Origin: a virus
Virus record (IMG/VR): IMGVR_UViG_3300025762_000005
Reading direction: 5' to 3' (one strand)
Length of the DNA: 45,754 nucleotides
Positions 1-45,754 of this stretch are shown here, in pieces. The notes under the pieces were generated by a model. The model saw only the letters and a program-made list of their open reading frames with translations, did no database searches and was not told the DNA's origin. Numbering within the stretch: position 1 is the first letter of the stretch; each line of letters begins with the position of its first letter. The translations under genes were made by a program, and so were the position numbers.

Positions 1-282
1 AAAAAATTCGATACCGCTGTAAAAATGTCGATGATTATCAGTTTGCCTACCCAATCACTTTACAACGTTGTAAAAGAAAGCTTTGAAAATGGGGGTCCGA
101 AAGTTATTGAATATATAATTCAAAACCTGGATAATCAAGTTATTAAGGAAAGCCTAAAACAGGCTCTACTTCAAGCTTATGAACCCTTGATTCCTAAAAA
201 TGAACTTCCTTATGAAGTAGAAGCTCCGGTTGTTGGAAGCCCGGAAGCTCAAGGTGATATTATCGGGGAAGAAGAAAAATAA
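1..282 (+). CDS. Hypothetical phage protein, 5'-truncated by window edge
   Basis: Frame is open from base 1 (KKFDTAVK-M...) to TAA at 280-282; the next gene follows after 9 nt. Confidence 0.6.
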   Translation, partial: KKFDTAVKMSMIISLPTQSLYNVVKESFENGGPKVIEYIIQNLDNQVIKESLKQALLQAYEPLIPKNELPYEVEAPVVGSPEAQGDIIGEEEK

Positions 283-291
283 TTTTAATCA

Positions 292-825
292 ATGGAAGAA
301 ATTAAGAAGAAGAAAATAATACAAGGCGAATATGAAGATGTCATCGAGATTGATGGGCATTATTACCTTGTGGATAAAAAAGACAAAGTTGCAGTTTTGC
401 CTTACACGATTTCTTCAGATGGCCTTCTGGAAAAAATAGGTATTATTGAAGACTGGAATTATATTGAAGATGAAGAAGTTTGGACCCTTCTTAATGGATA
501 TATTTCAACAGATGATAGTACCGATCTGGTAGCTGCAAATAGAATTTTCTATGAAGTTACTAAAATCAATATTAAAGCTGCAAAAGACTGGATGTTTTTA
601 GGAGCTCTTTATAGTAATTTAACGTCAGACTCCCCCATTAAAGTTTATGCCGTTGATGTTACAGGATTAAAGATCCAGGAGGAAGCTCAACAAGGCATCA
701 AAGAGAAAAAATTTAAGTTAATGGATGCTTCAACAGTTATTCGAACTGATGAAATCCTTTTCTTAGCCGCATACTTTAGATTATTTAATGTGTTTTATGT
801 CAAATCCTTAAGCAAAAAAAAGTAA
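292..825 (+). CDS. Nudix-fold protein with degenerate Nudix box
   Basis: KVAVLPY strand followed by GYISTDDSTDLVAANRIFYEV, which has Nudix-box spacing (Gx5Ex7REUxEE) but lacks most of the conserved Glu residues. Confidence 0.55.
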   Translation: MEEIKKKKIIQGEYEDVIEIDGHYYLVDKKDKVAVLPYTISSDGLLEKIGIIEDWNYIEDEEVWTLLNGYISTDDSTDLVAANRIFYEVTKINIKAAKDWMFLGALYSNLTSDSPIKVYAVDVTGLKIQEEAQQGIKEKKFKLMDASTVIRTDEILFLAAYFRLFNVFYVKSLSKKK

Positions 826-826
826 T

Positions 827-1114
827 ATGAACAGACGAGAAAGAAAGGCCATGGAAAAAAGGCTAGGACTTACTAAGTACAAAAAATCTTTGCCGAGAAA
901 TGAAAAATTCGAAATGATGAGACAGAATATCATTGAAGGCAGAAAAAAAGAGGAACAATTAAAAGAAGAAATAAGGATTAAAAACAATGCTCATGAAGAA
1001 TCGATCATTAATAAAAAAATTTCAGATAGAGCAATGGAATTAATGCTTAAGGATGGTCTGGACTATTATAGTGCCAATGAAAAAGCTAAGGAAGAATTTG
1101 GCAAAAAGGCATAG
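827..1114 (+). CDS. Hypothetical basic/coiled-coil phage protein
   Basis: 95-aa ORF tightly packed between its neighbours; starts MNRRERK; no recognisable domain. Confidence 0.65.
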   Translation: MNRRERKAMEKRLGLTKYKKSLPRNEKFEMMRQNIIEGRKKEEQLKEEIRIKNNAHEESIINKKISDRAMELMLKDGLDYYSANEKAKEEFGKKA

Positions 1115-1116
1115 GA

Positions 1117-1551
1117 ATGAAATTTTATATTACTGTCGAAGGTTTACCAAAATTAAAGCGGGCTTTTCTAAACTTAAAACTTTATTCAGTTGTAAGTGTT
1201 CCGGAAATCCTGTCTGACTTAGGATATACTTATTCTACGATAGATGAATATGCAGCTTTTATAGTCAATCAAAAAATAACGGGATTGATTGAAAATTATG
1301 TAAAGTCCAAAAGAATTCGTGGGATTATTTATTCTAATCCAAACCTTAGCAGGGATATAATTGAAAATCTTTTTAATGAATTAGAGACCTGCGATAGGAT
1401 TTCAGATTTAGTTTTACTAGATGACTATAATGTACCAAAACTAGAACAATATTACGATCTTTTTAGAGAAATAATCTTCTTCCCTTCTGTCAAAAAGATT
1501 AGGCTTATCGAGTGTAAGCCTATTCAGGATAAATTAAATTGGAAAGTCTAA
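1117..1551 (+). CDS. Hypothetical phage protein
   Basis: 144-aa ORF 2 nt after the upstream stop and followed by a terminator hairpin. Confidence 0.65.
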   Translation: MKFYITVEGLPKLKRAFLNLKLYSVVSVPEILSDLGYTYSTIDEYAAFIVNQKITGLIENYVKSKRIRGIIYSNPNLSRDIIENLFNELETCDRISDLVLLDDYNVPKLEQYYDLFREIIFFPSVKKIRLIECKPIQDKLNWKV

Positions 1552-1571
1552 CCCGCAAGGTTAGACTTTTT
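1543..1571 (+). terminator. Intrinsic terminator
   Basis: aaagtctaacc-cgcaa-ggttagacttt hairpin running into a T tract, overlapping the stop of 1117..1551. Confidence 0.7.
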
Positions 1572-1579
1572 AGTTTCTC

Positions 1580-1596
1580 GAATATATAAAATAAAA
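1580..1596 (+). promoter_or_regulatory. Putative phage late promoter
   Basis: gaatatataaaataaaa just upstream of ATG 1603; the same motif recurs before other operon starts. Confidence 0.5.
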
Positions 1597-1602
1597 TACA
1601 GT

Positions 1603-3951
1603 ATGGCAGAAGCAGTTGCAAGTAAAACGAAAGTCGATCAGTTAATTGATAGAGCTTTAAAGGCTATCGAAAATGCTATAGAATTTACGGATTACTATAC
1701 TACAAATGAATGTTTTCGAGTTAAAGTTAATAAGCTTTTCAATGAGCTTATAACTGGAGACGGTTTTTTTAGTAGAGATATTCCCGGGGATAAATTGGAC
1801 AATATCCATCCTATCGCTGCTGCTCGTGTTTATAAAGAATCTCTTGCTAGGGCTAAGGAATTTTTAGATGGATGTCTAAGAGCACGATATTCTCAAACTG
1901 TTCATGATGAAGTTTCTTCCGAAATACCCCTTACTGATTTTGATGGTAAGCCTTTAGAGGATTCAGCAATAGGGCCTTTTGATAGAAGATTACAAAGACT
2001 TTATCAAACAGATAATAAAACAAGTTTAATTACTCCTTATGATACAAGATTTCAGCAGGTTTCTACAACTGGATATTTAATTTCTGATCAAAAAGTACAA
2101 GAATCCCAAATTGAAAATCAAAAAGATGTTTTGTCTGCTTTGGCAGAAAAAAGGGAACAACTTAAAAAAGATGATTTCTTTAAGGGTATTCCCTCCCTTA
2201 TAAATACGTATGCTGTTACAAGATTATATGGAAGTAAAGGAGGCAATTATCTCATCAATAGAAGAAACGAAAGAAAATGGTATGAAATAGATCAAGCTTC
2301 GGATGGAGATTTAGCTTTTAGTTTAAACCCAACTACTTCATCTATTATTTCTTGGGGTAATGGGGATCCTTATGGAAGAACACCTTATCATTTTAGCGAT
2401 TTTGTTTATTGCAAATATTGGAATATAGTTCCTAACAATCGAATGATTACTCTTCGAAGATATGCTGCTCCTATCGTAGATAACCTTAAGTTTCCTGGAA
2501 TGGACGGTTTACAAGATTTTGGTACTGCTGGAAATAATTCAGATGAAAAAGCTGCTAATTCGCAAAACGCAAATCCCGGAACTCAAGATCAAGGAGGGGG
2601 AAAGAAAGTTTCTTTTCCCCCAATGGCAACGGCAGTTACTTATTTTGGGGAAGAAACAGGAAATTCTCTTTCGACTATTTTAAAAATGAGTGCAGGATTA
2701 AAATGGGGGGATGTAGAAGCAAAAGTCTTTGAAGTTCAATCCCAAGCAAACCCGGATATGGAAGCAGGACCCGCGGGGCTTTTCGGGGGTCTTACCAAAT
2801 TTGCTAAGATGCTTAATATTGCTACGGGAAGTTTTGACCAGCAAGCAATATTGAATAAAGGAAATTTACCACCAGATCCATATAGCGGAGGTCCCTACGA
2901 AAACAGGGTTATTGGACCTGTCAACAGAATTGATTCTGTTAAAAAAAGGGAAGCCGGATTAAAATTTGAAAATAAAATATCTTTGGTATTCGAATATGTT
3001 GCCCGACCAATTGGGGGTATAAATACTAAAGCAGTTTTATTAGATATACTTTCGAACTTTTTAGTTATTGGATCTGCTTCAGCAATGTTCTGGGGTGGGC
3101 AGCATAGATTTATGGCAAATCCCCAGCAATATCCATTTATGGGTGGGGATAAAGGGATTCAGCAATGGTATAGGGGTCAGCCTTTACAATGGGCTCAATC
3201 ATCAATCGATACTTTTGCAGATAAAATCACTGATGCTACTGGAGAATTGGCTGATCTTGCAAAAGGGGTTTGGAATGCTATTTTGGGAAAAGGAAGCTTA
3301 AAAAGTCTTATTACTGGTGATAGTCTTGCGGGAAATATAATTCGTGCAAAATCAGCAGAAAAATCAGAGGGACAAATTCCTTATCTAACAGGATTAAAGG
3401 CTCTTCTAATAGGCGAACCAGTTGGGGAATGGCATGTAACCATTGGAAATCCTCTAAATCCTATCGCTATGATCGGGAATTTAATTTGCGACAGCATAGA
3501 GCTTGAATTAGGAGAAGAATTAGGACCCGATGATTTCCCCCTAGAGATAAAAATTACAGTTAATCTTGATCACGGAATGGCTAGAGATAGAGATGCAATT
3601 CAATCTATCTTTAACCGTGGTATGGGTAGGATTTATGATCTTCCGGATAATTTTGCAGGAAGTGCTGATTATGAAACAAGGGTTGACAAATATACAGGAA
3701 ATCAATCCATGACTGGTTCCCAGCCTTCTTTTGCCGGGGGAACATTTATTGCTGATTCCGGAACAACAGGAGGTAAATTTGGCAAGCCCGCTATTAAACA
3801 AAATACTTTGTCCGGAGCAGTTAGTGTTTGGAATAGGGATAAATTCTCAGCAGTTTCAGCTAATCAGGATCTTAATTTTACAGGAAATAAAGTATTAAAT
3901 AGAAGCGCTTACAGAGCAGCTGATTGGATTTCATTAAAATCACTTAAGTAA
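1603..3951 (+). CDS. Probable baseplate / tail-tube initiator-like structural protein
   Basis: 782 aa, first gene of the baseplate operon; C-terminal GEWHVTIGNP...GPDDFPLEIKITVNL resembles tube-fold baseplate proteins. Family call is by context and eye. Confidence 0.45.
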   Translation: MAEAVASKTKVDQLIDRALKAIENAIEFTDYYTTNECFRVKVNKLFNELITGDGFFSRDIPGDKLDNIHPIAAARVYKESLARAKEFLDGCLRARYSQTVHDEVSSEIPLTDFDGKPLEDSAIGPFDRRLQRLYQTDNKTSLITPYDTRFQQVSTTGYLISDQKVQESQIENQKDVLSALAEKREQLKKDDFFKGIPSLINTYAVTRLYGSKGGNYLINRRNERKWYEIDQASDGDLAFSLNPTTSSIISWGNGDPYGRTPYHFSDFVYCKYWNIVPNNRMITLRRYAAPIVDNLKFPGMDGLQDFGTAGNNSDEKAANSQNANPGTQDQGGGKKVSFPPMATAVTYFGEETGNSLSTILKMSAGLKWGDVEAKVFEVQSQANPDMEAGPAGLFGGLTKFAKMLNIATGSFDQQAILNKGNLPPDPYSGGPYENRVIGPVNRIDSVKKREAGLKFENKISLVFEYVARPIGGINTKAVLLDILSNFLVIGSASAMFWGGQHRFMANPQQYPFMGGDKGIQQWYRGQPLQWAQSSIDTFADKITDATGELADLAKGVWNAILGKGSLKSLITGDSLAGNIIRAKSAEKSEGQIPYLTGLKALLIGEPVGEWHVTIGNPLNPIAMIGNLICDSIELELGEELGPDDFPLEIKITVNLDHGMARDRDAIQSIFNRGMGRIYDLPDNFAGSADYETRVDKYTGNQSMTGSQPSFAGGTFIADSGTTGGKFGKPAIKQNTLSGAVSVWNRDKFSAVSANQDLNFTGNKVLNRSAYRAADWISLKSLK

Positions 3952-3953
3952 TT

Positions 3954-4538
3954 ATGTTTTTAAATTCTATAGATAATAAGCCTTTACTTACAAAGGAGGA
4001 CGGAACAACAATTAGGGATTTGACCCAGACGATGTTCAACTTTAAAACTAATAATTATCTTAGTTTTCAAGCATATAGGATCCCTGCAGATTATGCCATG
4101 AGACCCGATTTAATTTCTCAAGCAGTTTATAATAATACCATTTATGCAGAGTTCATTTTAAAATATAATGGAATTAGCAATGCTTTTACTATTTCTCCAG
4201 GAGACATTATTCTTATCCCTGATTTAAATAGTGCACAGGATAATGTTAAGAAACAGGGGGAAGGAGCGGATTCTCCGGAGAATAAGATTAGGCTTTCATA
4301 TAAATATATCGACCCCACAAAAGCTCCTAAACAAGATAAAACTGCTGTTGCTTTTAGTGATAGAAATCTTAAAGAGGGTGCATTACCTCCTAATATTGCC
4401 GATGAAGGAGCAAAACAGATAGTCCATAGGAATGGCCGGGTTTATTTTGGGGAAGGCATTGGAGAAAGTGCATGTTTAAAGAATGGAATGAGTTCAAGTG
4501 AATTCTTAACTACAATTATAAAAAGCAAAAAAGTCTAA
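3954..4538 (+). CDS. Baseplate wedge protein, T4 gp53-like (LysM-like)
   Basis: YRIPADYAMRPDLISQAVYNN...ILKYNGISNAFTISPGDIILIP matches the gp53/LysM-like pattern. Confidence 0.7.
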   Translation: MFLNSIDNKPLLTKEDGTTIRDLTQTMFNFKTNNYLSFQAYRIPADYAMRPDLISQAVYNNTIYAEFILKYNGISNAFTISPGDIILIPDLNSAQDNVKKQGEGADSPENKIRLSYKYIDPTKAPKQDKTAVAFSDRNLKEGALPPNIADEGAKQIVHRNGRVYFGEGIGESACLKNGMSSSEFLTTIIKSKKV

Positions 4539-6151
4539 TGGCTGATTATACATTTAATCCAATCGGGGATAGTGAACCCCCAAAACAAGCTAGTAGAAAC
4601 GATGCTGGAAAAGAAAAATATAGGATTTATAATGTTTTCAAACCAACAATCGTATTGGATGAAATGTCCTTACCCGAAACTAATCCTGGGGGAAAAGCTC
4701 AAAAGATAGAAGATAAAACTTCTGTAGAATTTCCTTTTATAAAAATAAATGATTATCTTATTTCTAGGGGAGAGATTGATTATTTTGAAATAGATTCAAC
4801 AAAAAGGCTTCCGACTATTATCCTTACTTTAAGTTTTTCTAATGATAAATTCCTAACTAAGGAAATGCCTAAAGATGGGGACATTATTTCTGTGGCTATT
4901 ACTAATCAAACTGATTTATTACATCCTATCCGAAATGATTATGTAATTACGGGGGTAAGCCCTCTTAAAAAAAGTACTTCTGTTCAATCAGGTATTACAA
5001 TTACATTTTTTGGAGAACTTTTTATACCAGGTCTTTCAGGATATAAAAAAGCTGTAGCTTTTAATGGAATGACTTCGATGGAAGCTCTAAAAGAAATCGC
5101 TAAATCATTAGGTTTAGGATTTAATACAAACGAAGAAAACACAGATGATAAGCAATTATGGTTTGTTTTTACTAGCTATGAAATTTCCATCGAAGAAATA
5201 GCTTCAAGATCATGGAAAGATGAAAATAGTTTCTTTGACTGGTGGATCGATATTTATTATAATTTTAATTTTGTAAATGTTCAAAAACAATTACTTTCAT
5301 CGGAAGATGAAATTGATATAGCTGCTTCTTTAAGTAATGTTCCGAAAGAATATTATTGGGGAAGTAATACAAATGAAGCTGTTGAGGCTCCTAAAGTATT
5401 TTCAAACTTCGAAGGATATAGGACAACAAGTTTTTATATCACAGACTGGAAACCCATTAATAAATCTTCAGCTATTACTTTTGAATATGGAACTAATGTT
5501 CAAGCTTGCTTCTTTGAGCATAACAAAGTTCTTTATGATGACCCGGAAAAAACTAAATATTGGTCCTTCAAAATTGATCCTGCTTATGACCAGGAAAAAT
5601 TAAACAGCCATATTTTATTGAGAGGGCGAGCTACTTGGGATGCTTCCTTACATTCCAATGAACCCGCAAGAGCTAATTATAACTATGCAGATCTCTATAA
5701 TAGTTCCCCATGGTTAGGAATTCAATATACAATTTCTAATCCCGATGAAGATAATAGTAAATGGACAGGAAATCACCACAGAAATTATGTTAGATCACAG
5801 ATTCAAAATATTTTGAACCGAGTTGAATTAGAAAAATTAAATGTAGAAATATCTGTTCAGGGTTCTAACTTAAATATCATTAAAGGGGATAAGGTTCCAA
5901 TTGTTTTAATACAAAAGAATCGTTTTGAAAACCTCTTAATAGATAAAAATTTTGTTGCCGATGCAGCTTTGGAATTTTTCTATACGGGATGGTATTATGT
6001 TAAGGGATTTACTTTATCCTGGGTAAGAGATGTTCCGCAAGTCTATTCGCTATTCTCCCAAAAATTTATTTTAACAAGAAGAGAATGGCCTGCTCCTGTT
6101 CCTGTTGATCCAGTAAAAATACAGGATAAAAAAGGCTTTGAACAACAATAA
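4538..6151 (+). CDS. Probable baseplate hub protein (gp27/late-control-D-like)
   Basis: 537 aa between the gp53-like and gp5-like genes; C-terminal FFYTGWYYVKGFTLSW...QKFILTRREWP resembles hub proteins. Confidence 0.5.
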   Translation: MADYTFNPIGDSEPPKQASRNDAGKEKYRIYNVFKPTIVLDEMSLPETNPGGKAQKIEDKTSVEFPFIKINDYLISRGEIDYFEIDSTKRLPTIILTLSFSNDKFLTKEMPKDGDIISVAITNQTDLLHPIRNDYVITGVSPLKKSTSVQSGITITFFGELFIPGLSGYKKAVAFNGMTSMEALKEIAKSLGLGFNTNEENTDDKQLWFVFTSYEISIEEIASRSWKDENSFFDWWIDIYYNFNFVNVQKQLLSSEDEIDIAASLSNVPKEYYWGSNTNEAVEAPKVFSNFEGYRTTSFYITDWKPINKSSAITFEYGTNVQACFFEHNKVLYDDPEKTKYWSFKIDPAYDQEKLNSHILLRGRATWDASLHSNEPARANYNYADLYNSSPWLGIQYTISNPDEDNSKWTGNHHRNYVRSQIQNILNRVELEKLNVEISVQGSNLNIIKGDKVPIVLIQKNRFENLLIDKNFVADAALEFFYTGWYYVKGFTLSWVRDVPQVYSLFSQKFILTRREWPAPVPVDPVKIQDKKGFEQQ

Positions 6152-6170
6152 ATAAAAAAATAACCAGATA

Positions 6171-8297
6171 ATGCCAACCTTAGCTGAAAATATCTTTAAG
6201 TCTTTTAGAACTCCTGGTTCAGTCTTGAATAGCGGAGTAATTGCTGGCGGAAAAATATCAAAAACCTTTGATGAACCAACCTATTTGACTTTTAGACTTG
6301 GATTTAGACCTGCAAATACGAATCTTGAGTTAACAAACTATGATAAAATGCCTCATCCATTATTTGAAAGGGCAGAGCCTCAGGATGATATTAATGCAAG
6401 AAATTTTTATTCTACAAGGCAATTCTTAAGGGATGCTAATGAATTCGTTAGAGAAAAAATGCTCTTAGAATTTATTGATAAATGGAATGTTGTTCAAAAT
6501 AATTATCAATGGTATTTCCAAAGTATCTCAGGAATTGACTCCTTATTAAAAATAGATCCAAAAAGAGGTATCAGGGTTTCTAAAGATGGCAAAGTTACAA
6601 TTAAGATGTTTGAAGGACTTGATTGGAAAATTATTCATCTCCTAAATCTTTATCGCAAAATTGCATGGGATGATGTTTATCAAAGATGGATACTTCCCGA
6701 TATGATGCGTTATTTTATGATGGATATTTACATTACAGAATTCAGAACATTTCATCAATCTACATTAACTACAAATCCTTCAGAACAAAAACCAAAAACT
6801 TTTCCAGGTTCTGAAGTTCCTAATATGGTTTTAACGGCTATTGACGATTTAATGCCTACTTATGTTATTCATTGCGAAAGATGTGAATTTGACATTACAT
6901 CATTTAATTCTCAATTCAACGATCTTAATGTAACGGATCCTCAAATGGCCGAAATATCTTTTGACATTAAAGTTGGAACTATAACAGAGGAATATAGAAA
7001 TTCTATTCTTGATTATTACTATACAGATCGAATTATCAATGGATTAGAAAGAAGCGTAGAATTTTCAATGCTTAAAGGAGAATCTATTCCAGTTAATCTA
7101 GGAGGGGTGAGTGTTCCTATTATCATGCAAGAGGATATTCCTTATAATCCTTTAAAAATCTCAGCTAATACTGAAGCAAGAGCATATATAAATCCTGATA
7201 TGGATTATGGGGAAAAAGCTTCTCATACATCCGGACAGCCTTTTGTTGAAACGGGTGGATCCGGGGAATCTAATCTTTCCAACGCATCTCAGGCCATTCA
7301 ACCGCCAACATGGATAGGAAATACTATCAAATTCGGAAAAGCATTTGCAGAAAATCTTTTAGATACTGCAGTTGGAAAAGCTAAGATGACTAAAATACCT
7401 GGGTTAGGAGTTTCCTTTAATGAAGCCCTTGCAGCTGCACAAAGTAAAAATATCTTTGTTGTTTTTGGCCTTGTTCGTCAAGCTATGACTCAGGACTTAG
7501 CCCCTACGATGCCTTCTCAAGAACTTTCCAATAAGCTTATAGATACTTCTTTTAGAGAATTTGTTTCAAAGATAGCTAAATCCGAAGCAACAAATGGAAC
7601 AGAGAATTTAGTAAGAGCAGCAAATAAAATTTTGAACGATCAAGGAATATGGGAAGAAATAAAAGATATGTCAAAAGCTACAGATCTTATTTCTCAAATA
7701 TATAATGAAGTTAATATAGGGAAATCTATTGAGAACCCCGAAGGATTAAAATCCCAAGTAAATATTTTAACTTCTAATGATAGATCAAAAGCAACAGATT
7801 TAGATGGAGATCCTACGATCACAGGACAATCTTTAGTCTATAAGGGAATTCCGCTAAGCACTTCTACTTCTGGTTCAATTGAAGGAAAAACTCTATCTAA
7901 AGTAAAAATAGGATCTACAGATGGAAATATTCAAAAGGACGAAGGGCAAGAAACTAATCCTAGCGTTGCAACCTCTGTAGGTTATCTTGAAAAATCTAGC
8001 TTTTCTGAAATTAAACCTAATTTGGGAATTGAAGAAGGCGGTTTGGAAAGTGCTGCTCCAAGTTTAGCAACTTCCAAAAGGGACGATTTACAAAAACCTA
8101 ATTTTACAGGAAGTAAACCTAAATCAGAAATTCAAGGTGGCGAAATTGAGGATGCAGAAGTAAGTAAAGCTACAAAAAGTGATATAGAAAATGGAAAATA
8201 TTTCTTTGGAGGCATTTCAAAAAATGAATTAGTAAAAGAAAAACTTCCAAGACCAAAACCAAGTGAAGATTTAAGCGAACCTATTAAAAATAAATAA
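6171..8297 (+). CDS. Probable tail/baseplate structural protein
   Basis: 708 aa in the baseplate operon; ordered N-terminal half (FDEPTYLTFRL...), S/T/G-rich C-terminal part. Confidence 0.4.
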   Translation: MPTLAENIFKSFRTPGSVLNSGVIAGGKISKTFDEPTYLTFRLGFRPANTNLELTNYDKMPHPLFERAEPQDDINARNFYSTRQFLRDANEFVREKMLLEFIDKWNVVQNNYQWYFQSISGIDSLLKIDPKRGIRVSKDGKVTIKMFEGLDWKIIHLLNLYRKIAWDDVYQRWILPDMMRYFMMDIYITEFRTFHQSTLTTNPSEQKPKTFPGSEVPNMVLTAIDDLMPTYVIHCERCEFDITSFNSQFNDLNVTDPQMAEISFDIKVGTITEEYRNSILDYYYTDRIINGLERSVEFSMLKGESIPVNLGGVSVPIIMQEDIPYNPLKISANTEARAYINPDMDYGEKASHTSGQPFVETGGSGESNLSNASQAIQPPTWIGNTIKFGKAFAENLLDTAVGKAKMTKIPGLGVSFNEALAAAQSKNIFVVFGLVRQAMTQDLAPTMPSQELSNKLIDTSFREFVSKIAKSEATNGTENLVRAANKILNDQGIWEEIKDMSKATDLISQIYNEVNIGKSIENPEGLKSQVNILTSNDRSKATDLDGDPTITGQSLVYKGIPLSTSTSGSIEGKTLSKVKIGSTDGNIQKDEGQETNPSVATSVGYLEKSSFSEIKPNLGIEEGGLESAAPSLATSKRDDLQKPNFTGSKPKSEIQGGEIEDAEVSKATKSDIENGKYFFGGISKNELVKEKLPRPKPSEDLSEPIKNK

Positions 8298-8299
8298 TT

Positions 8300-9079
8300 A
8301 TGCAATTACCAGACGGCTTACATTTAACAATGAAGGATCTTCACGATAACGACTGGTTAGGCGTTATCTCGAACAATATTGACCCGACTTTTTCTGGTAG
8401 GTGCCAAGTTCGTGTTTATAGGTTAATGGATCACTTAAGTTCCAAAGATCTTCCTTGGGCAGTCCCAATTAATTCAACTGTTTTTGCTAGTGATGGAGCT
8501 GGATCTATTTCTATTCCTAAAATTGGACAAATAGTTCGTGTTCAGTTTAATAATGGTGATATTTATTCCCCTGAATATACTACTATTCAAAATATTGATA
8601 CCCAATTAATTGAAAGGATTAAAGATGACTATGATGGAACTCATGTATTACTCTACGATCCCGATGAAGAATTAACTATCATATATCAAAGAAATAGTGG
8701 AATGCAAATGTATTATCGCGGAAGTTTTATTCAAATTTCGCCTGATAGTATGATTACAATTGAACATGCAAATCAAGAATCTTTAATACAGTTAGATGGG
8801 GATAAGCTTAATATCGTTACTAAAAATGAAGTTAATGTTTCTGCTGCAGCTAAAGTTAGTATAAATGCTGACGAAGTTGTAGCAAGTGGCAATCAGGCAA
8901 CCAAGTTAGGTCCAGGTCCTTATTATCATGCTGTTTTAGGAGAAGTTTTATTTCCATTATTACAAACTATGGCTACTGCTTTGGATGCAAAAATGCCTGC
9001 AACTCCAGGGGTAAATACAGGATTGGTTCAGCAAGCTAAACAAGCAGCTATTTCAAATAATGTTTTAATCTCAAAATGA
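8300..9079 (+). CDS. Baseplate central spike, T4 gp5-like N-terminal OB-fold (no lysozyme domain)
   Basis: WLGVISNNIDPTFSGRCQVRVY...DLPWAVP matches the gp5/VgrG OB-fold motif, followed by beta-strand-rich repeats. Confidence 0.8.
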   Translation: MQLPDGLHLTMKDLHDNDWLGVISNNIDPTFSGRCQVRVYRLMDHLSSKDLPWAVPINSTVFASDGAGSISIPKIGQIVRVQFNNGDIYSPEYTTIQNIDTQLIERIKDDYDGTHVLLYDPDEELTIIYQRNSGMQMYYRGSFIQISPDSMITIEHANQESLIQLDGDKLNIVTKNEVNVSAAAKVSINADEVVASGNQATKLGPGPYYHAVLGEVLFPLLQTMATALDAKMPATPGVNTGLVQQAKQAAISNNVLISK

Positions 9080-11655
9080 TAATTAAAGAATACATAGAAT
9101 TTGAAAGAGGGCAAAATCCAAAAAAGAGTCTTCGTATTGGGGTTCATCATTTAATTCCTCAAATAATTGAGAAATTCGAGGAATCCCCATTTGAACTTAC
9201 TCGAAGAGGGGAAGTTTTAGATCTTGAACAGAAGTATGAAGTGTCCCCAGAAAATTTTCATAATCCAGCAGGGCATCCAAAATATGATTGGGAATTTGTG
9301 TATATCATGGAAGATTTTGAAGTTTCCATTCTTTATATGATCGATTTGAACAATGGCGAAATTTTAAGAAAAATGAAAGTTTCAAATCCTCGTATCGATG
9401 CAGAATATATTGATAATGAGAATTGGAAAATTACTTCTTTAAACCCCGATAAGATTTATGAGGAAATAGATCAAGATTATGCTTTAATTGATATTGCCGA
9501 TGCTGCAGAATATTTATGGGATATGTATCAAAAGCAAATAGAAGAAGAAGAATTTGAGGATGAAGAGATTGATGAAAGCTTAGATTTTGAAAGAGGAAAA
9601 ACACCAGAGCAAATTAAAAGAGATTTAAGAGGACATTTTCGTCCTGGCGAAATTTTGCTCCGCCCCGATAATGGATACACTCCTCATCAAACAATTATGG
9701 TATTTAAAAGAATAACTCCGCCGGATTATGCTGGAGAACAATATTATGAAGTAGCTACTTTAGGATATATCAATACTAAAGGGGAAGTAAAAACTTACGG
9801 GTCATCTCGCTTTGCAATGGATGATTATAATAAAGGGAATATGGTTTCTATTGACACCAAAACAAGATTCCCAAATAAAGAAGAGGAGCTGCTTATAAAA
9901 AGATTCTTAAATAAAAGCAAAATTTGGAAAATAAAAGAAGCTATTGGAATTTATCCTATTCTCAATGGTAAATCTTTATCCCTAACAGAATCCATCGATT
10001 TTGTCCGCAGTCAAGAAAATCCGCTGGATTCTTTAGAGATAGGACGCGTTTTGGAAAGAATAAAAGAGCAAGTTATGGAAATAGGTCCTGATATAGCTCA
10101 AAAAACTTCTCTAGGATGGTTAGTTACTCAAGTAAAATTTGTTGAAGGAATTCCAGAGGGTCAAGTTATCTGGAATTCTAAATCTTTAAAGGATCTTACC
10201 GAATCCGGATGGAAAAAACTTTTCAGAGAAATGAAAGAAATTAAATCAAAAATGTTTCCAAATATGAAGGAAGGATTAGAATTTAATAGGGGGATGGACC
10301 CAAGGGATTCTATGGAAATAGGAAGGATCGAGGAAAGAAGAGAGGCTTTAATAGATTGGATTATAGAGCAAGATCCTATAAAATGGACGGGAAGCTCTGT
10401 ATTAGCTCCTTTTATTACTCGAAGACATCCTCATCCATGGGGTTGGGATATGAAAAAATTCGAGGATGCTTCCCTTATGGAATTAAATCATATAAAGGAA
10501 TACATTGAAAAATGGGAAGCCGTTGATAAGAAATATAATGTCTTTGATGGGCCAGCCTCAAAAGTTCATGAAAGATTAAATTTTGAAAGGGGAATGGATC
10601 CTAAACAATCTATGGATATTGGAATAAATGCTAGGATTAATAAAATTACAAGTAGTGATCTGGAATTCCTTAAAATCTATACAAATGATGGAGATGGAAA
10701 AGGACATGCCAATCCGAGATTTTTTGAAGATGTTTATGGGGATTCTCTAAGCTTTAATGAATATTTAGAAAGAGCAAAACGAACTTATAATTTACTTGAA
10801 CCTTTTGAATATCTTTTTGGGGATCATTTTCCATCGGATATGAAAAAGGAAATGAGAGAATATGTGAAAAGTTACTTAAAAAATCCTAAATATAATTACG
10901 CTTATAATTGTGATATTATGGGGGACGGTGATGTTGATGTGTTCTTTTCGGAAATAAAATTACCTTCTGCAGAGCTTCTTGGAAAAAAACCTGGGTTAAA
11001 AGAATCTGTTAATTTTGAAAGAGGCATTGATCCTAAGAAATCTATGCAAATAGGCGTAAAAGCCAAAGTAAAAGAAGGAATGAATTGTTTATTACAGAGT
11101 TCCCGAAATTTTTCTTCAAGAATTTCTACAATTAATTTAGCGGGTAATAGAAATGATCTTTGGCTAGAAATTTCTGATTATGGAACTCCTAATTTTGAGG
11201 ATTTTATTGAGAGCTGTTTATCCCCGGAATATTTTGAACGGATTTATATAAAGGCAAAACCTAGAAAATATAAATCAACATCTCAAAATAAATGGGTTCT
11301 AGTTATAAAAACACAATATAAATCGGCATTTAGAGCATGTTTTGATAATCAAGGGTATATTATTGAATCTGCCAATTTTGAAAGAGGATTGGATAAGGAA
11401 AAATTAAGAATTGGAAGTATTCGTCCTATTGAAAAGTTAAAAAAAGATTATCATAATATTCAGGAGTTAGTTCAAACAGGTAAATATTTGGAATTTCAAA
11501 TTCCCTTTAGTAAAGAAGCTTTAGAAGCTATTCCAAATACTAATTATTTTGGATGGGGGAATATTCAAAATAATTTTAAAAATATGAGTAGGGAAGAATT
11601 ATTTCCCTTTGAATTAATTGTTCGTAAATATACTAAATTAATGGGTCTTGAATGA
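9076..11655 (+). CDS. Seven-module FERG-tag protein, putative virion polyprotein
   Basis: 859 aa; seven copies of E-x-x-x-F-x-R-(G/S) tags (Phe codons at 9100, 9586, 10000, 10282, 10582, 11014, 11377); ATGA overlap with the gp5-like stop. Confidence 0.8.
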   Translation: MIIKEYIEFERGQNPKKSLRIGVHHLIPQIIEKFEESPFELTRRGEVLDLEQKYEVSPENFHNPAGHPKYDWEFVYIMEDFEVSILYMIDLNNGEILRKMKVSNPRIDAEYIDNENWKITSLNPDKIYEEIDQDYALIDIADAAEYLWDMYQKQIEEEEFEDEEIDESLDFERGKTPEQIKRDLRGHFRPGEILLRPDNGYTPHQTIMVFKRITPPDYAGEQYYEVATLGYINTKGEVKTYGSSRFAMDDYNKGNMVSIDTKTRFPNKEEELLIKRFLNKSKIWKIKEAIGIYPILNGKSLSLTESIDFVRSQENPLDSLEIGRVLERIKEQVMEIGPDIAQKTSLGWLVTQVKFVEGIPEGQVIWNSKSLKDLTESGWKKLFREMKEIKSKMFPNMKEGLEFNRGMDPRDSMEIGRIEERREALIDWIIEQDPIKWTGSSVLAPFITRRHPHPWGWDMKKFEDASLMELNHIKEYIEKWEAVDKKYNVFDGPASKVHERLNFERGMDPKQSMDIGINARINKITSSDLEFLKIYTNDGDGKGHANPRFFEDVYGDSLSFNEYLERAKRTYNLLEPFEYLFGDHFPSDMKKEMREYVKSYLKNPKYNYAYNCDIMGDGDVDVFFSEIKLPSAELLGKKPGLKESVNFERGIDPKKSMQIGVKAKVKEGMNCLLQSSRNFSSRISTINLAGNRNDLWLEISDYGTPNFEDFIESCLSPEYFERIYIKAKPRKYKSTSQNKWVLVIKTQYKSAFRACFDNQGYIIESANFERGLDKEKLRIGSIRPIEKLKKDYHNIQELVQTGKYLEFQIPFSKEALEAIPNTNYFGWGNIQNNFKNMSREELFPFELIVRKYTKLMGLE

Positions 11656-12296
11656 AGGCTTTAAAAATATATGAAACCCTTAACTTTAAAAGATTTGAAG
11701 ATCCCAAGGAATCTATGGGGATAGGTAATGAGGAATTCAAAATGATAAATGCTGTAGATAAAGAGCTTAAACCCATGGGGCTTATTAAAACAGGACCAGC
11801 GGATATGGGTAGTCAAAGCCATTATATGAGAAGTTTAGAAGAATGGAAAAAACCAGGGGGATCTAAAGATAGGCAAACGCGAGTTAATTTATATTTTATG
11901 AATTGGTATGGAATTGAAAAATATCAATTTAGCATCGTAGTTAATGGTTATCCAATTCATTTTGGCAAGGATTCAACTGATTGGTATGATTTTAAAAATA
12001 AATGGCCAGAGTGGACAAGTTCCTTAGAAATAATTAGAATGACGGAATTAAAACCCCGGAGTATAATAAGATCTAGATCAAAATATGCAATATCTAGCAA
12101 ACTGCATCAATTTAGATACCAGGAATCCGATATAAGAAAAAAGGATTGGATTATAGAAAAGGGAGAAGAAATTCAAATTATAGATATAGATTTTAATGCT
12201 CCGGGGTGGGGGGAAATAAAGGTATCATTTGACAATACATATTTTATCTGTAATCCACAAGAATTATGGCAACATTTTGAAATTGTCAGTTTATGA
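11652..12296 (+). CDS. FERG-tag family protein
   Basis: Starts MKALKIYETLNFKRFEDPKESMGIG; ATGA overlaps on both sides. Confidence 0.75.
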   Translation: MKALKIYETLNFKRFEDPKESMGIGNEEFKMINAVDKELKPMGLIKTGPADMGSQSHYMRSLEEWKKPGGSKDRQTRVNLYFMNWYGIEKYQFSIVVNGYPIHFGKDSTDWYDFKNKWPEWTSSLEIIRMTELKPRSIIRSRSKYAISSKLHQFRYQESDIRKKDWIIEKGEEIQIIDIDFNAPGWGEIKVSFDNTYFICNPQELWQHFEIVSL

Positions 12297-15200
12297 GTCT
12301 TAAAGATAAATTAATAAAAGCTGCCTTTGGAAAACTAACTTTGGAAATCGAGAAATATAAAGGGTTCCTTAAAAAACCCGCTACTCTTCTCGCTTTAAAA
12401 ACTGCTGCTTTTTCTTTACTAAATATTCTACTTTCCCAATTAAAAGATGTTATAAGTAAAAAATTCACTGATGATGAGGCTTTATCCTATGTAAAAAATA
12501 ATAGGGATCTTCAAAAGCTATGGGGTTTAATTGGGCAGGATGTAGAAGAATCCTATCTTAATGAAATACTTCTTCTATGCGAAAATCCAAATTATTATGA
12601 ACAAGATTTTGAAAATTTCCTAAAATCCCTAGATGGAAAAAATTTATCCGGGGAAGATTATATAAACTTGTTCAATAATTCTGATGAATTTGATAGAAAA
12701 ACCTCCAATTATAAAAAGAGCACAGAAATGGCAAATGCTATTTCAAAAATAACTGAGGTAGCTCCCTGGGCATTTATGGTTTATGTAATTGGATTAAAGA
12801 TAAAAGAATTTTTGTCTCAAAATGAAGATCCTTCACCATATAGAGGAAAATATCTTCAAAGACTTATCCGCATTATTTCATCTATATTAAAACAAAGAAT
12901 ACAAGATGAAAAAAATGCTGTTAAGGGAGTAAAAGAAGCTGCAAAATCTATATCTGAAAAAGAAAGAAAACAAATTGAATCTATTCTTAAATCTTTAAAA
13001 TCTTTAGATGCAATTATAGTTGGAAGCTTATTAGCTTCGGCCGTTTATTTAAGAAATCGAAAACTTTTACAGAGTAAGTCCCTTGAATCATTCCGGGAAA
13101 TACACTCTGCTCAATTATGCGAAATGGTAACAGAGCCGGAAATACCTGAAATTGTTCCAGTCCCTTTAAATGAAAATTTGACCACCTGCCCCGTTGATTT
13201 AGATGATAATTTAGTGCCTCATATTCCCATTGAATTATCAGATCTTTCTTGTGAAATACCTTTAGGACAGGATTCTTCAATTACCGAGGGATCGCAACCA
13301 GATATTGCGACCAAAGCTCTTTATGAAAATACTTCTTCAGTTAACTTTAATATTTTGGTTAAAGCCGGGGATACACTTAGAGTAAATGTTCCAATGGCTA
13401 CTTATGATGGGGATAAGGTTTATCCTACTGTGAATGGGGTTGTAGAAAAAGTAGAACCTAATAAAATTTATGTTGAAAATATTTCGGATCCCGATCAGAC
13501 ATATTTGGAAGAGGTAATTACAAAAATGAATGATGCCTATAAAGAATTAAACGATACTAAATTCTTTTTAATTGATTTTTATATTCCTTCCTGGTATCCT
13601 GTAATGTTAAAATTTTCGCCTCTTATCGATGGGAGCCTTTCTATTCAAGAATCATTATTACTCTTTTATAAAACAGGCGGGGTAAAGAAAAGGTGGGATG
13701 GAATACAAAGTGATTTTGAAAAACAAAAGAAAGATTGGGATAAAAGAAATAAAGATATAGCCAAAGACAGTAAAGTAAAAGCCAAAGCCGAGGCTGAAAA
13801 GATGGACGATATTCGAGTTGAAATGAATCAGAGTGAAGAGATTCTTTTTAAACAATTAAAGGCCGATGCTGTACAAGGGGTAAATGAATCCAAAGTAACT
13901 AAGCCAGATGAAAAAGAATTCGAGCTTATAGAATATTACTTTTGGCTATCCCAAAAATTAATGGCTTATTTTGATAAGAATACTATTGCAACCACTATGA
14001 TTAATAAAATATCTGAATTCCTAAGAGAAAGGTATTTTACAGACAAATATAGTGTAGATAAAATAAAATCAAAAATCAATAACTATTGTAAGGATCTTGC
14101 TCAGGGAACCTTCTTTTCAGTTACCCCGGATTTTTATAAGATATTAAGACAAAAATGGGACGAATCTAATGCCCAAATAGGACAGCGTTTTACAGCCGCT
14201 GAGGACTATTTAAAAGATTTACAAAAAAATAACAAAAAACTAAATGACACTGAGAAAACCTCATTACGTGAATTTATTTTATTCCTATTTAATTTTAGCA
14301 TTGAGATCGATAAACTTATCGAAACAAAATACTCAACGGAAAAAACAAAATGGACCGAAACAGAATTAGAAGGAATATGGATTGAACAATTCTTCGCTTC
14401 TCTATGGAAAAGATATGATACTCTCCCCGGGGAAATTGAAGGTTATCAAAAGGAATTAGATGATATTGCTCGTACTTTTACTACGTATTCGATTATAGTT
14501 ATAAATGACGAACAATATAGATATTATTCAATTGGAGAAGCTGCATGTGAACCCCCAGAAGAGGATGACCCATATCTTTCTCCTAAAAGTAAAAAAGGAT
14601 ATGGCGATATTTCTTATTGGCTAAGATATTGTTCATTTGCTACTCTTGCAAGTGTTGCAAACCCAGCTACAAGTTGGTCAACAGGAATTCCCCCTCCAAT
14701 TGGGCCTATTCCTTTTCCAACCGTTTATATTCCAATAAAAGCTTTTGAAGTAAACTGGGGATTTATTGTTGTTGGGCTTACAATTACGGGTATTTATCCT
14801 TTCCCCTGGGCTCTCTTTGTTAACTGGTCTACTGAACATCATGTTCCTTTAGCAGATCCGGCAACTTTAGTTAAAAAAGAAGTGGAAGCTTTAAAAAAAG
14901 AACTTTCTAATCAATTAAAGGAATTTAAAAAAGAAAAATTAAAAACTTATTTGGATAAAGTAAAAGAAGACATAAAATTTCTTCAAGAACAATTATCTGA
15001 TTTGCAAAATCAAAAAAGAACTCTTAGGGAACAAAAGCCTCGAAGGGATTATTCGGTAGAAAGAAAAATCGATATTCCTAGATATACAACGGATCTAGCA
15101 AAATGGGCCGAGAAAGTGGTAGTCTTAGACGAATTGATTTTAACCTCTAAGAAAGATAAAATGCAATCAGAGATTAAATATAAGATCATTAAGGATGCTT

Positions 15201-15715
15201 ATGACGGAGCTCCTATTGCAAAAAATCAGGATGCTAAGATACAGGCTTTACAAAACACAGAAGAAAAAATATTATCTCAATTTGATAAGCTAGATTTATT
15301 AATAGCTGGAATTGATAAGTTTTTAGCTCCCCTTCCTATTGCAACAAAACCGGAGACAGCTAATTTTGCATTTACGGTAAAAAATCCAAAACCTATTATT
15401 AATATGGCTACGGATATTGACCAGAATATAAATTATGGTCCTTTAAATAAAATTATAGAAAAATTCGAGCCTAAAAATGAGGACTTAATGAAAACCAATT
15501 ATGGTTCTATTTTATCCAAAACATTTAATAATTTCAAAGGATATAAAACAGCTTTGAAAGCAGCTATGCCTACTATAATTAAAAGCGATCCTTTTCCAAA
15601 ATATGAGAATTTAAAGCCAAGTAATCTACCATGGATGACTTTCCTATTAAAGGAATGGGCTCCAACAGGAGCAAAAACCTATGGATTTCCTGGATTTCCT
15701 CCGCTGCCTCTTTAA
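12293..15715 (+). CDS. Large hypothetical virion-associated protein with coiled coils and hydrophobic segments
   Basis: 1140-aa ORF ending the + strand baseplate operon; no confident family. Confidence 0.55.
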   Translation: MSLKDKLIKAAFGKLTLEIEKYKGFLKKPATLLALKTAAFSLLNILLSQLKDVISKKFTDDEALSYVKNNRDLQKLWGLIGQDVEESYLNEILLLCENPNYYEQDFENFLKSLDGKNLSGEDYINLFNNSDEFDRKTSNYKKSTEMANAISKITEVAPWAFMVYVIGLKIKEFLSQNEDPSPYRGKYLQRLIRIISSILKQRIQDEKNAVKGVKEAAKSISEKERKQIESILKSLKSLDAIIVGSLLASAVYLRNRKLLQSKSLESFREIHSAQLCEMVTEPEIPEIVPVPLNENLTTCPVDLDDNLVPHIPIELSDLSCEIPLGQDSSITEGSQPDIATKALYENTSSVNFNILVKAGDTLRVNVPMATYDGDKVYPTVNGVVEKVEPNKIYVENISDPDQTYLEEVITKMNDAYKELNDTKFFLIDFYIPSWYPVMLKFSPLIDGSLSIQESLLLFYKTGGVKKRWDGIQSDFEKQKKDWDKRNKDIAKDSKVKAKAEAEKMDDIRVEMNQSEEILFKQLKADAVQGVNESKVTKPDEKEFELIEYYFWLSQKLMAYFDKNTIATTMINKISEFLRERYFTDKYSVDKIKSKINNYCKDLAQGTFFSVTPDFYKILRQKWDESNAQIGQRFTAAEDYLKDLQKNNKKLNDTEKTSLREFILFLFNFSIEIDKLIETKYSTEKTKWTETELEGIWIEQFFASLWKRYDTLPGEIEGYQKELDDIARTFTTYSIIVINDEQYRYYSIGEAACEPPEEDDPYLSPKSKKGYGDISYWLRYCSFATLASVANPATSWSTGIPPPIGPIPFPTVYIPIKAFEVNWGFIVVGLTITGIYPFPWALFVNWSTEHHVPLADPATLVKKEVEALKKELSNQLKEFKKEKLKTYLDKVKEDIKFLQEQLSDLQNQKRTLREQKPRRDYSVERKIDIPRYTTDLAKWAEKVVVLDELILTSKKDKMQSEIKYKIIKDAYDGAPIAKNQDAKIQALQNTEEKILSQFDKLDLLIAGIDKFLAPLPIATKPETANFAFTVKNPKPIINMATDIDQNINYGPLNKIIEKFEPKNEDLMKTNYGSILSKTFNNFKGYKTALKAAMPTIIKSDPFPKYENLKPSNLPWMTFLLKEWAPTGAKTYGFPGFPPLPL

Positions 15716-16662
15716 TCGTATGCTTTTTGAATCCTATTGGATAATTCAATTACTTTTTGATATTCTTCCGGAGTTAAACTTCCAAAAAGATAATAAATGG
15801 GATCCACTTTTTTATTATCTTTAATAACTTCGTAATGTAAATGGGGGCCTGTTGATAATCCAGTACTTCCAACATAAGCAATAATTTCGCCTCTTGTTAC
15901 TTTTTCGCCAGGCTTGGATTTAAATTTTTGAAGATGGGAATATAAAGTTTTGTAACCGTATCCGTGATCAATTATAATTAAGTTACCATACCCCTGAGAT
16001 CTTTTATCCGAATCCTTAATGATTATTTGGACAACACCATCCCCCGTAGCATATACTGGGGTTCCGAGAGGAGCTGTAAAATCTAATCCATAATGAAATT
16101 TGGGTATTCCATAAATAGGATGAATTCTCATACCCCATCCAGACGCAATTCTTTTTAAGTTTTTATTTTCGATTGGCTGAATAGCTGGGATGTGCAAAAG
16201 CATCTCTTGATGAGAATGTGCTAAATCTACAAGTCCATCAAGCTGGTATAATTCCTTGGCCATCTTGTCGTTTAATATACTTATTCTATTATTAGTTTCC
16301 TGAACGACAGACATATAAAAGTTTGGGCTTGTATCATCAAATTCCAGCCCCATTTGTTTTCGCGGTTCCTGATTTATATCAAAGATAGATTGATAAATTA
16401 TACTATCATGTTCTTTTATCATTCCAAGAGTCGTTTCAGCTTCTATAATTCTTTTATTTATATTATTAAATTCCTCAACCAGATATACCAAATCTTTCCT
16501 TAATTTTTTCTCATCTGGAGTATCATAATAAGTAGAAATAATAAAAACAAAAATAGATGAAATAACAACTTGTATTAGAAAAAAAGGAATTAGAAACTTT
16601 CCTCTAAAAAACCTAAATCTTTTATAGGAGATGGAATTTTTCTCAAATGTATAAAACTTCAT
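15712..16662 (-). CDS. M23 family metallopeptidase (peptidoglycan endopeptidase) with N-terminal TM segment and coiled coil
   Basis: HYGLDF (HxxxD) and GPHLHYEV (HxH) zinc motifs; YKTLYSHL; hydrophobic segment near the N-terminus. Confidence 0.9.
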   Translation of the reverse strand: MKFYTFEKNSISYKRFRFFRGKFLIPFFLIQVVISSIFVFIISTYYDTPDEKKLRKDLVYLVEEFNNINKRIIEAETTLGMIKEHDSIIYQSIFDINQEPRKQMGLEFDDTSPNFYMSVVQETNNRISILNDKMAKELYQLDGLVDLAHSHQEMLLHIPAIQPIENKNLKRIASGWGMRIHPIYGIPKFHYGLDFTAPLGTPVYATGDGVVQIIIKDSDKRSQGYGNLIIIDHGYGYKTLYSHLQKFKSKPGEKVTRGEIIAYVGSTGLSTGPHLHYEVIKDNKKVDPIYYLFGSLTPEEYQKVIELSNRIQKAYD

Positions 16663-16671
16663 CCATTGGAA

Positions 16672-16686
16672 TTTTTATTATATATT
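16672..16686 (-). promoter_or_regulatory. Putative phage late promoter for the M23 gene
   Basis: aatatataataaaaa on the - strand, 9 nt before ATG 16662. Confidence 0.4.
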
Positions 16687-16693
16687 TTTAGTA

Positions 16694-16709
16694 GATAAAT
16701 ATAATAAAA
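16694..16709 (+). promoter_or_regulatory. Putative phage late promoter
   Basis: gataaatataataaaa 7 nt before ATG 16717; divergent partner of the M23 promoter. Confidence 0.45.
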
Positions 16710-16716
16710 TTGTTCC

Positions 16717-17451
16717 ATGAAACTTGTTTGCGAATCATTAGAAGAATTATACGGAATTGATATAGAAGCTCCTGAATATTCCGCTGGAGAAAAAGCTGCT
16801 ATAACAAAAGGACAGGATGTTTTAACTAAACAACAATTAGCTGCAATGTATTTAGCTGCTAAAGATGCTATGGGAAGATCCGAGGATACCCGTGGCAGGG
16901 GGGATACTGCTCTGACACGTAATGCTATAAAAATTAATAAGGAGGAAAGCACAGATTTTAAAAAATTATCTATTCCAAGATTAGGGGATGTATTAGATCT
17001 TAAACCTCGCACAGTGAGTTACACAATATCAAAATTTAGACTTTTAATGCAAGGAAATCGTGAAGGAATTCATGGGAATGATTTATATGAAAAAATAATA
17101 AACGCATTCGATGAATTTGATAAAATGGAAAAAGAGGGCCGAGCAGGGGAAGTATATGCGTTAGCCGCAGAAGCTGTAAATATGGATGCAGGAACAGAAA
17201 GATCCACAAAATATGAGGAAGAATTAGCAGGCCAATACAAAAAAACAAAAGAAAGAATAGAAAGAAGAAACAGGAAAATAATGCAAGATACCTATGATTT
17301 ATATAATCAGCTTAGAGGGCCTTTTGGAGAAAGAGCACCAAAAAAGATTATTGATAAACTTTCATTAGAATATGGTTTGTCTCCAGAAGATATTCGCACA
17401 ATAATTAAGACAAATCTTAAAAACGATCCCAATCTAGCAAGAAAATTTTAA
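16717..17451 (+). CDS. Hypothetical protein with Glu-ending leader (MKLVCESLEE), possible internal head protein
   Basis: 244-aa ORF; the leader resembles hydrophobic-X-Glu processing sites. Confidence 0.6.
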   Translation: MKLVCESLEELYGIDIEAPEYSAGEKAAITKGQDVLTKQQLAAMYLAAKDAMGRSEDTRGRGDTALTRNAIKINKEESTDFKKLSIPRLGDVLDLKPRTVSYTISKFRLLMQGNREGIHGNDLYEKIINAFDEFDKMEKEGRAGEVYALAAEAVNMDAGTERSTKYEEELAGQYKKTKERIERRNRKIMQDTYDLYNQLRGPFGERAPKKIIDKLSLEYGLSPEDIRTIIKTNLKNDPNLARKF

Positions 17452-17457
17452 AAAAAT

Positions 17458-18113
17458 ATGAGAGCACAATTTGTTAAAATGGAAATAAATATTAAAACAA
17501 CGAAATGGTTTCGGGGATAATATATTGTGCTACTTTACCATCTAATAAAAAATATTATGGGTTTTCTTTAAATTTGGAAAACCGAAAAAGAACCCATAAA
17601 TGCCATGTAAATGCAGGAACCAAGAATAAGTTTTATAATGCTATTAGAAAATATGGATGGAATAATATTATATGGGAGATAATTGAAAAACATGATGCAG
17701 AATGTAAAAAGGATTTAAAAGAAATCCTATGCAATCGAGAAATGTATTGGATTGCAAAATCAAATACTTTTTTGGATGGATATAATATGACCGAAGGAGG
17801 GGATGGGGCGTTAGGATTATTATGGAAGGAAAATTCCAAAGAAAAATTAAGTGAAACTCAAAGGGGAAGAAAATTATCGGACAGTCATAAGAAAAATATT
17901 GGATTGGGATTGATCGGGAAATCCAATGGTATGAAAGATAAACATCATGATGAAAAAACAAAACATAACATAAGTAAAAAATTAGAAGGAATAAAAAGAT
18001 CAAAAGAAACTAAAGATAAAATGGGAAAATCTAAAATAGGAAAAAATAATCCTATGTATGGGAAAATCCCGTGGAATAAAAAAATCGATAAAAATGAGAG
18101 CAAAATTTGTTAA
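17458..18113 (+). repeat. 20-bp direct repeat flanking the GIY-YIG gene
   Basis: atgagagcacaatttgttaa (17458-17477) vs atgagagcaaaatttgttaa (18094-18113), 19/20 identical. Confidence 0.8.
17505..18113 (+). CDS. GIY-YIG homing endonuclease with NUMOD3-like repeats
   Basis: GIIY...KKYYG, RKRTH, NREMYWI, GYNMTEGG; SDSHKKNIG / DEKTKHNIS / SKETKDKMG repeats. Confidence 0.85.
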   Translation: MVSGIIYCATLPSNKKYYGFSLNLENRKRTHKCHVNAGTKNKFYNAIRKYGWNNIIWEIIEKHDAECKKDLKEILCNREMYWIAKSNTFLDGYNMTEGGDGALGLLWKENSKEKLSETQRGRKLSDSHKKNIGLGLIGKSNGMKDKHHDEKTKHNISKKLEGIKRSKETKDKMGKSKIGKNNPMYGKIPWNKKIDKNESKIC

Positions 18114-18888
18114 TGAGGGATACGGGCAGAAAGATTATGTGAGAATGGAGGATATAAAAACCAAGGCTAATGGTGATCATGATAAGGAAATTTCCTTAGC
18201 TACAACACAAGCTAAAATTATTCAAGATGCTGGTAAAGCACAGGCACGAGCCGAAGCAGCAGAAAAAGTATTTGGCGTTGGGAGCGATATTTCTCAGATA
18301 TTCCATGATCGAGCTGTCGAATTAGGTGGATCTCATGTTGTTGGAAAAGCTTCTAAACAAGTTCTTGCTCCGGTTACAGGGCCCGTAGAAAAAGGACAAA
18401 AAATCGAAAGAAAATTTAAAACACAATATCTTCTTCCATCCGAAAGATTAGGGGCGGCAGCTCCCGAAATAGGGCAAGCTAAAACAGGCGGTGGTGGTTT
18501 TATAAGAGATCGTGGAGATGTTTTTAAATCTATGGGTATTGGAAGATTTTCTACTCCTCCAGAAGTTGGGGGAAAAAGACTTTCCGATGCTTCTATCCTG
18601 CCGCTGGGGAGAGTTAATTTTGGAACCGGTGAATCCCAATATTTTAATGTCTATGATACTTATGATGGAACTGCAGAAATATGGAAAGATCATAGCGGAA
18701 ATTTCAAAGTTGTATTTACTTCAGGTGATAAACCCCTTGCAAAATTAAAAGATTATAGGGATTTTAGACATGATCAAACCTGGCAAAAAATGGGCCAATG
18801 GATTATGGTAGACTATGTTCCTGTAAAAGAAATGAAAGAACTGATCCGTGTTTATGGCGGAAGTTTACCAGGGTACACATATAAGTAA
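18094..18888 (+). CDS. Hypothetical protein with Glu-ending leader (MRAKFVNE); start reassigned from 18058
   Basis: ATG 18094 follows an A-rich stretch and gives a leader like other genes here; the track start lies inside the endonuclease. Confidence 0.65.
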   Translation: MRAKFVNEGYGQKDYVRMEDIKTKANGDHDKEISLATTQAKIIQDAGKAQARAEAAEKVFGVGSDISQIFHDRAVELGGSHVVGKASKQVLAPVTGPVEKGQKIERKFKTQYLLPSERLGAAAPEIGQAKTGGGGFIRDRGDVFKSMGIGRFSTPPEVGGKRLSDASILPLGRVNFGTGESQYFNVYDTYDGTAEIWKDHSGNFKVVFTSGDKPLAKLKDYRDFRHDQTWQKMGQWIMVDYVPVKEMKELIRVYGGSLPGYTYK

Positions 18889-18895
18889 AAATAAT

Positions 18896-19204
18896 ATGGG
18901 AATTGTTAAGGAGTATATTGATTTTGAAAGAGGACAGGATCCTAAGAAATCTATGAGAATCGGAAAAGCTTCAAGATCTTTTGAGGATAGTCTAGAAGCT
19001 GGGGAATATGTTAGAGATAACTTATTTGAAATCACAGGGTTTGAAGAAATTATTACAGATCCCGAAAATGAAGAACAAATAATTCCCGAATTAGCAGATA
19101 AGCTATATAAATGGTATAAGGAAAATGAATATCGTATCAAAGATAAAAATGAAGAAGATTTTTGGGAAGCATTTATTGATTGGGAAAATTTAAGATATAG
19201 ATGA
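18896..19204 (+). CDS. FERG-tag family protein; start reassigned from 18848
   Basis: MGIVKEYIDFERGQDPKKSMRIG begins 7 nt after the upstream stop. Confidence 0.75.
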   Translation: MGIVKEYIDFERGQDPKKSMRIGKASRSFEDSLEAGEYVRDNLFEITGFEEIITDPENEEQIIPELADKLYKWYKENEYRIKDKNEEDFWEAFIDWENLRYR

Positions 19205-19947
19205 GGGTAGTTAGAGAAAATATAAATTTTCATATAGGAAAGGATCCTTTGAAGAACTTGAATATCGGTCTTACCGGTAAATGGATGGGTCTTCAAAGGG
19301 GGGATTTTCTAAAAGTAAAAAGGGATTTTACTGTTGACCACGGAAACCATTTTAATGATAATTCTAAATATCGAGAATTTACAAATTCCGATCAATCCGA
19401 GATTTATTTACAAATAGAAACCCCGCCTGAAGCTTATCCCGATGGATGTATTGGAATAACAGCTTATGCTGCTCATCTCCCATCAAATTCATTTAAATGG
19501 AGATCTAGCAATGATTATTTTCTATGGGGGACTCCAAAAGAATTTGAGGAAAGATTGAGCATTCTTAATGATCTAGATGAAGCACAGCATTTTCAGAGAG
19601 GAAAGGATCCAATGGATTCTATGAAAATAGGTCAATATGGCGAAAGAAGTATACGAAAAGCTTTGGATAATCTAGTTGAATTAAGAGGGGGGAAATATCA
19701 AATAAAGTCTAATAAAAGACAAAAATATATTGAAGGAAAATATGAAACTAGCGATCAATATAAGAAGTTTTTTAGAGTGGAATATTTTTTTATAAGATTT
19801 CTTAAAAATCCTCAAGAATATTTTACCTATGGGTATGTAATTAATGGAGTTGTTGTTAAAGAAAGAATTGTTCAATCTGCTGAAGAAGGAGTTCAGGAAA
19901 TACTAAAACATCTACATCCTCTGCCTAAAAGGATTTTCCAACTTTGA
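19201..19947 (+). CDS. Two-module FERG-tag protein
   Basis: MRVVRENINFHIGKDPLKNLNIG and internal LDEAQHFQRGKDPMDSMKIG (Phe at 19591). Confidence 0.75.
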   Translation: MRVVRENINFHIGKDPLKNLNIGLTGKWMGLQRGDFLKVKRDFTVDHGNHFNDNSKYREFTNSDQSEIYLQIETPPEAYPDGCIGITAYAAHLPSNSFKWRSSNDYFLWGTPKEFEERLSILNDLDEAQHFQRGKDPMDSMKIGQYGERSIRKALDNLVELRGGKYQIKSNKRQKYIEGKYETSDQYKKFFRVEYFFIRFLKNPQEYFTYGYVINGVVVKERIVQSAEEGVQEILKHLHPLPKRIFQL

Positions 19948-19999
19948 TTTAGAATACAGAGGACGAAAGAACAAATCCAGATGGGTTTTGCATATTTAA

Positions 20000-20341
20000 T
20001 TACCAAATAGAAAGAGGTAATCTTTTCCATCTTTTTGACTGAGGAACCCAAACATAAAGATAATTTTCATCAACACATATATGAGTTTGAGGATTTACGG
20101 CTAAAGTATCAGGCGGTAATTCCGGCATTTCATCTTGATTAGAAAAAGCAACAGCTGTTACATTTTTCTTTAATATATCTTCATCAATCTGAATTTGAAA
20201 AACATTTCCTAATTTTTCGACAGATATAATTCCGGGTTTTCTCCAAGCTTTAGAATCTATTAATAAAAAAGTATTTAAGGGGTCAACCGACTGAGGGGAA
20301 ATTTCTTTATTTTCCTTATGAAATCTATCTTCCATCTCCAA
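20000..20341 (-). CDS. Small virion-associated protein
   Basis: C-terminal ICVDENYLYVWV...WKRLPLSIW resembles a terminal motif seen in phage tail/structural proteins (recognised by eye). Confidence 0.45.
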   Translation of the reverse strand: MEMEDRFHKENKEISPQSVDPLNTFLLIDSKAWRKPGIISVEKLGNVFQIQIDEDILKKNVTAVAFSNQDEMPELPPDTLAVNPQTHICVDENYLYVWVPQSKRWKRLPLSIW

Positions 20342-21437
20342 GGTATTTAACTTCTAAATCAAATTCGTTTTGTAATATAGTTTGGATTAGATCTATTTGG
20401 TCCACCGTACAATTCATCTTTCGGCAATTTTTGGTAAAAGCTTTTGAAGGATCTTCTTTATCAAAATAAATTTGCATAAGAGTTCCTTTTAATGCAAATC
20501 CTGCTCGATCTTCTGGTCTTCCAAATAAATTCCACATTGTAGTTTGAAATTCATTATGAAGGTCTTTAATCATTTGGAGCATTTTGGATCCTAGCCCCAT
20601 TGCTTTCTTTGGATCCAAACCACGTTCAAAATTTAGACTTTCTTTTACTATCCCTTCTTTAAATCCTACGATTTTTCCTTTTACTTTTAAAGAAGGAGGA
20701 AGAGAAGTTATTGGGGTGTTACTTAAATATAAACCCCCTCCTACAGAAAGATTATCAGGAAGAGAAGTTATTGGGGTGTTATTTAAATATAAACCCCCTC
20801 CTACAGAAAGATTATCTGGAAGAGAAGTTATTTGAGTGTTTCTTAAATATAAATCCCCTCCTATAGTAAGATTATCAGGAAGAGAAGTTATTTGAGTGTT
20901 ACTTAAATCTAAACCCCCTCCTACAGAAAGATTATCTGGAAGAGAAGTTATTTGAGTGTTTCTTAAATATAAATCCCCTCCTATAGTAAGATTATCAGGA
21001 AGAGAAGTTATTTGAGTGTTTCTTAAATCTAACCATCCCTCTACAGTAAGATTATCAGGAAGAGAAGTTATTTGAGTATTGCTTAAATTCAAATTCCTCC
21101 CTACAGAAAGATTATCTGGAAGAGAAGTTATTTGAGTGTTACTTAAATATAAATCCCCTCCTATAGTAAGATTATCAGGAAGAGAAGTTATTTGAGTATT
21201 GCTTAAATTCAAATTCCTCCCTACAGAAAGATTATCAGGAAGAGAAGTTATTTGAGTGTTACTTAAATCTAAATTCCCATTTACTTTAATAGAAAGATCA
21301 GGAAGAATCTCATATCTACTTTCGTCTATATCTAAATTAGAAAACCACTTAATGATAAGTGCTTTCTTCCCTATCTTCATAGAATGTTTGGGATCTAATC
21401 CTCTTTCAAAATTTATACTTTCTCTAACTATAGACAT
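20325..21437 (-). CDS. Two-module FERG-tag protein with ten 20-aa leucine-rich repeats
   Basis: MSIVRESINFERGLDPKHSMKIG; 10 x LxLxNTxITSLPxxLxx; internal VKESLNFERGLDPKKAMGLG. Confidence 0.85.
   Translation of the reverse strand: MSIVRESINFERGLDPKHSMKIGKKALIIKWFSNLDIDESRYEILPDLSIKVNGNLDLSNTQITSLPDNLSVGRNLNLSNTQITSLPDNLTIGGDLYLSNTQITSLPDNLSVGRNLNLSNTQITSLPDNLTVEGWLDLRNTQITSLPDNLTIGGDLYLRNTQITSLPDNLSVGGGLDLSNTQITSLPDNLTIGGDLYLRNTQITSLPDNLSVGGGLYLNNTPITSLPDNLSVGGGLYLSNTPITSLPPSLKVKGKIVGFKEGIVKESLNFERGLDPKKAMGLGSKMLQMIKDLHNEFQTTMWNLFGRPEDRAGFALKGTLMQIYFDKEDPSKAFTKNCRKMNCTVDQIDLIQTILQNEFDLEVKYLGDGR
20701..21300. repeat. Coding tandem repeat, 10 x 60 bp
   Basis: Ten consecutive 60-nt units start agagaagtta; units 20821-20880 and 20941-21000 are identical. 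Confidence 0.95.
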
Positions 21438-21948
21438 GAGTTCCTAATATTGTTGAATCTAATCCTACTGCATCAGTAAGAACTTCTATATCATATAAAC
21501 ATTCCATTCTCGCTCCTCCGCATAATATAGCTCTTTTGCCTTCCAATTTTAGTTTTTCAAAAAGACCAAATAGTTTTTCTTCAAATATAAACCATGGATG
21601 ATTTCCATCCACAAATAAAAACCATTGACGTTTTGGTTCTTTTCCAGCTACAAATAAATCCCCCCTCTGGAAATCCTCTTCTTCAAATGCTTTCTTTAAA
21701 TAAAGCTTATCTTTTTCAGAAAAATCATAATGATCAATATCATCTTCCTCTAATATCCCGCCATATTCTTTTCTAATTACATCTTTTTGATTTGGAAATT
21801 TAAAATCCGGGGTATTTACATCCACTGCATCCCAAATTTGGTAGACTTCATCAAAAGTCTTGCATAATTCAAATATTCCATCTACATATTCATCTGTAAC
21901 GGATTTAAAATGAACCTGAACATCTACAACTATTAAAACCTCTTTCAT
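21424..21948 (-). CDS. Isochorismatase-like (cysteine hydrolase) protein; start reassigned from 21972
   Basis: MKEVLIVVDVQ (catalytic Asp) and ILCGGARMECL (nucleophile Cys region); ATGA overlap with the upstream stop. Confidence 0.7.
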   Translation of the reverse strand: MKEVLIVVDVQVHFKSVTDEYVDGIFELCKTFDEVYQIWDAVDVNTPDFKFPNQKDVIRKEYGGILEEDDIDHYDFSEKDKLYLKKAFEEEDFQRGDLFVAGKEPKRQWFLFVDGNHPWFIFEEKLFGLFEKLKLEGKRAILCGGARMECLYDIEVLTDAVGLDSTILGTHVYS

Positions 21949-24900
21949 ACAACCGTTACCAAACCTTCCCAAACCTGAGTTTTTAAGTTTCCATATTTAT
22001 CATACGATTCTACTTGAATATCGTAAGTTCCTATCTGATCAAATATAAAGGGAACGCTTTCATTAAATACTCTAAATAGGATATTAGATTCGTTGTGTTC
22101 TTTTACAGTCCAAATATTTCTTTGATCAAGCATATAATTGCTAGGATCATAAACTGCTTTAAATATGACTAAAGTACTTGAATCTACTTCTATCGGTTTA
22201 CAATGATAATAGAATTCCGAATTGATTAAGTTATCAGAAGCATTATACCATTGCTGATTTACATAATCCTGATCAAAAAGAACATTGATTACTACAAATG
22301 TATTGTCTAGGAAATATTCTTGACAATATGAATCCTTTAAATATAATTTAAAAGTATTAAATTGTTCTACAGCATAATCTGTAGGAATTGTCATATCAGA
22401 ATATGAGGAAAATGCATGTTTTACTTTGATTGAATATTTCCCAGGATTATTTATAAAGAACTGAGGAATAGTTTGATCAAAAGTATGAGTAGATCCATCA
22501 ACATTTGTAACTCTATATGATGAACCCCAAGAATATCCGGTACTACCATCAAAAACAATAACCCCTGCTAGCTGGCCCACTTCAAATTGGTATCCGCTTA
22601 CATCAAGTACAAGATTATCCCCTATATTAGCAGCATTTACAGTCGTTCTGTATGTGTCATTTAAAACATATACTTCTGCAGAACCACTAATAGAAATATC
22701 AACAGGCCAAGGAGAAATGGTTAAATCGTTTCCCGAAATAGAATCTATATGAGCGCTAACTTCTCTTATTAAAGAATATTTCCCTTTATCAAATTGAATT
22801 ATTCTTATATCGTCTTCATCATAAAATTTCTGATAATCTGGATCCACTGTAATTGTAGGATTACTCATAGATATAACTCTCTCTGTTAAATTAAAAAATC
22901 GGTTGAGAGAATCCGGTTCCATTACATCCTGGAAATATGTGATGGAAGGAATTTCAATATAAGGAGTACCAGAAGCATCAAATTGTAATGAAAGTCCTTG
23001 AAGAGGAATATATCTATCGAATAAAGGATAAGGATTTTCTGATATAAGTGTGCTAGCTTCTAAAACAGACATGCTACTAACATCTGTTGCGGAATATAGC
23101 GAATTATCTGTAAGAACATAAATTCTTGGGAACTTAGTCCAGACAGGATACAAGGATTCCATTTTATTGGAATATATGTTGTTAAAACCGTCCCATGCAA
23201 ATACTTCTATATAAAAATCCCCAGTATGATTGACAGTCATAATATAAATACTGTTATCTATTACTCTTGCAGGATAAGGATCCGAGCCATAAATGGAATA
23301 GTAAATTGAGGGATCATAAACCGCTAAGGGCATTCTTGAAGAATTATAAACAACATTTACAGTGATCATTTGTTCATCTAAACTAGTATCATAATTCCAA
23401 TTTAGATTATATTCAACAGAAATAATATTTCCAGAGCTTGGGTCGGAAACCCAAGGTTTTGATCCCTGTATACTAGAATCCATTACTATTTTTCCATCAA
23501 GAATATCTAAGAAATATTTCTTTGGGAGAGATGTAACAATTCCGGAGGCATCGGTAAATTTATAATTCTGAAAACTTAAAAGGGGAACTCTATAATTTGA
23601 ATCAAATTCATAAAGAAGAACCGAGCCTGTATCCGGGATTAAATTAACGTAGGAATTAAATTGGTAAATATCTAATCCGGATGAACTTTCCATCCAATAA
23701 TATCCTAATCCAGATGGGTCTGGATAAATTTCATAAGCTTTAGAAGAAGTCCAATCATCATTAGAAGGGTCCCTTAAAATAGCATTTTCAAGAAGTATAT
23801 TTAAATTCGATGAAACGTCATAAAATTGAGAAGAGGAATCCAAAATATTATAAAAACGAAGATCATTTTCATAAACGAATAATGGTTTTGTTACTAATTT
23901 GTCTATAATAGTTCCTGCATCAGTTTTTTCTACAGAAGCTCTCCATTGAATATCAAATAAATCAATAAAAGGAAATTGGAATGTCGATCCTACGAGAACT
24001 GTAGATGGGTCATACCAATATAAAGACGCATCCACCAAAGAAAATTGCCCATTTGAAGGATCCCAACAATATTTCAATAAATCTTTGAATCTTACTTGTA
24101 GTGCCTCGATTGGCATTTTTTTCAATTCCTCCAAAGTTAATCTAATACTTGCATCTCCTCGGATTAATTCTGAACTTTCATCTAGGGTGTCTGGAGAAAT
24201 AGATTGCTCAAAAATAGCTTCAGACCCTATTGTATTAGTTCCATAAACAACGTTTCTAAATCTTTCAAAATAAACTCCCTCGCCTGTAATATCTGTAATC
24301 CTAGCATTTACACCAATAATCCATCTTTCAAGCCATTGCTTAAGAGCATATAATTTGATAAAGATTTCATTAATATTATAGTTGTAGCATTCCTCAACAA
24401 TAGGATTACCCCATTCATCAATTTGTCCTGTTTCCCTAGTTAAACAGTAAACAAGCGACAGTTGATTTAATTTCTTTAAATTTCTTCTTTCATCTGGAGA
24501 AAAATAAAGAAGAGTTTTTGTTCTATCAGCAGCATCATAGGGAACCGTAAGGGAAAGATTTTTTCCATCTTTAACATTTTTAAACCACTCTTTAACCTGA
24601 ATATCTTCATATCCAAGCCATTTTATTGCATTGATAAGACCTTTATAAGTTCCAATATAAGGCATGATTTTATCATGTTCCAGGATAATGTGTTTTGCTT
24701 TATAATTCAAAAGCTTCCAGTCAGGAAGATCCTCATTTATATCTGCTTCTTTAAAAAGAGTATGATTAGCTTTAGGACTTGGTAATCCAAAATTAGTTAT
24801 AAGAGTATCAAATCTTTCATCGGGTCCAACCGATTCAGCATTAACCAATATTTCATAAATAAGGTATTCCGTATTTCCTACTTTATGGAATACCCTAAGT

Positions 24901-25577
24901 CTTCTTTCAAAAACCCCTTCTGTTTCTGCACGGAATCCAACATTAATCATTAATCCTGTTTTTTCCGCATATTCAGTTGTATCAATTATGATCTCATCAG
25001 CCCATTCCACAAGCTGATTTTCTTCATCAATTTCAAATAATTTAATTTCAGGATCTCCATCAGTAAATCTAAAGATTAAATAGGGGTTAATAGGATCATA
25101 AGGCCTAATTAAAGCTCCTGTTGAAGATTCTTCGATAATCGTTAAGTGCTCAGTTTCGACAAGCCCTTGAGAAATAGGTTGTAAAAATATAGCAGAACTA
25201 TAAGTAACTGCCGGATAAAGAAAAGAAACATCAGGTGTTAAAGTGATCACTACACTTTCAATTGCTTGGGAACTTGCAGGGGCTGGATTAAAAATCGAAA
25301 CATCCTTAAATCCTATAGAAACTTCAGAAGCACTTAAAATTTGTGAATATCCGCCAAAAGTATAATCTAATTGAACTTGTGTATTTGAAGGATATTCCCA
25401 TCCTCCATTTGTAACTTCGACATCTATAATATAATTACTAGGATTTGTAACAGCAAAAGCAGCTGCGCCGGTAGCATCAAGATTATCGGCAATAAATGTA
25501 AGAGGTAAGTAAGTGTCTGCGTATGAGTTTAAAAAACTTCCGCTTTTATTAAATATTTTCCAATTCTGCTGATTCAT
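21945..25577 (-). CDS. Large baseplate wedge protein (gp7-like / tail protein I-like core)
   Basis: 1210 aa downstream of the gp6-like gene; PYIGTYKGLINAIKWLGY resembles the wedge KGT motif; beta-rich C-terminal domains. Confidence 0.6.
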   Translation of the reverse strand: MNQQNWKIFNKSGSFLNSYADTYLPLTFIADNLDATGAAAFAVTNPSNYIIDVEVTNGGWEYPSNTQVQLDYTFGGYSQILSASEVSIGFKDVSIFNPAPASSQAIESVVITLTPDVSFLYPAVTYSSAIFLQPISQGLVETEHLTIIEESSTGALIRPYDPINPYLIFRFTDGDPEIKLFEIDEENQLVEWADEIIIDTTEYAEKTGLMINVGFRAETEGVFERRLRVFHKVGNTEYLIYEILVNAESVGPDERFDTLITNFGLPSPKANHTLFKEADINEDLPDWKLLNYKAKHIILEHDKIMPYIGTYKGLINAIKWLGYEDIQVKEWFKNVKDGKNLSLTVPYDAADRTKTLLYFSPDERRNLKKLNQLSLVYCLTRETGQIDEWGNPIVEECYNYNINEIFIKLYALKQWLERWIIGVNARITDITGEGVYFERFRNVVYGTNTIGSEAIFEQSISPDTLDESSELIRGDASIRLTLEELKKMPIEALQVRFKDLLKYCWDPSNGQFSLVDASLYWYDPSTVLVGSTFQFPFIDLFDIQWRASVEKTDAGTIIDKLVTKPLFVYENDLRFYNILDSSSQFYDVSSNLNILLENAILRDPSNDDWTSSKAYEIYPDPSGLGYYWMESSSGLDIYQFNSYVNLIPDTGSVLLYEFDSNYRVPLLSFQNYKFTDASGIVTSLPKKYFLDILDGKIVMDSSIQGSKPWVSDPSSGNIISVEYNLNWNYDTSLDEQMITVNVVYNSSRMPLAVYDPSIYYSIYGSDPYPARVIDNSIYIMTVNHTGDFYIEVFAWDGFNNIYSNKMESLYPVWTKFPRIYVLTDNSLYSATDVSSMSVLEASTLISENPYPLFDRYIPLQGLSLQFDASGTPYIEIPSITYFQDVMEPDSLNRFFNLTERVISMSNPTITVDPDYQKFYDEDDIRIIQFDKGKYSLIREVSAHIDSISGNDLTISPWPVDISISGSAEVYVLNDTYRTTVNAANIGDNLVLDVSGYQFEVGQLAGVIVFDGSTGYSWGSSYRVTNVDGSTHTFDQTIPQFFINNPGKYSIKVKHAFSSYSDMTIPTDYAVEQFNTFKLYLKDSYCQEYFLDNTFVVINVLFDQDYVNQQWYNASDNLINSEFYYHCKPIEVDSSTLVIFKAVYDPSNYMLDQRNIWTVKEHNESNILFRVFNESVPFIFDQIGTYDIQVESYDKYGNLKTQVWEGLVTVV

Positions 25578-25583
25578 GAATCC

Positions 25584-25880
25584 TTAATTAATATTGGTAT
25601 CCTCTTTTCCATGAGCAATACTCATAGTTTTCTTAATATATTTAACCTGTTCCAAAATAAATGTCAATATAGCTTCAATTTGAGCAAATAGGGGTTTTTG
25701 AATAGGGTTTGCCCATAATTCGGAGGAGGTTGTTTTTGATAATATTTTTCCTCTATAATCATATCCCAGGTTGGTATAATTATCTGATAAGTGTTTTGCC
25801 GAAGCAAAATAAGGAGTTCTTACTTTAGACCTTTGACTCTTACTACTTACTGCATTTTGTTTTTGAGTTGCTGTTGCCAT
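25584..25880 (-). CDS. Small baseplate-associated protein
   Basis: 98 aa; its start overlaps the gp6-like stop and it lies directly upstream of the large wedge gene. Confidence 0.5.
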   Translation of the reverse strand: MATATQKQNAVSSKSQRSKVRTPYFASAKHLSDNYTNLGYDYRGKILSKTTSSELWANPIQKPLFAQIEAILTFILEQVKYIKKTMSIAHGKEDTNIN

Positions 25881-27775
25881 TATAAGTTAGAAACAATATT
25901 TTTGTTTTGATTACTGTTAAAGTTAACTGGGGTAATTCCTCTCAATTGAATATTTACAGTTGAAAGCCTATCTTTTGCAACTGAATCATCATAAGTAATT
26001 CCAAGTTGACTTTCGAATCCTCCTCTAATAAGAGGATATATGTCCTTGACAGTTACTCTATTTCCAAATGCGTCTAATACAAATCTTTCGAGAATAATAT
26101 CGCCATAATCATCAAGGCCATATCCATTTCCATAAATTGTAAAATTGTTTTTGTCTGCATCAAACCAGACAGATACAGAGTCTACTCCATCAATGCCTTC
26201 AATTATTCTAACTAAATCTGATTGAGGGATTCTATCTCTTCTGGTATTCTTTAAGAAATAATCAGAGGTTTTTGAAATAATTTGTTCCCTGATATTGTTA
26301 AGATCATAACCCTCATAGATAACTAAGGCAACATTTAGAACGAATTTAGGATATCGAAGAGTCATAATAGCATTATCTACGGTAAGTATCCTTTGCCCGC
26401 TTTCTTCAATCAAATCTAAAATTCCTCTTTTTTCAAGATCAGTTAATTGGAATGAATCTAATCCACAAGTAAAATAATTCTGATTTGCTGGGATCCTTTG
26501 ATTAACATCTGGAACTAAATAAAGATAAACAGTGTTATCGTCTTTTTTCTGCTCTTCAACTTGGCTTTGCCAATAATAAAGTTGGGTTTGAGCATTATCT
26601 AATTCGGTTTTCTTAGCAAGCGATTGAGAAGCCGAAGCCCCCACTGTTGCTAACAAAGTTCTGTATTGTTCGCTTATATTTTCGTAAGTAGTTTTGGCTA
26701 CATTATACTTATCAATTGTGTATTTGTCCTCGAATGTTGCAAATCCGGGAATAGCATCAACAATAGTAAACATATTCAATTTACGTAAAAAATAAATGTA
26801 ATTATCAGTATTAGCTAAAACAAAACTTCTTGACATGTGAGGAGCAAGTAATCTAGTAAGATATACAGGTTCCTCATTAGCTCCAAATAAAACATCCTTT
26901 TGAATAGAAACTCTAAGAATCTTATTAAGATCTATCTCCTGACTATTAATAGAATACCCCTTTCCTTCAAATTTCCAGTTGGCTGTCGTTTTAGCTTCTG
27001 CCGTTCTAATATTTCCTGCATCCCCATCAGTTAACAAATATTCTACAAGGATCGTTGATCCAAGAGGGGGAACAGAACCGTTATAACCATTCCCAAAGAA
27101 GACATCAATACCTCCGGTTTGTCCTGTTTTAACTATAACAGATTCTTCATTAAAATTCATATCAAGAATAGATTCCCTCTTTGCCCATTTTTTACCATTA
27201 ACATAAATATTAACAAAAAAATTATCTATAATGGATCCTTTTTTAGCTTGGAAGTTAAATGATTGTAGAGGATCACCGGTTCCCGTTGATTGTTGATATT
27301 CTAATTTACCTTGAACAATATTTACATCAACATAATTTGTTACAGAACCAAGATCTAGTCTAACTTCATTTCCGGGTAATACAATAGTATAAGTTAGACC
27401 ATTATAAGTTGAAATAATTCTAGTATAATTTGGAATAACTGCGGTGTTCCCATAAATATCTAATTTCTGCCCATTATAGAATAATCTTAGAGTCCCCCTA
27501 GCAGCTACACCTCTGGATGAATTGTGACCTGTTAAGGCTGCAAGACCCTTTACACTCTGAGATCTAGAAGCCGTGTTGATATTTAATTCCGTTATAGAGT
27601 CCTCAATATAATATAGGATTGTTCTACCAAGATTAAGAATAACCTGAAGAAGCTGACCCATAGGAGATGCCATGGTAAAATATTGTCCAGCATCTTCGTA
27701 TGTTTGTTTTATAAAGTTAATTGAATCCTGATATAATTCGGATAATCGGATTCGGGCAGTTTTAATTATACTCAT
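25880..27775 (-). CDS. Baseplate wedge protein, T4 gp6-like
   Basis: LYYIEDSITELNINTASRSQSVKGLAALTGH, IDVFFGNGYNG, ILVEYLLTDGDAGN match gp6/baseplate-J patterns. Confidence 0.85.
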   Translation of the reverse strand: MSIIKTARIRLSELYQDSINFIKQTYEDAGQYFTMASPMGQLLQVILNLGRTILYYIEDSITELNINTASRSQSVKGLAALTGHNSSRGVAARGTLRLFYNGQKLDIYGNTAVIPNYTRIISTYNGLTYTIVLPGNEVRLDLGSVTNYVDVNIVQGKLEYQQSTGTGDPLQSFNFQAKKGSIIDNFFVNIYVNGKKWAKRESILDMNFNEESVIVKTGQTGGIDVFFGNGYNGSVPPLGSTILVEYLLTDGDAGNIRTAEAKTTANWKFEGKGYSINSQEIDLNKILRVSIQKDVLFGANEEPVYLTRLLAPHMSRSFVLANTDNYIYFLRKLNMFTIVDAIPGFATFEDKYTIDKYNVAKTTYENISEQYRTLLATVGASASQSLAKKTELDNAQTQLYYWQSQVEEQKKDDNTVYLYLVPDVNQRIPANQNYFTCGLDSFQLTDLEKRGILDLIEESGQRILTVDNAIMTLRYPKFVLNVALVIYEGYDLNNIREQIISKTSDYFLKNTRRDRIPQSDLVRIIEGIDGVDSVSVWFDADKNNFTIYGNGYGLDDYGDIILERFVLDAFGNRVTVKDIYPLIRGGFESQLGITYDDSVAKDRLSTVNIQLRGITPVNFNSNQNKNIVSNL

Positions 27776-28233
27776 AGTATTTTACTATATTTTTCTCGAT
27801 TCTTTTTTAAATTTTTTAACCAATCCTGAATTTCTTCAGTATAAATTAATTTTGTATCCCAGGACAAATGCCATTGTGGTCTATTCTCAATAGCTAAATC
27901 TGTTAGAATTTGAATAAGCTTTTTTCCATCATCTTCAGATAAACATTCAAATTTAACTGCATTGCCTTCCAGTACTCGAACAACTTTAACATAGAAATGA
28001 TTCCATTTAGATATGGAAATATCTTCGGGGTTTACCCCTGCACTCATAAGAAGTTCTACGGTCTTTGCTATATTTTCAATATGTAGATTTACCTTTTTAT
28101 CTTCTTCTCCTGATTGATCCCATGTAGTGTCAAATTCGACTCCTTTTTGTTCAAGGGATTTTCGAATACCTATCTGAAGAGCATCTTTTGGATCTTTTCC
28201 TCTTTCAAAATTAATATTTTCTCTAACTAACAT
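27772..28233 (-). CDS. FERG-tag family protein between gp25-like and gp6-like genes
   Basis: MLVRENINFERGKDPKDALQIG; TAATG and ATGA overlaps with its neighbours. Confidence 0.75.
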   Translation of the reverse strand: MLVRENINFERGKDPKDALQIGIRKSLEQKGVEFDTTWDQSGEEDKKVNLHIENIAKTVELLMSAGVNPEDISISKWNHFYVKVVRVLEGNAVKFECLSEDDGKKLIQILTDLAIENRPQWHLSWDTKLIYTEEIQDWLKNLKKNREKYSKIL

Positions 28234-28595
28234 TATTTAACTAATACTCCTATTGCTTTTTCATCATTGATATAAAAATCAATAACGCAGAAATCAAATC
28301 CATCTGCTTTACCAAATGAAACTGAAGGTTCTATTTTAAATTTGCTGGATTCAGAAATATACTGTTGAACTTGTTTTTTGATTTTCTCTTCCAATTCAAG
28401 TTTGTTTATTCTTGTCTCGAAGATAAGATCCTCAATTCCTACTCCAAAATTAAGATCCCCTAAGACTTGTCCTTGTGTAGTTCCTAGAATCATTCTTATC
28501 TTTGAAATAATACTTTCTATCGGATCAGAATGTTCAAAAACCCCATAACGATAATTTGGGTCCTCGGGGTTTCTGATGTATATTTCTTTAACCAT
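28233..28595 (-). CDS. Baseplate wedge protein, T4 gp25-like
   Basis: IRMILGTTQGQVLGDLNFGVGIEDLIFE matches the gp25/GPW motif. Confidence 0.85.
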   Translation of the reverse strand: MVKEIYIRNPEDPNYRYGVFEHSDPIESIISKIRMILGTTQGQVLGDLNFGVGIEDLIFETRINKLELEEKIKKQVQQYISESSKFKIEPSVSFGKADGFDFCVIDFYINDEKAIGVLVK

Positions 28596-28600
28596 TCTAG

Positions 28601-28616
28601 TTTTTATTTATATATC
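28601..28616 (-). promoter_or_regulatory. Phage late promoter containing exact TATAAATA
   Basis: gatatataaataaaaa on the - strand, with the T4 late consensus TATAAATA at 28605-28612, just upstream of the gp25-like ATG. Confidence 0.6.
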
Positions 28617-28637
28617 TTTACCCTACGAAAAGACCAC

Positions 28638-28658
28638 AAAAAAAGCCCCGAAGGGGCT
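28638..28658 (-). terminator. Intrinsic terminator
   Basis: agcccc-ttc-ggggct followed by 7 T on the - strand. Confidence 0.8.
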
Positions 28659-28679
28659 GAGACAATAAAAAATCATATT

Positions 28680-29291
28680 TTATAAATTATTTGCCATAAA
28701 ATGCTTCCCCTCATAAACCTGATGAATTTTTGAAGGAATATTGCTATTCTCCTTAAGATCTGCAAATTTCATCCCTACAAGTTTGTCCTGAAGATTAAGG
28801 CCTGGATTCTTCTTCTTAGCGTTATTGATATAAGCAGAATAATAAGGAATAAGCTTGTCATAATCGTTTTTGTCATAAAGGAGACGATTACTTTCTCCAA
28901 TGCAAATATTATCGGTATCCTTATATCTTTGAACCGTAACAAATCCAGTTTCTGCCGGGAGTTGTTTACTCCATTTTTTGGAGAACTCACCTTTAAGAAT
29001 TCCTTTGCTAAAAAGAATTTTAAGAATATCGTGATGAATTTTTTCCGAGAAATTTTCTACATAAATATCGCCATCTTTCGAAATAACGCCTCTGATATTA
29101 GGGCCCAAAGAAGAAATAGAGGCCGGGTTTTTAATGAGAGCCCATTTACCATCCCTTGCAATAATATCTTCAGATGAAATGGATGCTTGCTTTTCGCTTC
29201 TACCGGTTTCATCGGGGATGCCAAACATTCTTTCGGCTGCTTTATCAGCTACACCTTCTTGAATAACATCTATGACTTTTTTAGCTTTCAT
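28680..29291 (-). CDS. Hypothetical protein with Glu-ending leader (MKAKKVIDVIQE)
   Basis: 203-aa ORF with its own promoter-like motif and terminator. Confidence 0.65.
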   Translation of the reverse strand: MKAKKVIDVIQEGVADKAAERMFGIPDETGRSEKQASISSEDIIARDGKWALIKNPASISSLGPNIRGVISKDGDIYVENFSEKIHHDILKILFSKGILKGEFSKKWSKQLPAETGFVTVQRYKDTDNICIGESNRLLYDKNDYDKLIPYYSAYINNAKKKNPGLNLQDKLVGMKFADLKENSNIPSKIHQVYEGKHFMANNL

Positions 29292-29336
29292 GGAGTAAAT
29301 GTACTAATTTTTTCCTTAGAAAAAAAATTTCCTAAG

Positions 29337-29353
29337 TTATTTTTATATTTATC
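29337..29353 (-). promoter_or_regulatory. Putative phage late promoter
   Basis: gataaatataaaaataa on the - strand directly after the hsp20 terminator. Confidence 0.45.
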
Positions 29354-29355
29354 AC

Positions 29356-29382
29356 AAAAAAAGAGCCATTAGGCTCTTTTTT
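29356..29382 (-). terminator. Intrinsic terminator of hsp20 (symmetric, possibly bidirectional)
   Basis: aaaaaaagagcc-atta-ggctctttttt hairpin flanked by A and T tracts. Confidence 0.8.
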
Positions 29383-29791
29383 ATTGAATTGCTATTCTTT
29401 TTTGTGTTTTAGATTCCTGAGATTTAAATTTAATTTCCAAAATTCCATCTTGTAATTTAGCTTCGACTGATTTAGAATCTATTCCAAATTTTCTCATTTT
29501 ATAAGAAAATTTCTTTTCACCGATCCTTTTCTTGAGCTCCTCGTTTTTGAGCTCCCCTTCTATAGTTATTCCCGTTGCATCAATATCTATTTGGATATCC
29601 TCTTTAGAAAAACCTGGGGCCTGGACAGTAATTATCATTTGCTTATTTTCTTCATCGAAAAAATAATGAGCAGGCTCTGCGGAATAATCCCAGTCAATTT
29701 TTTTCAGCCAATTATTATTAAAAAAATCATTAAAGAAAAAATCATCAAATAGGCTAATGCCCTGATTTCTTAAAGCTAATTTGTTTTCCAT
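29381..29791 (-). CDS. hsp20: Small heat-shock protein (Hsp20/alpha-crystallin)
   Basis: ITVQAPGFSKEDIQI...VEAKLQDGILEI...KRIAIQ is the alpha-crystallin domain signature. Confidence 0.85.
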   Translation of the reverse strand: MENKLALRNQGISLFDDFFFNDFFNNNWLKKIDWDYSAEPAHYFFDEENKQMIITVQAPGFSKEDIQIDIDATGITIEGELKNEELKKRIGEKKFSYKMRKFGIDSKSVEAKLQDGILEIKFKSQESKTQKRIAIQ

Positions 29792-29835
29792 AATTTTATA
29801 ATTTTAAGTTATTTTTAATTTTTCATACACATATT

Positions 29836-29851
29836 TTCAAAAAATATGCCA
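29836..29851 (-). promoter_or_regulatory. Sigma-54-like -24/-12 element upstream of hsp20
   Basis: TGGCAT-ATTTT-TTGAA on the - strand has the TGGCAC-N5-TTGCA spacing, with A in place of the -12 C. Confidence 0.4.
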
Positions 29852-29863
29852 TTGAAAAAAATA

Positions 29864-29906
29864 TGACAAAATGGCAATAAATCAAAAAAATTTTGACAAT
29901 TTGACA
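29864..29906. promoter_or_regulatory. Paired TGACA-N3-TG(G/A)CA boxes, putative regulator sites
   Basis: tgacaaaatggca (29864-29876) and tgacaatttgaca (29894-29906). Confidence 0.4.
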
Positions 29907-29909
29907 AAA

Positions 29910-29925
29910 GAATATATAAAGAAAA
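29910..29925 (+). promoter_or_regulatory. Putative phage late promoter for the lysozyme gene
   Basis: gaatatataaagaaaa, nearly identical to the motif at 1580. Confidence 0.5.
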
Positions 29926-29934
29926 TGTCAATTA

Positions 29935-30753
29935 ATGATTATTTACGAGTCTGTATATCCTTTTTTAAATGAAGAGTTTCTAGCATCCGAGATTCTAAAT
30001 GAAAAATTCGACATCAATAGTATAAAAAATGTTGCTAAGAAAGCTGCTATTCTTGCATATATGTTTCTAATGACAGCTTCTAATAAAGGATATAAGGATT
30101 TACCCAGCAAAGAAGAAGTTAAGAATTCCAAACCCCTTATCTATTTAGCAAATCAAGATCATATTTCAAAAAAAGAGGTGGATGAGGAATTCAATAAATT
30201 ATTCAAAAAATATTTTTATCCTTGGAGTGAGCCTCGATTAAATTATGATATTCTCCAAGATCCATTCCAATTAACTACAAGTCCTGAAGGAATGGAATTT
30301 ATTAAAGAACATGAAAAATTAAAGCTAGAAGCTTATGAAATTGGGGATGGAATGGTTACCATTGGATATGGGCATGCCGAACCAATCCAAACTTCCAGGT
30401 TTAAAAAAGGAGATAAAATTACCATAGAGGAAGCGAACAAACTTTTTATGGAAGATCTTAAAAAAGCAGAAGATGGGTTAAGAAGATTATTTACTATGTG
30501 GAATGACCAAGGAATAAATGTTATGATTTCCCAGCACATGTGGGATTCCATGGTTTCTATGGCTTATAATATGGGGGTTGGAGGATTAAGATCCACAGAT
30601 TTTGTTTTATCTCTTAAAGATCAAAATTATATAGAAGCTGCAGATAGCATATTATCTTCTGGAGTTAAAAAAGCGGATAAATTTCCGGGATTAATAAATA
30701 GAAGAGAAGCAGAAAAAGAGTTATTTCTTAAAAATCTTTTACCAACAACTTAA
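29935..30753 (+). CDS. GH24 (T4-type) lysozyme with N-terminal extension
   Basis: FIKEHEKLKLEAYEIGDGMVTIGYGH, WDSMVSMAYNMG, GLINRREAEKELF. Confidence 0.85.
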   Translation: MIIYESVYPFLNEEFLASEILNEKFDINSIKNVAKKAAILAYMFLMTASNKGYKDLPSKEEVKNSKPLIYLANQDHISKKEVDEEFNKLFKKYFYPWSEPRLNYDILQDPFQLTTSPEGMEFIKEHEKLKLEAYEIGDGMVTIGYGHAEPIQTSRFKKGDKITIEEANKLFMEDLKKAEDGLRRLFTMWNDQGINVMISQHMWDSMVSMAYNMGVGGLRSTDFVLSLKDQNYIEAADSILSSGVKKADKFPGLINRREAEKELFLKNLLPTT

Positions 30754-31040
30754 ATCCATTCTCCTTCAAGACTAGGATCCTGAGCATCCATGGCCATTTC
30801 TCTTGTTATCTGAACTCTATTATAATAAGGATCATTCATGGGGAAAATACAACAATCCCCCTGAACCAATTCTGTTTTGGAATCTCCTATTTCCTCAATA
30901 ATAGCTGTAACTCTTTTGAATTCTTCTCCAGTAAGAGGAACCCCATTCTCATCAGTGGGTGTTCCGCAATGACCACATCGATAAATTTTAATACCAATGT
31001 CCATGGCTTTTAGTGGATCCTGTCCTCTTTCAAAATTCAT
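30750..31040 (-). CDS. Leaderless FERG-tag protein with putative Zn-binding cargo
   Basis: MNFERGQDPLKAMDIG; CGHC and GDCC cysteine clusters. Confidence 0.75.
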   Translation of the reverse strand: MNFERGQDPLKAMDIGIKIYRCGHCGTPTDENGVPLTGEEFKRVTAIIEEIGDSKTELVQGDCCIFPMNDPYYNRVQITREMAMDAQDPSLEGEWI

Positions 31041-31314
31041 TGTTTCTTGGATAAATAAAATCTGAAAAATCTTCTGGCTTATCTTCTCCTGGGAATTTTA
31101 TTTTAAAATAAAGACCTTCCCTATCCATGGTAACCTCTATCTTTAATTCTAATCCTACCTCTTCATTGAAGGAACGCATAATTCTTTCTCTCGCCGATGG
31201 ATAAATCATTACAGTTCTATTTTCATCGACGAGTTTTAAAAGAACCTCGGATGCTTTTTTTCTGATCCCTATCCCCATTATTTTTTTCGGATTCTGTCCT
31301 CTTTCAAAATTCAT
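31030..31314 (-). CDS. Leaderless FERG-tag protein
   Basis: MNFERGQNPKKIMGIG; ATGA overlap with the upstream gene. Confidence 0.75.
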   Translation of the reverse strand: MNFERGQNPKKIMGIGIRKKASEVLLKLVDENRTVMIYPSARERIMRSFNEEVGLELKIEVTMDREGLYFKIKFPGEDKPEDFSDFIYPRNNEF

Positions 31315-31676
31315 CTTATGAAATATTTTTTGCCTTCATATAAAACATAAGAGCCAAATATTTCTGAAAAACGAATGGATTCTACCCCTTTAATAATTCC
31401 ATCCGTAATAATAAATTTTCCTTTATCCGTTTCATTTATAATTTTTCCCACTCCATAATATTCTTTTAAAAAAGGAGTTAATCCCTTGGAATTTATAAAT
31501 TCGAGAATCTTTTTAGCAGTTTTCTCTGCAAAAATTGTTTCTTCAAAATATCCTTCCCCATCACCATCCAAATTTACACAAGGTATAAAATGATAAACCC
31601 CAGAGATTTCAATAGGATTTTGACTTCTCCCTATTCCAATTCGATCAAATATTTCTCCTTCTCTTGTAAATTTCAT
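31311..31676 (-). CDS. Leaderless protein with degenerate FERG tag
   Basis: MKFTREGEIFDRIGIG; cargo resembles that of 31745..32104. Confidence 0.7.
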   Translation of the reverse strand: MKFTREGEIFDRIGIGRSQNPIEISGVYHFIPCVNLDGDGEGYFEETIFAEKTAKKILEFINSKGLTPFLKEYYGVGKIINETDKGKFIITDGIIKGVESIRFSEIFGSYVLYEGKKYFIR

Positions 31677-31748
31677 CGTATTTTAAAATCTATTTGAATT
31701 GATTCGATACCTTTCTTTACAGTAAACATTACCTCTTTCGAAATTCAT
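31673..31748 (-). pseudogene. Internally deleted FERG-tag gene remnant
   Basis: ATG 31748 gives MNFERGNVYCKERYRINSNRF* (stop 31683-31685); a shifted frame gives MFTVKKGIESIQIDFKIR*, whose TGA overlaps the next ATG. Confidence 0.6.
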
Positions 31749-32104
31749 TTTGGTATTTTAAATGTAAATTCCTGTGGCTTAATATCATCACTCCAAATCT
31801 GAGCCATTATTCTAGGATAATAAATGTATTTTAAATATTTCCCTTTATATTGAGAAAGATCTTCAACCATTTCTTGTCCTTTGATAACAACTTTAAAAAG
31901 ATCCGAGCTAAGTTCCCCATCCTCTATCATTTGTAGCATATCTATAACTTCTTTTGGGTCTTCGATAAATTGTGTTCGCTGATGTGTTCGCCAAATATAA
32001 TCGTCGAACCCACTTATCTTAATAAGTGATTCAATGTACAAGGCTTTTGATATTTCCCCTATATTTAGGGATTTCTTAGGATCCAATCTTCTTTCAAAGT
32101 CCAT
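31745..32104 (-). CDS. Leaderless FERG-tag protein; start reassigned from 32182
   Basis: MDFERRLDPKKSLNIG at 32104. Confidence 0.75.
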   Translation of the reverse strand: MDFERRLDPKKSLNIGEISKALYIESLIKISGFDDYIWRTHQRTQFIEDPKEVIDMLQMIEDGELSSDLFKVVIKGQEMVEDLSQYKGKYLKYIYYPRIMAQIWSDDIKPQEFTFKIPK

Positions 32105-32594
32105 GATACTTATTATAATAATCCAAAAGTAATTGTTTAACTTCTGGATTTGGTCGATTTTCATGCATATATCTCGAAGCAAGATTCACATAAGCCCCGA
32201 AATTTGTAGCTCGCATAGAACTTTTTGTATCCCCTCGTTCTACATATTGCCATTTTATTTCCGAAGTCCCTTGATCTAAATTAAAAGCTTCTTTCGGGAA
32301 TAAATTAGGAATAGTTAAAAGAGCTTTTACAGCTGCTACATTACCCTCTGATACAGAATCCCATAAAAAATCTGGATCCGAGAAATCAATTTTTTCTCCA
32401 TTAACCCATTTTTTCCCATTTAAACTAACAAGATAGGGGAAAACAATATCCTTTTTTCTTCTCAAAGCCCATGTCCAGACTTCAAAAATATCATCATAGG
32501 AAAAATCCCTGGAATGACTCATCCAATTTTTAATCTTAGGACCTAATCCTATGTCTAATGCTTGTTTTGGGTCTGCTCCCCTGACAAAATTCAT
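32094..32594 (-). CDS. Leaderless FERG-tag protein with an ankyrin-like repeat
   Basis: MNFVRGADPKQALDIG; FLWDSVSEGNVAAVKALL. Confidence 0.75.
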   Translation of the reverse strand: MNFVRGADPKQALDIGLGPKIKNWMSHSRDFSYDDIFEVWTWALRRKKDIVFPYLVSLNGKKWVNGEKIDFSDPDFLWDSVSEGNVAAVKALLTIPNLFPKEAFNLDQGTSEIKWQYVERGDTKSSMRATNFGAYVNLASRYMHENRPNPEVKQLLLDYYNKYHGL

Positions 32595-32890
32595 AATACT
32601 CCGTCTTTTTTAAGCATTTCCACGACATCTGGGATAGAAGCACCGCCATAATTAAACATGCCTAGATCGTAAGATATGGAATATTCCTGTCCCCTTTCAA
32701 TTAACTTTATATAACTACCATCAACTGAACTTGACCAGGTAAAAATTATTTCAGGATTATTCGGATAAGAATTAGAATTTGTTAGATTGAGTTTAACTCT
32801 TTTTGCTAACAAACCCGCCATTTGAAGAGCATATTCTTTTCGCCCTATGCTCATAGCTTCTTTGGGGTCTTTTCCTCTTTTAAATTCCAT
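32591..32890 (-). CDS. Leaderless FERG-tag protein; start reassigned from 32905
   Basis: MEFKRGKDPKEAMSIG begins 1 nt after the upstream TAA. Confidence 0.75.
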   Translation of the reverse strand: MEFKRGKDPKEAMSIGRKEYALQMAGLLAKRVKLNLTNSNSYPNNPEIIFTWSSSVDGSYIKLIERGQEYSISYDLGMFNYGGASIPDVVEMLKKDGVL

Positions 32891-32891
32891 T

Positions 32892-33206
32892 TTAGATTTT
32901 ATCATTAATTTCCCAATCTCCGTTCTCGTTCATAGATGAAATAAATTCTTCCTCCCCTATACGGCACTTAATAAATTTATGAGGCTTAAAATCAAAAGGA
33001 TCATAAATTAATCTAGGATGACCAATACAAATAGCAACTATTGGTTCCCCCTTTCTCTGCTTTTCCTGAAGAGGATAAAATTCTGGACAAGATTTTCTCA
33101 ATAGAAATTTAACTATGAAAGATCTTCCTTCTTCAGGTATACGACCTTTGTGATTTAGGCCAATATCTAAAGATTGTTTGGGATCAATTCCTCTTTCGAA
33201 GTTCAT
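32892..33206 (-). CDS. Leaderless FERG-tag protein, first gene of the array
   Basis: MNFERGIDPKQSLDIG. Confidence 0.75.
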   Translation of the reverse strand: MNFERGIDPKQSLDIGLNHKGRIPEEGRSFIVKFLLRKSCPEFYPLQEKQRKGEPIVAICIGHPRLIYDPFDFKPHKFIKCRIGEEEFISSMNENGDWEINDKI

Positions 33207-33219
33207 TTTAATCTTTTTT

Positions 33220-33228
33220 GCAAATATA
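33220..33228 (-). promoter_or_regulatory. Bacteroidota-type housekeeping promoter -7 element
   Basis: TATATTTGC on the - strand fits TAnnTTTG, 13 nt before ATG 33206; no exact -33 TTTG seen. Confidence 0.55.
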
Positions 33229-33256
33229 CAAAAAAGAATCTAAAGTAAAAAATATT

Positions 33257-33850
33257 TTAACGATTTTTTTGATTGGCGGACTCGCTTGTTAAAGAAGCCA
33301 TTTGCCATTTCCTTTGGTCAAGATATTTTGGATTTCTTGAGCCATATCCATAAGGAACATTTTTAGTTTTTAATAGAGGGGATTTTATATGTTCTTTTCC
33401 CATTTCAGATTCAGGTCTTTCTTCGCTTCCTTTATATTTGATAACAGGAATTAGTCTGGATTGATAATTATCCTCCTGTCTCCATGAATTTTTATCAAGA
33501 ACCTCTACTTTCCAAGTTAATAGATCTTCTCCTAATTTGTCAGAAAGAAGATCTATAGTTTCGAAAAAAGTTTCTTTATCTGGATATTTCCAAAAACTTA
33601 TTAATTTTTTATCGGTCCATAATCTTCCTGATAATGTATTTCTGGTTCCTTCAGGATGAGTTTCCCCAGCTGGACCAATATGAAAAACCCCATCATCATA
33701 CCAAAAAGCATGGGCATCTTCATCGCTAAAATGAGGGGATTTAAAAATATCATTTTCCAAAGGCTCCCCATACTTATTATAAGTAAGATGAGGCATGGAA
33801 ATTTCATCAGGACTTTCAAATATTTTTAACGATTCTTTAACTATTTTCAT
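33257..33850 (-). CDS. Hypothetical protein with Glu-ending leader but no FERG tag
   Basis: MKIVKESLKIFESPD...SGRLW...ISFWKYP. Confidence 0.7.
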   Translation of the reverse strand: MKIVKESLKIFESPDEISMPHLTYNKYGEPLENDIFKSPHFSDEDAHAFWYDDGVFHIGPAGETHPEGTRNTLSGRLWTDKKLISFWKYPDKETFFETIDLLSDKLGEDLLTWKVEVLDKNSWRQEDNYQSRLIPVIKYKGSEERPESEMGKEHIKSPLLKTKNVPYGYGSRNPKYLDQRKWQMASLTSESANQKNR

Positions 33851-35103
33851 ATCTCGTCTAATCTATTTGAAAGGGAATCGTTGAAAACTTCAGCAGTTAT
33901 ATCCCCATTATAACTATATTGTGGCGGGTAATATTTGATTTTATAATCGCTATCATTTAATGATAAGCACCCGAATAATTTTTCTACTCCTTCTAAAGAA
34001 ATTGGCGCATAAAAATGGGAATAATTATTTGGTTTTTCCACCCATTTTATTTCTTCATCATTAATATCAAAATGCTTTTTAATAGCATTTTTCAAATCTT
34101 TAAAAGCTTCATCCTGATCTGCCATTTCTTGGGAATCTGTCCAAGCAAATCTAATAGCATCATGAAGATCTTCATACTCATCATTTGATTCTATTTCATC
34201 AAATAGTTCTTCAAGATTATTTGCTGTTTCTGGATCCCCGCCTCTTTCGATAAATTTTTCTTTAAGATCGTCTAAAGCAGGTATTTTTCCTTTTGCCAAA
34301 AGCCTTTTAAGAAACCAAGTCATTTCAGTAATATCGCCGAAATTAACGCTATCATATTCAAAGTACTCTTCAACATTTTCCCCCGATAAAACAGCTTCAA
34401 CGAAATCTTTACTTAAATAATCCTGAGAATAAATATCGTTATCAAATAAATCTGAGAAACTTTGCCATCCATCAAATGAAAGAAAGTATTTCCCATTTTT
34501 AAATTCATATTGAATTTCATCACTAGGAAGCTTAACATAAGGAATCCATTGAATACCCCATTTCTTTAATTCATAAAAGTCATTTTCATCAAGACTATTA
34601 TTATATTCTGGATTTTTAATCAGAAACTCAATCCATTGTTTCCTTGTTTCGTGATCAAGTTCGGCATCTTCTTCTGTAAGTAAATAGGAGATCCACATGG
34701 CAGGACTATCACTAGTTCTTTCTCTTAAAAAATTAGATATTTTTTGTTCCAAACCAACATTCATTGCTTTCTTTGGGTCTAATCCTCTTTCGAAATTCTG
34801 AGCCTCCGACATGCTTCTGAAAGTATCCTCTCCAAAACCAAGAAAAAGCTTATCTAAAAGTTCTTTTGATCCTAAATATTCCTTATGGTCAACTAAAAAT
34901 AAAAGCCATGATTCTTTTGTCTTATCATCAAGATTTTTATCCTCTTGTATTTCCCACATCCAACCAGTCGGAGAGGACCAAGATGAATCGCCTTCAGACA
35001 TTTTTTTTCGAGCATAATTTATAATTCTTGGGAAAATTCCAATATCGATGGCTTGTTTAGGATCTAAACCACGTTCAAAATTTATGGATTCTTTTACTAT
35101 CAT
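33847..35103 (-). CDS. Two-module FERG-tag protein
   Basis: MIVKESINFERGLDPKQAIDIG and internal MSEAQNFERGLDPKKAMNVG. Confidence 0.8.
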   Translation of the reverse strand: MIVKESINFERGLDPKQAIDIGIFPRIINYARKKMSEGDSSWSSPTGWMWEIQEDKNLDDKTKESWLLFLVDHKEYLGSKELLDKLFLGFGEDTFRSMSEAQNFERGLDPKKAMNVGLEQKISNFLRERTSDSPAMWISYLLTEEDAELDHETRKQWIEFLIKNPEYNNSLDENDFYELKKWGIQWIPYVKLPSDEIQYEFKNGKYFLSFDGWQSFSDLFDNDIYSQDYLSKDFVEAVLSGENVEEYFEYDSVNFGDITEMTWFLKRLLAKGKIPALDDLKEKFIERGGDPETANNLEELFDEIESNDEYEDLHDAIRFAWTDSQEMADQDEAFKDLKNAIKKHFDINDEEIKWVEKPNNYSHFYAPISLEGVEKLFGCLSLNDSDYKIKYYPPQYSYNGDITAEVFNDSLSNRLDEI

Positions 35104-35552
35104 ACAACAATACGTCCGCCAACGGTACAGATCTTTTTAATTTCATCGACAGTAAATTTTTCCTTATTTCCTCGAATATAAAAATCCCCATCGACCTGTT
35201 TTGGACATCCTTCAAGATCCTCTATTTTATTATTATCTACGAAGAAATCTCCTTTAACAACTTTAGGAAGACCTTTCATAGACATTAAATTTTGATCTCT
35301 TATAATAACACTGCCATGACAAATACCGAAATCAACATATTCTGGTATTTCTTTAAGATCCCAATATCTTTGAGAAGGAATAACTAATTCCCTTACATCA
35401 ATTGTCCAATCTGAATTGATTTTATATTTGGTATATTTGGTATATTTGTTTATCCATTCTTCGACTTTTCGTTTCCTTCCTAAATCTAAAGTTCGAGAAG
35501 GGTCTTCACTCCTCTCGAACTCATTAAGCCTTGGATAAAAAATATCCTTCAT
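35100..35552 (-). CDS. FERG-tag protein with short LRR-like cargo; start reassigned from 35579
   Basis: MKDIFYPRLNEFERSEDPSRTLDLG; LMSMKGLPKVVKGDFFVDNNKIEDLEGCPKQV. Confidence 0.75.
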   Translation of the reverse strand: MKDIFYPRLNEFERSEDPSRTLDLGRKRKVEEWINKYTKYTKYKINSDWTIDVRELVIPSQRYWDLKEIPEYVDFGICHGSVIIRDQNLMSMKGLPKVVKGDFFVDNNKIEDLEGCPKQVDGDFYIRGNKEKFTVDEIKKICTVGGRIVV

Positions 35553-35553
35553 T

Positions 35554-37089
35554 TTAGAATATATCTTTATATTTTTCAATAAATCTATCTACGCCCTTCT
35601 GATATTTGTCTCTTCCCTCAACTTCTCCAAGTTCATCGTGGATATAAGGATGAAGGTCAATCATCATCTTAATAGCTCTGGTTGCAAGAGAACCATTGTC
35701 AAGACGGATAAGATAGGTTACAAAATTATCAAATTCTTCAGGAGTAATATCTCTTCCCCTGGTTGATGTACAAACGAGAGATAGAAGAGCGTTAGCTTCT
35801 GACTGATCATATCCGGATCCAGCTTTCTTAGGCATACGAGCTTTTTCAGGATGGGCAAGAACCTCTTTAATATCTTCTTTTTTGAAGGATTCAAGAAGTC
35901 TTAGGAATGTTTGGAACTCTGTTGCAATATCCATACCAACGTCTGAACCAACTACGTTTGTTATATCCTGAATAGAAGGCTTATAACCTTCATCAGCAGC
36001 ATCCTGCATTAGAAGAGCAATATTCTTAGAAGCTGCTTCCCATGAACGAGGGCTAGCAAAGATGCTCTTTTCTGGATCATCGTCAAGAGTATAGAAATAT
36101 TCTTGGTTAAATTCTAGGAAGTCAAGTATTCTTTGGTCAACTTTATTCTGTGCCCATTCTTTCCAACCAGCAAAATCAGGAATATAGTTAACCTGCGAGA
36201 ATCTGTTTCCGAGAGCTGTTGAGAAGTTCTGAACACCTTCAGGGTCATCTCCTGCTCTGTTGGATGCTGAAACAATCGTCCATTTAGAACCTAGAACTGC
36301 GTCCCCAATAATTCTTTCATCAATAAGTTTTAAGCAAGTATTCTGAACAGAACCGGATGCACGTGAAAGTTCATCCAAGAATAAAATACCTCCTTCACCC
36401 ATATTAGCTATGCCATCTCTTCTTTTATCTTCTTCTGCATCGCCGCTCTTAATATAAACAGGAAGCCAAGATTTAGGAATATCCCTAGCTTTTAATTCAT
36501 CATCAACTTTATAAGTTGCTGGAAGTGACCAGTCATCTGGGGCCATTTTAGAAGTTTGGACATCGATCAATCTTCCTTTTGTATTCTGTGCAAGAACTGC
36601 TTTAACAATTGCGGTTTTTCCAATACCAGGAGCTCCCCAAATCATAAGAGGTTTCCCCTGTGGGTTCTTTAAAACCATACGAATTCTTCTATATAATTCT
36701 TTCTTTCCTACATTAGGAACGTTTTTATCAGGGTGTTCAAGTTTTATTCTAGCTTCATTAATAGTTCCCTCTTTAAGATCCGGTCCTCTTTTCTGAATAA
36801 CTTTTTCAGCGGTAAGGGATTTTAGTTCAGGGCTTAATTCAACATCACCCTGGGAAGCTACATAAGAAATAGATTTTGGTAAAGCACCATCCTTATCTAA
36901 TATCCCAATATTAACAGGAGCCATAGCTTCTGTAACAGGTTGCCCCTGGAAAATGAAGAAAAAAAGCTTTCCAACTTTCTGGAAGAATTTTTTAATAGCT
37001 TGTCCTATTTTGCTGAAGATCGCTTCATTTAGTTCTCCTCTAGCAATCTGAAAATCCTGGAGAGATTCAAATACTAATTGTTTTTTCAT
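35554..37089 (-). CDS. MoxR-type AAA+ ATPase
   Basis: Walker A GAPGIGKT, Walker B ILFLDEL, SASNR, ALGNRF, SPRSWE. Confidence 0.9.
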   Translation of the reverse strand: MKKQLVFESLQDFQIARGELNEAIFSKIGQAIKKFFQKVGKLFFFIFQGQPVTEAMAPVNIGILDKDGALPKSISYVASQGDVELSPELKSLTAEKVIQKRGPDLKEGTINEARIKLEHPDKNVPNVGKKELYRRIRMVLKNPQGKPLMIWGAPGIGKTAIVKAVLAQNTKGRLIDVQTSKMAPDDWSLPATYKVDDELKARDIPKSWLPVYIKSGDAEEDKRRDGIANMGEGGILFLDELSRASGSVQNTCLKLIDERIIGDAVLGSKWTIVSASNRAGDDPEGVQNFSTALGNRFSQVNYIPDFAGWKEWAQNKVDQRILDFLEFNQEYFYTLDDDPEKSIFASPRSWEAASKNIALLMQDAADEGYKPSIQDITNVVGSDVGMDIATEFQTFLRLLESFKKEDIKEVLAHPEKARMPKKAGSGYDQSEANALLSLVCTSTRGRDITPEEFDNFVTYLIRLDNGSLATRAIKMMIDLHPYIHDELGEVEGRDKYQKGVDRFIEKYKDIF

Positions 37090-37107
37090 TGCAGTTCTAG
37101 TTTTATT

Positions 37108-38742
37108 TTATATTTTATTTATCTTAGCTTTTATCTTATCAATTTCTTTATCCGATAATTCCTCGTGGATCTTTGGTTTTGACAAAATAATTTCAATCAT
37201 CTTTAACCAATTCTCCTTTGCCTTTTCTGAAGTTCCTACCTTACTTATCTTAGAAACAAGCATTTGAAGTGTTTTCTTTACCTTTACTCTTGGGTCTTTT
37301 AAAAGCTCCTCAACAACAGCAAAAGCTTGATTAGCAGCAGCTTCATAAATTATATAATTATCTTCATAGACAATATTATAATTTTTATCCAAAGATTCTT
37401 TTGCATCGGCAGGATTAACCCTGGGATCTTCCATTAATTTTTTTACGGCATCAACATTATTATTTTTTGCTGCTTGATATAATGCTTCATTATGATTATC
37501 AGCTGGATTTACTCTTTCATCTTTTAATAGTAATTCAATCACATCTGGATTACCTCCCATAGCAGCTGATGCAATTATAGAATTTTTTCTAAAAGCTGGG
37601 TTTGCAGCAGGATCCGAAAGGAGGAGTCTAACAATATCTACATTTCCCTTCATAGCAGCTCTTGTTAAAATCCCATTTTTATCTTCCATTTTTAAAGGAA
37701 AATTCTTTAATGATGGATATTTAGCTATTTCATTATTAACTTCTTCAATAAAATCCCCAAGAAGCTTCTCCCTTCCTATACCTATATTAGCTTTAGCATC
37801 CCCACCTCTGGTAAATCCTAAAGATTCCCTCACAGGATTATTTTCCATCATTTTTCTAAGTCTTTTCTGAGAAAGCTCCTTCATATAGGGAACTTCTTTT
37901 TTAACTCTAGGATCTGATAATAAAAGACTTACCATTTCCCTATCCCCATTATTTAAAGCCGCTGCTAGAGCCCAATTATCCCTGCTTGTGGGATCTACTC
38001 TTTTATCTTTTAAGAGAAGTTTAACAATATCTACATATCCATTTTTTGCAGCTCTTCTAATGCAATAATTGGTTTCATCATTTCCATATCTTTTGCCATC
38101 TCGGGTTTGAGCTGCTGGATCTACAATAGGACTAGATAAAAGAGCTCTGGCAACCTCTAGATCCCCTCTTTCACAAGCTTTTTGAATAGGGCCATCAGAA
38201 TCTATATTTAAATTTGTCGCCCCATTTTCAATAGCCCATAATAAAAGTTCTGGAGTCCAATGAGAATACGATAAAGAAAATGCTTTATTTGGTCCTAATT
38301 TTTTGATGCCATCTATAGTTCTCTGGGGTTCATATCTCATAAAGTCATTGAAAGTATATTCAGTTATCCATGATTTAGGAGCATTCCAAAGATCATCTTC
38401 TCTTCCTAATAAATAAAATGCTTGAACCCAACCAGAAGCATAATTTTCCAAATTATTTGGATTAAAGGTTTTTATTTTGTCCAATAATTCATTAAAAACT
38501 TGCATCATAGCAGGTCGGCTCTGATTCATTGAATAAAAACTAGCAATTTTTCGAGTATCAATATGATAGATCTTTTTTTCCGTAAAATCATTAAGTGATT
38601 TTGGTGCCTCTGATTTTAAAGCCCAAGATTGATCATGGGCTAAATCTTCCATCATCTCTGGAAAAAGCGCAGCTTTTCCAATAGCCATTCCTTCTTTAGG
38701 GTCTATATTTCTAGTAAAAGATATGGCTTCCTTAACAATCAT
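37108..38742 (-). CDS. Two-module FERG-tag ankyrin-repeat protein
   Basis: MIVKEAISFTRNIDPKEGMAIG and internal VRESLGFTRGGDAKANIGIG; ankyrin repeats such as AAKNGYVDIVKLLL and AAMKGNVDIVRLLL. Confidence 0.85.
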   Translation of the reverse strand: MIVKEAISFTRNIDPKEGMAIGKAALFPEMMEDLAHDQSWALKSEAPKSLNDFTEKKIYHIDTRKIASFYSMNQSRPAMMQVFNELLDKIKTFNPNNLENYASGWVQAFYLLGREDDLWNAPKSWITEYTFNDFMRYEPQRTIDGIKKLGPNKAFSLSYSHWTPELLLWAIENGATNLNIDSDGPIQKACERGDLEVARALLSSPIVDPAAQTRDGKRYGNDETNYCIRRAAKNGYVDIVKLLLKDKRVDPTSRDNWALAAALNNGDREMVSLLLSDPRVKKEVPYMKELSQKRLRKMMENNPVRESLGFTRGGDAKANIGIGREKLLGDFIEEVNNEIAKYPSLKNFPLKMEDKNGILTRAAMKGNVDIVRLLLSDPAANPAFRKNSIIASAAMGGNPDVIELLLKDERVNPADNHNEALYQAAKNNNVDAVKKLMEDPRVNPADAKESLDKNYNIVYEDNYIIYEAAANQAFAVVEELLKDPRVKVKKTLQMLVSKISKVGTSEKAKENWLKMIEIILSKPKIHEELSDKEIDKIKAKINKI

Positions 38743-40517
38743 TAACTAATATTAATTTGTTTGCCAAATGGCTGCTGCCATTGAGGATTATCATAAACCA
38801 TCCAAATAAATTTGTGAGCATAAGGTGGTTTCTTTGGATTGGGAGCTCCCCCGTCAGTAAAGAATACGCAAAGGGAAACTCTATCTTTTAGTTTATCATG
38901 TACCCAATCAAGAGCTTTTTGGAAGCTAGTTCCGCCGCCACCCCTAACATTTTTAGGAATATATGGTTTTCCCATTTTCTTAATGGTCTGAACACTTCCC
39001 TCATCAACACCATCATCAAAGAAAGCTACGGTAATTTTATTAACTCTTTTTGAGAAAATAATTTGGTTAATTTCATTTAATATTTTTTCTAGAGCTTCCC
39101 TACCCATAGAACCAGAAACGTCGACTAATACTACAATATGTTCCATAGCATCCATCTTATGTTTCTCTCCATAACGTAGAAATTCCCCGCTTAAGTGTTT
39201 TTTATTTCCAATTTTCTGATATGTTTCAGGGGATAGAGCAGTTGCAACATATCTTCTGAACATATTTTGCCAGTTAACATCTCCTCTATGTAATCTTGAA
39301 AGTGCTGTAACAAGAGCACCTCCTTTTCCAGTACCTCTTCCCTTTGATCCTTTTAAAGCACGATCGAGCATTTTTGCCCCCTCAACACGCCATTTATCTG
39401 TCGGACTTTCGTCTGGCCCCATTTCCCCTTCTCCATATCCGCTTGCTTTAGCAATTTTCTTTCCCATTTCTGGAGTAATAATACCTCCTGTTCCAGCAGG
39501 GTCATATTCCTCAGCTTGATCGAAACTTTCTTCGTATCCATCACTTCCGGATCCACCAACACCTTTATCTTCGCCTTCTCCTTCTTCTCCTTGTCCCTGT
39601 CCTTGGCCTTGCCCTTGCCCCTGACCTGAATCAAGAGGAATTAATTCATCTTTTTTATAACTTTCAAAAAGATAGGTGACTAAAAGACTTTCATTAAGAG
39701 GACCTACCTCATAAGTTCCGTCGGGATTTACAGCCGTAACAACTCCTTTTTCTCCTGTAGCTTTAATCTTAACTTTACTACCTACTTGGAGAGGTTGTGG
39801 TTGGCTTTTTCCGCCACCCTGCTGACCTTGACCCTGACCCTGTCCTTGACCGCCACCTTGCTGATCCTGTCCCTGATTTTGTCCTTGATTATTCTTTTTA
39901 AAAGGATTAGGTGGCATTTTTGGAATAGTTTTCTTTAGATCATCATAAATCTGTTCAACGGGAACATTTAAATATTTTTCATCATAAAGACCCCCAATTT
40001 TTTCTACAAACTCTTTATTGAAGTCGCTTAAAGTATCTACTATAATAGTATTAATTTCATAGTCTCCAGCAATATTAAATAGAGAAGCAGGTTTTCCCTC
40101 AGAAGTCATAACTGTTGCATTTCTGGATTTCATACGTTCCATGTGAAGGAGAACGCAGTGCATGATCTCATGAATAATAACAAAAATTTTCTGCTCCCAC
40201 GAAAGCTTATCAGCAAATAATGGATTTACAAATAATCTTGTTCCATCGGTTGCCATTGTAGGAACAATCCAAGTGTAGATTGGGGTAAATTTATGAACAT
40301 AAGGGGCAAATAAAGGAGATTGAGAAACAATAGCTGTTTTAGCACTTTCCATTTCATTTTTAAGATGCCTCATGTCAATTTTGGTTCCATCTTTAGCGAA
40401 AACATATCCATAATCTTCGATCTTCGCTGATTTAGGAATATCCATTCCTTCTTTAGCTTCATACAAAAAATCGTTTATTTGAGGATAAAATCTTGGATTT
40501 AATAGTTTCATATTCAT
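38742..40517 (-). CDS. HExxH putative metallopeptidase + VWA domain protein (DUF2201-like), MoxR partner
   Basis: TMATDG, IHEIMHC (HExxH), MIDAS DVSGS, GGGTSF, FFTDG; the start may be the second Met at 40511. Confidence 0.85.
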   Translation of the reverse strand: MNMKLLNPRFYPQINDFLYEAKEGMDIPKSAKIEDYGYVFAKDGTKIDMRHLKNEMESAKTAIVSQSPLFAPYVHKFTPIYTWIVPTMATDGTRLFVNPLFADKLSWEQKIFVIIHEIMHCVLLHMERMKSRNATVMTSEGKPASLFNIAGDYEINTIIVDTLSDFNKEFVEKIGGLYDEKYLNVPVEQIYDDLKKTIPKMPPNPFKKNNQGQNQGQDQQGGGQGQGQGQGQQGGGKSQPQPLQVGSKVKIKATGEKGVVTAVNPDGTYEVGPLNESLLVTYLFESYKKDELIPLDSGQGQGQGQGQGQGEEGEGEDKGVGGSGSDGYEESFDQAEEYDPAGTGGIITPEMGKKIAKASGYGEGEMGPDESPTDKWRVEGAKMLDRALKGSKGRGTGKGGALVTALSRLHRGDVNWQNMFRRYVATALSPETYQKIGNKKHLSGEFLRYGEKHKMDAMEHIVVLVDVSGSMGREALEKILNEINQIIFSKRVNKITVAFFDDGVDEGSVQTIKKMGKPYIPKNVRGGGGTSFQKALDWVHDKLKDRVSLCVFFTDGGAPNPKKPPYAHKFIWMVYDNPQWQQPFGKQINIS

Positions 40518-40525
40518 TTATTTTT

Positions 40526-41788
40526 TTAATTCCATACTGTTCCGAGGACTTTTATTTTCTTTCGGATCTCATCCTCCTTCCATTTTTTTGATCCCGGATA
40601 GCTTGAATAGATTGAAAGATCTCCTTTAACTTCTTTTGGAAACCCATCAAGTTTTGTAAAAATATTTTGAGCTACATAAAAACCTCCATATATTATCTTA
40701 AATTTAATAAAATATGGAAAATTATTTATATTGCAATCAACTAAATTTAAGTCATCTAAAACATCGATGGTTCCATCTTTATTTATCCTATATTCTACAT
40801 ACTTATCATCATTTGGATCTTCAGAAATACCACATTCTTTAAACCAATTTTTTATCTGAGCATGGTATCCTATATCTAAAGAGGATTTTGGATTAATATT
40901 TCTGTGAAATTCCATATTCTCTTTTATTGGTACATCAACTATTTCTTGTGGTTCATCACCCCAAGCAGATCCTTTTACTCTACAGACCTTTCGTATATCT
41001 TTTTGAGAAAATAACCCTGGATTATTATGGCAAACATAATTTCCATCTACATGTCTTGGCCCATCCTCTAATGTCATTAATTTATTGTTAGAGCATTTAA
41101 AATTACCTTTTAGATTTTCAGTTCCTACAACCTTTTTGGGGCACCCCCGTAAAGTTTTTAATTGGTTATCAGAAATATCAAATCCTCCGATAACAGTTCC
41201 AAATTGAATATATTCTGGAAGGACTTCTCCTATATTTCTTAATCGTATAACTAATTGAACCTCAGGAGCTGTATTTATAATAAGATCTTTCGAAATAACA
41301 GTATCCTCTAATAGATCATGTTCATTTAACCATTTTTCAATTAATGCCCTTTTACCTATATTCATGGAAACCATTGGATCCCCTCCTCTGTGAAATTCTT
41401 GAGCTTCATTCATACTTCTGGGAAGAAATTCAAATAATCCGCTCTTCAATTGTTTTGGCGTTCCTTTTATAAATCCATGTCTTTGACGAACATTATCATT
41501 TTTATTTGCCTTAAAATCTTCTAAATCCTCAAAATATTTAAACCAAATAATCCATTCCTTGGAGGAGGCATTATCAAATTCTTCCATCTGTAATATAACA
41601 CCTATTGGTAAATCAGAAACCGGGAAAGCGCCGTATGATATTTCATTATTAGTGTCCAGAGGAATATTTTTTATAACTTTTAGCAAATCTCCCTCATGAA
41701 GATTATTCCATGAAGGCATCCCAATTTTCATGGAAGACTTTGGATCTATTCCCCTTTCAAAATTAATATGTTCCTTTACAATTTTCAT
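40526..41788 (-). CDS. Three-module FERG-tag protein with two short LRR-like cargos
   Basis: MKIVKEHINFERGIDPKSSMKIG; MNEAQEFHRGGDPMVSMNIG; IKENMEFHRNINPKSSLDIG. Confidence 0.8.
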   Translation of the reverse strand: MKIVKEHINFERGIDPKSSMKIGMPSWNNLHEGDLLKVIKNIPLDTNNEISYGAFPVSDLPIGVILQMEEFDNASSKEWIIWFKYFEDLEDFKANKNDNVRQRHGFIKGTPKQLKSGLFEFLPRSMNEAQEFHRGGDPMVSMNIGKRALIEKWLNEHDLLEDTVISKDLIINTAPEVQLVIRLRNIGEVLPEYIQFGTVIGGFDISDNQLKTLRGCPKKVVGTENLKGNFKCSNNKLMTLEDGPRHVDGNYVCHNNPGLFSQKDIRKVCRVKGSAWGDEPQEIVDVPIKENMEFHRNINPKSSLDIGYHAQIKNWFKECGISEDPNDDKYVEYRINKDGTIDVLDDLNLVDCNINNFPYFIKFKIIYGGFYVAQNIFTKLDGFPKEVKGDLSIYSSYPGSKKWKEDEIRKKIKVLGTVWN

Positions 41789-42243
41789 TCGCTATCATCT
41801 ACTTGAATGTTTGGGGCAAAACAAACTTTTCTTATTTCAGCTTCGGTAAATTCTGCTTTATTTCCAAAACAATAAACACACTCACGGACCTCTTTTGGAA
41901 ACCCCTTTAAATCTGTAATTTTATTCATTTGGCAAGAAAAATATCCTTTTACTTTTTTGGGGCATCCAACCAAGGAAACTATTCCGCAATCATCAATATC
42001 AAAAGAACCTGAAGAATTAAATCTAATATAATCAGGAAATCTTCCATTTGGAAATAATTCCGGTCTTTCAACTGCAATGACATCCAAATCCGTATCTATA
42101 GTAAAATCCGAATTAAGCTTATAATTTCTTACCCCGATATGAACCTCATCAAGCCAGTCCTGAATTAATTTAGCTTTTCCGATACCTATGGCTTCTTTCG
42201 GATCTAATCCCCTTTCAAAATTGATATTTTCCCTAACTATCAT
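41785..42243 (-). CDS. FERG-tag protein with short LRR-like cargo
   Basis: MIVRENINFERGLDPKEAIGIG; IVSLVGCPKKVKGYFSCQMNKITDLKGFPKEV. Confidence 0.8.
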   Translation of the reverse strand: MIVRENINFERGLDPKEAIGIGKAKLIQDWLDEVHIGVRNYKLNSDFTIDTDLDVIAVERPELFPNGRFPDYIRFNSSGSFDIDDCGIVSLVGCPKKVKGYFSCQMNKITDLKGFPKEVRECVYCFGNKAEFTEAEIRKVCFAPNIQVDDSE

Positions 42244-42509
42244 ATAAAAAATAATTCACCTATTTTCCAAAGAAATATCATACCCCAACCTCCGCACACT
42301 GTGTAGAAGAAATCATAATAATCTGGAGTTCCTTTTCCTAATAATTTGTCATAAATCACTTCTTTTGAAGCTCCTGCAAGAACAGTAAGAATTGCTGCTA
42401 CGCCAGCATCCCATCCATAGACAGGAACGTGTATAAATATTACAAAAAACAGAAGAGTTATAAATGATATAAGAGCTCCTGCAAAAAAGTGTTTAAGGTA
42501 ATCTTTCAT
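42240..42509 (-). CDS. Small multi-pass membrane protein
   Basis: Hydrophobic segments with HFFAG...KE...D...D...T..GG pattern, reminiscent of YfiM/VanZ-like small phage membrane proteins. Confidence 0.55.
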   Translation of the reverse strand: MKDYLKHFFAGALISFITLLFFVIFIHVPVYGWDAGVAAILTVLAGASKEVIYDKLLGKGTPDYYDFFYTVCGGWGMIFLWKIGELFFI

Positions 42510-42614
42510 TTTTATAATTTATTTTTATTTCTATTTAAGATATATTCTTTCTTTCTCTCTTGGACACTCATTGTATGAGCATTTTAGAGTTAGTTTTTTA
42601 TTTCATGTTAAGAT

Positions 42615-43310
42615 TTAGTTAAATTTTAAGGTCAACTCTTCCTTAACAATTTTATTTTTATTTACATTTCTATCGAATTTATGAGGATACCAAACCCCCT
42701 TCGATCTTAAAAATTTAAGTATTTTTATAAAACTATATTTATTTTCTAATTCTCTTTCTATAACTCTGGATCCAAATCCTTTAGAATAAAGATCCAAAAT
42801 TTTTTCTTCATCCTCGATAGGAATTATTTTATATGATGGGTTATTGGATCCAGCAAATTGACTGCATTTTTTATTTTTGTTCCAAGGTATTTGTCCAATA
42901 TGAGATAATGATTGGTTTTTTCGACGTTCAGATGTATGTTTAACCCCCAATAAGGAATTTCTGATTTTTTCTTTACATTCATCATTATGAAAACCGCAGC
43001 TAGGACCGATTTTCATATTATACCCAAATTTTGGCAAATACGTTTTATCTTTTTGTATCCAAAATAATTCTCTCAAATTTAAAATTTTAATTAAATCTGT
43101 TTTTTCTTCTAGCTGATATTCTTCAATAATTTTCCATTCGAAATTTTCAAATCCATATTTTCGTAAAGCTCTCTGAAATGATCCTTGTAAATTTCGAATA
43201 AAAGCATCCTCCCGATGACATTTTTTCCTTCTTTCTAAAGAGGAAGTTGTTTGCCCGTAATATTTTTTACCTTTCGGGCTAGTAGCTAAATATATAAATC
43301 CTTTATACAT
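42615..43310 (-). CDS. GIY-YIG homing endonuclease
   Basis: GFIYLATSPKGKKYYGQT, LRELFWI, GYNMKIG; NDECKEKIR / TSERRKNQS NUMOD3-like repeats; C-terminal HTH-like region. Confidence 0.85.
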   Translation of the reverse strand: MYKGFIYLATSPKGKKYYGQTTSSLERRKKCHREDAFIRNLQGSFQRALRKYGFENFEWKIIEEYQLEEKTDLIKILNLRELFWIQKDKTYLPKFGYNMKIGPSCGFHNDECKEKIRNSLLGVKHTSERRKNQSLSHIGQIPWNKNKKCSQFAGSNNPSYKIIPIEDEEKILDLYSKGFGSRVIERELENKYSFIKILKFLRSKGVWYPHKFDRNVNKNKIVKEELTLKFN

Positions 43311-43316
43311 AATTGT

Positions 43317-44051
43317 TTATGGGAACATTAGGAAAAAATCTGGTGGATTATCCCCTTTAATTTTTTCCCTTAATCTTTCTAATTCTTCATTACCTTCAGT
43401 TCTCCAGTTATCATAATTGATTTGTACATTACCCAAGAGTTGATAATTAAAAGTCCCGAGTATACGAGCGAGAGAAAGCTTACATTTAGCTATCATCCAT
43501 TCCAATACAATAGTGTCTTCATAAGCATCTTCTTCTGGTATATGATCCATTGCTAAAACAAATAAACTTTCATTTGGCGTTCTACCGGTTATTGCTAATC
43601 GATGTGTATTTGGATTAAAATCATGATTTATATCTACAAGATTAAATGCTCGTGCAAGATCCCAGAAACTCCATTGAATAGTTCTATAAGTAATCTGGTC
43701 TGACGAAAGAGGGGTTAGATAAAGATCTGACGCCATTAATCTATCAAAGTTTAGATCCGGGTCGTTTATACCAAATATCCTGGATCCTCCAGTCATTTCC
43801 TTTACGGCTTTTATACCTTCAGTGCAAGTATTTAGCTGGAATGTTCTAGTATCCCTCCATTGCTGAGTTTGATAATAGGATTTATTAATTATATAGATCC
43901 TATCATGGAGAAGTTCTCTATATTCTCTATAGAGCCATCTCATTTCCTTATCAATAATACGTTCGATCTCTTTCTGAGGCAAACTATATGGAAGAGAGCA
44001 GGATGCTGTTATCTCTCCATTTATTCTTTCGATAAACTCGGTTTTATTCAT
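43317..44051 (-). CDS. Neck / head-tail adaptor protein, T4 gp13-like
   Basis: C-terminal AKCKLSLARILGTFNYQLLGNVQINYDNWRTEGNEELERLREKI parallels the gp13 C-terminus. Confidence 0.7.
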   Translation of the reverse strand: MNKTEFIERINGEITASCSLPYSLPQKEIERIIDKEMRWLYREYRELLHDRIYIINKSYYQTQQWRDTRTFQLNTCTEGIKAVKEMTGGSRIFGINDPDLNFDRLMASDLYLTPLSSDQITYRTIQWSFWDLARAFNLVDINHDFNPNTHRLAITGRTPNESLFVLAMDHIPEEDAYEDTIVLEWMIAKCKLSLARILGTFNYQLLGNVQINYDNWRTEGNEELERLREKIKGDNPPDFFLMFP

Positions 44052-44054
44052 TTT

Positions 44055-45482
44055 TTACCACTTAGGTTTATATTCATTTTGAAATCCCTTGTCTTTTCGT
44101 TCTTTGTTTAAATCTTTTAACCATTTATAATCTCTAACTTCCTCAACGGCAAGGGGTTTTGCTTGTTTTTCAATTTTTCTTTTTGGCTCAATCACAACAC
44201 ATTCTTCATCAAGCTTGGCTTCCTTTCCGATACCTGCGTCTTTTATGATACTTTCACTAACATTACAATTAATGATTTCTCCTGCATTATAAATTGAACT
44301 CTTTTTTATAGTATTATTCCTATCTGCTCTAACTCTTTCGAGAACACAATCTTCAATTTTATTATGTTCAACAAGAGTTGAAAGAATAATCCTAGAATTT
44401 TTTAAAGTACTATTCCATACTCCACAGTCCTCAACAACAGATTGTATTTCGCAGTCAACAATATCTAATTGGGAAATTTTTCCTCCTGATAATTTAGCTT
44501 CTTTTATCTGGAACCTTCCTTCAGCACTATCCCAATTGAATTTTCCTTTTCTAAATTCGCACTCAAGCATTAATTTCATCAATGGATCCCTTAATTTAGT
44601 CCAATAAGCTTCAATTATTTCATCTGCTCTTTTTAGATCCACGCCAACCTGAATGTCTTTAAAATGCTTTAAAAAGAATTTAGGTTCATAATAGGCTCTC
44701 CTGATAATAGGATAATCTTCAAATATTTTTTCTGCACTTATATTCATCTCGGGAGTATATCCTTGAGAATTTAAAATCTGATAAGTTGAAAGAATATAAT
44801 AATGAAGAGTTTCGGTTATCGATTTATGATTTTTTGGATAATCTTTTCCGCCGATATAGTTAAAAATTAATTCCCCCATAGCTTGATCTGTAAAATCTAT
44901 TCCATAATAATGAGCCTTAGGCAATATAAAAAAGCTTTTTAAGTGTCCAAGAGAACTTGGGGCTGTCATAAATTCATTTGTGGGAATTAATGTCTTAATA
45001 CTAACTGCAAAAGGAGAATTCTTTCTTTCCGGAAATCTTTGAAATAAATAGTTTTCATCCATTTTAAGGATCAACTTTGCAGGATCCATATTAGAAATAG
45101 TATTAATTGTCTGAAGAGACCCATGATTAAAGGAAAGCAATACTTGTAATCCTGTAGTTTTGTCAGTTTTTGCTTTTTGATTGATCCATTCAAGAACTCC
45201 AAAAAGCATGGGCCCAACACTTAGAAAATCCTGTGGCGAAGTGATAAATTTATATCTCGGATTTTTACCCTGGTATTCCTGGAGTAAAATTGGACTATCC
45301 CAGGTTGGGGTCATTTTTTCTGAAGTGATAGCAACAGATTTCCCGCAAACTCTTGATAGATCTTCAGCAATAAATGGGGTTTCCTGAGAAGAATAAAACT
45401 CAAAAACAAACCCTACCTTTGTGGAATTAAATACCTCCTGAACAGAATAATCCTTGATATGATTGTAGAGAACTTTCATCAA
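44055..45482 (-). CDS. Degenerate amidoligase-like domain fused to a left-handed beta-helix-like C-terminus
   Basis: KVGFVFEF and TDKTTGLQVLLSF resemble amidoligase GxExE and CGLHVH motifs; the C-terminal ~100 aa has hexapeptide-like I/V/C periodicity. Confidence 0.5.
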   Translation of the reverse strand: MMKVLYNHIKDYSVQEVFNSTKVGFVFEFYSSQETPFIAEDLSRVCGKSVAITSEKMTPTWDSPILLQEYQGKNPRYKFITSPQDFLSVGPMLFGVLEWINQKAKTDKTTGLQVLLSFNHGSLQTINTISNMDPAKLILKMDENYLFQRFPERKNSPFAVSIKTLIPTNEFMTAPSSLGHLKSFFILPKAHYYGIDFTDQAMGELIFNYIGGKDYPKNHKSITETLHYYILSTYQILNSQGYTPEMNISAEKIFEDYPIIRRAYYEPKFFLKHFKDIQVGVDLKRADEIIEAYWTKLRDPLMKLMLECEFRKGKFNWDSAEGRFQIKEAKLSGGKISQLDIVDCEIQSVVEDCGVWNSTLKNSRIILSTLVEHNKIEDCVLERVRADRNNTIKKSSIYNAGEIINCNVSESIIKDAGIGKEAKLDEECVVIEPKRKIEKQAKPLAVEEVRDYKWLKDLNKERKDKGFQNEYKPKW

Positions 45483-45487
45483 ATCTA

Positions 45488-45503
45488 TTTTATTTTATTT
45501 ATC
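45488..45503 (-). promoter_or_regulatory. Putative phage late promoter
   Basis: gataaataaaataaaa on the - strand between a terminator and ATG 45482. Confidence 0.45.
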
Positions 45504-45506
45504 CGC

Positions 45507-45538
45507 AAAAAAGAAGGAGCTTAGTGCTCCTTCTTTTT
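45507..45538 (-). terminator. Intrinsic terminator
   Basis: aaaaaagaaggagc-ttagt-gctccttcttttt perfect hairpin at the S1 gene stop. Confidence 0.8.
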
Positions 45539-45754
45539 ATTCTTCTTTTTCTTTAGGTTCAAATTTCTTTATTGGCGCATCCAGCTCAAAACTGATCTTA
45601 TCATCCTTTAAATCTAGATATTTGACCTTTATCGGATCCCCTGTTACAAAATTTCTAGTAGAAATCTTTCGAATTCTAAATTCTTTTGACGGAACTATTC
45701 CAGTAATATCTCCAACATTTACAATAACCCCAAAATTCATTATTGCCGCAATAG
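45537..45754 (-). CDS. S1 RNA-binding domain protein, 5'-truncated by window edge
   Basis: IAAIMNFGVIVNVGDITGIVP...GDPIKVKYLDL...ISFEL fits the S1 motif; the frame stays open to the window end. Confidence 0.7.
   Translation of the reverse strand, partial: IAAIMNFGVIVNVGDITGIVPSKEFRIRKISTRNFVTGDPIKVKYLDLKDDKISFELDAPIKKFEPKEKEE

Follow-up and report, generated by a model that had tools for sequence, protein, structure and literature searches.

The internal head proteins of phage T4 (IPI, IPII, IPIII, and Alt) consist of diverse cargos placed behind a conserved capsid targeting sequence that is cut by gp21 (PMC3012670, PMC9026906), with L/I-X-E as the cleavage rule of this protease (PMC9026906). 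In the giant phages phiKZ, 201phi2-1, and SPN3US, inner-body/ejection proteins are cut at S/A-X-E by an S80 protease (PMC9026906). Short conserved markers on unrelated cargos are found in two further systems. Encapsulin cargo-loading peptides resemble the tag reported here in being short, flexible, and conserved and in serving an HK97-fold shell (shell binding is hypothetical for the tag), but each cargo has only one, usually at its C-terminus, and there is no link to a protease site. The T6SS markers MIX and FIX are likewise conserved N-terminal elements of polymorphic effectors, some of them encoded beside a spike gene, but they are folded domains that do not recur at the junctions between modules.

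We analyzed a 45,754-nt stretch of DNA (the window) from an uncultured giant phage related to Lak megaphages. A fuzzy regular expression, together with an HMM built from the copies, revealed 26 strong copies of a FERG-type tag, which score 31-53 bits and are distributed over 17 ORFs on both strands from position 9100 to 42219. When the window was shuffled 50 times, the HMM scored 9.6 bits at best and never reached 15 bits. Five weak copies (three degenerate ones in ORF 9076-11655, one degenerate N-terminal copy in ORF 31311-31676, and one truncated copy in a micro-ORF) bring the tally to 31 copies in 19 ORFs, the same total as in the original prediction, and every copy lies at an ORF start or a module boundary, which bears out the claim that the motif always heads a module. 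The conserved unit comprises ~24 residues rather than the 15 first proposed, since [L/I/V]-x-E-[S/A]-h-N (h, hydrophobic) precedes the Phe of FERGxDPKxxMxIG. Searches against Pfam-A, PHROGs v4, and NCBIfam 20 found no family that covers the tag, and no PDB chain matched the tag profile at E<=1, in line with the earlier statement that it is not a recognized named domain. Full-text literature searches for the motif or for cargo polyproteins in huge phages retrieved no description. The tag genes and their neighbors are listed in Table 1.

Table 1. Tag-bearing genes and context genes in the window (F, position of the tag Phe in the protein)
Feature	Coordinates	Strand	Details
gp5-like baseplate hub with OB domain (context)	8300..9079	+	Phage_base_V, phrog_37871
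Seven-cassette protein, 859 aa	9076..11655	+	Tags at F9, F171, F309, F403, F503, F647, F768
214-aa protein, one N-terminal tag, variant FKRF..DPK	11652..12296	+	HMM, 40.6 bits
~102-aa protein, one N-terminal tag	18896..19204	+	Likely ATG at 18896 within listed ORF 18848-19204
248-aa protein, two cassettes (F10, F131)	19201..19947	+	HMM
370-aa protein, two cassettes (F10, F270)	20325..21437	-	First cargo a long LRR solenoid; LRR_4, E 8e-12 (Pfam)
153-aa protein, one tag	27772..28233	-	Adjoins baseplate wedge gene
Array of eight short tag genes	30750..33206	-	Regular expression, HMM, ORF starts
Degenerate tag at ORF start	31311..31676	-	Array member
21-aa micro-ORF headed by truncated tag	~31683..31748	-	Array member
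Eighth array gene	31745..32182 as listed; likely ATG at 32104	-	Array member
Array gene, Met at -7, Glu absent	32591..32905	-	Array member
418-aa protein, two tags (F9, F104)	33847..35103	-	Also a degenerate relic at 34210-34251
~150-aa protein, one divergent tag, short LRR-like cargo	35100..35552	-	Likely ATG at 35552
MoxR-type AAA+ ATPase (context)	35554..37089	-	N-terminus resembles a degenerate leader
544-aa protein, two cassettes (F9, F310), both ankyrin-repeat	37108..38742	-	Ank_2, E 2e-30 (Pfam)
DUF2201 protein, metallopeptidase-like and VWA domains (context)	38742..40517	-	Profile match
420-aa protein, three cassettes (F10, F132, F294)	40526..41788	-	One SH3-like and two short LRR-like modules
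152-aa single cassette	41785..42243	-	Short LRR-like cargo, acidic C-terminus

The cargos behind the tag are unrelated to one another, as had been stated. Among the window modules, BLAST similarity was limited to one set of four LRR-like modules and one ankyrin pair, leaving 24 of 30 without a paralogue in the window, and a larger set of 601 modules fell into 197 BLAST clusters, 129 of which were singletons. Pfam recognizes the LRR cargo of ORF 20325-21437 and the ankyrin cargo of ORF 37108-38742; in a tblastn search of GenBank phages with a three-tag protein, matches were confined to the LRR-like parts. Most cargos have either a binding-type fold (LRR, ankyrin, or SH3-like) or an unknown fold. 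In the AlphaFold model of the three-module protein (pTM 0.39), low confidence is limited to three stretches (residues 1-22, 125-144, and 280-307), which are the tags, and in the 152-aa protein it is restricted to the tag at residues 1-11. The cargo modules of both proteins reach a pLDDT of 80-98, and the models depict the tags as flexible linkers between confidently predicted globular modules. A Foldseek search with the three-module model returned weak SH3-like matches for one module, none of them at E<=0.001, and the ESM Atlas gave no usable match for a leaderless module.

Beyond the window, the tag was found in 1737 protein clusters, with up to 12 copies per protein and a spacing of ~115 aa that varies within a narrow range (90-150 aa). 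It heads unrelated cargos throughout a whole huge-phage clade. It is absent from Lak-A2 and from a 735-kb phage (LR756501). In the database search, the tag was restricted to phage contigs; a search of 596 Gb of cellular genomes gave two pattern matches, namely, a chance match in a Dehalococcoidia chromosome and a 2.9-kb phage fragment in an archaeal MAG bin. Judging by the names of mis-binned contigs, the source habitats may be anaerobic digesters and similar environments. Orthologues differ by whole tag-plus-cargo cassettes, as in the arrangements B-A-A, C-B-A-A, C-D-B-A-A, B-C-A-A, and C-A-A.

Gain, loss, and reordering of cassettes exactly at the tags could also be expected of a DNA-level repeat, in which a cassette at the start of genes serves recombination or regulation and the peptide is a by-product. 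Such a repeat is extremely improbable. Pairwise nucleotide identity among tag copies is 0.65, 0.81, and 0.44 at codon positions 1, 2, and 3, all synonymous codons are used for the invariant Gly, Pro, and Arg, and at least 12 copies are internal to ORFs. This codon analysis rules out the DNA-level repeat; conservation acts on the peptide and not on the DNA. The tag heads each module and is selected as a peptide, and the earlier description of it as portable is upheld.

The residues in front of FERG have a fixed geometry. A Glu occupies position -4 in 106 of the 108 internal copies from the window and the viral loci and in 97% of 458 internal copies from database proteins; among internal copies, position -6 is hydrophobic (L/I/V/M) in ~82-86% and position -3 is Ser in 78%. 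Residues upstream of -7 are not conserved, and the FERG..IG block lies downstream of the Glu. N-terminal copies follow an all-or-none pattern: the initiating Met is at -8, -9, or -11, so that the site is complete, or at -2, so that there is no site, and it is almost never in between. Of 117 N-terminal copies with the leader, 108 keep the Glu at -4. ORF 9076-11655 has four strong copies and three degenerate ones (F171, F309, and F768), and all seven keep h-x-E at -4. In the array at 30750-33206, six genes (including ORF 31311-31676 and the micro-ORF) begin with Met-x-Phe and so do not have the h-x-E leader; such leaderless tag genes are grouped in separate arrays in both the window and a syntenic relative, G003 (a 132-kb contig with 39 tags). 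Degenerate internal copies retain the h-x-E-S-h-x-F half and leaderless copies the FERG..IG half, indicating that the two halves of the tag are under separable constraints.

At the level of sequence, the site preceding FERG conforms to L/I-x-E, the cleavage rule of T4-type head proteases. A protease-type site ahead of the tag points to packaging in the head and cutting there, as in the T4 internal-protein paradigm. The original prediction of a candidate new system, which had missed this site, thus stands with regard to the unnamed motif but not as a wholly new system. The Glu could also simply belong to a binding motif. A separate search for Glu leaders on untagged neighbors had no statistical support: 15 of 160 ORFs of G003 have one within the first 14 residues, ~8 of these are tagged, and ~5 are expected. 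We also considered whether the tags might be uncut conserved linkers of beads-on-a-string proteins, for example, motif-anchored virion-surface or adhesion proteins. The models do show strings of independent domains, and LRR and other binding folds could suit adhesion. A linker, however, needs neither a fixed Glu at -4, nor an all-or-none leader, nor a tag on single-module proteins, and ankyrin-type cargos are typical of intracellular action; we regard this possibility as quite unlikely.

No protease or capsid gene is present in the window, and the link to both rests on the relative G003, with ~50-80% protein identity. G003 encodes a Peptidase_S77/S80 head protease (PF03420, E 4e-14; phrog_207, E 2e-40) fused to a scaffold-like extension that bears conserved h-N-E-S sites. 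Its gene is directly upstream of that for a Gp23-family capsid protein, which has LNE|AEMGG at the site equivalent to LTE|AEIGG of T4 gp23. A 376-kb contig also has an S77 protease together with tag genes. In a complex prediction run without controls, the tag (first 60 residues of a G003 orthologue) and the G003 protease-scaffold protein scored 0.00, a value that bears on an interaction in neither direction.

We put the chances at about even that the 24-residue unit is a composite cutting and addressing signal for cargo that is putatively packaged in the head and synthesized in the form of either single modules or polyproteins. In this model, [L/I/V]-x-E followed by S/A would be the cutting site of the T4-type (S77) head maturation protease of the phage, and the h-N-FERGxDPKxxMxIG half would remain at the new N-terminus of each freed module. 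The FERG half would most likely act as an address of the precursor to the prohead core, as a recognition element of the protease at the junction, or as both. A module would be synthesized either alone or within a string of as many as 12 modules of ~115 aa each, the strings would enter the prohead late in infection, and maturation would cut them into small compact proteins that are delivered to the host along with the DNA. The leaderless arrays count against packaging in that their genes may be active at a different time, with products that are never packaged.

Whether this putative cut-and-address tag is a variant of the T4 capsid-targeting paradigm we judge to be an evenly balanced matter. 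Like the T4 signal, the tag is a short conserved N-terminal element before diverse small compact cargos, it includes a hydrophobic-x-Glu site, and the relative encodes both an S77 protease and a capsid protein of the Gp23 type in which the T4 maturation site is present. The two have no sequence similarity, however. The 10-residue T4 signal lies before the cut and is discarded, whereas the 18 conserved residues of the tag follow the putative cut and would be retained, which we count against the cut-and-address reading. The tag also recurs within proteins, with up to 12 copies in one polyprotein, and its copies number in the tens per 45-130 kb, compared with a handful per genome in T4. With the phiKZ group, the tag-bearing phages would share giant size, many head-internal proteins, paralogous families, and cleavage after Glu that has few further determinants (PMC9026906), but neither a shared retained tag nor a regular cassette polyprotein has been described for that group, and P3 is Ser/Ala there and hydrophobic here, as in T4.

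Tag genes are often located among baseplate genes, and the hub gene at 8300-9079, whose stop overlaps the start of the seven-cassette gene, is translationally coupled to it; both observations also count against packaging in the head. They would be consistent with a tag that directs cargo to the lumen of the tail or baseplate, or else to the spike, in the manner of T6SS and other contractile injection systems, and the narrow module size (~115 aa) would then reflect the need to fit the tube. In G003, too, a 4-tag gene overlaps the hub gene. Nevertheless, the nearly invariant Glu site suits a protease acting inside proheads, and G003 has tag genes at 23-32 kb and at 47 kb, distant from its tail genes. 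Moreover, the gene for the packaged T4 internal protein Alt adjoins baseplate genes, so a baseplate neighborhood does not imply a location in the tail. A comparison of the tag proteins with Pfam gave no match to T6SS effector marker domains (MIX, FIX, and others). Loading into the tail is unlikely in our view.

A somewhat doubtful alternative, which is compatible with packaging and does not compete with it, is that the FERG half is a docking motif inside the infected cell that couples about a hundred binding modules to a machine of the host or phage that they all share. In that case the Glu site would serve only to free the modules, and the leaderless genes would make the same mature proteins anew. 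As in short linear motifs, conservation of the tag goes together with predicted flexibility. Every module has the tag, even in genes without a cutting site, and the recognizable cargos are protein-binding folds. In addition, tag genes are interleaved with MoxR AAA+ and VWA genes in the window, where ORF 37108-38742 sits between the two, and in G003 and L085. The original prediction had named this AAA+/VWA machine as a candidate partner of the tag. The pair is not tied to the tag, however, because it also occurs in tag-less phages (MoxR AAA+ and DUF2201-VWA genes are adjacent in Lak-A2 and present in the 735-kb phage), and its synteny with tag genes does not extend beyond the tag-bearing clade. 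That the retained FERG half plugs the roughly hundred modules per genome into a single machine, such as an unfoldase, a protease, or the transcription apparatus, is doubtful. If it does, the phage would both inject and synthesize an adaptor library against host proteins, a counterpart of the F-box and PRANC-ankyrin adaptors of eukaryotic viruses.

Packaged head proteins are the first to act in infection, and in T4 this class includes anti-restriction factors. If the tag is indeed a cut-and-address signal for head cargo, a single short profile, applied to sequence data alone, would identify the packaged or delivered repertoire of an uncultured clade of ~400 kb phages, comprising more than 1700 protein clusters, most of them without a known fold. 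It would also mean that phages can synthesize head cargo in the form of long cassette polyproteins whose modules keep an address peptide. Such a design is distinct from the T4 signal and could be exploited to bring foreign proteins into capsids. Judging by the narrow range of module sizes and the predominance of binding-type folds, the modules may form a large library of inhibitors or adaptors that merits screening against bacterial defense systems.

A peptide tag of ~24 residues, consisting of an L/I/V-x-E-S/A-h-N leader (h, hydrophobic) and a FERGxDPKxxMxIG block, heads each cargo module encoded in the window. Using a fuzzy pattern and an HMM made from its matches, we found 26 copies at 31-53 bits in 17 ORFs on both strands, and in 50 shuffles of the window the HMM score never exceeded 9.6 bits. 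Three further degenerate copies bring one ORF to seven tag units, another ORF starts with a degenerate copy, and a truncated copy opens the 21-aa micro-ORF adjoining the latter, which reproduces the 31 copies in 19 ORFs of the original prediction. The tag is a peptide and not a DNA repeat: a DNA-level repeat was rejected, given that mean pairwise nucleotide identity over the 14 core codons was 0.65, 0.81, and 0.44 at codon positions 1, 2, and 3, and that all synonymous codons are in use for the invariant Gly, Pro, and Arg.

The core of the motif first proposed stands, but its length of 15 aa does not, since the conserved unit extends upstream to a Ser/Ala at -3, a Glu at -4, and a hydrophobic residue at -6 (relative to the Phe of FERG). 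Among 108 internal copies from the window and viral loci, 106 have Glu at -4, 98 have I/V/L/M/F at -6, and 87 have Ser/Ala at -3; for 458 internal copies in database proteins, Glu, L/I/V/M, and Ser occur at these positions in 97%, 82%, and 78%, respectively. Residues upstream of the leader are linker-like and unconserved. N-terminal copies form two classes with almost none in between: either Met at -8, -9, or -11 leaves the h-x-E-S leader complete, or Met stands at -2, in place of the hydrophobic residue. Since the Glu half survives in degenerate internal copies and the FERG half in leaderless ones, the two halves are under separable constraint.

Two untagged proteins carry a Met-Lys-h-Val-x-Glu-Ser-Leu leader like that of tagged genes, with no FERG block. 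Two similar genes occur in G003, a 132-kb relative contig that carries 39 tags and shares synteny with the window along 92-131 kb; a proteome-wide test of G003 gave no significant enrichment of Glu leaders without a FERG block. In addition, the MoxR-type ATPase has, at its N-terminus, two hydrophobic-x-Glu-Ser/Ala sites within 22 residues and a Phe..Arg-Gly stretch resembling a decayed tag, a start shared by its G003 orthologue, and the tag HMM did not match this N-terminus.

Features of the window discussed in the text
Feature	Position	Strand	Basis
gp5-like hub, baseplate gene	8300-9079		family searches
ORF with seven tag units	9076-11655		
Untagged protein with leader	16717-17451	+	
GIY-YIG-like ORF	17505-18113	+	
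ORF with long LRR cargo	20325-21437		
LRR cargo of that ORF	20701-21300	-	
Wedge subunit, baseplate gene	25880-27775		family searches
ORF starting with degenerate tag	31311-31676		
Untagged protein with leader	33257-33850	-	
MoxR-type AAA+ ATPase	35554-37089	-	family searches
DUF2201 metallopeptidase-like/VWA protein	38742-40517		family searches
ORF whose orthologues differ in cassette order	40526-41788		
Short LRR-like family (alignment A2)	41785-42243	-	
GIY-YIG-like ORF	42615-43310	-	

The window belongs to a large phage of myovirus type (GC about 32%), and among GenBank phages the Prevotella Lak megaphages come closest, with 42% identity across the wedge protein. Two ORFs whose N-termini are typical of GIY-YIG homing endonucleases break up the structural and tag gene clusters; in locus L085, the gene at the corresponding position has a weak GIY-YIG Pfam match.

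The tag is undescribed yet widespread, and confined to phages. In line with the original claim that it is not a named domain, no family covering it was found in Pfam-A, PHROGs, or NCBIfam, its profile matched no PDB sequence, and full-text literature searches returned no description. Among 1.84 billion proteins, the profile matched 1737 cluster representatives at E<=0.001 (485 of them at <=1e-10), with up to 12 copies on one protein; all 10 matching proteins that were looked up are metagenomic and unnamed. A degenerate core DNA pattern retrieved 71 viral-contig loci, every one with a true copy (247 copies in total), and copy numbers are 38, 39, and 21 on three larger contigs with an estimated completeness of 11-34%. 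A search of 596 Gb of genomes from bacteria and archaea with the degenerate DNA pattern gave two matches, one by chance and one in a phage fragment of 2.9 kb that had been assigned to an archaeal MAG. Fragments of these phages (contig L073; proteins P0170, P0230, P0275, and P0290) are deposited in MAGs labelled Diapherotrites, Paceibacterota, Nanoarchaeia, and Nitrosopumilus, almost certainly through binning errors; L073 encodes an N-terminus almost identical to that of the long LRR ORF, whose cargo strings together near-identical repeat units over a long stretch.

The cargos behind the tag are diverse, as had been claimed: 601 modules fell into 197 BLAST clusters (129 singletons), and within the window only four LRR-like and two ankyrin modules show mutual similarity, with one further module weakly SH3-like. 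The only domains that Pfam named in 89 multi-tag proteins were ankyrin, LRR, and a single GNAT. Tags are spaced 90-150 aa apart (mode near 115) in 150 database proteins. Module orders in orthologues of one window ORF (B-A-A, C-B-A-A, C-D-B-A-A, C-B-x-A-A, C-C-B-A-A, B-C-A-A, and C-A-A) show that cargo evolves by whole cassettes, with tags as boundaries. Nearly all orthologues in the short LRR-like family share a conserved acidic, Asp-Asp-Ser-Asp-like tail.

Structure prediction with 27 homologues gave a 152-aa single-cassette protein a mean pLDDT of 88, confident except at residues 1-11, with a helix beginning at the Asp-Pro-Lys of the tag. A 420-aa three-cassette protein was modeled as three confident globular modules in no fixed arrangement (pTM 0.39), and its only low-confidence segments (1-22, 125-144, and 280-307) are exactly the three tags, which points to a conserved flexible peptide before and between domains. 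Such a peptide would suit a protease site or a docking motif rather than a structural part of the cargo.

A docking motif, the main rival and one compatible with packaging, is favored by leaderless tag-gene arrays and by cargos of binding type, and we regard it as rather unlikely. The AAA+/VWA pair, proposed originally among its candidate partners, did not hold up as a specific one, since the pair is also present in Lak-A2 and the 735-kb LR756501, two phages in which we found zero tags with searches of a kind that recovered the positive controls. In Lak-A2 (locus L088, 1-4518), the AAA+ (928 aa) and DUF2201-like genes are directly adjacent with none between them, and the latter product has a long Gln/Ser/Gly/Asp-rich low-complexity tail, with TAG read as Gln.

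As for cleavage, T4 gp21 cuts after the Glu of L/I-X-E, and a capsid targeting sequence of 10 residues, which ends in such a site, directs T4 internal proteins to the prohead core (PMC9026906, PMC3012670). The window has no protease gene; in G003, the gene immediately upstream of that for a Gp23-family capsid protein codes for a Peptidase_S77/S80 head protease with a fused extension of roughly 570 aa. This capsid protein aligns with T4 gp23 from residues 91 and 93 onward, respectively, and reads LNE|AEMGG where gp23 has its known maturation site, LTE|AEIGG. The head protease (L081:768-3302 of G003; alignment A4) belongs to a family of over 3300 members at E<=1e-10, and its conserved extension, probably a scaffold, contains repeated, conserved h-N-E-S sites. 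Together, the capsid site and the protease's own sites make it very probable that the enzyme of this clade is T4-like in specificity. The leader before every tag fits such an enzyme as a putative cut site.

A tail-lumen loading signal is weaker still than docking and appears improbable to us; T4 alt is encoded beside baseplate genes, yet is packaged in the head. In the reading that we place first, at about even chances, the tag would act as a composite signal to cut and address cargo that is packaged in the head and produced either as single modules or as polyproteins. The FERG half on each module would perhaps address the precursor to the core; alternatively, it may be a recognition element for the protease on the primed side or a docking motif acting after delivery. 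The tag system would thus be a variant of the T4 internal-protein system, with a signal that lacks sequence similarity to that of T4, in which the conserved part would stay on after the cut, the signal recurs at every junction, and the repertoire is far larger.

Follow-up and report, generated by a model that had tools for sequence, protein, structure and literature searches.

The window analysed here is the whole 45,754-nt stretch of IMG/VR record IMGVR_UViG_3300025762_000005, from an uncultured giant T4-type phage. Its 859-aa ORF (P0001), whose full-length protein has a mass of 101 kDa, is embedded in a structural operon with tight gene overlaps (Table 1). A Phage_base_V OB domain is recognised in the product of the upstream gene, along with similarity to PHROG families of the baseplate hub/spike, and the ATG of P0001 shares bases with the TGA of that gene (aaaATGAta), as the original prediction had described. 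The downstream 214-aa gene is missing in the close relative L006. No terminator-like sites were found on the + strand from 3740 to 15715, the T4 late-promoter word TATAAATA was not enriched (10 observed versus 9.7 expected) and a sigma-70 promoter scan remained at background level. Pfam, PHROGs and ESM Atlas searches with P0001 returned nothing.

Table 1. Coordinates of the features of the window discussed in the text; a slash marks the putative cut site after Glu
Feature	Coordinates	Strand	Remarks
gp5-like baseplate spike/hub gene, 259 aa	8300..9079	+	Pfam Phage_base_V E 5e-7; PHROG 37871, 430
P0001, seven-cassette ORF, 859 aa	9076..11655	+	no Pfam or PHROG family
Cassette 1, aa 1-167	9076..9576	+	leader MIIKE, tag 1 (nt 9082-9141), acidic cargo (pI 4.4)
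Cassette 2, aa 168-305	9577..9990	+	tag 2 (nt 9568-9627) across junction, degenerate past FERG
Cassette 3, aa 306-399	9991..10272	+	tag 3 (nt 9982-10041), FVRS variant
Cassette 4, aa 400-499	10273..10572	+	tag 4 (nt 10264-10323)
Cassette 5, aa 500-643	10573..11004	+	tag 5 (nt 10564-10623), VHE/RLNFERG
Cassette 6, aa 644-764	11005..11367	+	tag 6 (nt 10996-11055), canonical, LKE/SVNFERGIDPKKSMQIG
Cassette 7, aa 765-859	11368..11655	+	tag 7 (nt 11359-11418), IIE/SANFERGLDKEKLRIG, without Pro
214-aa gene	11652..12296	+	leader and degenerate tag (MKALKIYETLNFKRFEDPKESMGIG); start overlaps P0001 stop
MoxR-type AAA+ ATPase	35554..37089	-	Pfam AAA_5; among tagged genes; candidate partner
Zincin (HEIMH) and VWA (DVSGS MIDAS) protein	38742..40517	-	DUF2201_N/DUF2201; candidate tag-processing or docking enzyme

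P0001 contains seven copies of a tag with the consensus h-x-E-S-h-N-F-E-R-G-x-D-P-K-x-[AS]-M-x-I-G, the Phe of which lies at aa 9, 171, 309, 403, 503, 647 and 768; the second half is degenerate in tags 2, 3 and 7. All seven junctions read I/L/M/V-x-E, with the Glu four residues ahead of the tag Phe (position -4), in keeping with an L/I-X-E requirement. The pattern [LIVM]xE...FxR[GS] occurs seven times, compared with a mean of 0.008 and a maximum of 2 in 20,000 protein shuffles, which upholds the seven tag-plus-cargo units first described. The absence of visible similarity between the cargos also stands, since the best BLASTP match among the seven tag-stripped cargos had an E-value of only 0.19; their pI spans 4.4-9.3. 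A cut after every tag Glu would yield products of 5+162, 138, 94, 100, 144, 121 and 95 aa. Six of these agree with the sizes given originally and the last, given as 92 aa, does not; the N-termini listed for the products (SLDFERG, SIDFVRS, GLEFNRG, RLNFERG, SVNFERG and SANFERG) are all in the sequence.

For aa 497-859, AF2 predicted three separate domains (pLDDT 80-95, pTM 0.41), and at precisely the three tags of this segment pLDDT dropped under 50. Values were 82-90 for cargo 5, 80-91 for cargo 6 and 88-95 for cargo 7, which is helical. The expectation that the protein would not form one integrated fold is thus borne out for cargos 5-7, and these models suggest that the tag is a linear motif without ordered structure. 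A full-length model on a shallow collinear alignment had a mean pLDDT of 39.5 and was uninformative for cargos 1-4. Dominated by the tags, the MAFFT alignments A1 and A5 matched stand-alone cargos to the wrong cassette, and both were excluded from folding. Foldseek against the PDB gave no match with E <= 0.001. The best Z-score in the wide VIA-align search, 5.8, was obtained for cargo 6 with a ferredoxin-like/S6 chain and for cargo 7 with small helical bundles; this is too weak for a fold to be assigned.

Comparison with relatives shows how freely the cassettes move. Intact P0001 homologues measure 554-862 aa, close relatives lack either cassette 3 (P0004-P0007) or cassettes 2-4 through an exact tag-to-tag fusion, and more distant relatives carry the same cargos in different orders. 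All seven cargos were found in other contexts. Cargo 1 occupies the second place in P0013 and the first in P0014 and P0025, cargo 2 takes first place in P0031, P0046 and P0047 (identity 42-69%), and cargo 3 is also carried by P0099, P0016 and P0014. Cargo 4 stands behind cargos 5-6 in P0009-P0012 and leads the chain in P0050, and cargo 6 is shuffled among P0009-P0014, P0025 and P0028. The stand-alone modules that the original prediction had proposed to look for do occur: cargo 5 is the single complete gene P0030 (143 aa, 71% identity, L008 3813-4244), and cargo 7 is the stand-alone P0032 (90% identity) and holds the first position in P0036, P0053 and P0070. Judged from these comparisons, the cassettes are genuine evolutionary units that are deleted, reordered or split precisely at the tag.

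Each genome contains dozens of cassettes. The neighbourhoods of tagged genes are tail/baseplate and MoxR/VWA, and head genes are not adjacent. Recognisable cargo domains in 73 tagged relatives comprise ankyrin repeats (8/73) and GNAT acetyltransferases (4/73), which by their domain content are effector-like. A tblastn search of 50,697 GenBank phages with P0001 and the neighbouring 1140-aa protein gave no match, and no cultured relative of the lineage was found among GenBank phages. A full-text literature search for the NFERG motif and FERGxDP variants retrieved nothing relevant.

The conservation of the tag depends on its position in the chain. In a logo of 450 internal tags from 173 proteins, Glu(-4) is present in 96%, Phe in 99%, Arg in 98%, Gly in 96%, Pro in 98% and the final Gly in 100%, and L/I/V occupies -6 in 77%, whereas the six residues ahead of the tag are K/S/G/P-rich and unconserved. 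Within the loci, Glu(-4) is found in 31/31 internal tags and is missing from 17/54 N-terminal ones (Fisher p = 1.7e-4), which then start as MNFERG or MRARTVNFERG. The Glu therefore seems to be required only when there is an upstream chain to remove. At N-termini, leaders of 5-8 aa (MIIKE, MIVKE, MRAKxIYE) are enriched, and the main conserved block follows the Glu. Leaders of the h-x-E-S type (MIVKE, MKIVRE) are enriched ~20-fold at N-termini, also in the tag-less G004, where they take the form M[KR]AK[LF][IV][KN]ES, and they recall T4 capsid-targeting sequences (PMC9026906, PMC5694885).

Two other origins of this pattern were discarded. The conserved tag positions are encoded by varying synonymous codons, indicating selection on the peptide, so a tag DNA kept as a recombination site was rejected. 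Internal translation starts at -6 were rejected as well, the codons there being mostly GTT, GTA, ATA and TTA. The tag-to-tag deletions do demonstrate recombination at tags.

We propose that P0001 is a modular cargo precursor, made late, that enters the head and is cut by the prohead protease after the tag Glu, a scheme to which we give a little less than an even chance. Seven unrelated, independently folding domains of 11-20 kDa would be linked by a disordered tag acting as both address and cut site. P0001 would be expressed late alongside the baseplate operon and go into the prohead, where the phage's T4-type prohead protease would cleave behind the Glu of each h-x-E; the packaging in the capsid is a step that we infer. 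The products would begin S-h-N-F-E-R-G..., nearly identical to the native N-terminus of stand-alone MNFERG genes, and the retained part of the tag may provide a shared handle with which the products dock within the head or are delivered later; the cargos would be swappable internal or ejected proteins. On the sequence evidence, the division of P0001 into seven proteins is plausible, though we stop just short of favouring it outright, and the cassette protein may well be a swappable payload separated by cutting.

The cutting motif of T4 gp21 is L/I-X-E (PMC9026906), and the h-x-E of the tag fits it. The protease itself has to be sought in relatives, since the window has no head module; Peptidase_S77 is absent from it, and no Pfam or PHROG family, hence no protease, was detected across the 859 aa of P0001. 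Peptidase_S77 is above the cut-off in G002, G004 and G006. In G002, a close relative with an 88% identical baseplate protein and 33 tags, the protease (its domain spans about aa 1-215) is fused to a scaffold, with invariant TVNE/S, LNE/S and IVNE/N sites (slash as in Table 1), and the Gp23-type capsid protein has LNE/A sites. Several observations count against a prohead cut. The S77 protease is also present in relatives without any tags, so it fails to explain why the tag exists. The 17 conserved residues past the putative cut go far beyond the known needs of gp21-type proteases. As a motif h-x-E carries little information, and the P0001 cargos contain four more [LIVM]xE[SAGN] sites. Two junctions have a bulky P1' residue (E/Y, E/R). 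The mixed pI of the cargos and the location of tagged genes away from head genes also weigh against the scheme.

A broader reading, which we regard as possible but rather doubtful, is that the FERG tag serves as an N-terminal address of general use, which stays on the product and loads dozens of shuffled effector domains into the virion. The address would be active only beside a free N-terminus, either native (MNFERG) or created by a Glu-specific cut. This would constitute a plug-and-play cargo system, present in a clade of T4-type phages of roughly 400 kb, that arose together with a MoxR/VWA-zincin machine, and P0001 would be its seven-unit magazine.

The 17 conserved residues past the Glu also favour a chain that is never cut. 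P0001 would then be a beads-on-a-string multivalent adaptor or scaffold, with the disordered tags as repeated docking motifs for a phage or host partner and single-cassette genes as monovalent versions. Conservation so far past the Glu suggests binding over a mere cut site, a conserved disordered linear motif separating folded domains is what such an adaptor would show, and the number of tags per protein varies from 1 to at least 10. However, a pure docking motif does not predict a Glu(-4) that is near-invariant internally yet dispensable N-terminally, and cassettes are freely split and fused between neighbouring genes, so covalent linkage is not under selection. We consider the uncut chain unlikely.

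More improbable still, in our judgement, is that recognition and processing of the tag fall to the phage MoxR AAA+ and VWA-zincin pair instead of the prohead protease. An acidic residue of the tag would be bound by the VWA MIDAS, and cleavage by the zincin would fall close by, possibly on the N-terminal side of the hydrophobic residue at -2; such a cut would leave an h-N-F-E-R-G N-terminus as in the MNFERG genes and would not require the capsid. Both the HExxH and the DxSxS motif are intact in the 591-aa protein, and the pair lies inside a tagged-gene block in this window as well as in G002 and in L107, a fragment of G001. In the records searched, the pair is present wherever the tag was found. 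Tags occur in 6/10 related IMG/VR records bearing DUF2201_N (G001, G002, G005, G009, G027, G031); G028 and G030 have only F-V-S-G matches, the 162-kb G029 has none and G032 lay outside the pattern search. The 22 relatives without DUF2201_N, records of 260 and 323 kb included, have no tags (0/22). For T4-like jumbo phages, the processing of structural proteins has been suggested as the role of a MoxR and peptidase-VWA pair (PMC7824862). However, this co-occurrence falls largely within one clade and hence represents few independent events, G029 has the VWA-zincin and no tag, and the pair is also found in jumbo phages without a known tag (PMC7824862). Moreover, the match of Glu(-4) and L/I/V(-6) to the gp21 motif is left unexplained. 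A complex prediction of the S77 protease domain, the VWA-zincin and a linker-tag-cargo 6 segment scored 0.00 and was counted neither way.

That the cassettes are tail or spike cargo, loaded on the gp5-like spike or behind it and delivered at puncture by analogy with VgrG-adjacent T6SS effectors, is very improbable: the start of P0001 overlaps the stop of the gp5-like gene and tagged genes fill the slot behind gp5 in several relatives too (859+214 aa here, 108+767 aa in L006, 247+464 aa in L105), but tagged genes are dispersed over at least five regions in G002 and both strands of the window, and the Glu rule would be unexplained since the prohead protease never meets tail proteins. The coupling to the spike gene that was first claimed therefore holds for the overlap in this window and not as a conserved arrangement. 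In some relatives a homing endonuclease and another tagged gene separate gp5 from the multi-cassette gene, in others the slot is occupied by a pair of shorter tagged genes, and in others again, such as the P0017 phage, the multi-cassette gene is away from gp5. L006 and L008 have homing endonucleases and additional genes in between.

Among known systems, we class the cassette protein with the T4 capsid-targeting/internal-protein theme, as a variation on it. The T4 internal proteins IPI, IPII, IPIII and Alt have a capsid-targeting sequence and are processed by gp21 (PMC9026906, PMC9958956). The likeness lies in unrelated small proteins with a common short N-terminal element ending in L/I-X-E, in the T4-type protease (Peptidase_S77) and Gp23-type capsid protein of the lineage, and in hypervariable swappable loci with effector-looking cargos (PMC9026906, PMC9958956). 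However, the conserved element of T4 precedes the cut and is discarded, whereas about 17 conserved residues are found here beyond the putative cut and would stay. T4 has single-cargo genes, in contrast to the chains of up to 7 here and 10 or more elsewhere, to the dozens of cassettes per genome and, since T4 internal proteins are basic, to the mixed cargo charge.

The inner-body/ejection proteins of phiKZ, 201phi2-1 and SPN3US are cut at S/A/G-X-E, and in the many paralogous head proteins that giant phages pack, which have conserved N-termini in common, a gp21 homologue cuts after Glu, sometimes at several sites (PMC5694885, PMC9026906). These proteins lose long propeptides and have neither a retained 20-residue tag nor chained unrelated cargos, and they belong to another lineage with another P3 preference. 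Polyvalent proteins, as Iyer et al. 2017 are summarized in PMC7824862, combine several unrelated conflict-type domains thought to be co-delivered with DNA and processed; they consist of identifiable enzymatic domains, commonly including an internal zincin peptidase, and are not known to have a repeated tag at their junctions. The domain search detected none of their signature domains in P0001, and only ankyrin and GNAT in the 73 tagged relatives.

The original prediction had called this a eukaryotic-virus-like strategy, which is overstated: T4 capsid targeting with gp21 is the nearer precedent, and the ORF lacks a protease of its own. Like the polyproteins of eukaryotic RNA viruses, P0001 is one ORF with multiple independent putative products and short repeated junction motifs, and its units both fold independently (aa 497-859 in the AF2 model) and exist as separate proteins (cargos 5 and 7). 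Unlike in those viruses, the protease would act in trans and be encoded elsewhere, the putative products are accessory cargos and not a replication or structural core, and the same cargos are also present as separate genes. Encapsulin cargo-loading peptides are mostly C-terminal and involve no protease step; by analogy, the tag may resemble them in being short, disordered and conserved, in sitting on unrelated cargos and in addressing these to the interior of an HK97-fold shell.

If the tag both addresses and releases cargo, it would be a route by which giant phages bring large and rapidly exchangeable sets of proteins into the host. The T4 targeting idea would then be extended to an address behind the cut, to many-cargo chains and to the need for a free N-terminus, and the tag would be a compact natural element usable for loading foreign proteins into phage particles. 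If the chain stays uncut, the tag would still be an unusually conserved disordered motif.

The window, part of the genome of an uncultured myophage of low GC content (33%), encodes baseplate proteins (a gp5-like OB domain and a gp25-like protein), an M23 peptidase, a lysozyme, Hsp20, a MoxR AAA+ ATPase and a zincin-VWA protein, as well as ankyrin and LRR proteins and GIY-YIG homing endonucleases. The cassette ORF belongs to a series of plus-strand genes (292 to 15715) that overlap or follow each other closely, and in which no terminator-like site was found on that strand after 3740. The ORF overlaps both neighbours, with its ATG on the TGA of the gp5-like gene and its stop on the start of the next gene. 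The 214-aa gene directly downstream (11652-12296, +) has a tag too, in the degenerate form NFKRFEDPKESMGIG, where Phe replaces Gly; the gene is absent in the close relative L006, where a 767-aa gene abuts a 1140-aa gene.

Seven FERG tags are present in the cassette ORF, with Phe (position 0 of the tag) at aa 9, 171, 309, 403, 503, 647 and 768, versus 0.008 expected by chance, and the seven cargos behind them have no detectable mutual similarity (best E = 0.19). The seven tagged units of the original prediction are thus confirmed. Across the whole window, 23 tags were found at regex level, spread over ∼16 ORFs on both strands, and degenerate tags occur in addition. A phmmer search of 1.84 billion representatives matched 238 proteins, and the 450 internal tags of the 173 proteins fetched gave the logo L/I/V (-6), x, E (-4, 96%), S (76%), h, N, F (99%), E, R (98%), G (96%), x, D, P (98%), K, x, A/S, M, x, I, G (100%). 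Tags follow each other at a median of 117 aa, and the sequence upstream of them is unconserved and rich in K/S/G/P. Several synonymous codons are used at conserved tag positions, indicating that the constraint acts on the peptide. Literature searches for the motif found no paper, and no GenBank cultured phage was found with the tag. In a more distant phage (L106, 3225-13523), 17 tags lie within 13.5 kb immediately downstream of the gp5-like gene, and one of the tagged proteins has a GNAT acetyltransferase as cargo.

The cassettes are real units, judging from their distribution among relatives. Cassette 3 is missing from close relatives of 765-767 aa with an exact tag-to-tag join, and a 554-aa form has no cassettes 2-4. 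Cargos 5, 6, 4 and 7 are reordered and mixed with other cargos in relatives of 49-74% local identity, and cargos 1-4 and 6 occur at other positions in other proteins. Modules were also sought as stand-alone genes, with a positive outcome: cargo 5 forms a complete gene of its own (143 aa) at locus L008, its stop overlapped by the start of another tagged gene, and cargo 7 is a full-length 103-aa protein. A strongly acidic stretch, EEEEFEDEEIDE (9520-9567, aa 149-164), closes cargo 1 (overall pI 4.4) just ahead of tag 2.

The proposed coupling to the spike gene holds in the window as the ATG/TGA overlap, but not across relatives. The slot after gp5 contains 859+214 aa in the window, an endonuclease plus 108+767 aa in L006, 247+464 aa in L105, and a DUF7487 gene in the phage of the tagged homologue P0017, whose multi-cassette gene lies elsewhere. 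Cargo order, stand-alone genes and these varied slots imply that linkage to gp5 and linkage between cassettes are both evolutionarily free. An insertion hot spot lies between the gp25-like gene and that of a 631-aa baseplate protein; it holds a tagged 153-aa gene in the window (27772-28233, -) and untagged leader-bearing genes at L021 and L082; it is empty at L035, L036, L062, L063 and L075. Homing endonuclease genes recur beside tagged genes; in L006 and L008 one of them separates the gp5-like gene from the cassette genes. These enzymes might promote cassette exchange.

Positions of the cassette ORF and of associated genes in the window and relatives
Feature	Position	Strand	Remark
Cassette ORF	window 9076..11655	+	859 aa
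MoxR AAA+ ATPase	window 35554-37089	-	inside block of tagged genes
Zincin (HEIMH) + VWA (DVSGS) protein	window 38742-40517	-	long GQ-rich linkers; inside block of tagged genes
GIY-YIG/NUMOD3 homing endonucleases	window 17505-18113	+	recurrent beside tagged genes
	window 42615-43310	-	
	L006 6594-7238; L008 3118-3750; L009 10426-11109		
Small genes starting M[KR]AK[LF][IV][KN]ES	G004 (L117-L133), e.g. 74644-75033, 85695-85988, 239009-239452, 274834-275313; L021 9521-9946; L082 9659-9949		relatives without FERG tag

AlphaFold2 was applied to aa 497-859, with alignment rows checked for correct placement; the structural reading is confined to this segment, the full-length model being of too poor quality for use. 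Three well-predicted domains were obtained (pLDDT 80-95, pTM 0.41), and pLDDT fell below 50 exactly across the three tags. Predicted disorder in the family's best-conserved part is the hallmark of a linear motif that another factor recognises. Structure comparison of the predicted domains found no convincing match for the cargo folds.

Cleavage by a prohead protease is plausible. T4 gp21 cleaves after the Glu of L/I-X-E, in which the short N-terminal capsid-targeting sequence of T4 internal proteins terminates (PMC9026906, PMC9958956), and many head proteins of phiKZ-like phages are cut at S/A-X-E (PMC5694885). The 631-aa baseplate protein is common to related IMG/VR records of up to 323 kb. 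In one of them, G002 (132 kb, baseplate protein 88% identical, 33 tags), a Peptidase_S77 domain and a scaffold-like tail are fused in a single protein that has TVNE|S, LNE|S and IVNE|N as invariant sites; the Gp23-type capsid gene beside it contains LNE|A sites. In the fusion (L095 768-3302, G002 60768-63302) the tail measures ∼640 aa; its h-N-E-S sites are invariant, and W-x-G-x-x-A-K-A-h-N repeats follow one another at about aa 300-430. The fusion has thousands of homologues, annotated PF03420 + PF20034, and homologues of the relatives' protein lie on contigs of up to 405 kb.

Glu(-4) was found in 31/31 internal tags at the loci and, in the protein set, in 96% of the 450; it is missing from 17/54 N-terminal tags, which start MNFERG or MRARTVNFERG. 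The tag core thus does not require Glu, which is kept wherever an upstream chain exists, the most telling point for cleavage. A cut after Glu(-4) would leave the N-terminus S-h-N-F-E-R-G, which exceeds the native start M-N-F-E-R-G by one residue, suggesting that the tag must adjoin a free N-terminus. The putative cut sites fall in predicted disordered linkers, and four additional h-x-E-small sites lie inside cargos. An array of short genes starting directly M-N-F-E-R-G, with no Glu leader, was seen in the window (30750-33206, -), and similar genes in G002 (24540-27841 and 47389).

Several observations weaken the case for cleavage. The Peptidase_S77 protease is also found in relatives without any tag, the tagged genes are located in tail and MoxR/VWA neighbourhoods and not beside head genes, and, unlike in T4, a long conserved part follows the putative cut. 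The MoxR and zincin-VWA pair is a rival candidate for processing or docking. The HExxH and MIDAS motifs of the zincin-VWA protein are intact, and both genes also lie among tagged genes in G002 and at L107, the comparison covering loci L103 and L107-L116. Among related IMG/VR records, largely of one clade, tags were found in 6/10 with DUF2201_N, a domain of this protein, and in 0/22 without it. MoxR/VWA pairs are also known from other T4-like jumbo phages (PMC7824862). The zincin-VWA protein thus tracks the tag, which weakens the case for the prohead protease.

Leaders of the h-x-E-S type are ∼20-fold enriched at protein starts relative to internal Met positions, as MIVKE and similar forms in the tagged lineage and as an 8-residue form in the tag-less 323-kb relative G004. 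As the enrichment holds in G004 too, the leader, which may be capsid-targeting-like, may be older than the tag. A polyprotein cut into separate proteins is plausible but unproven, and we give it slightly less than an even chance. Its nearest precedent is the T4 capsid-targeting and internal-protein system, not the eukaryotic-virus polyproteins first proposed.
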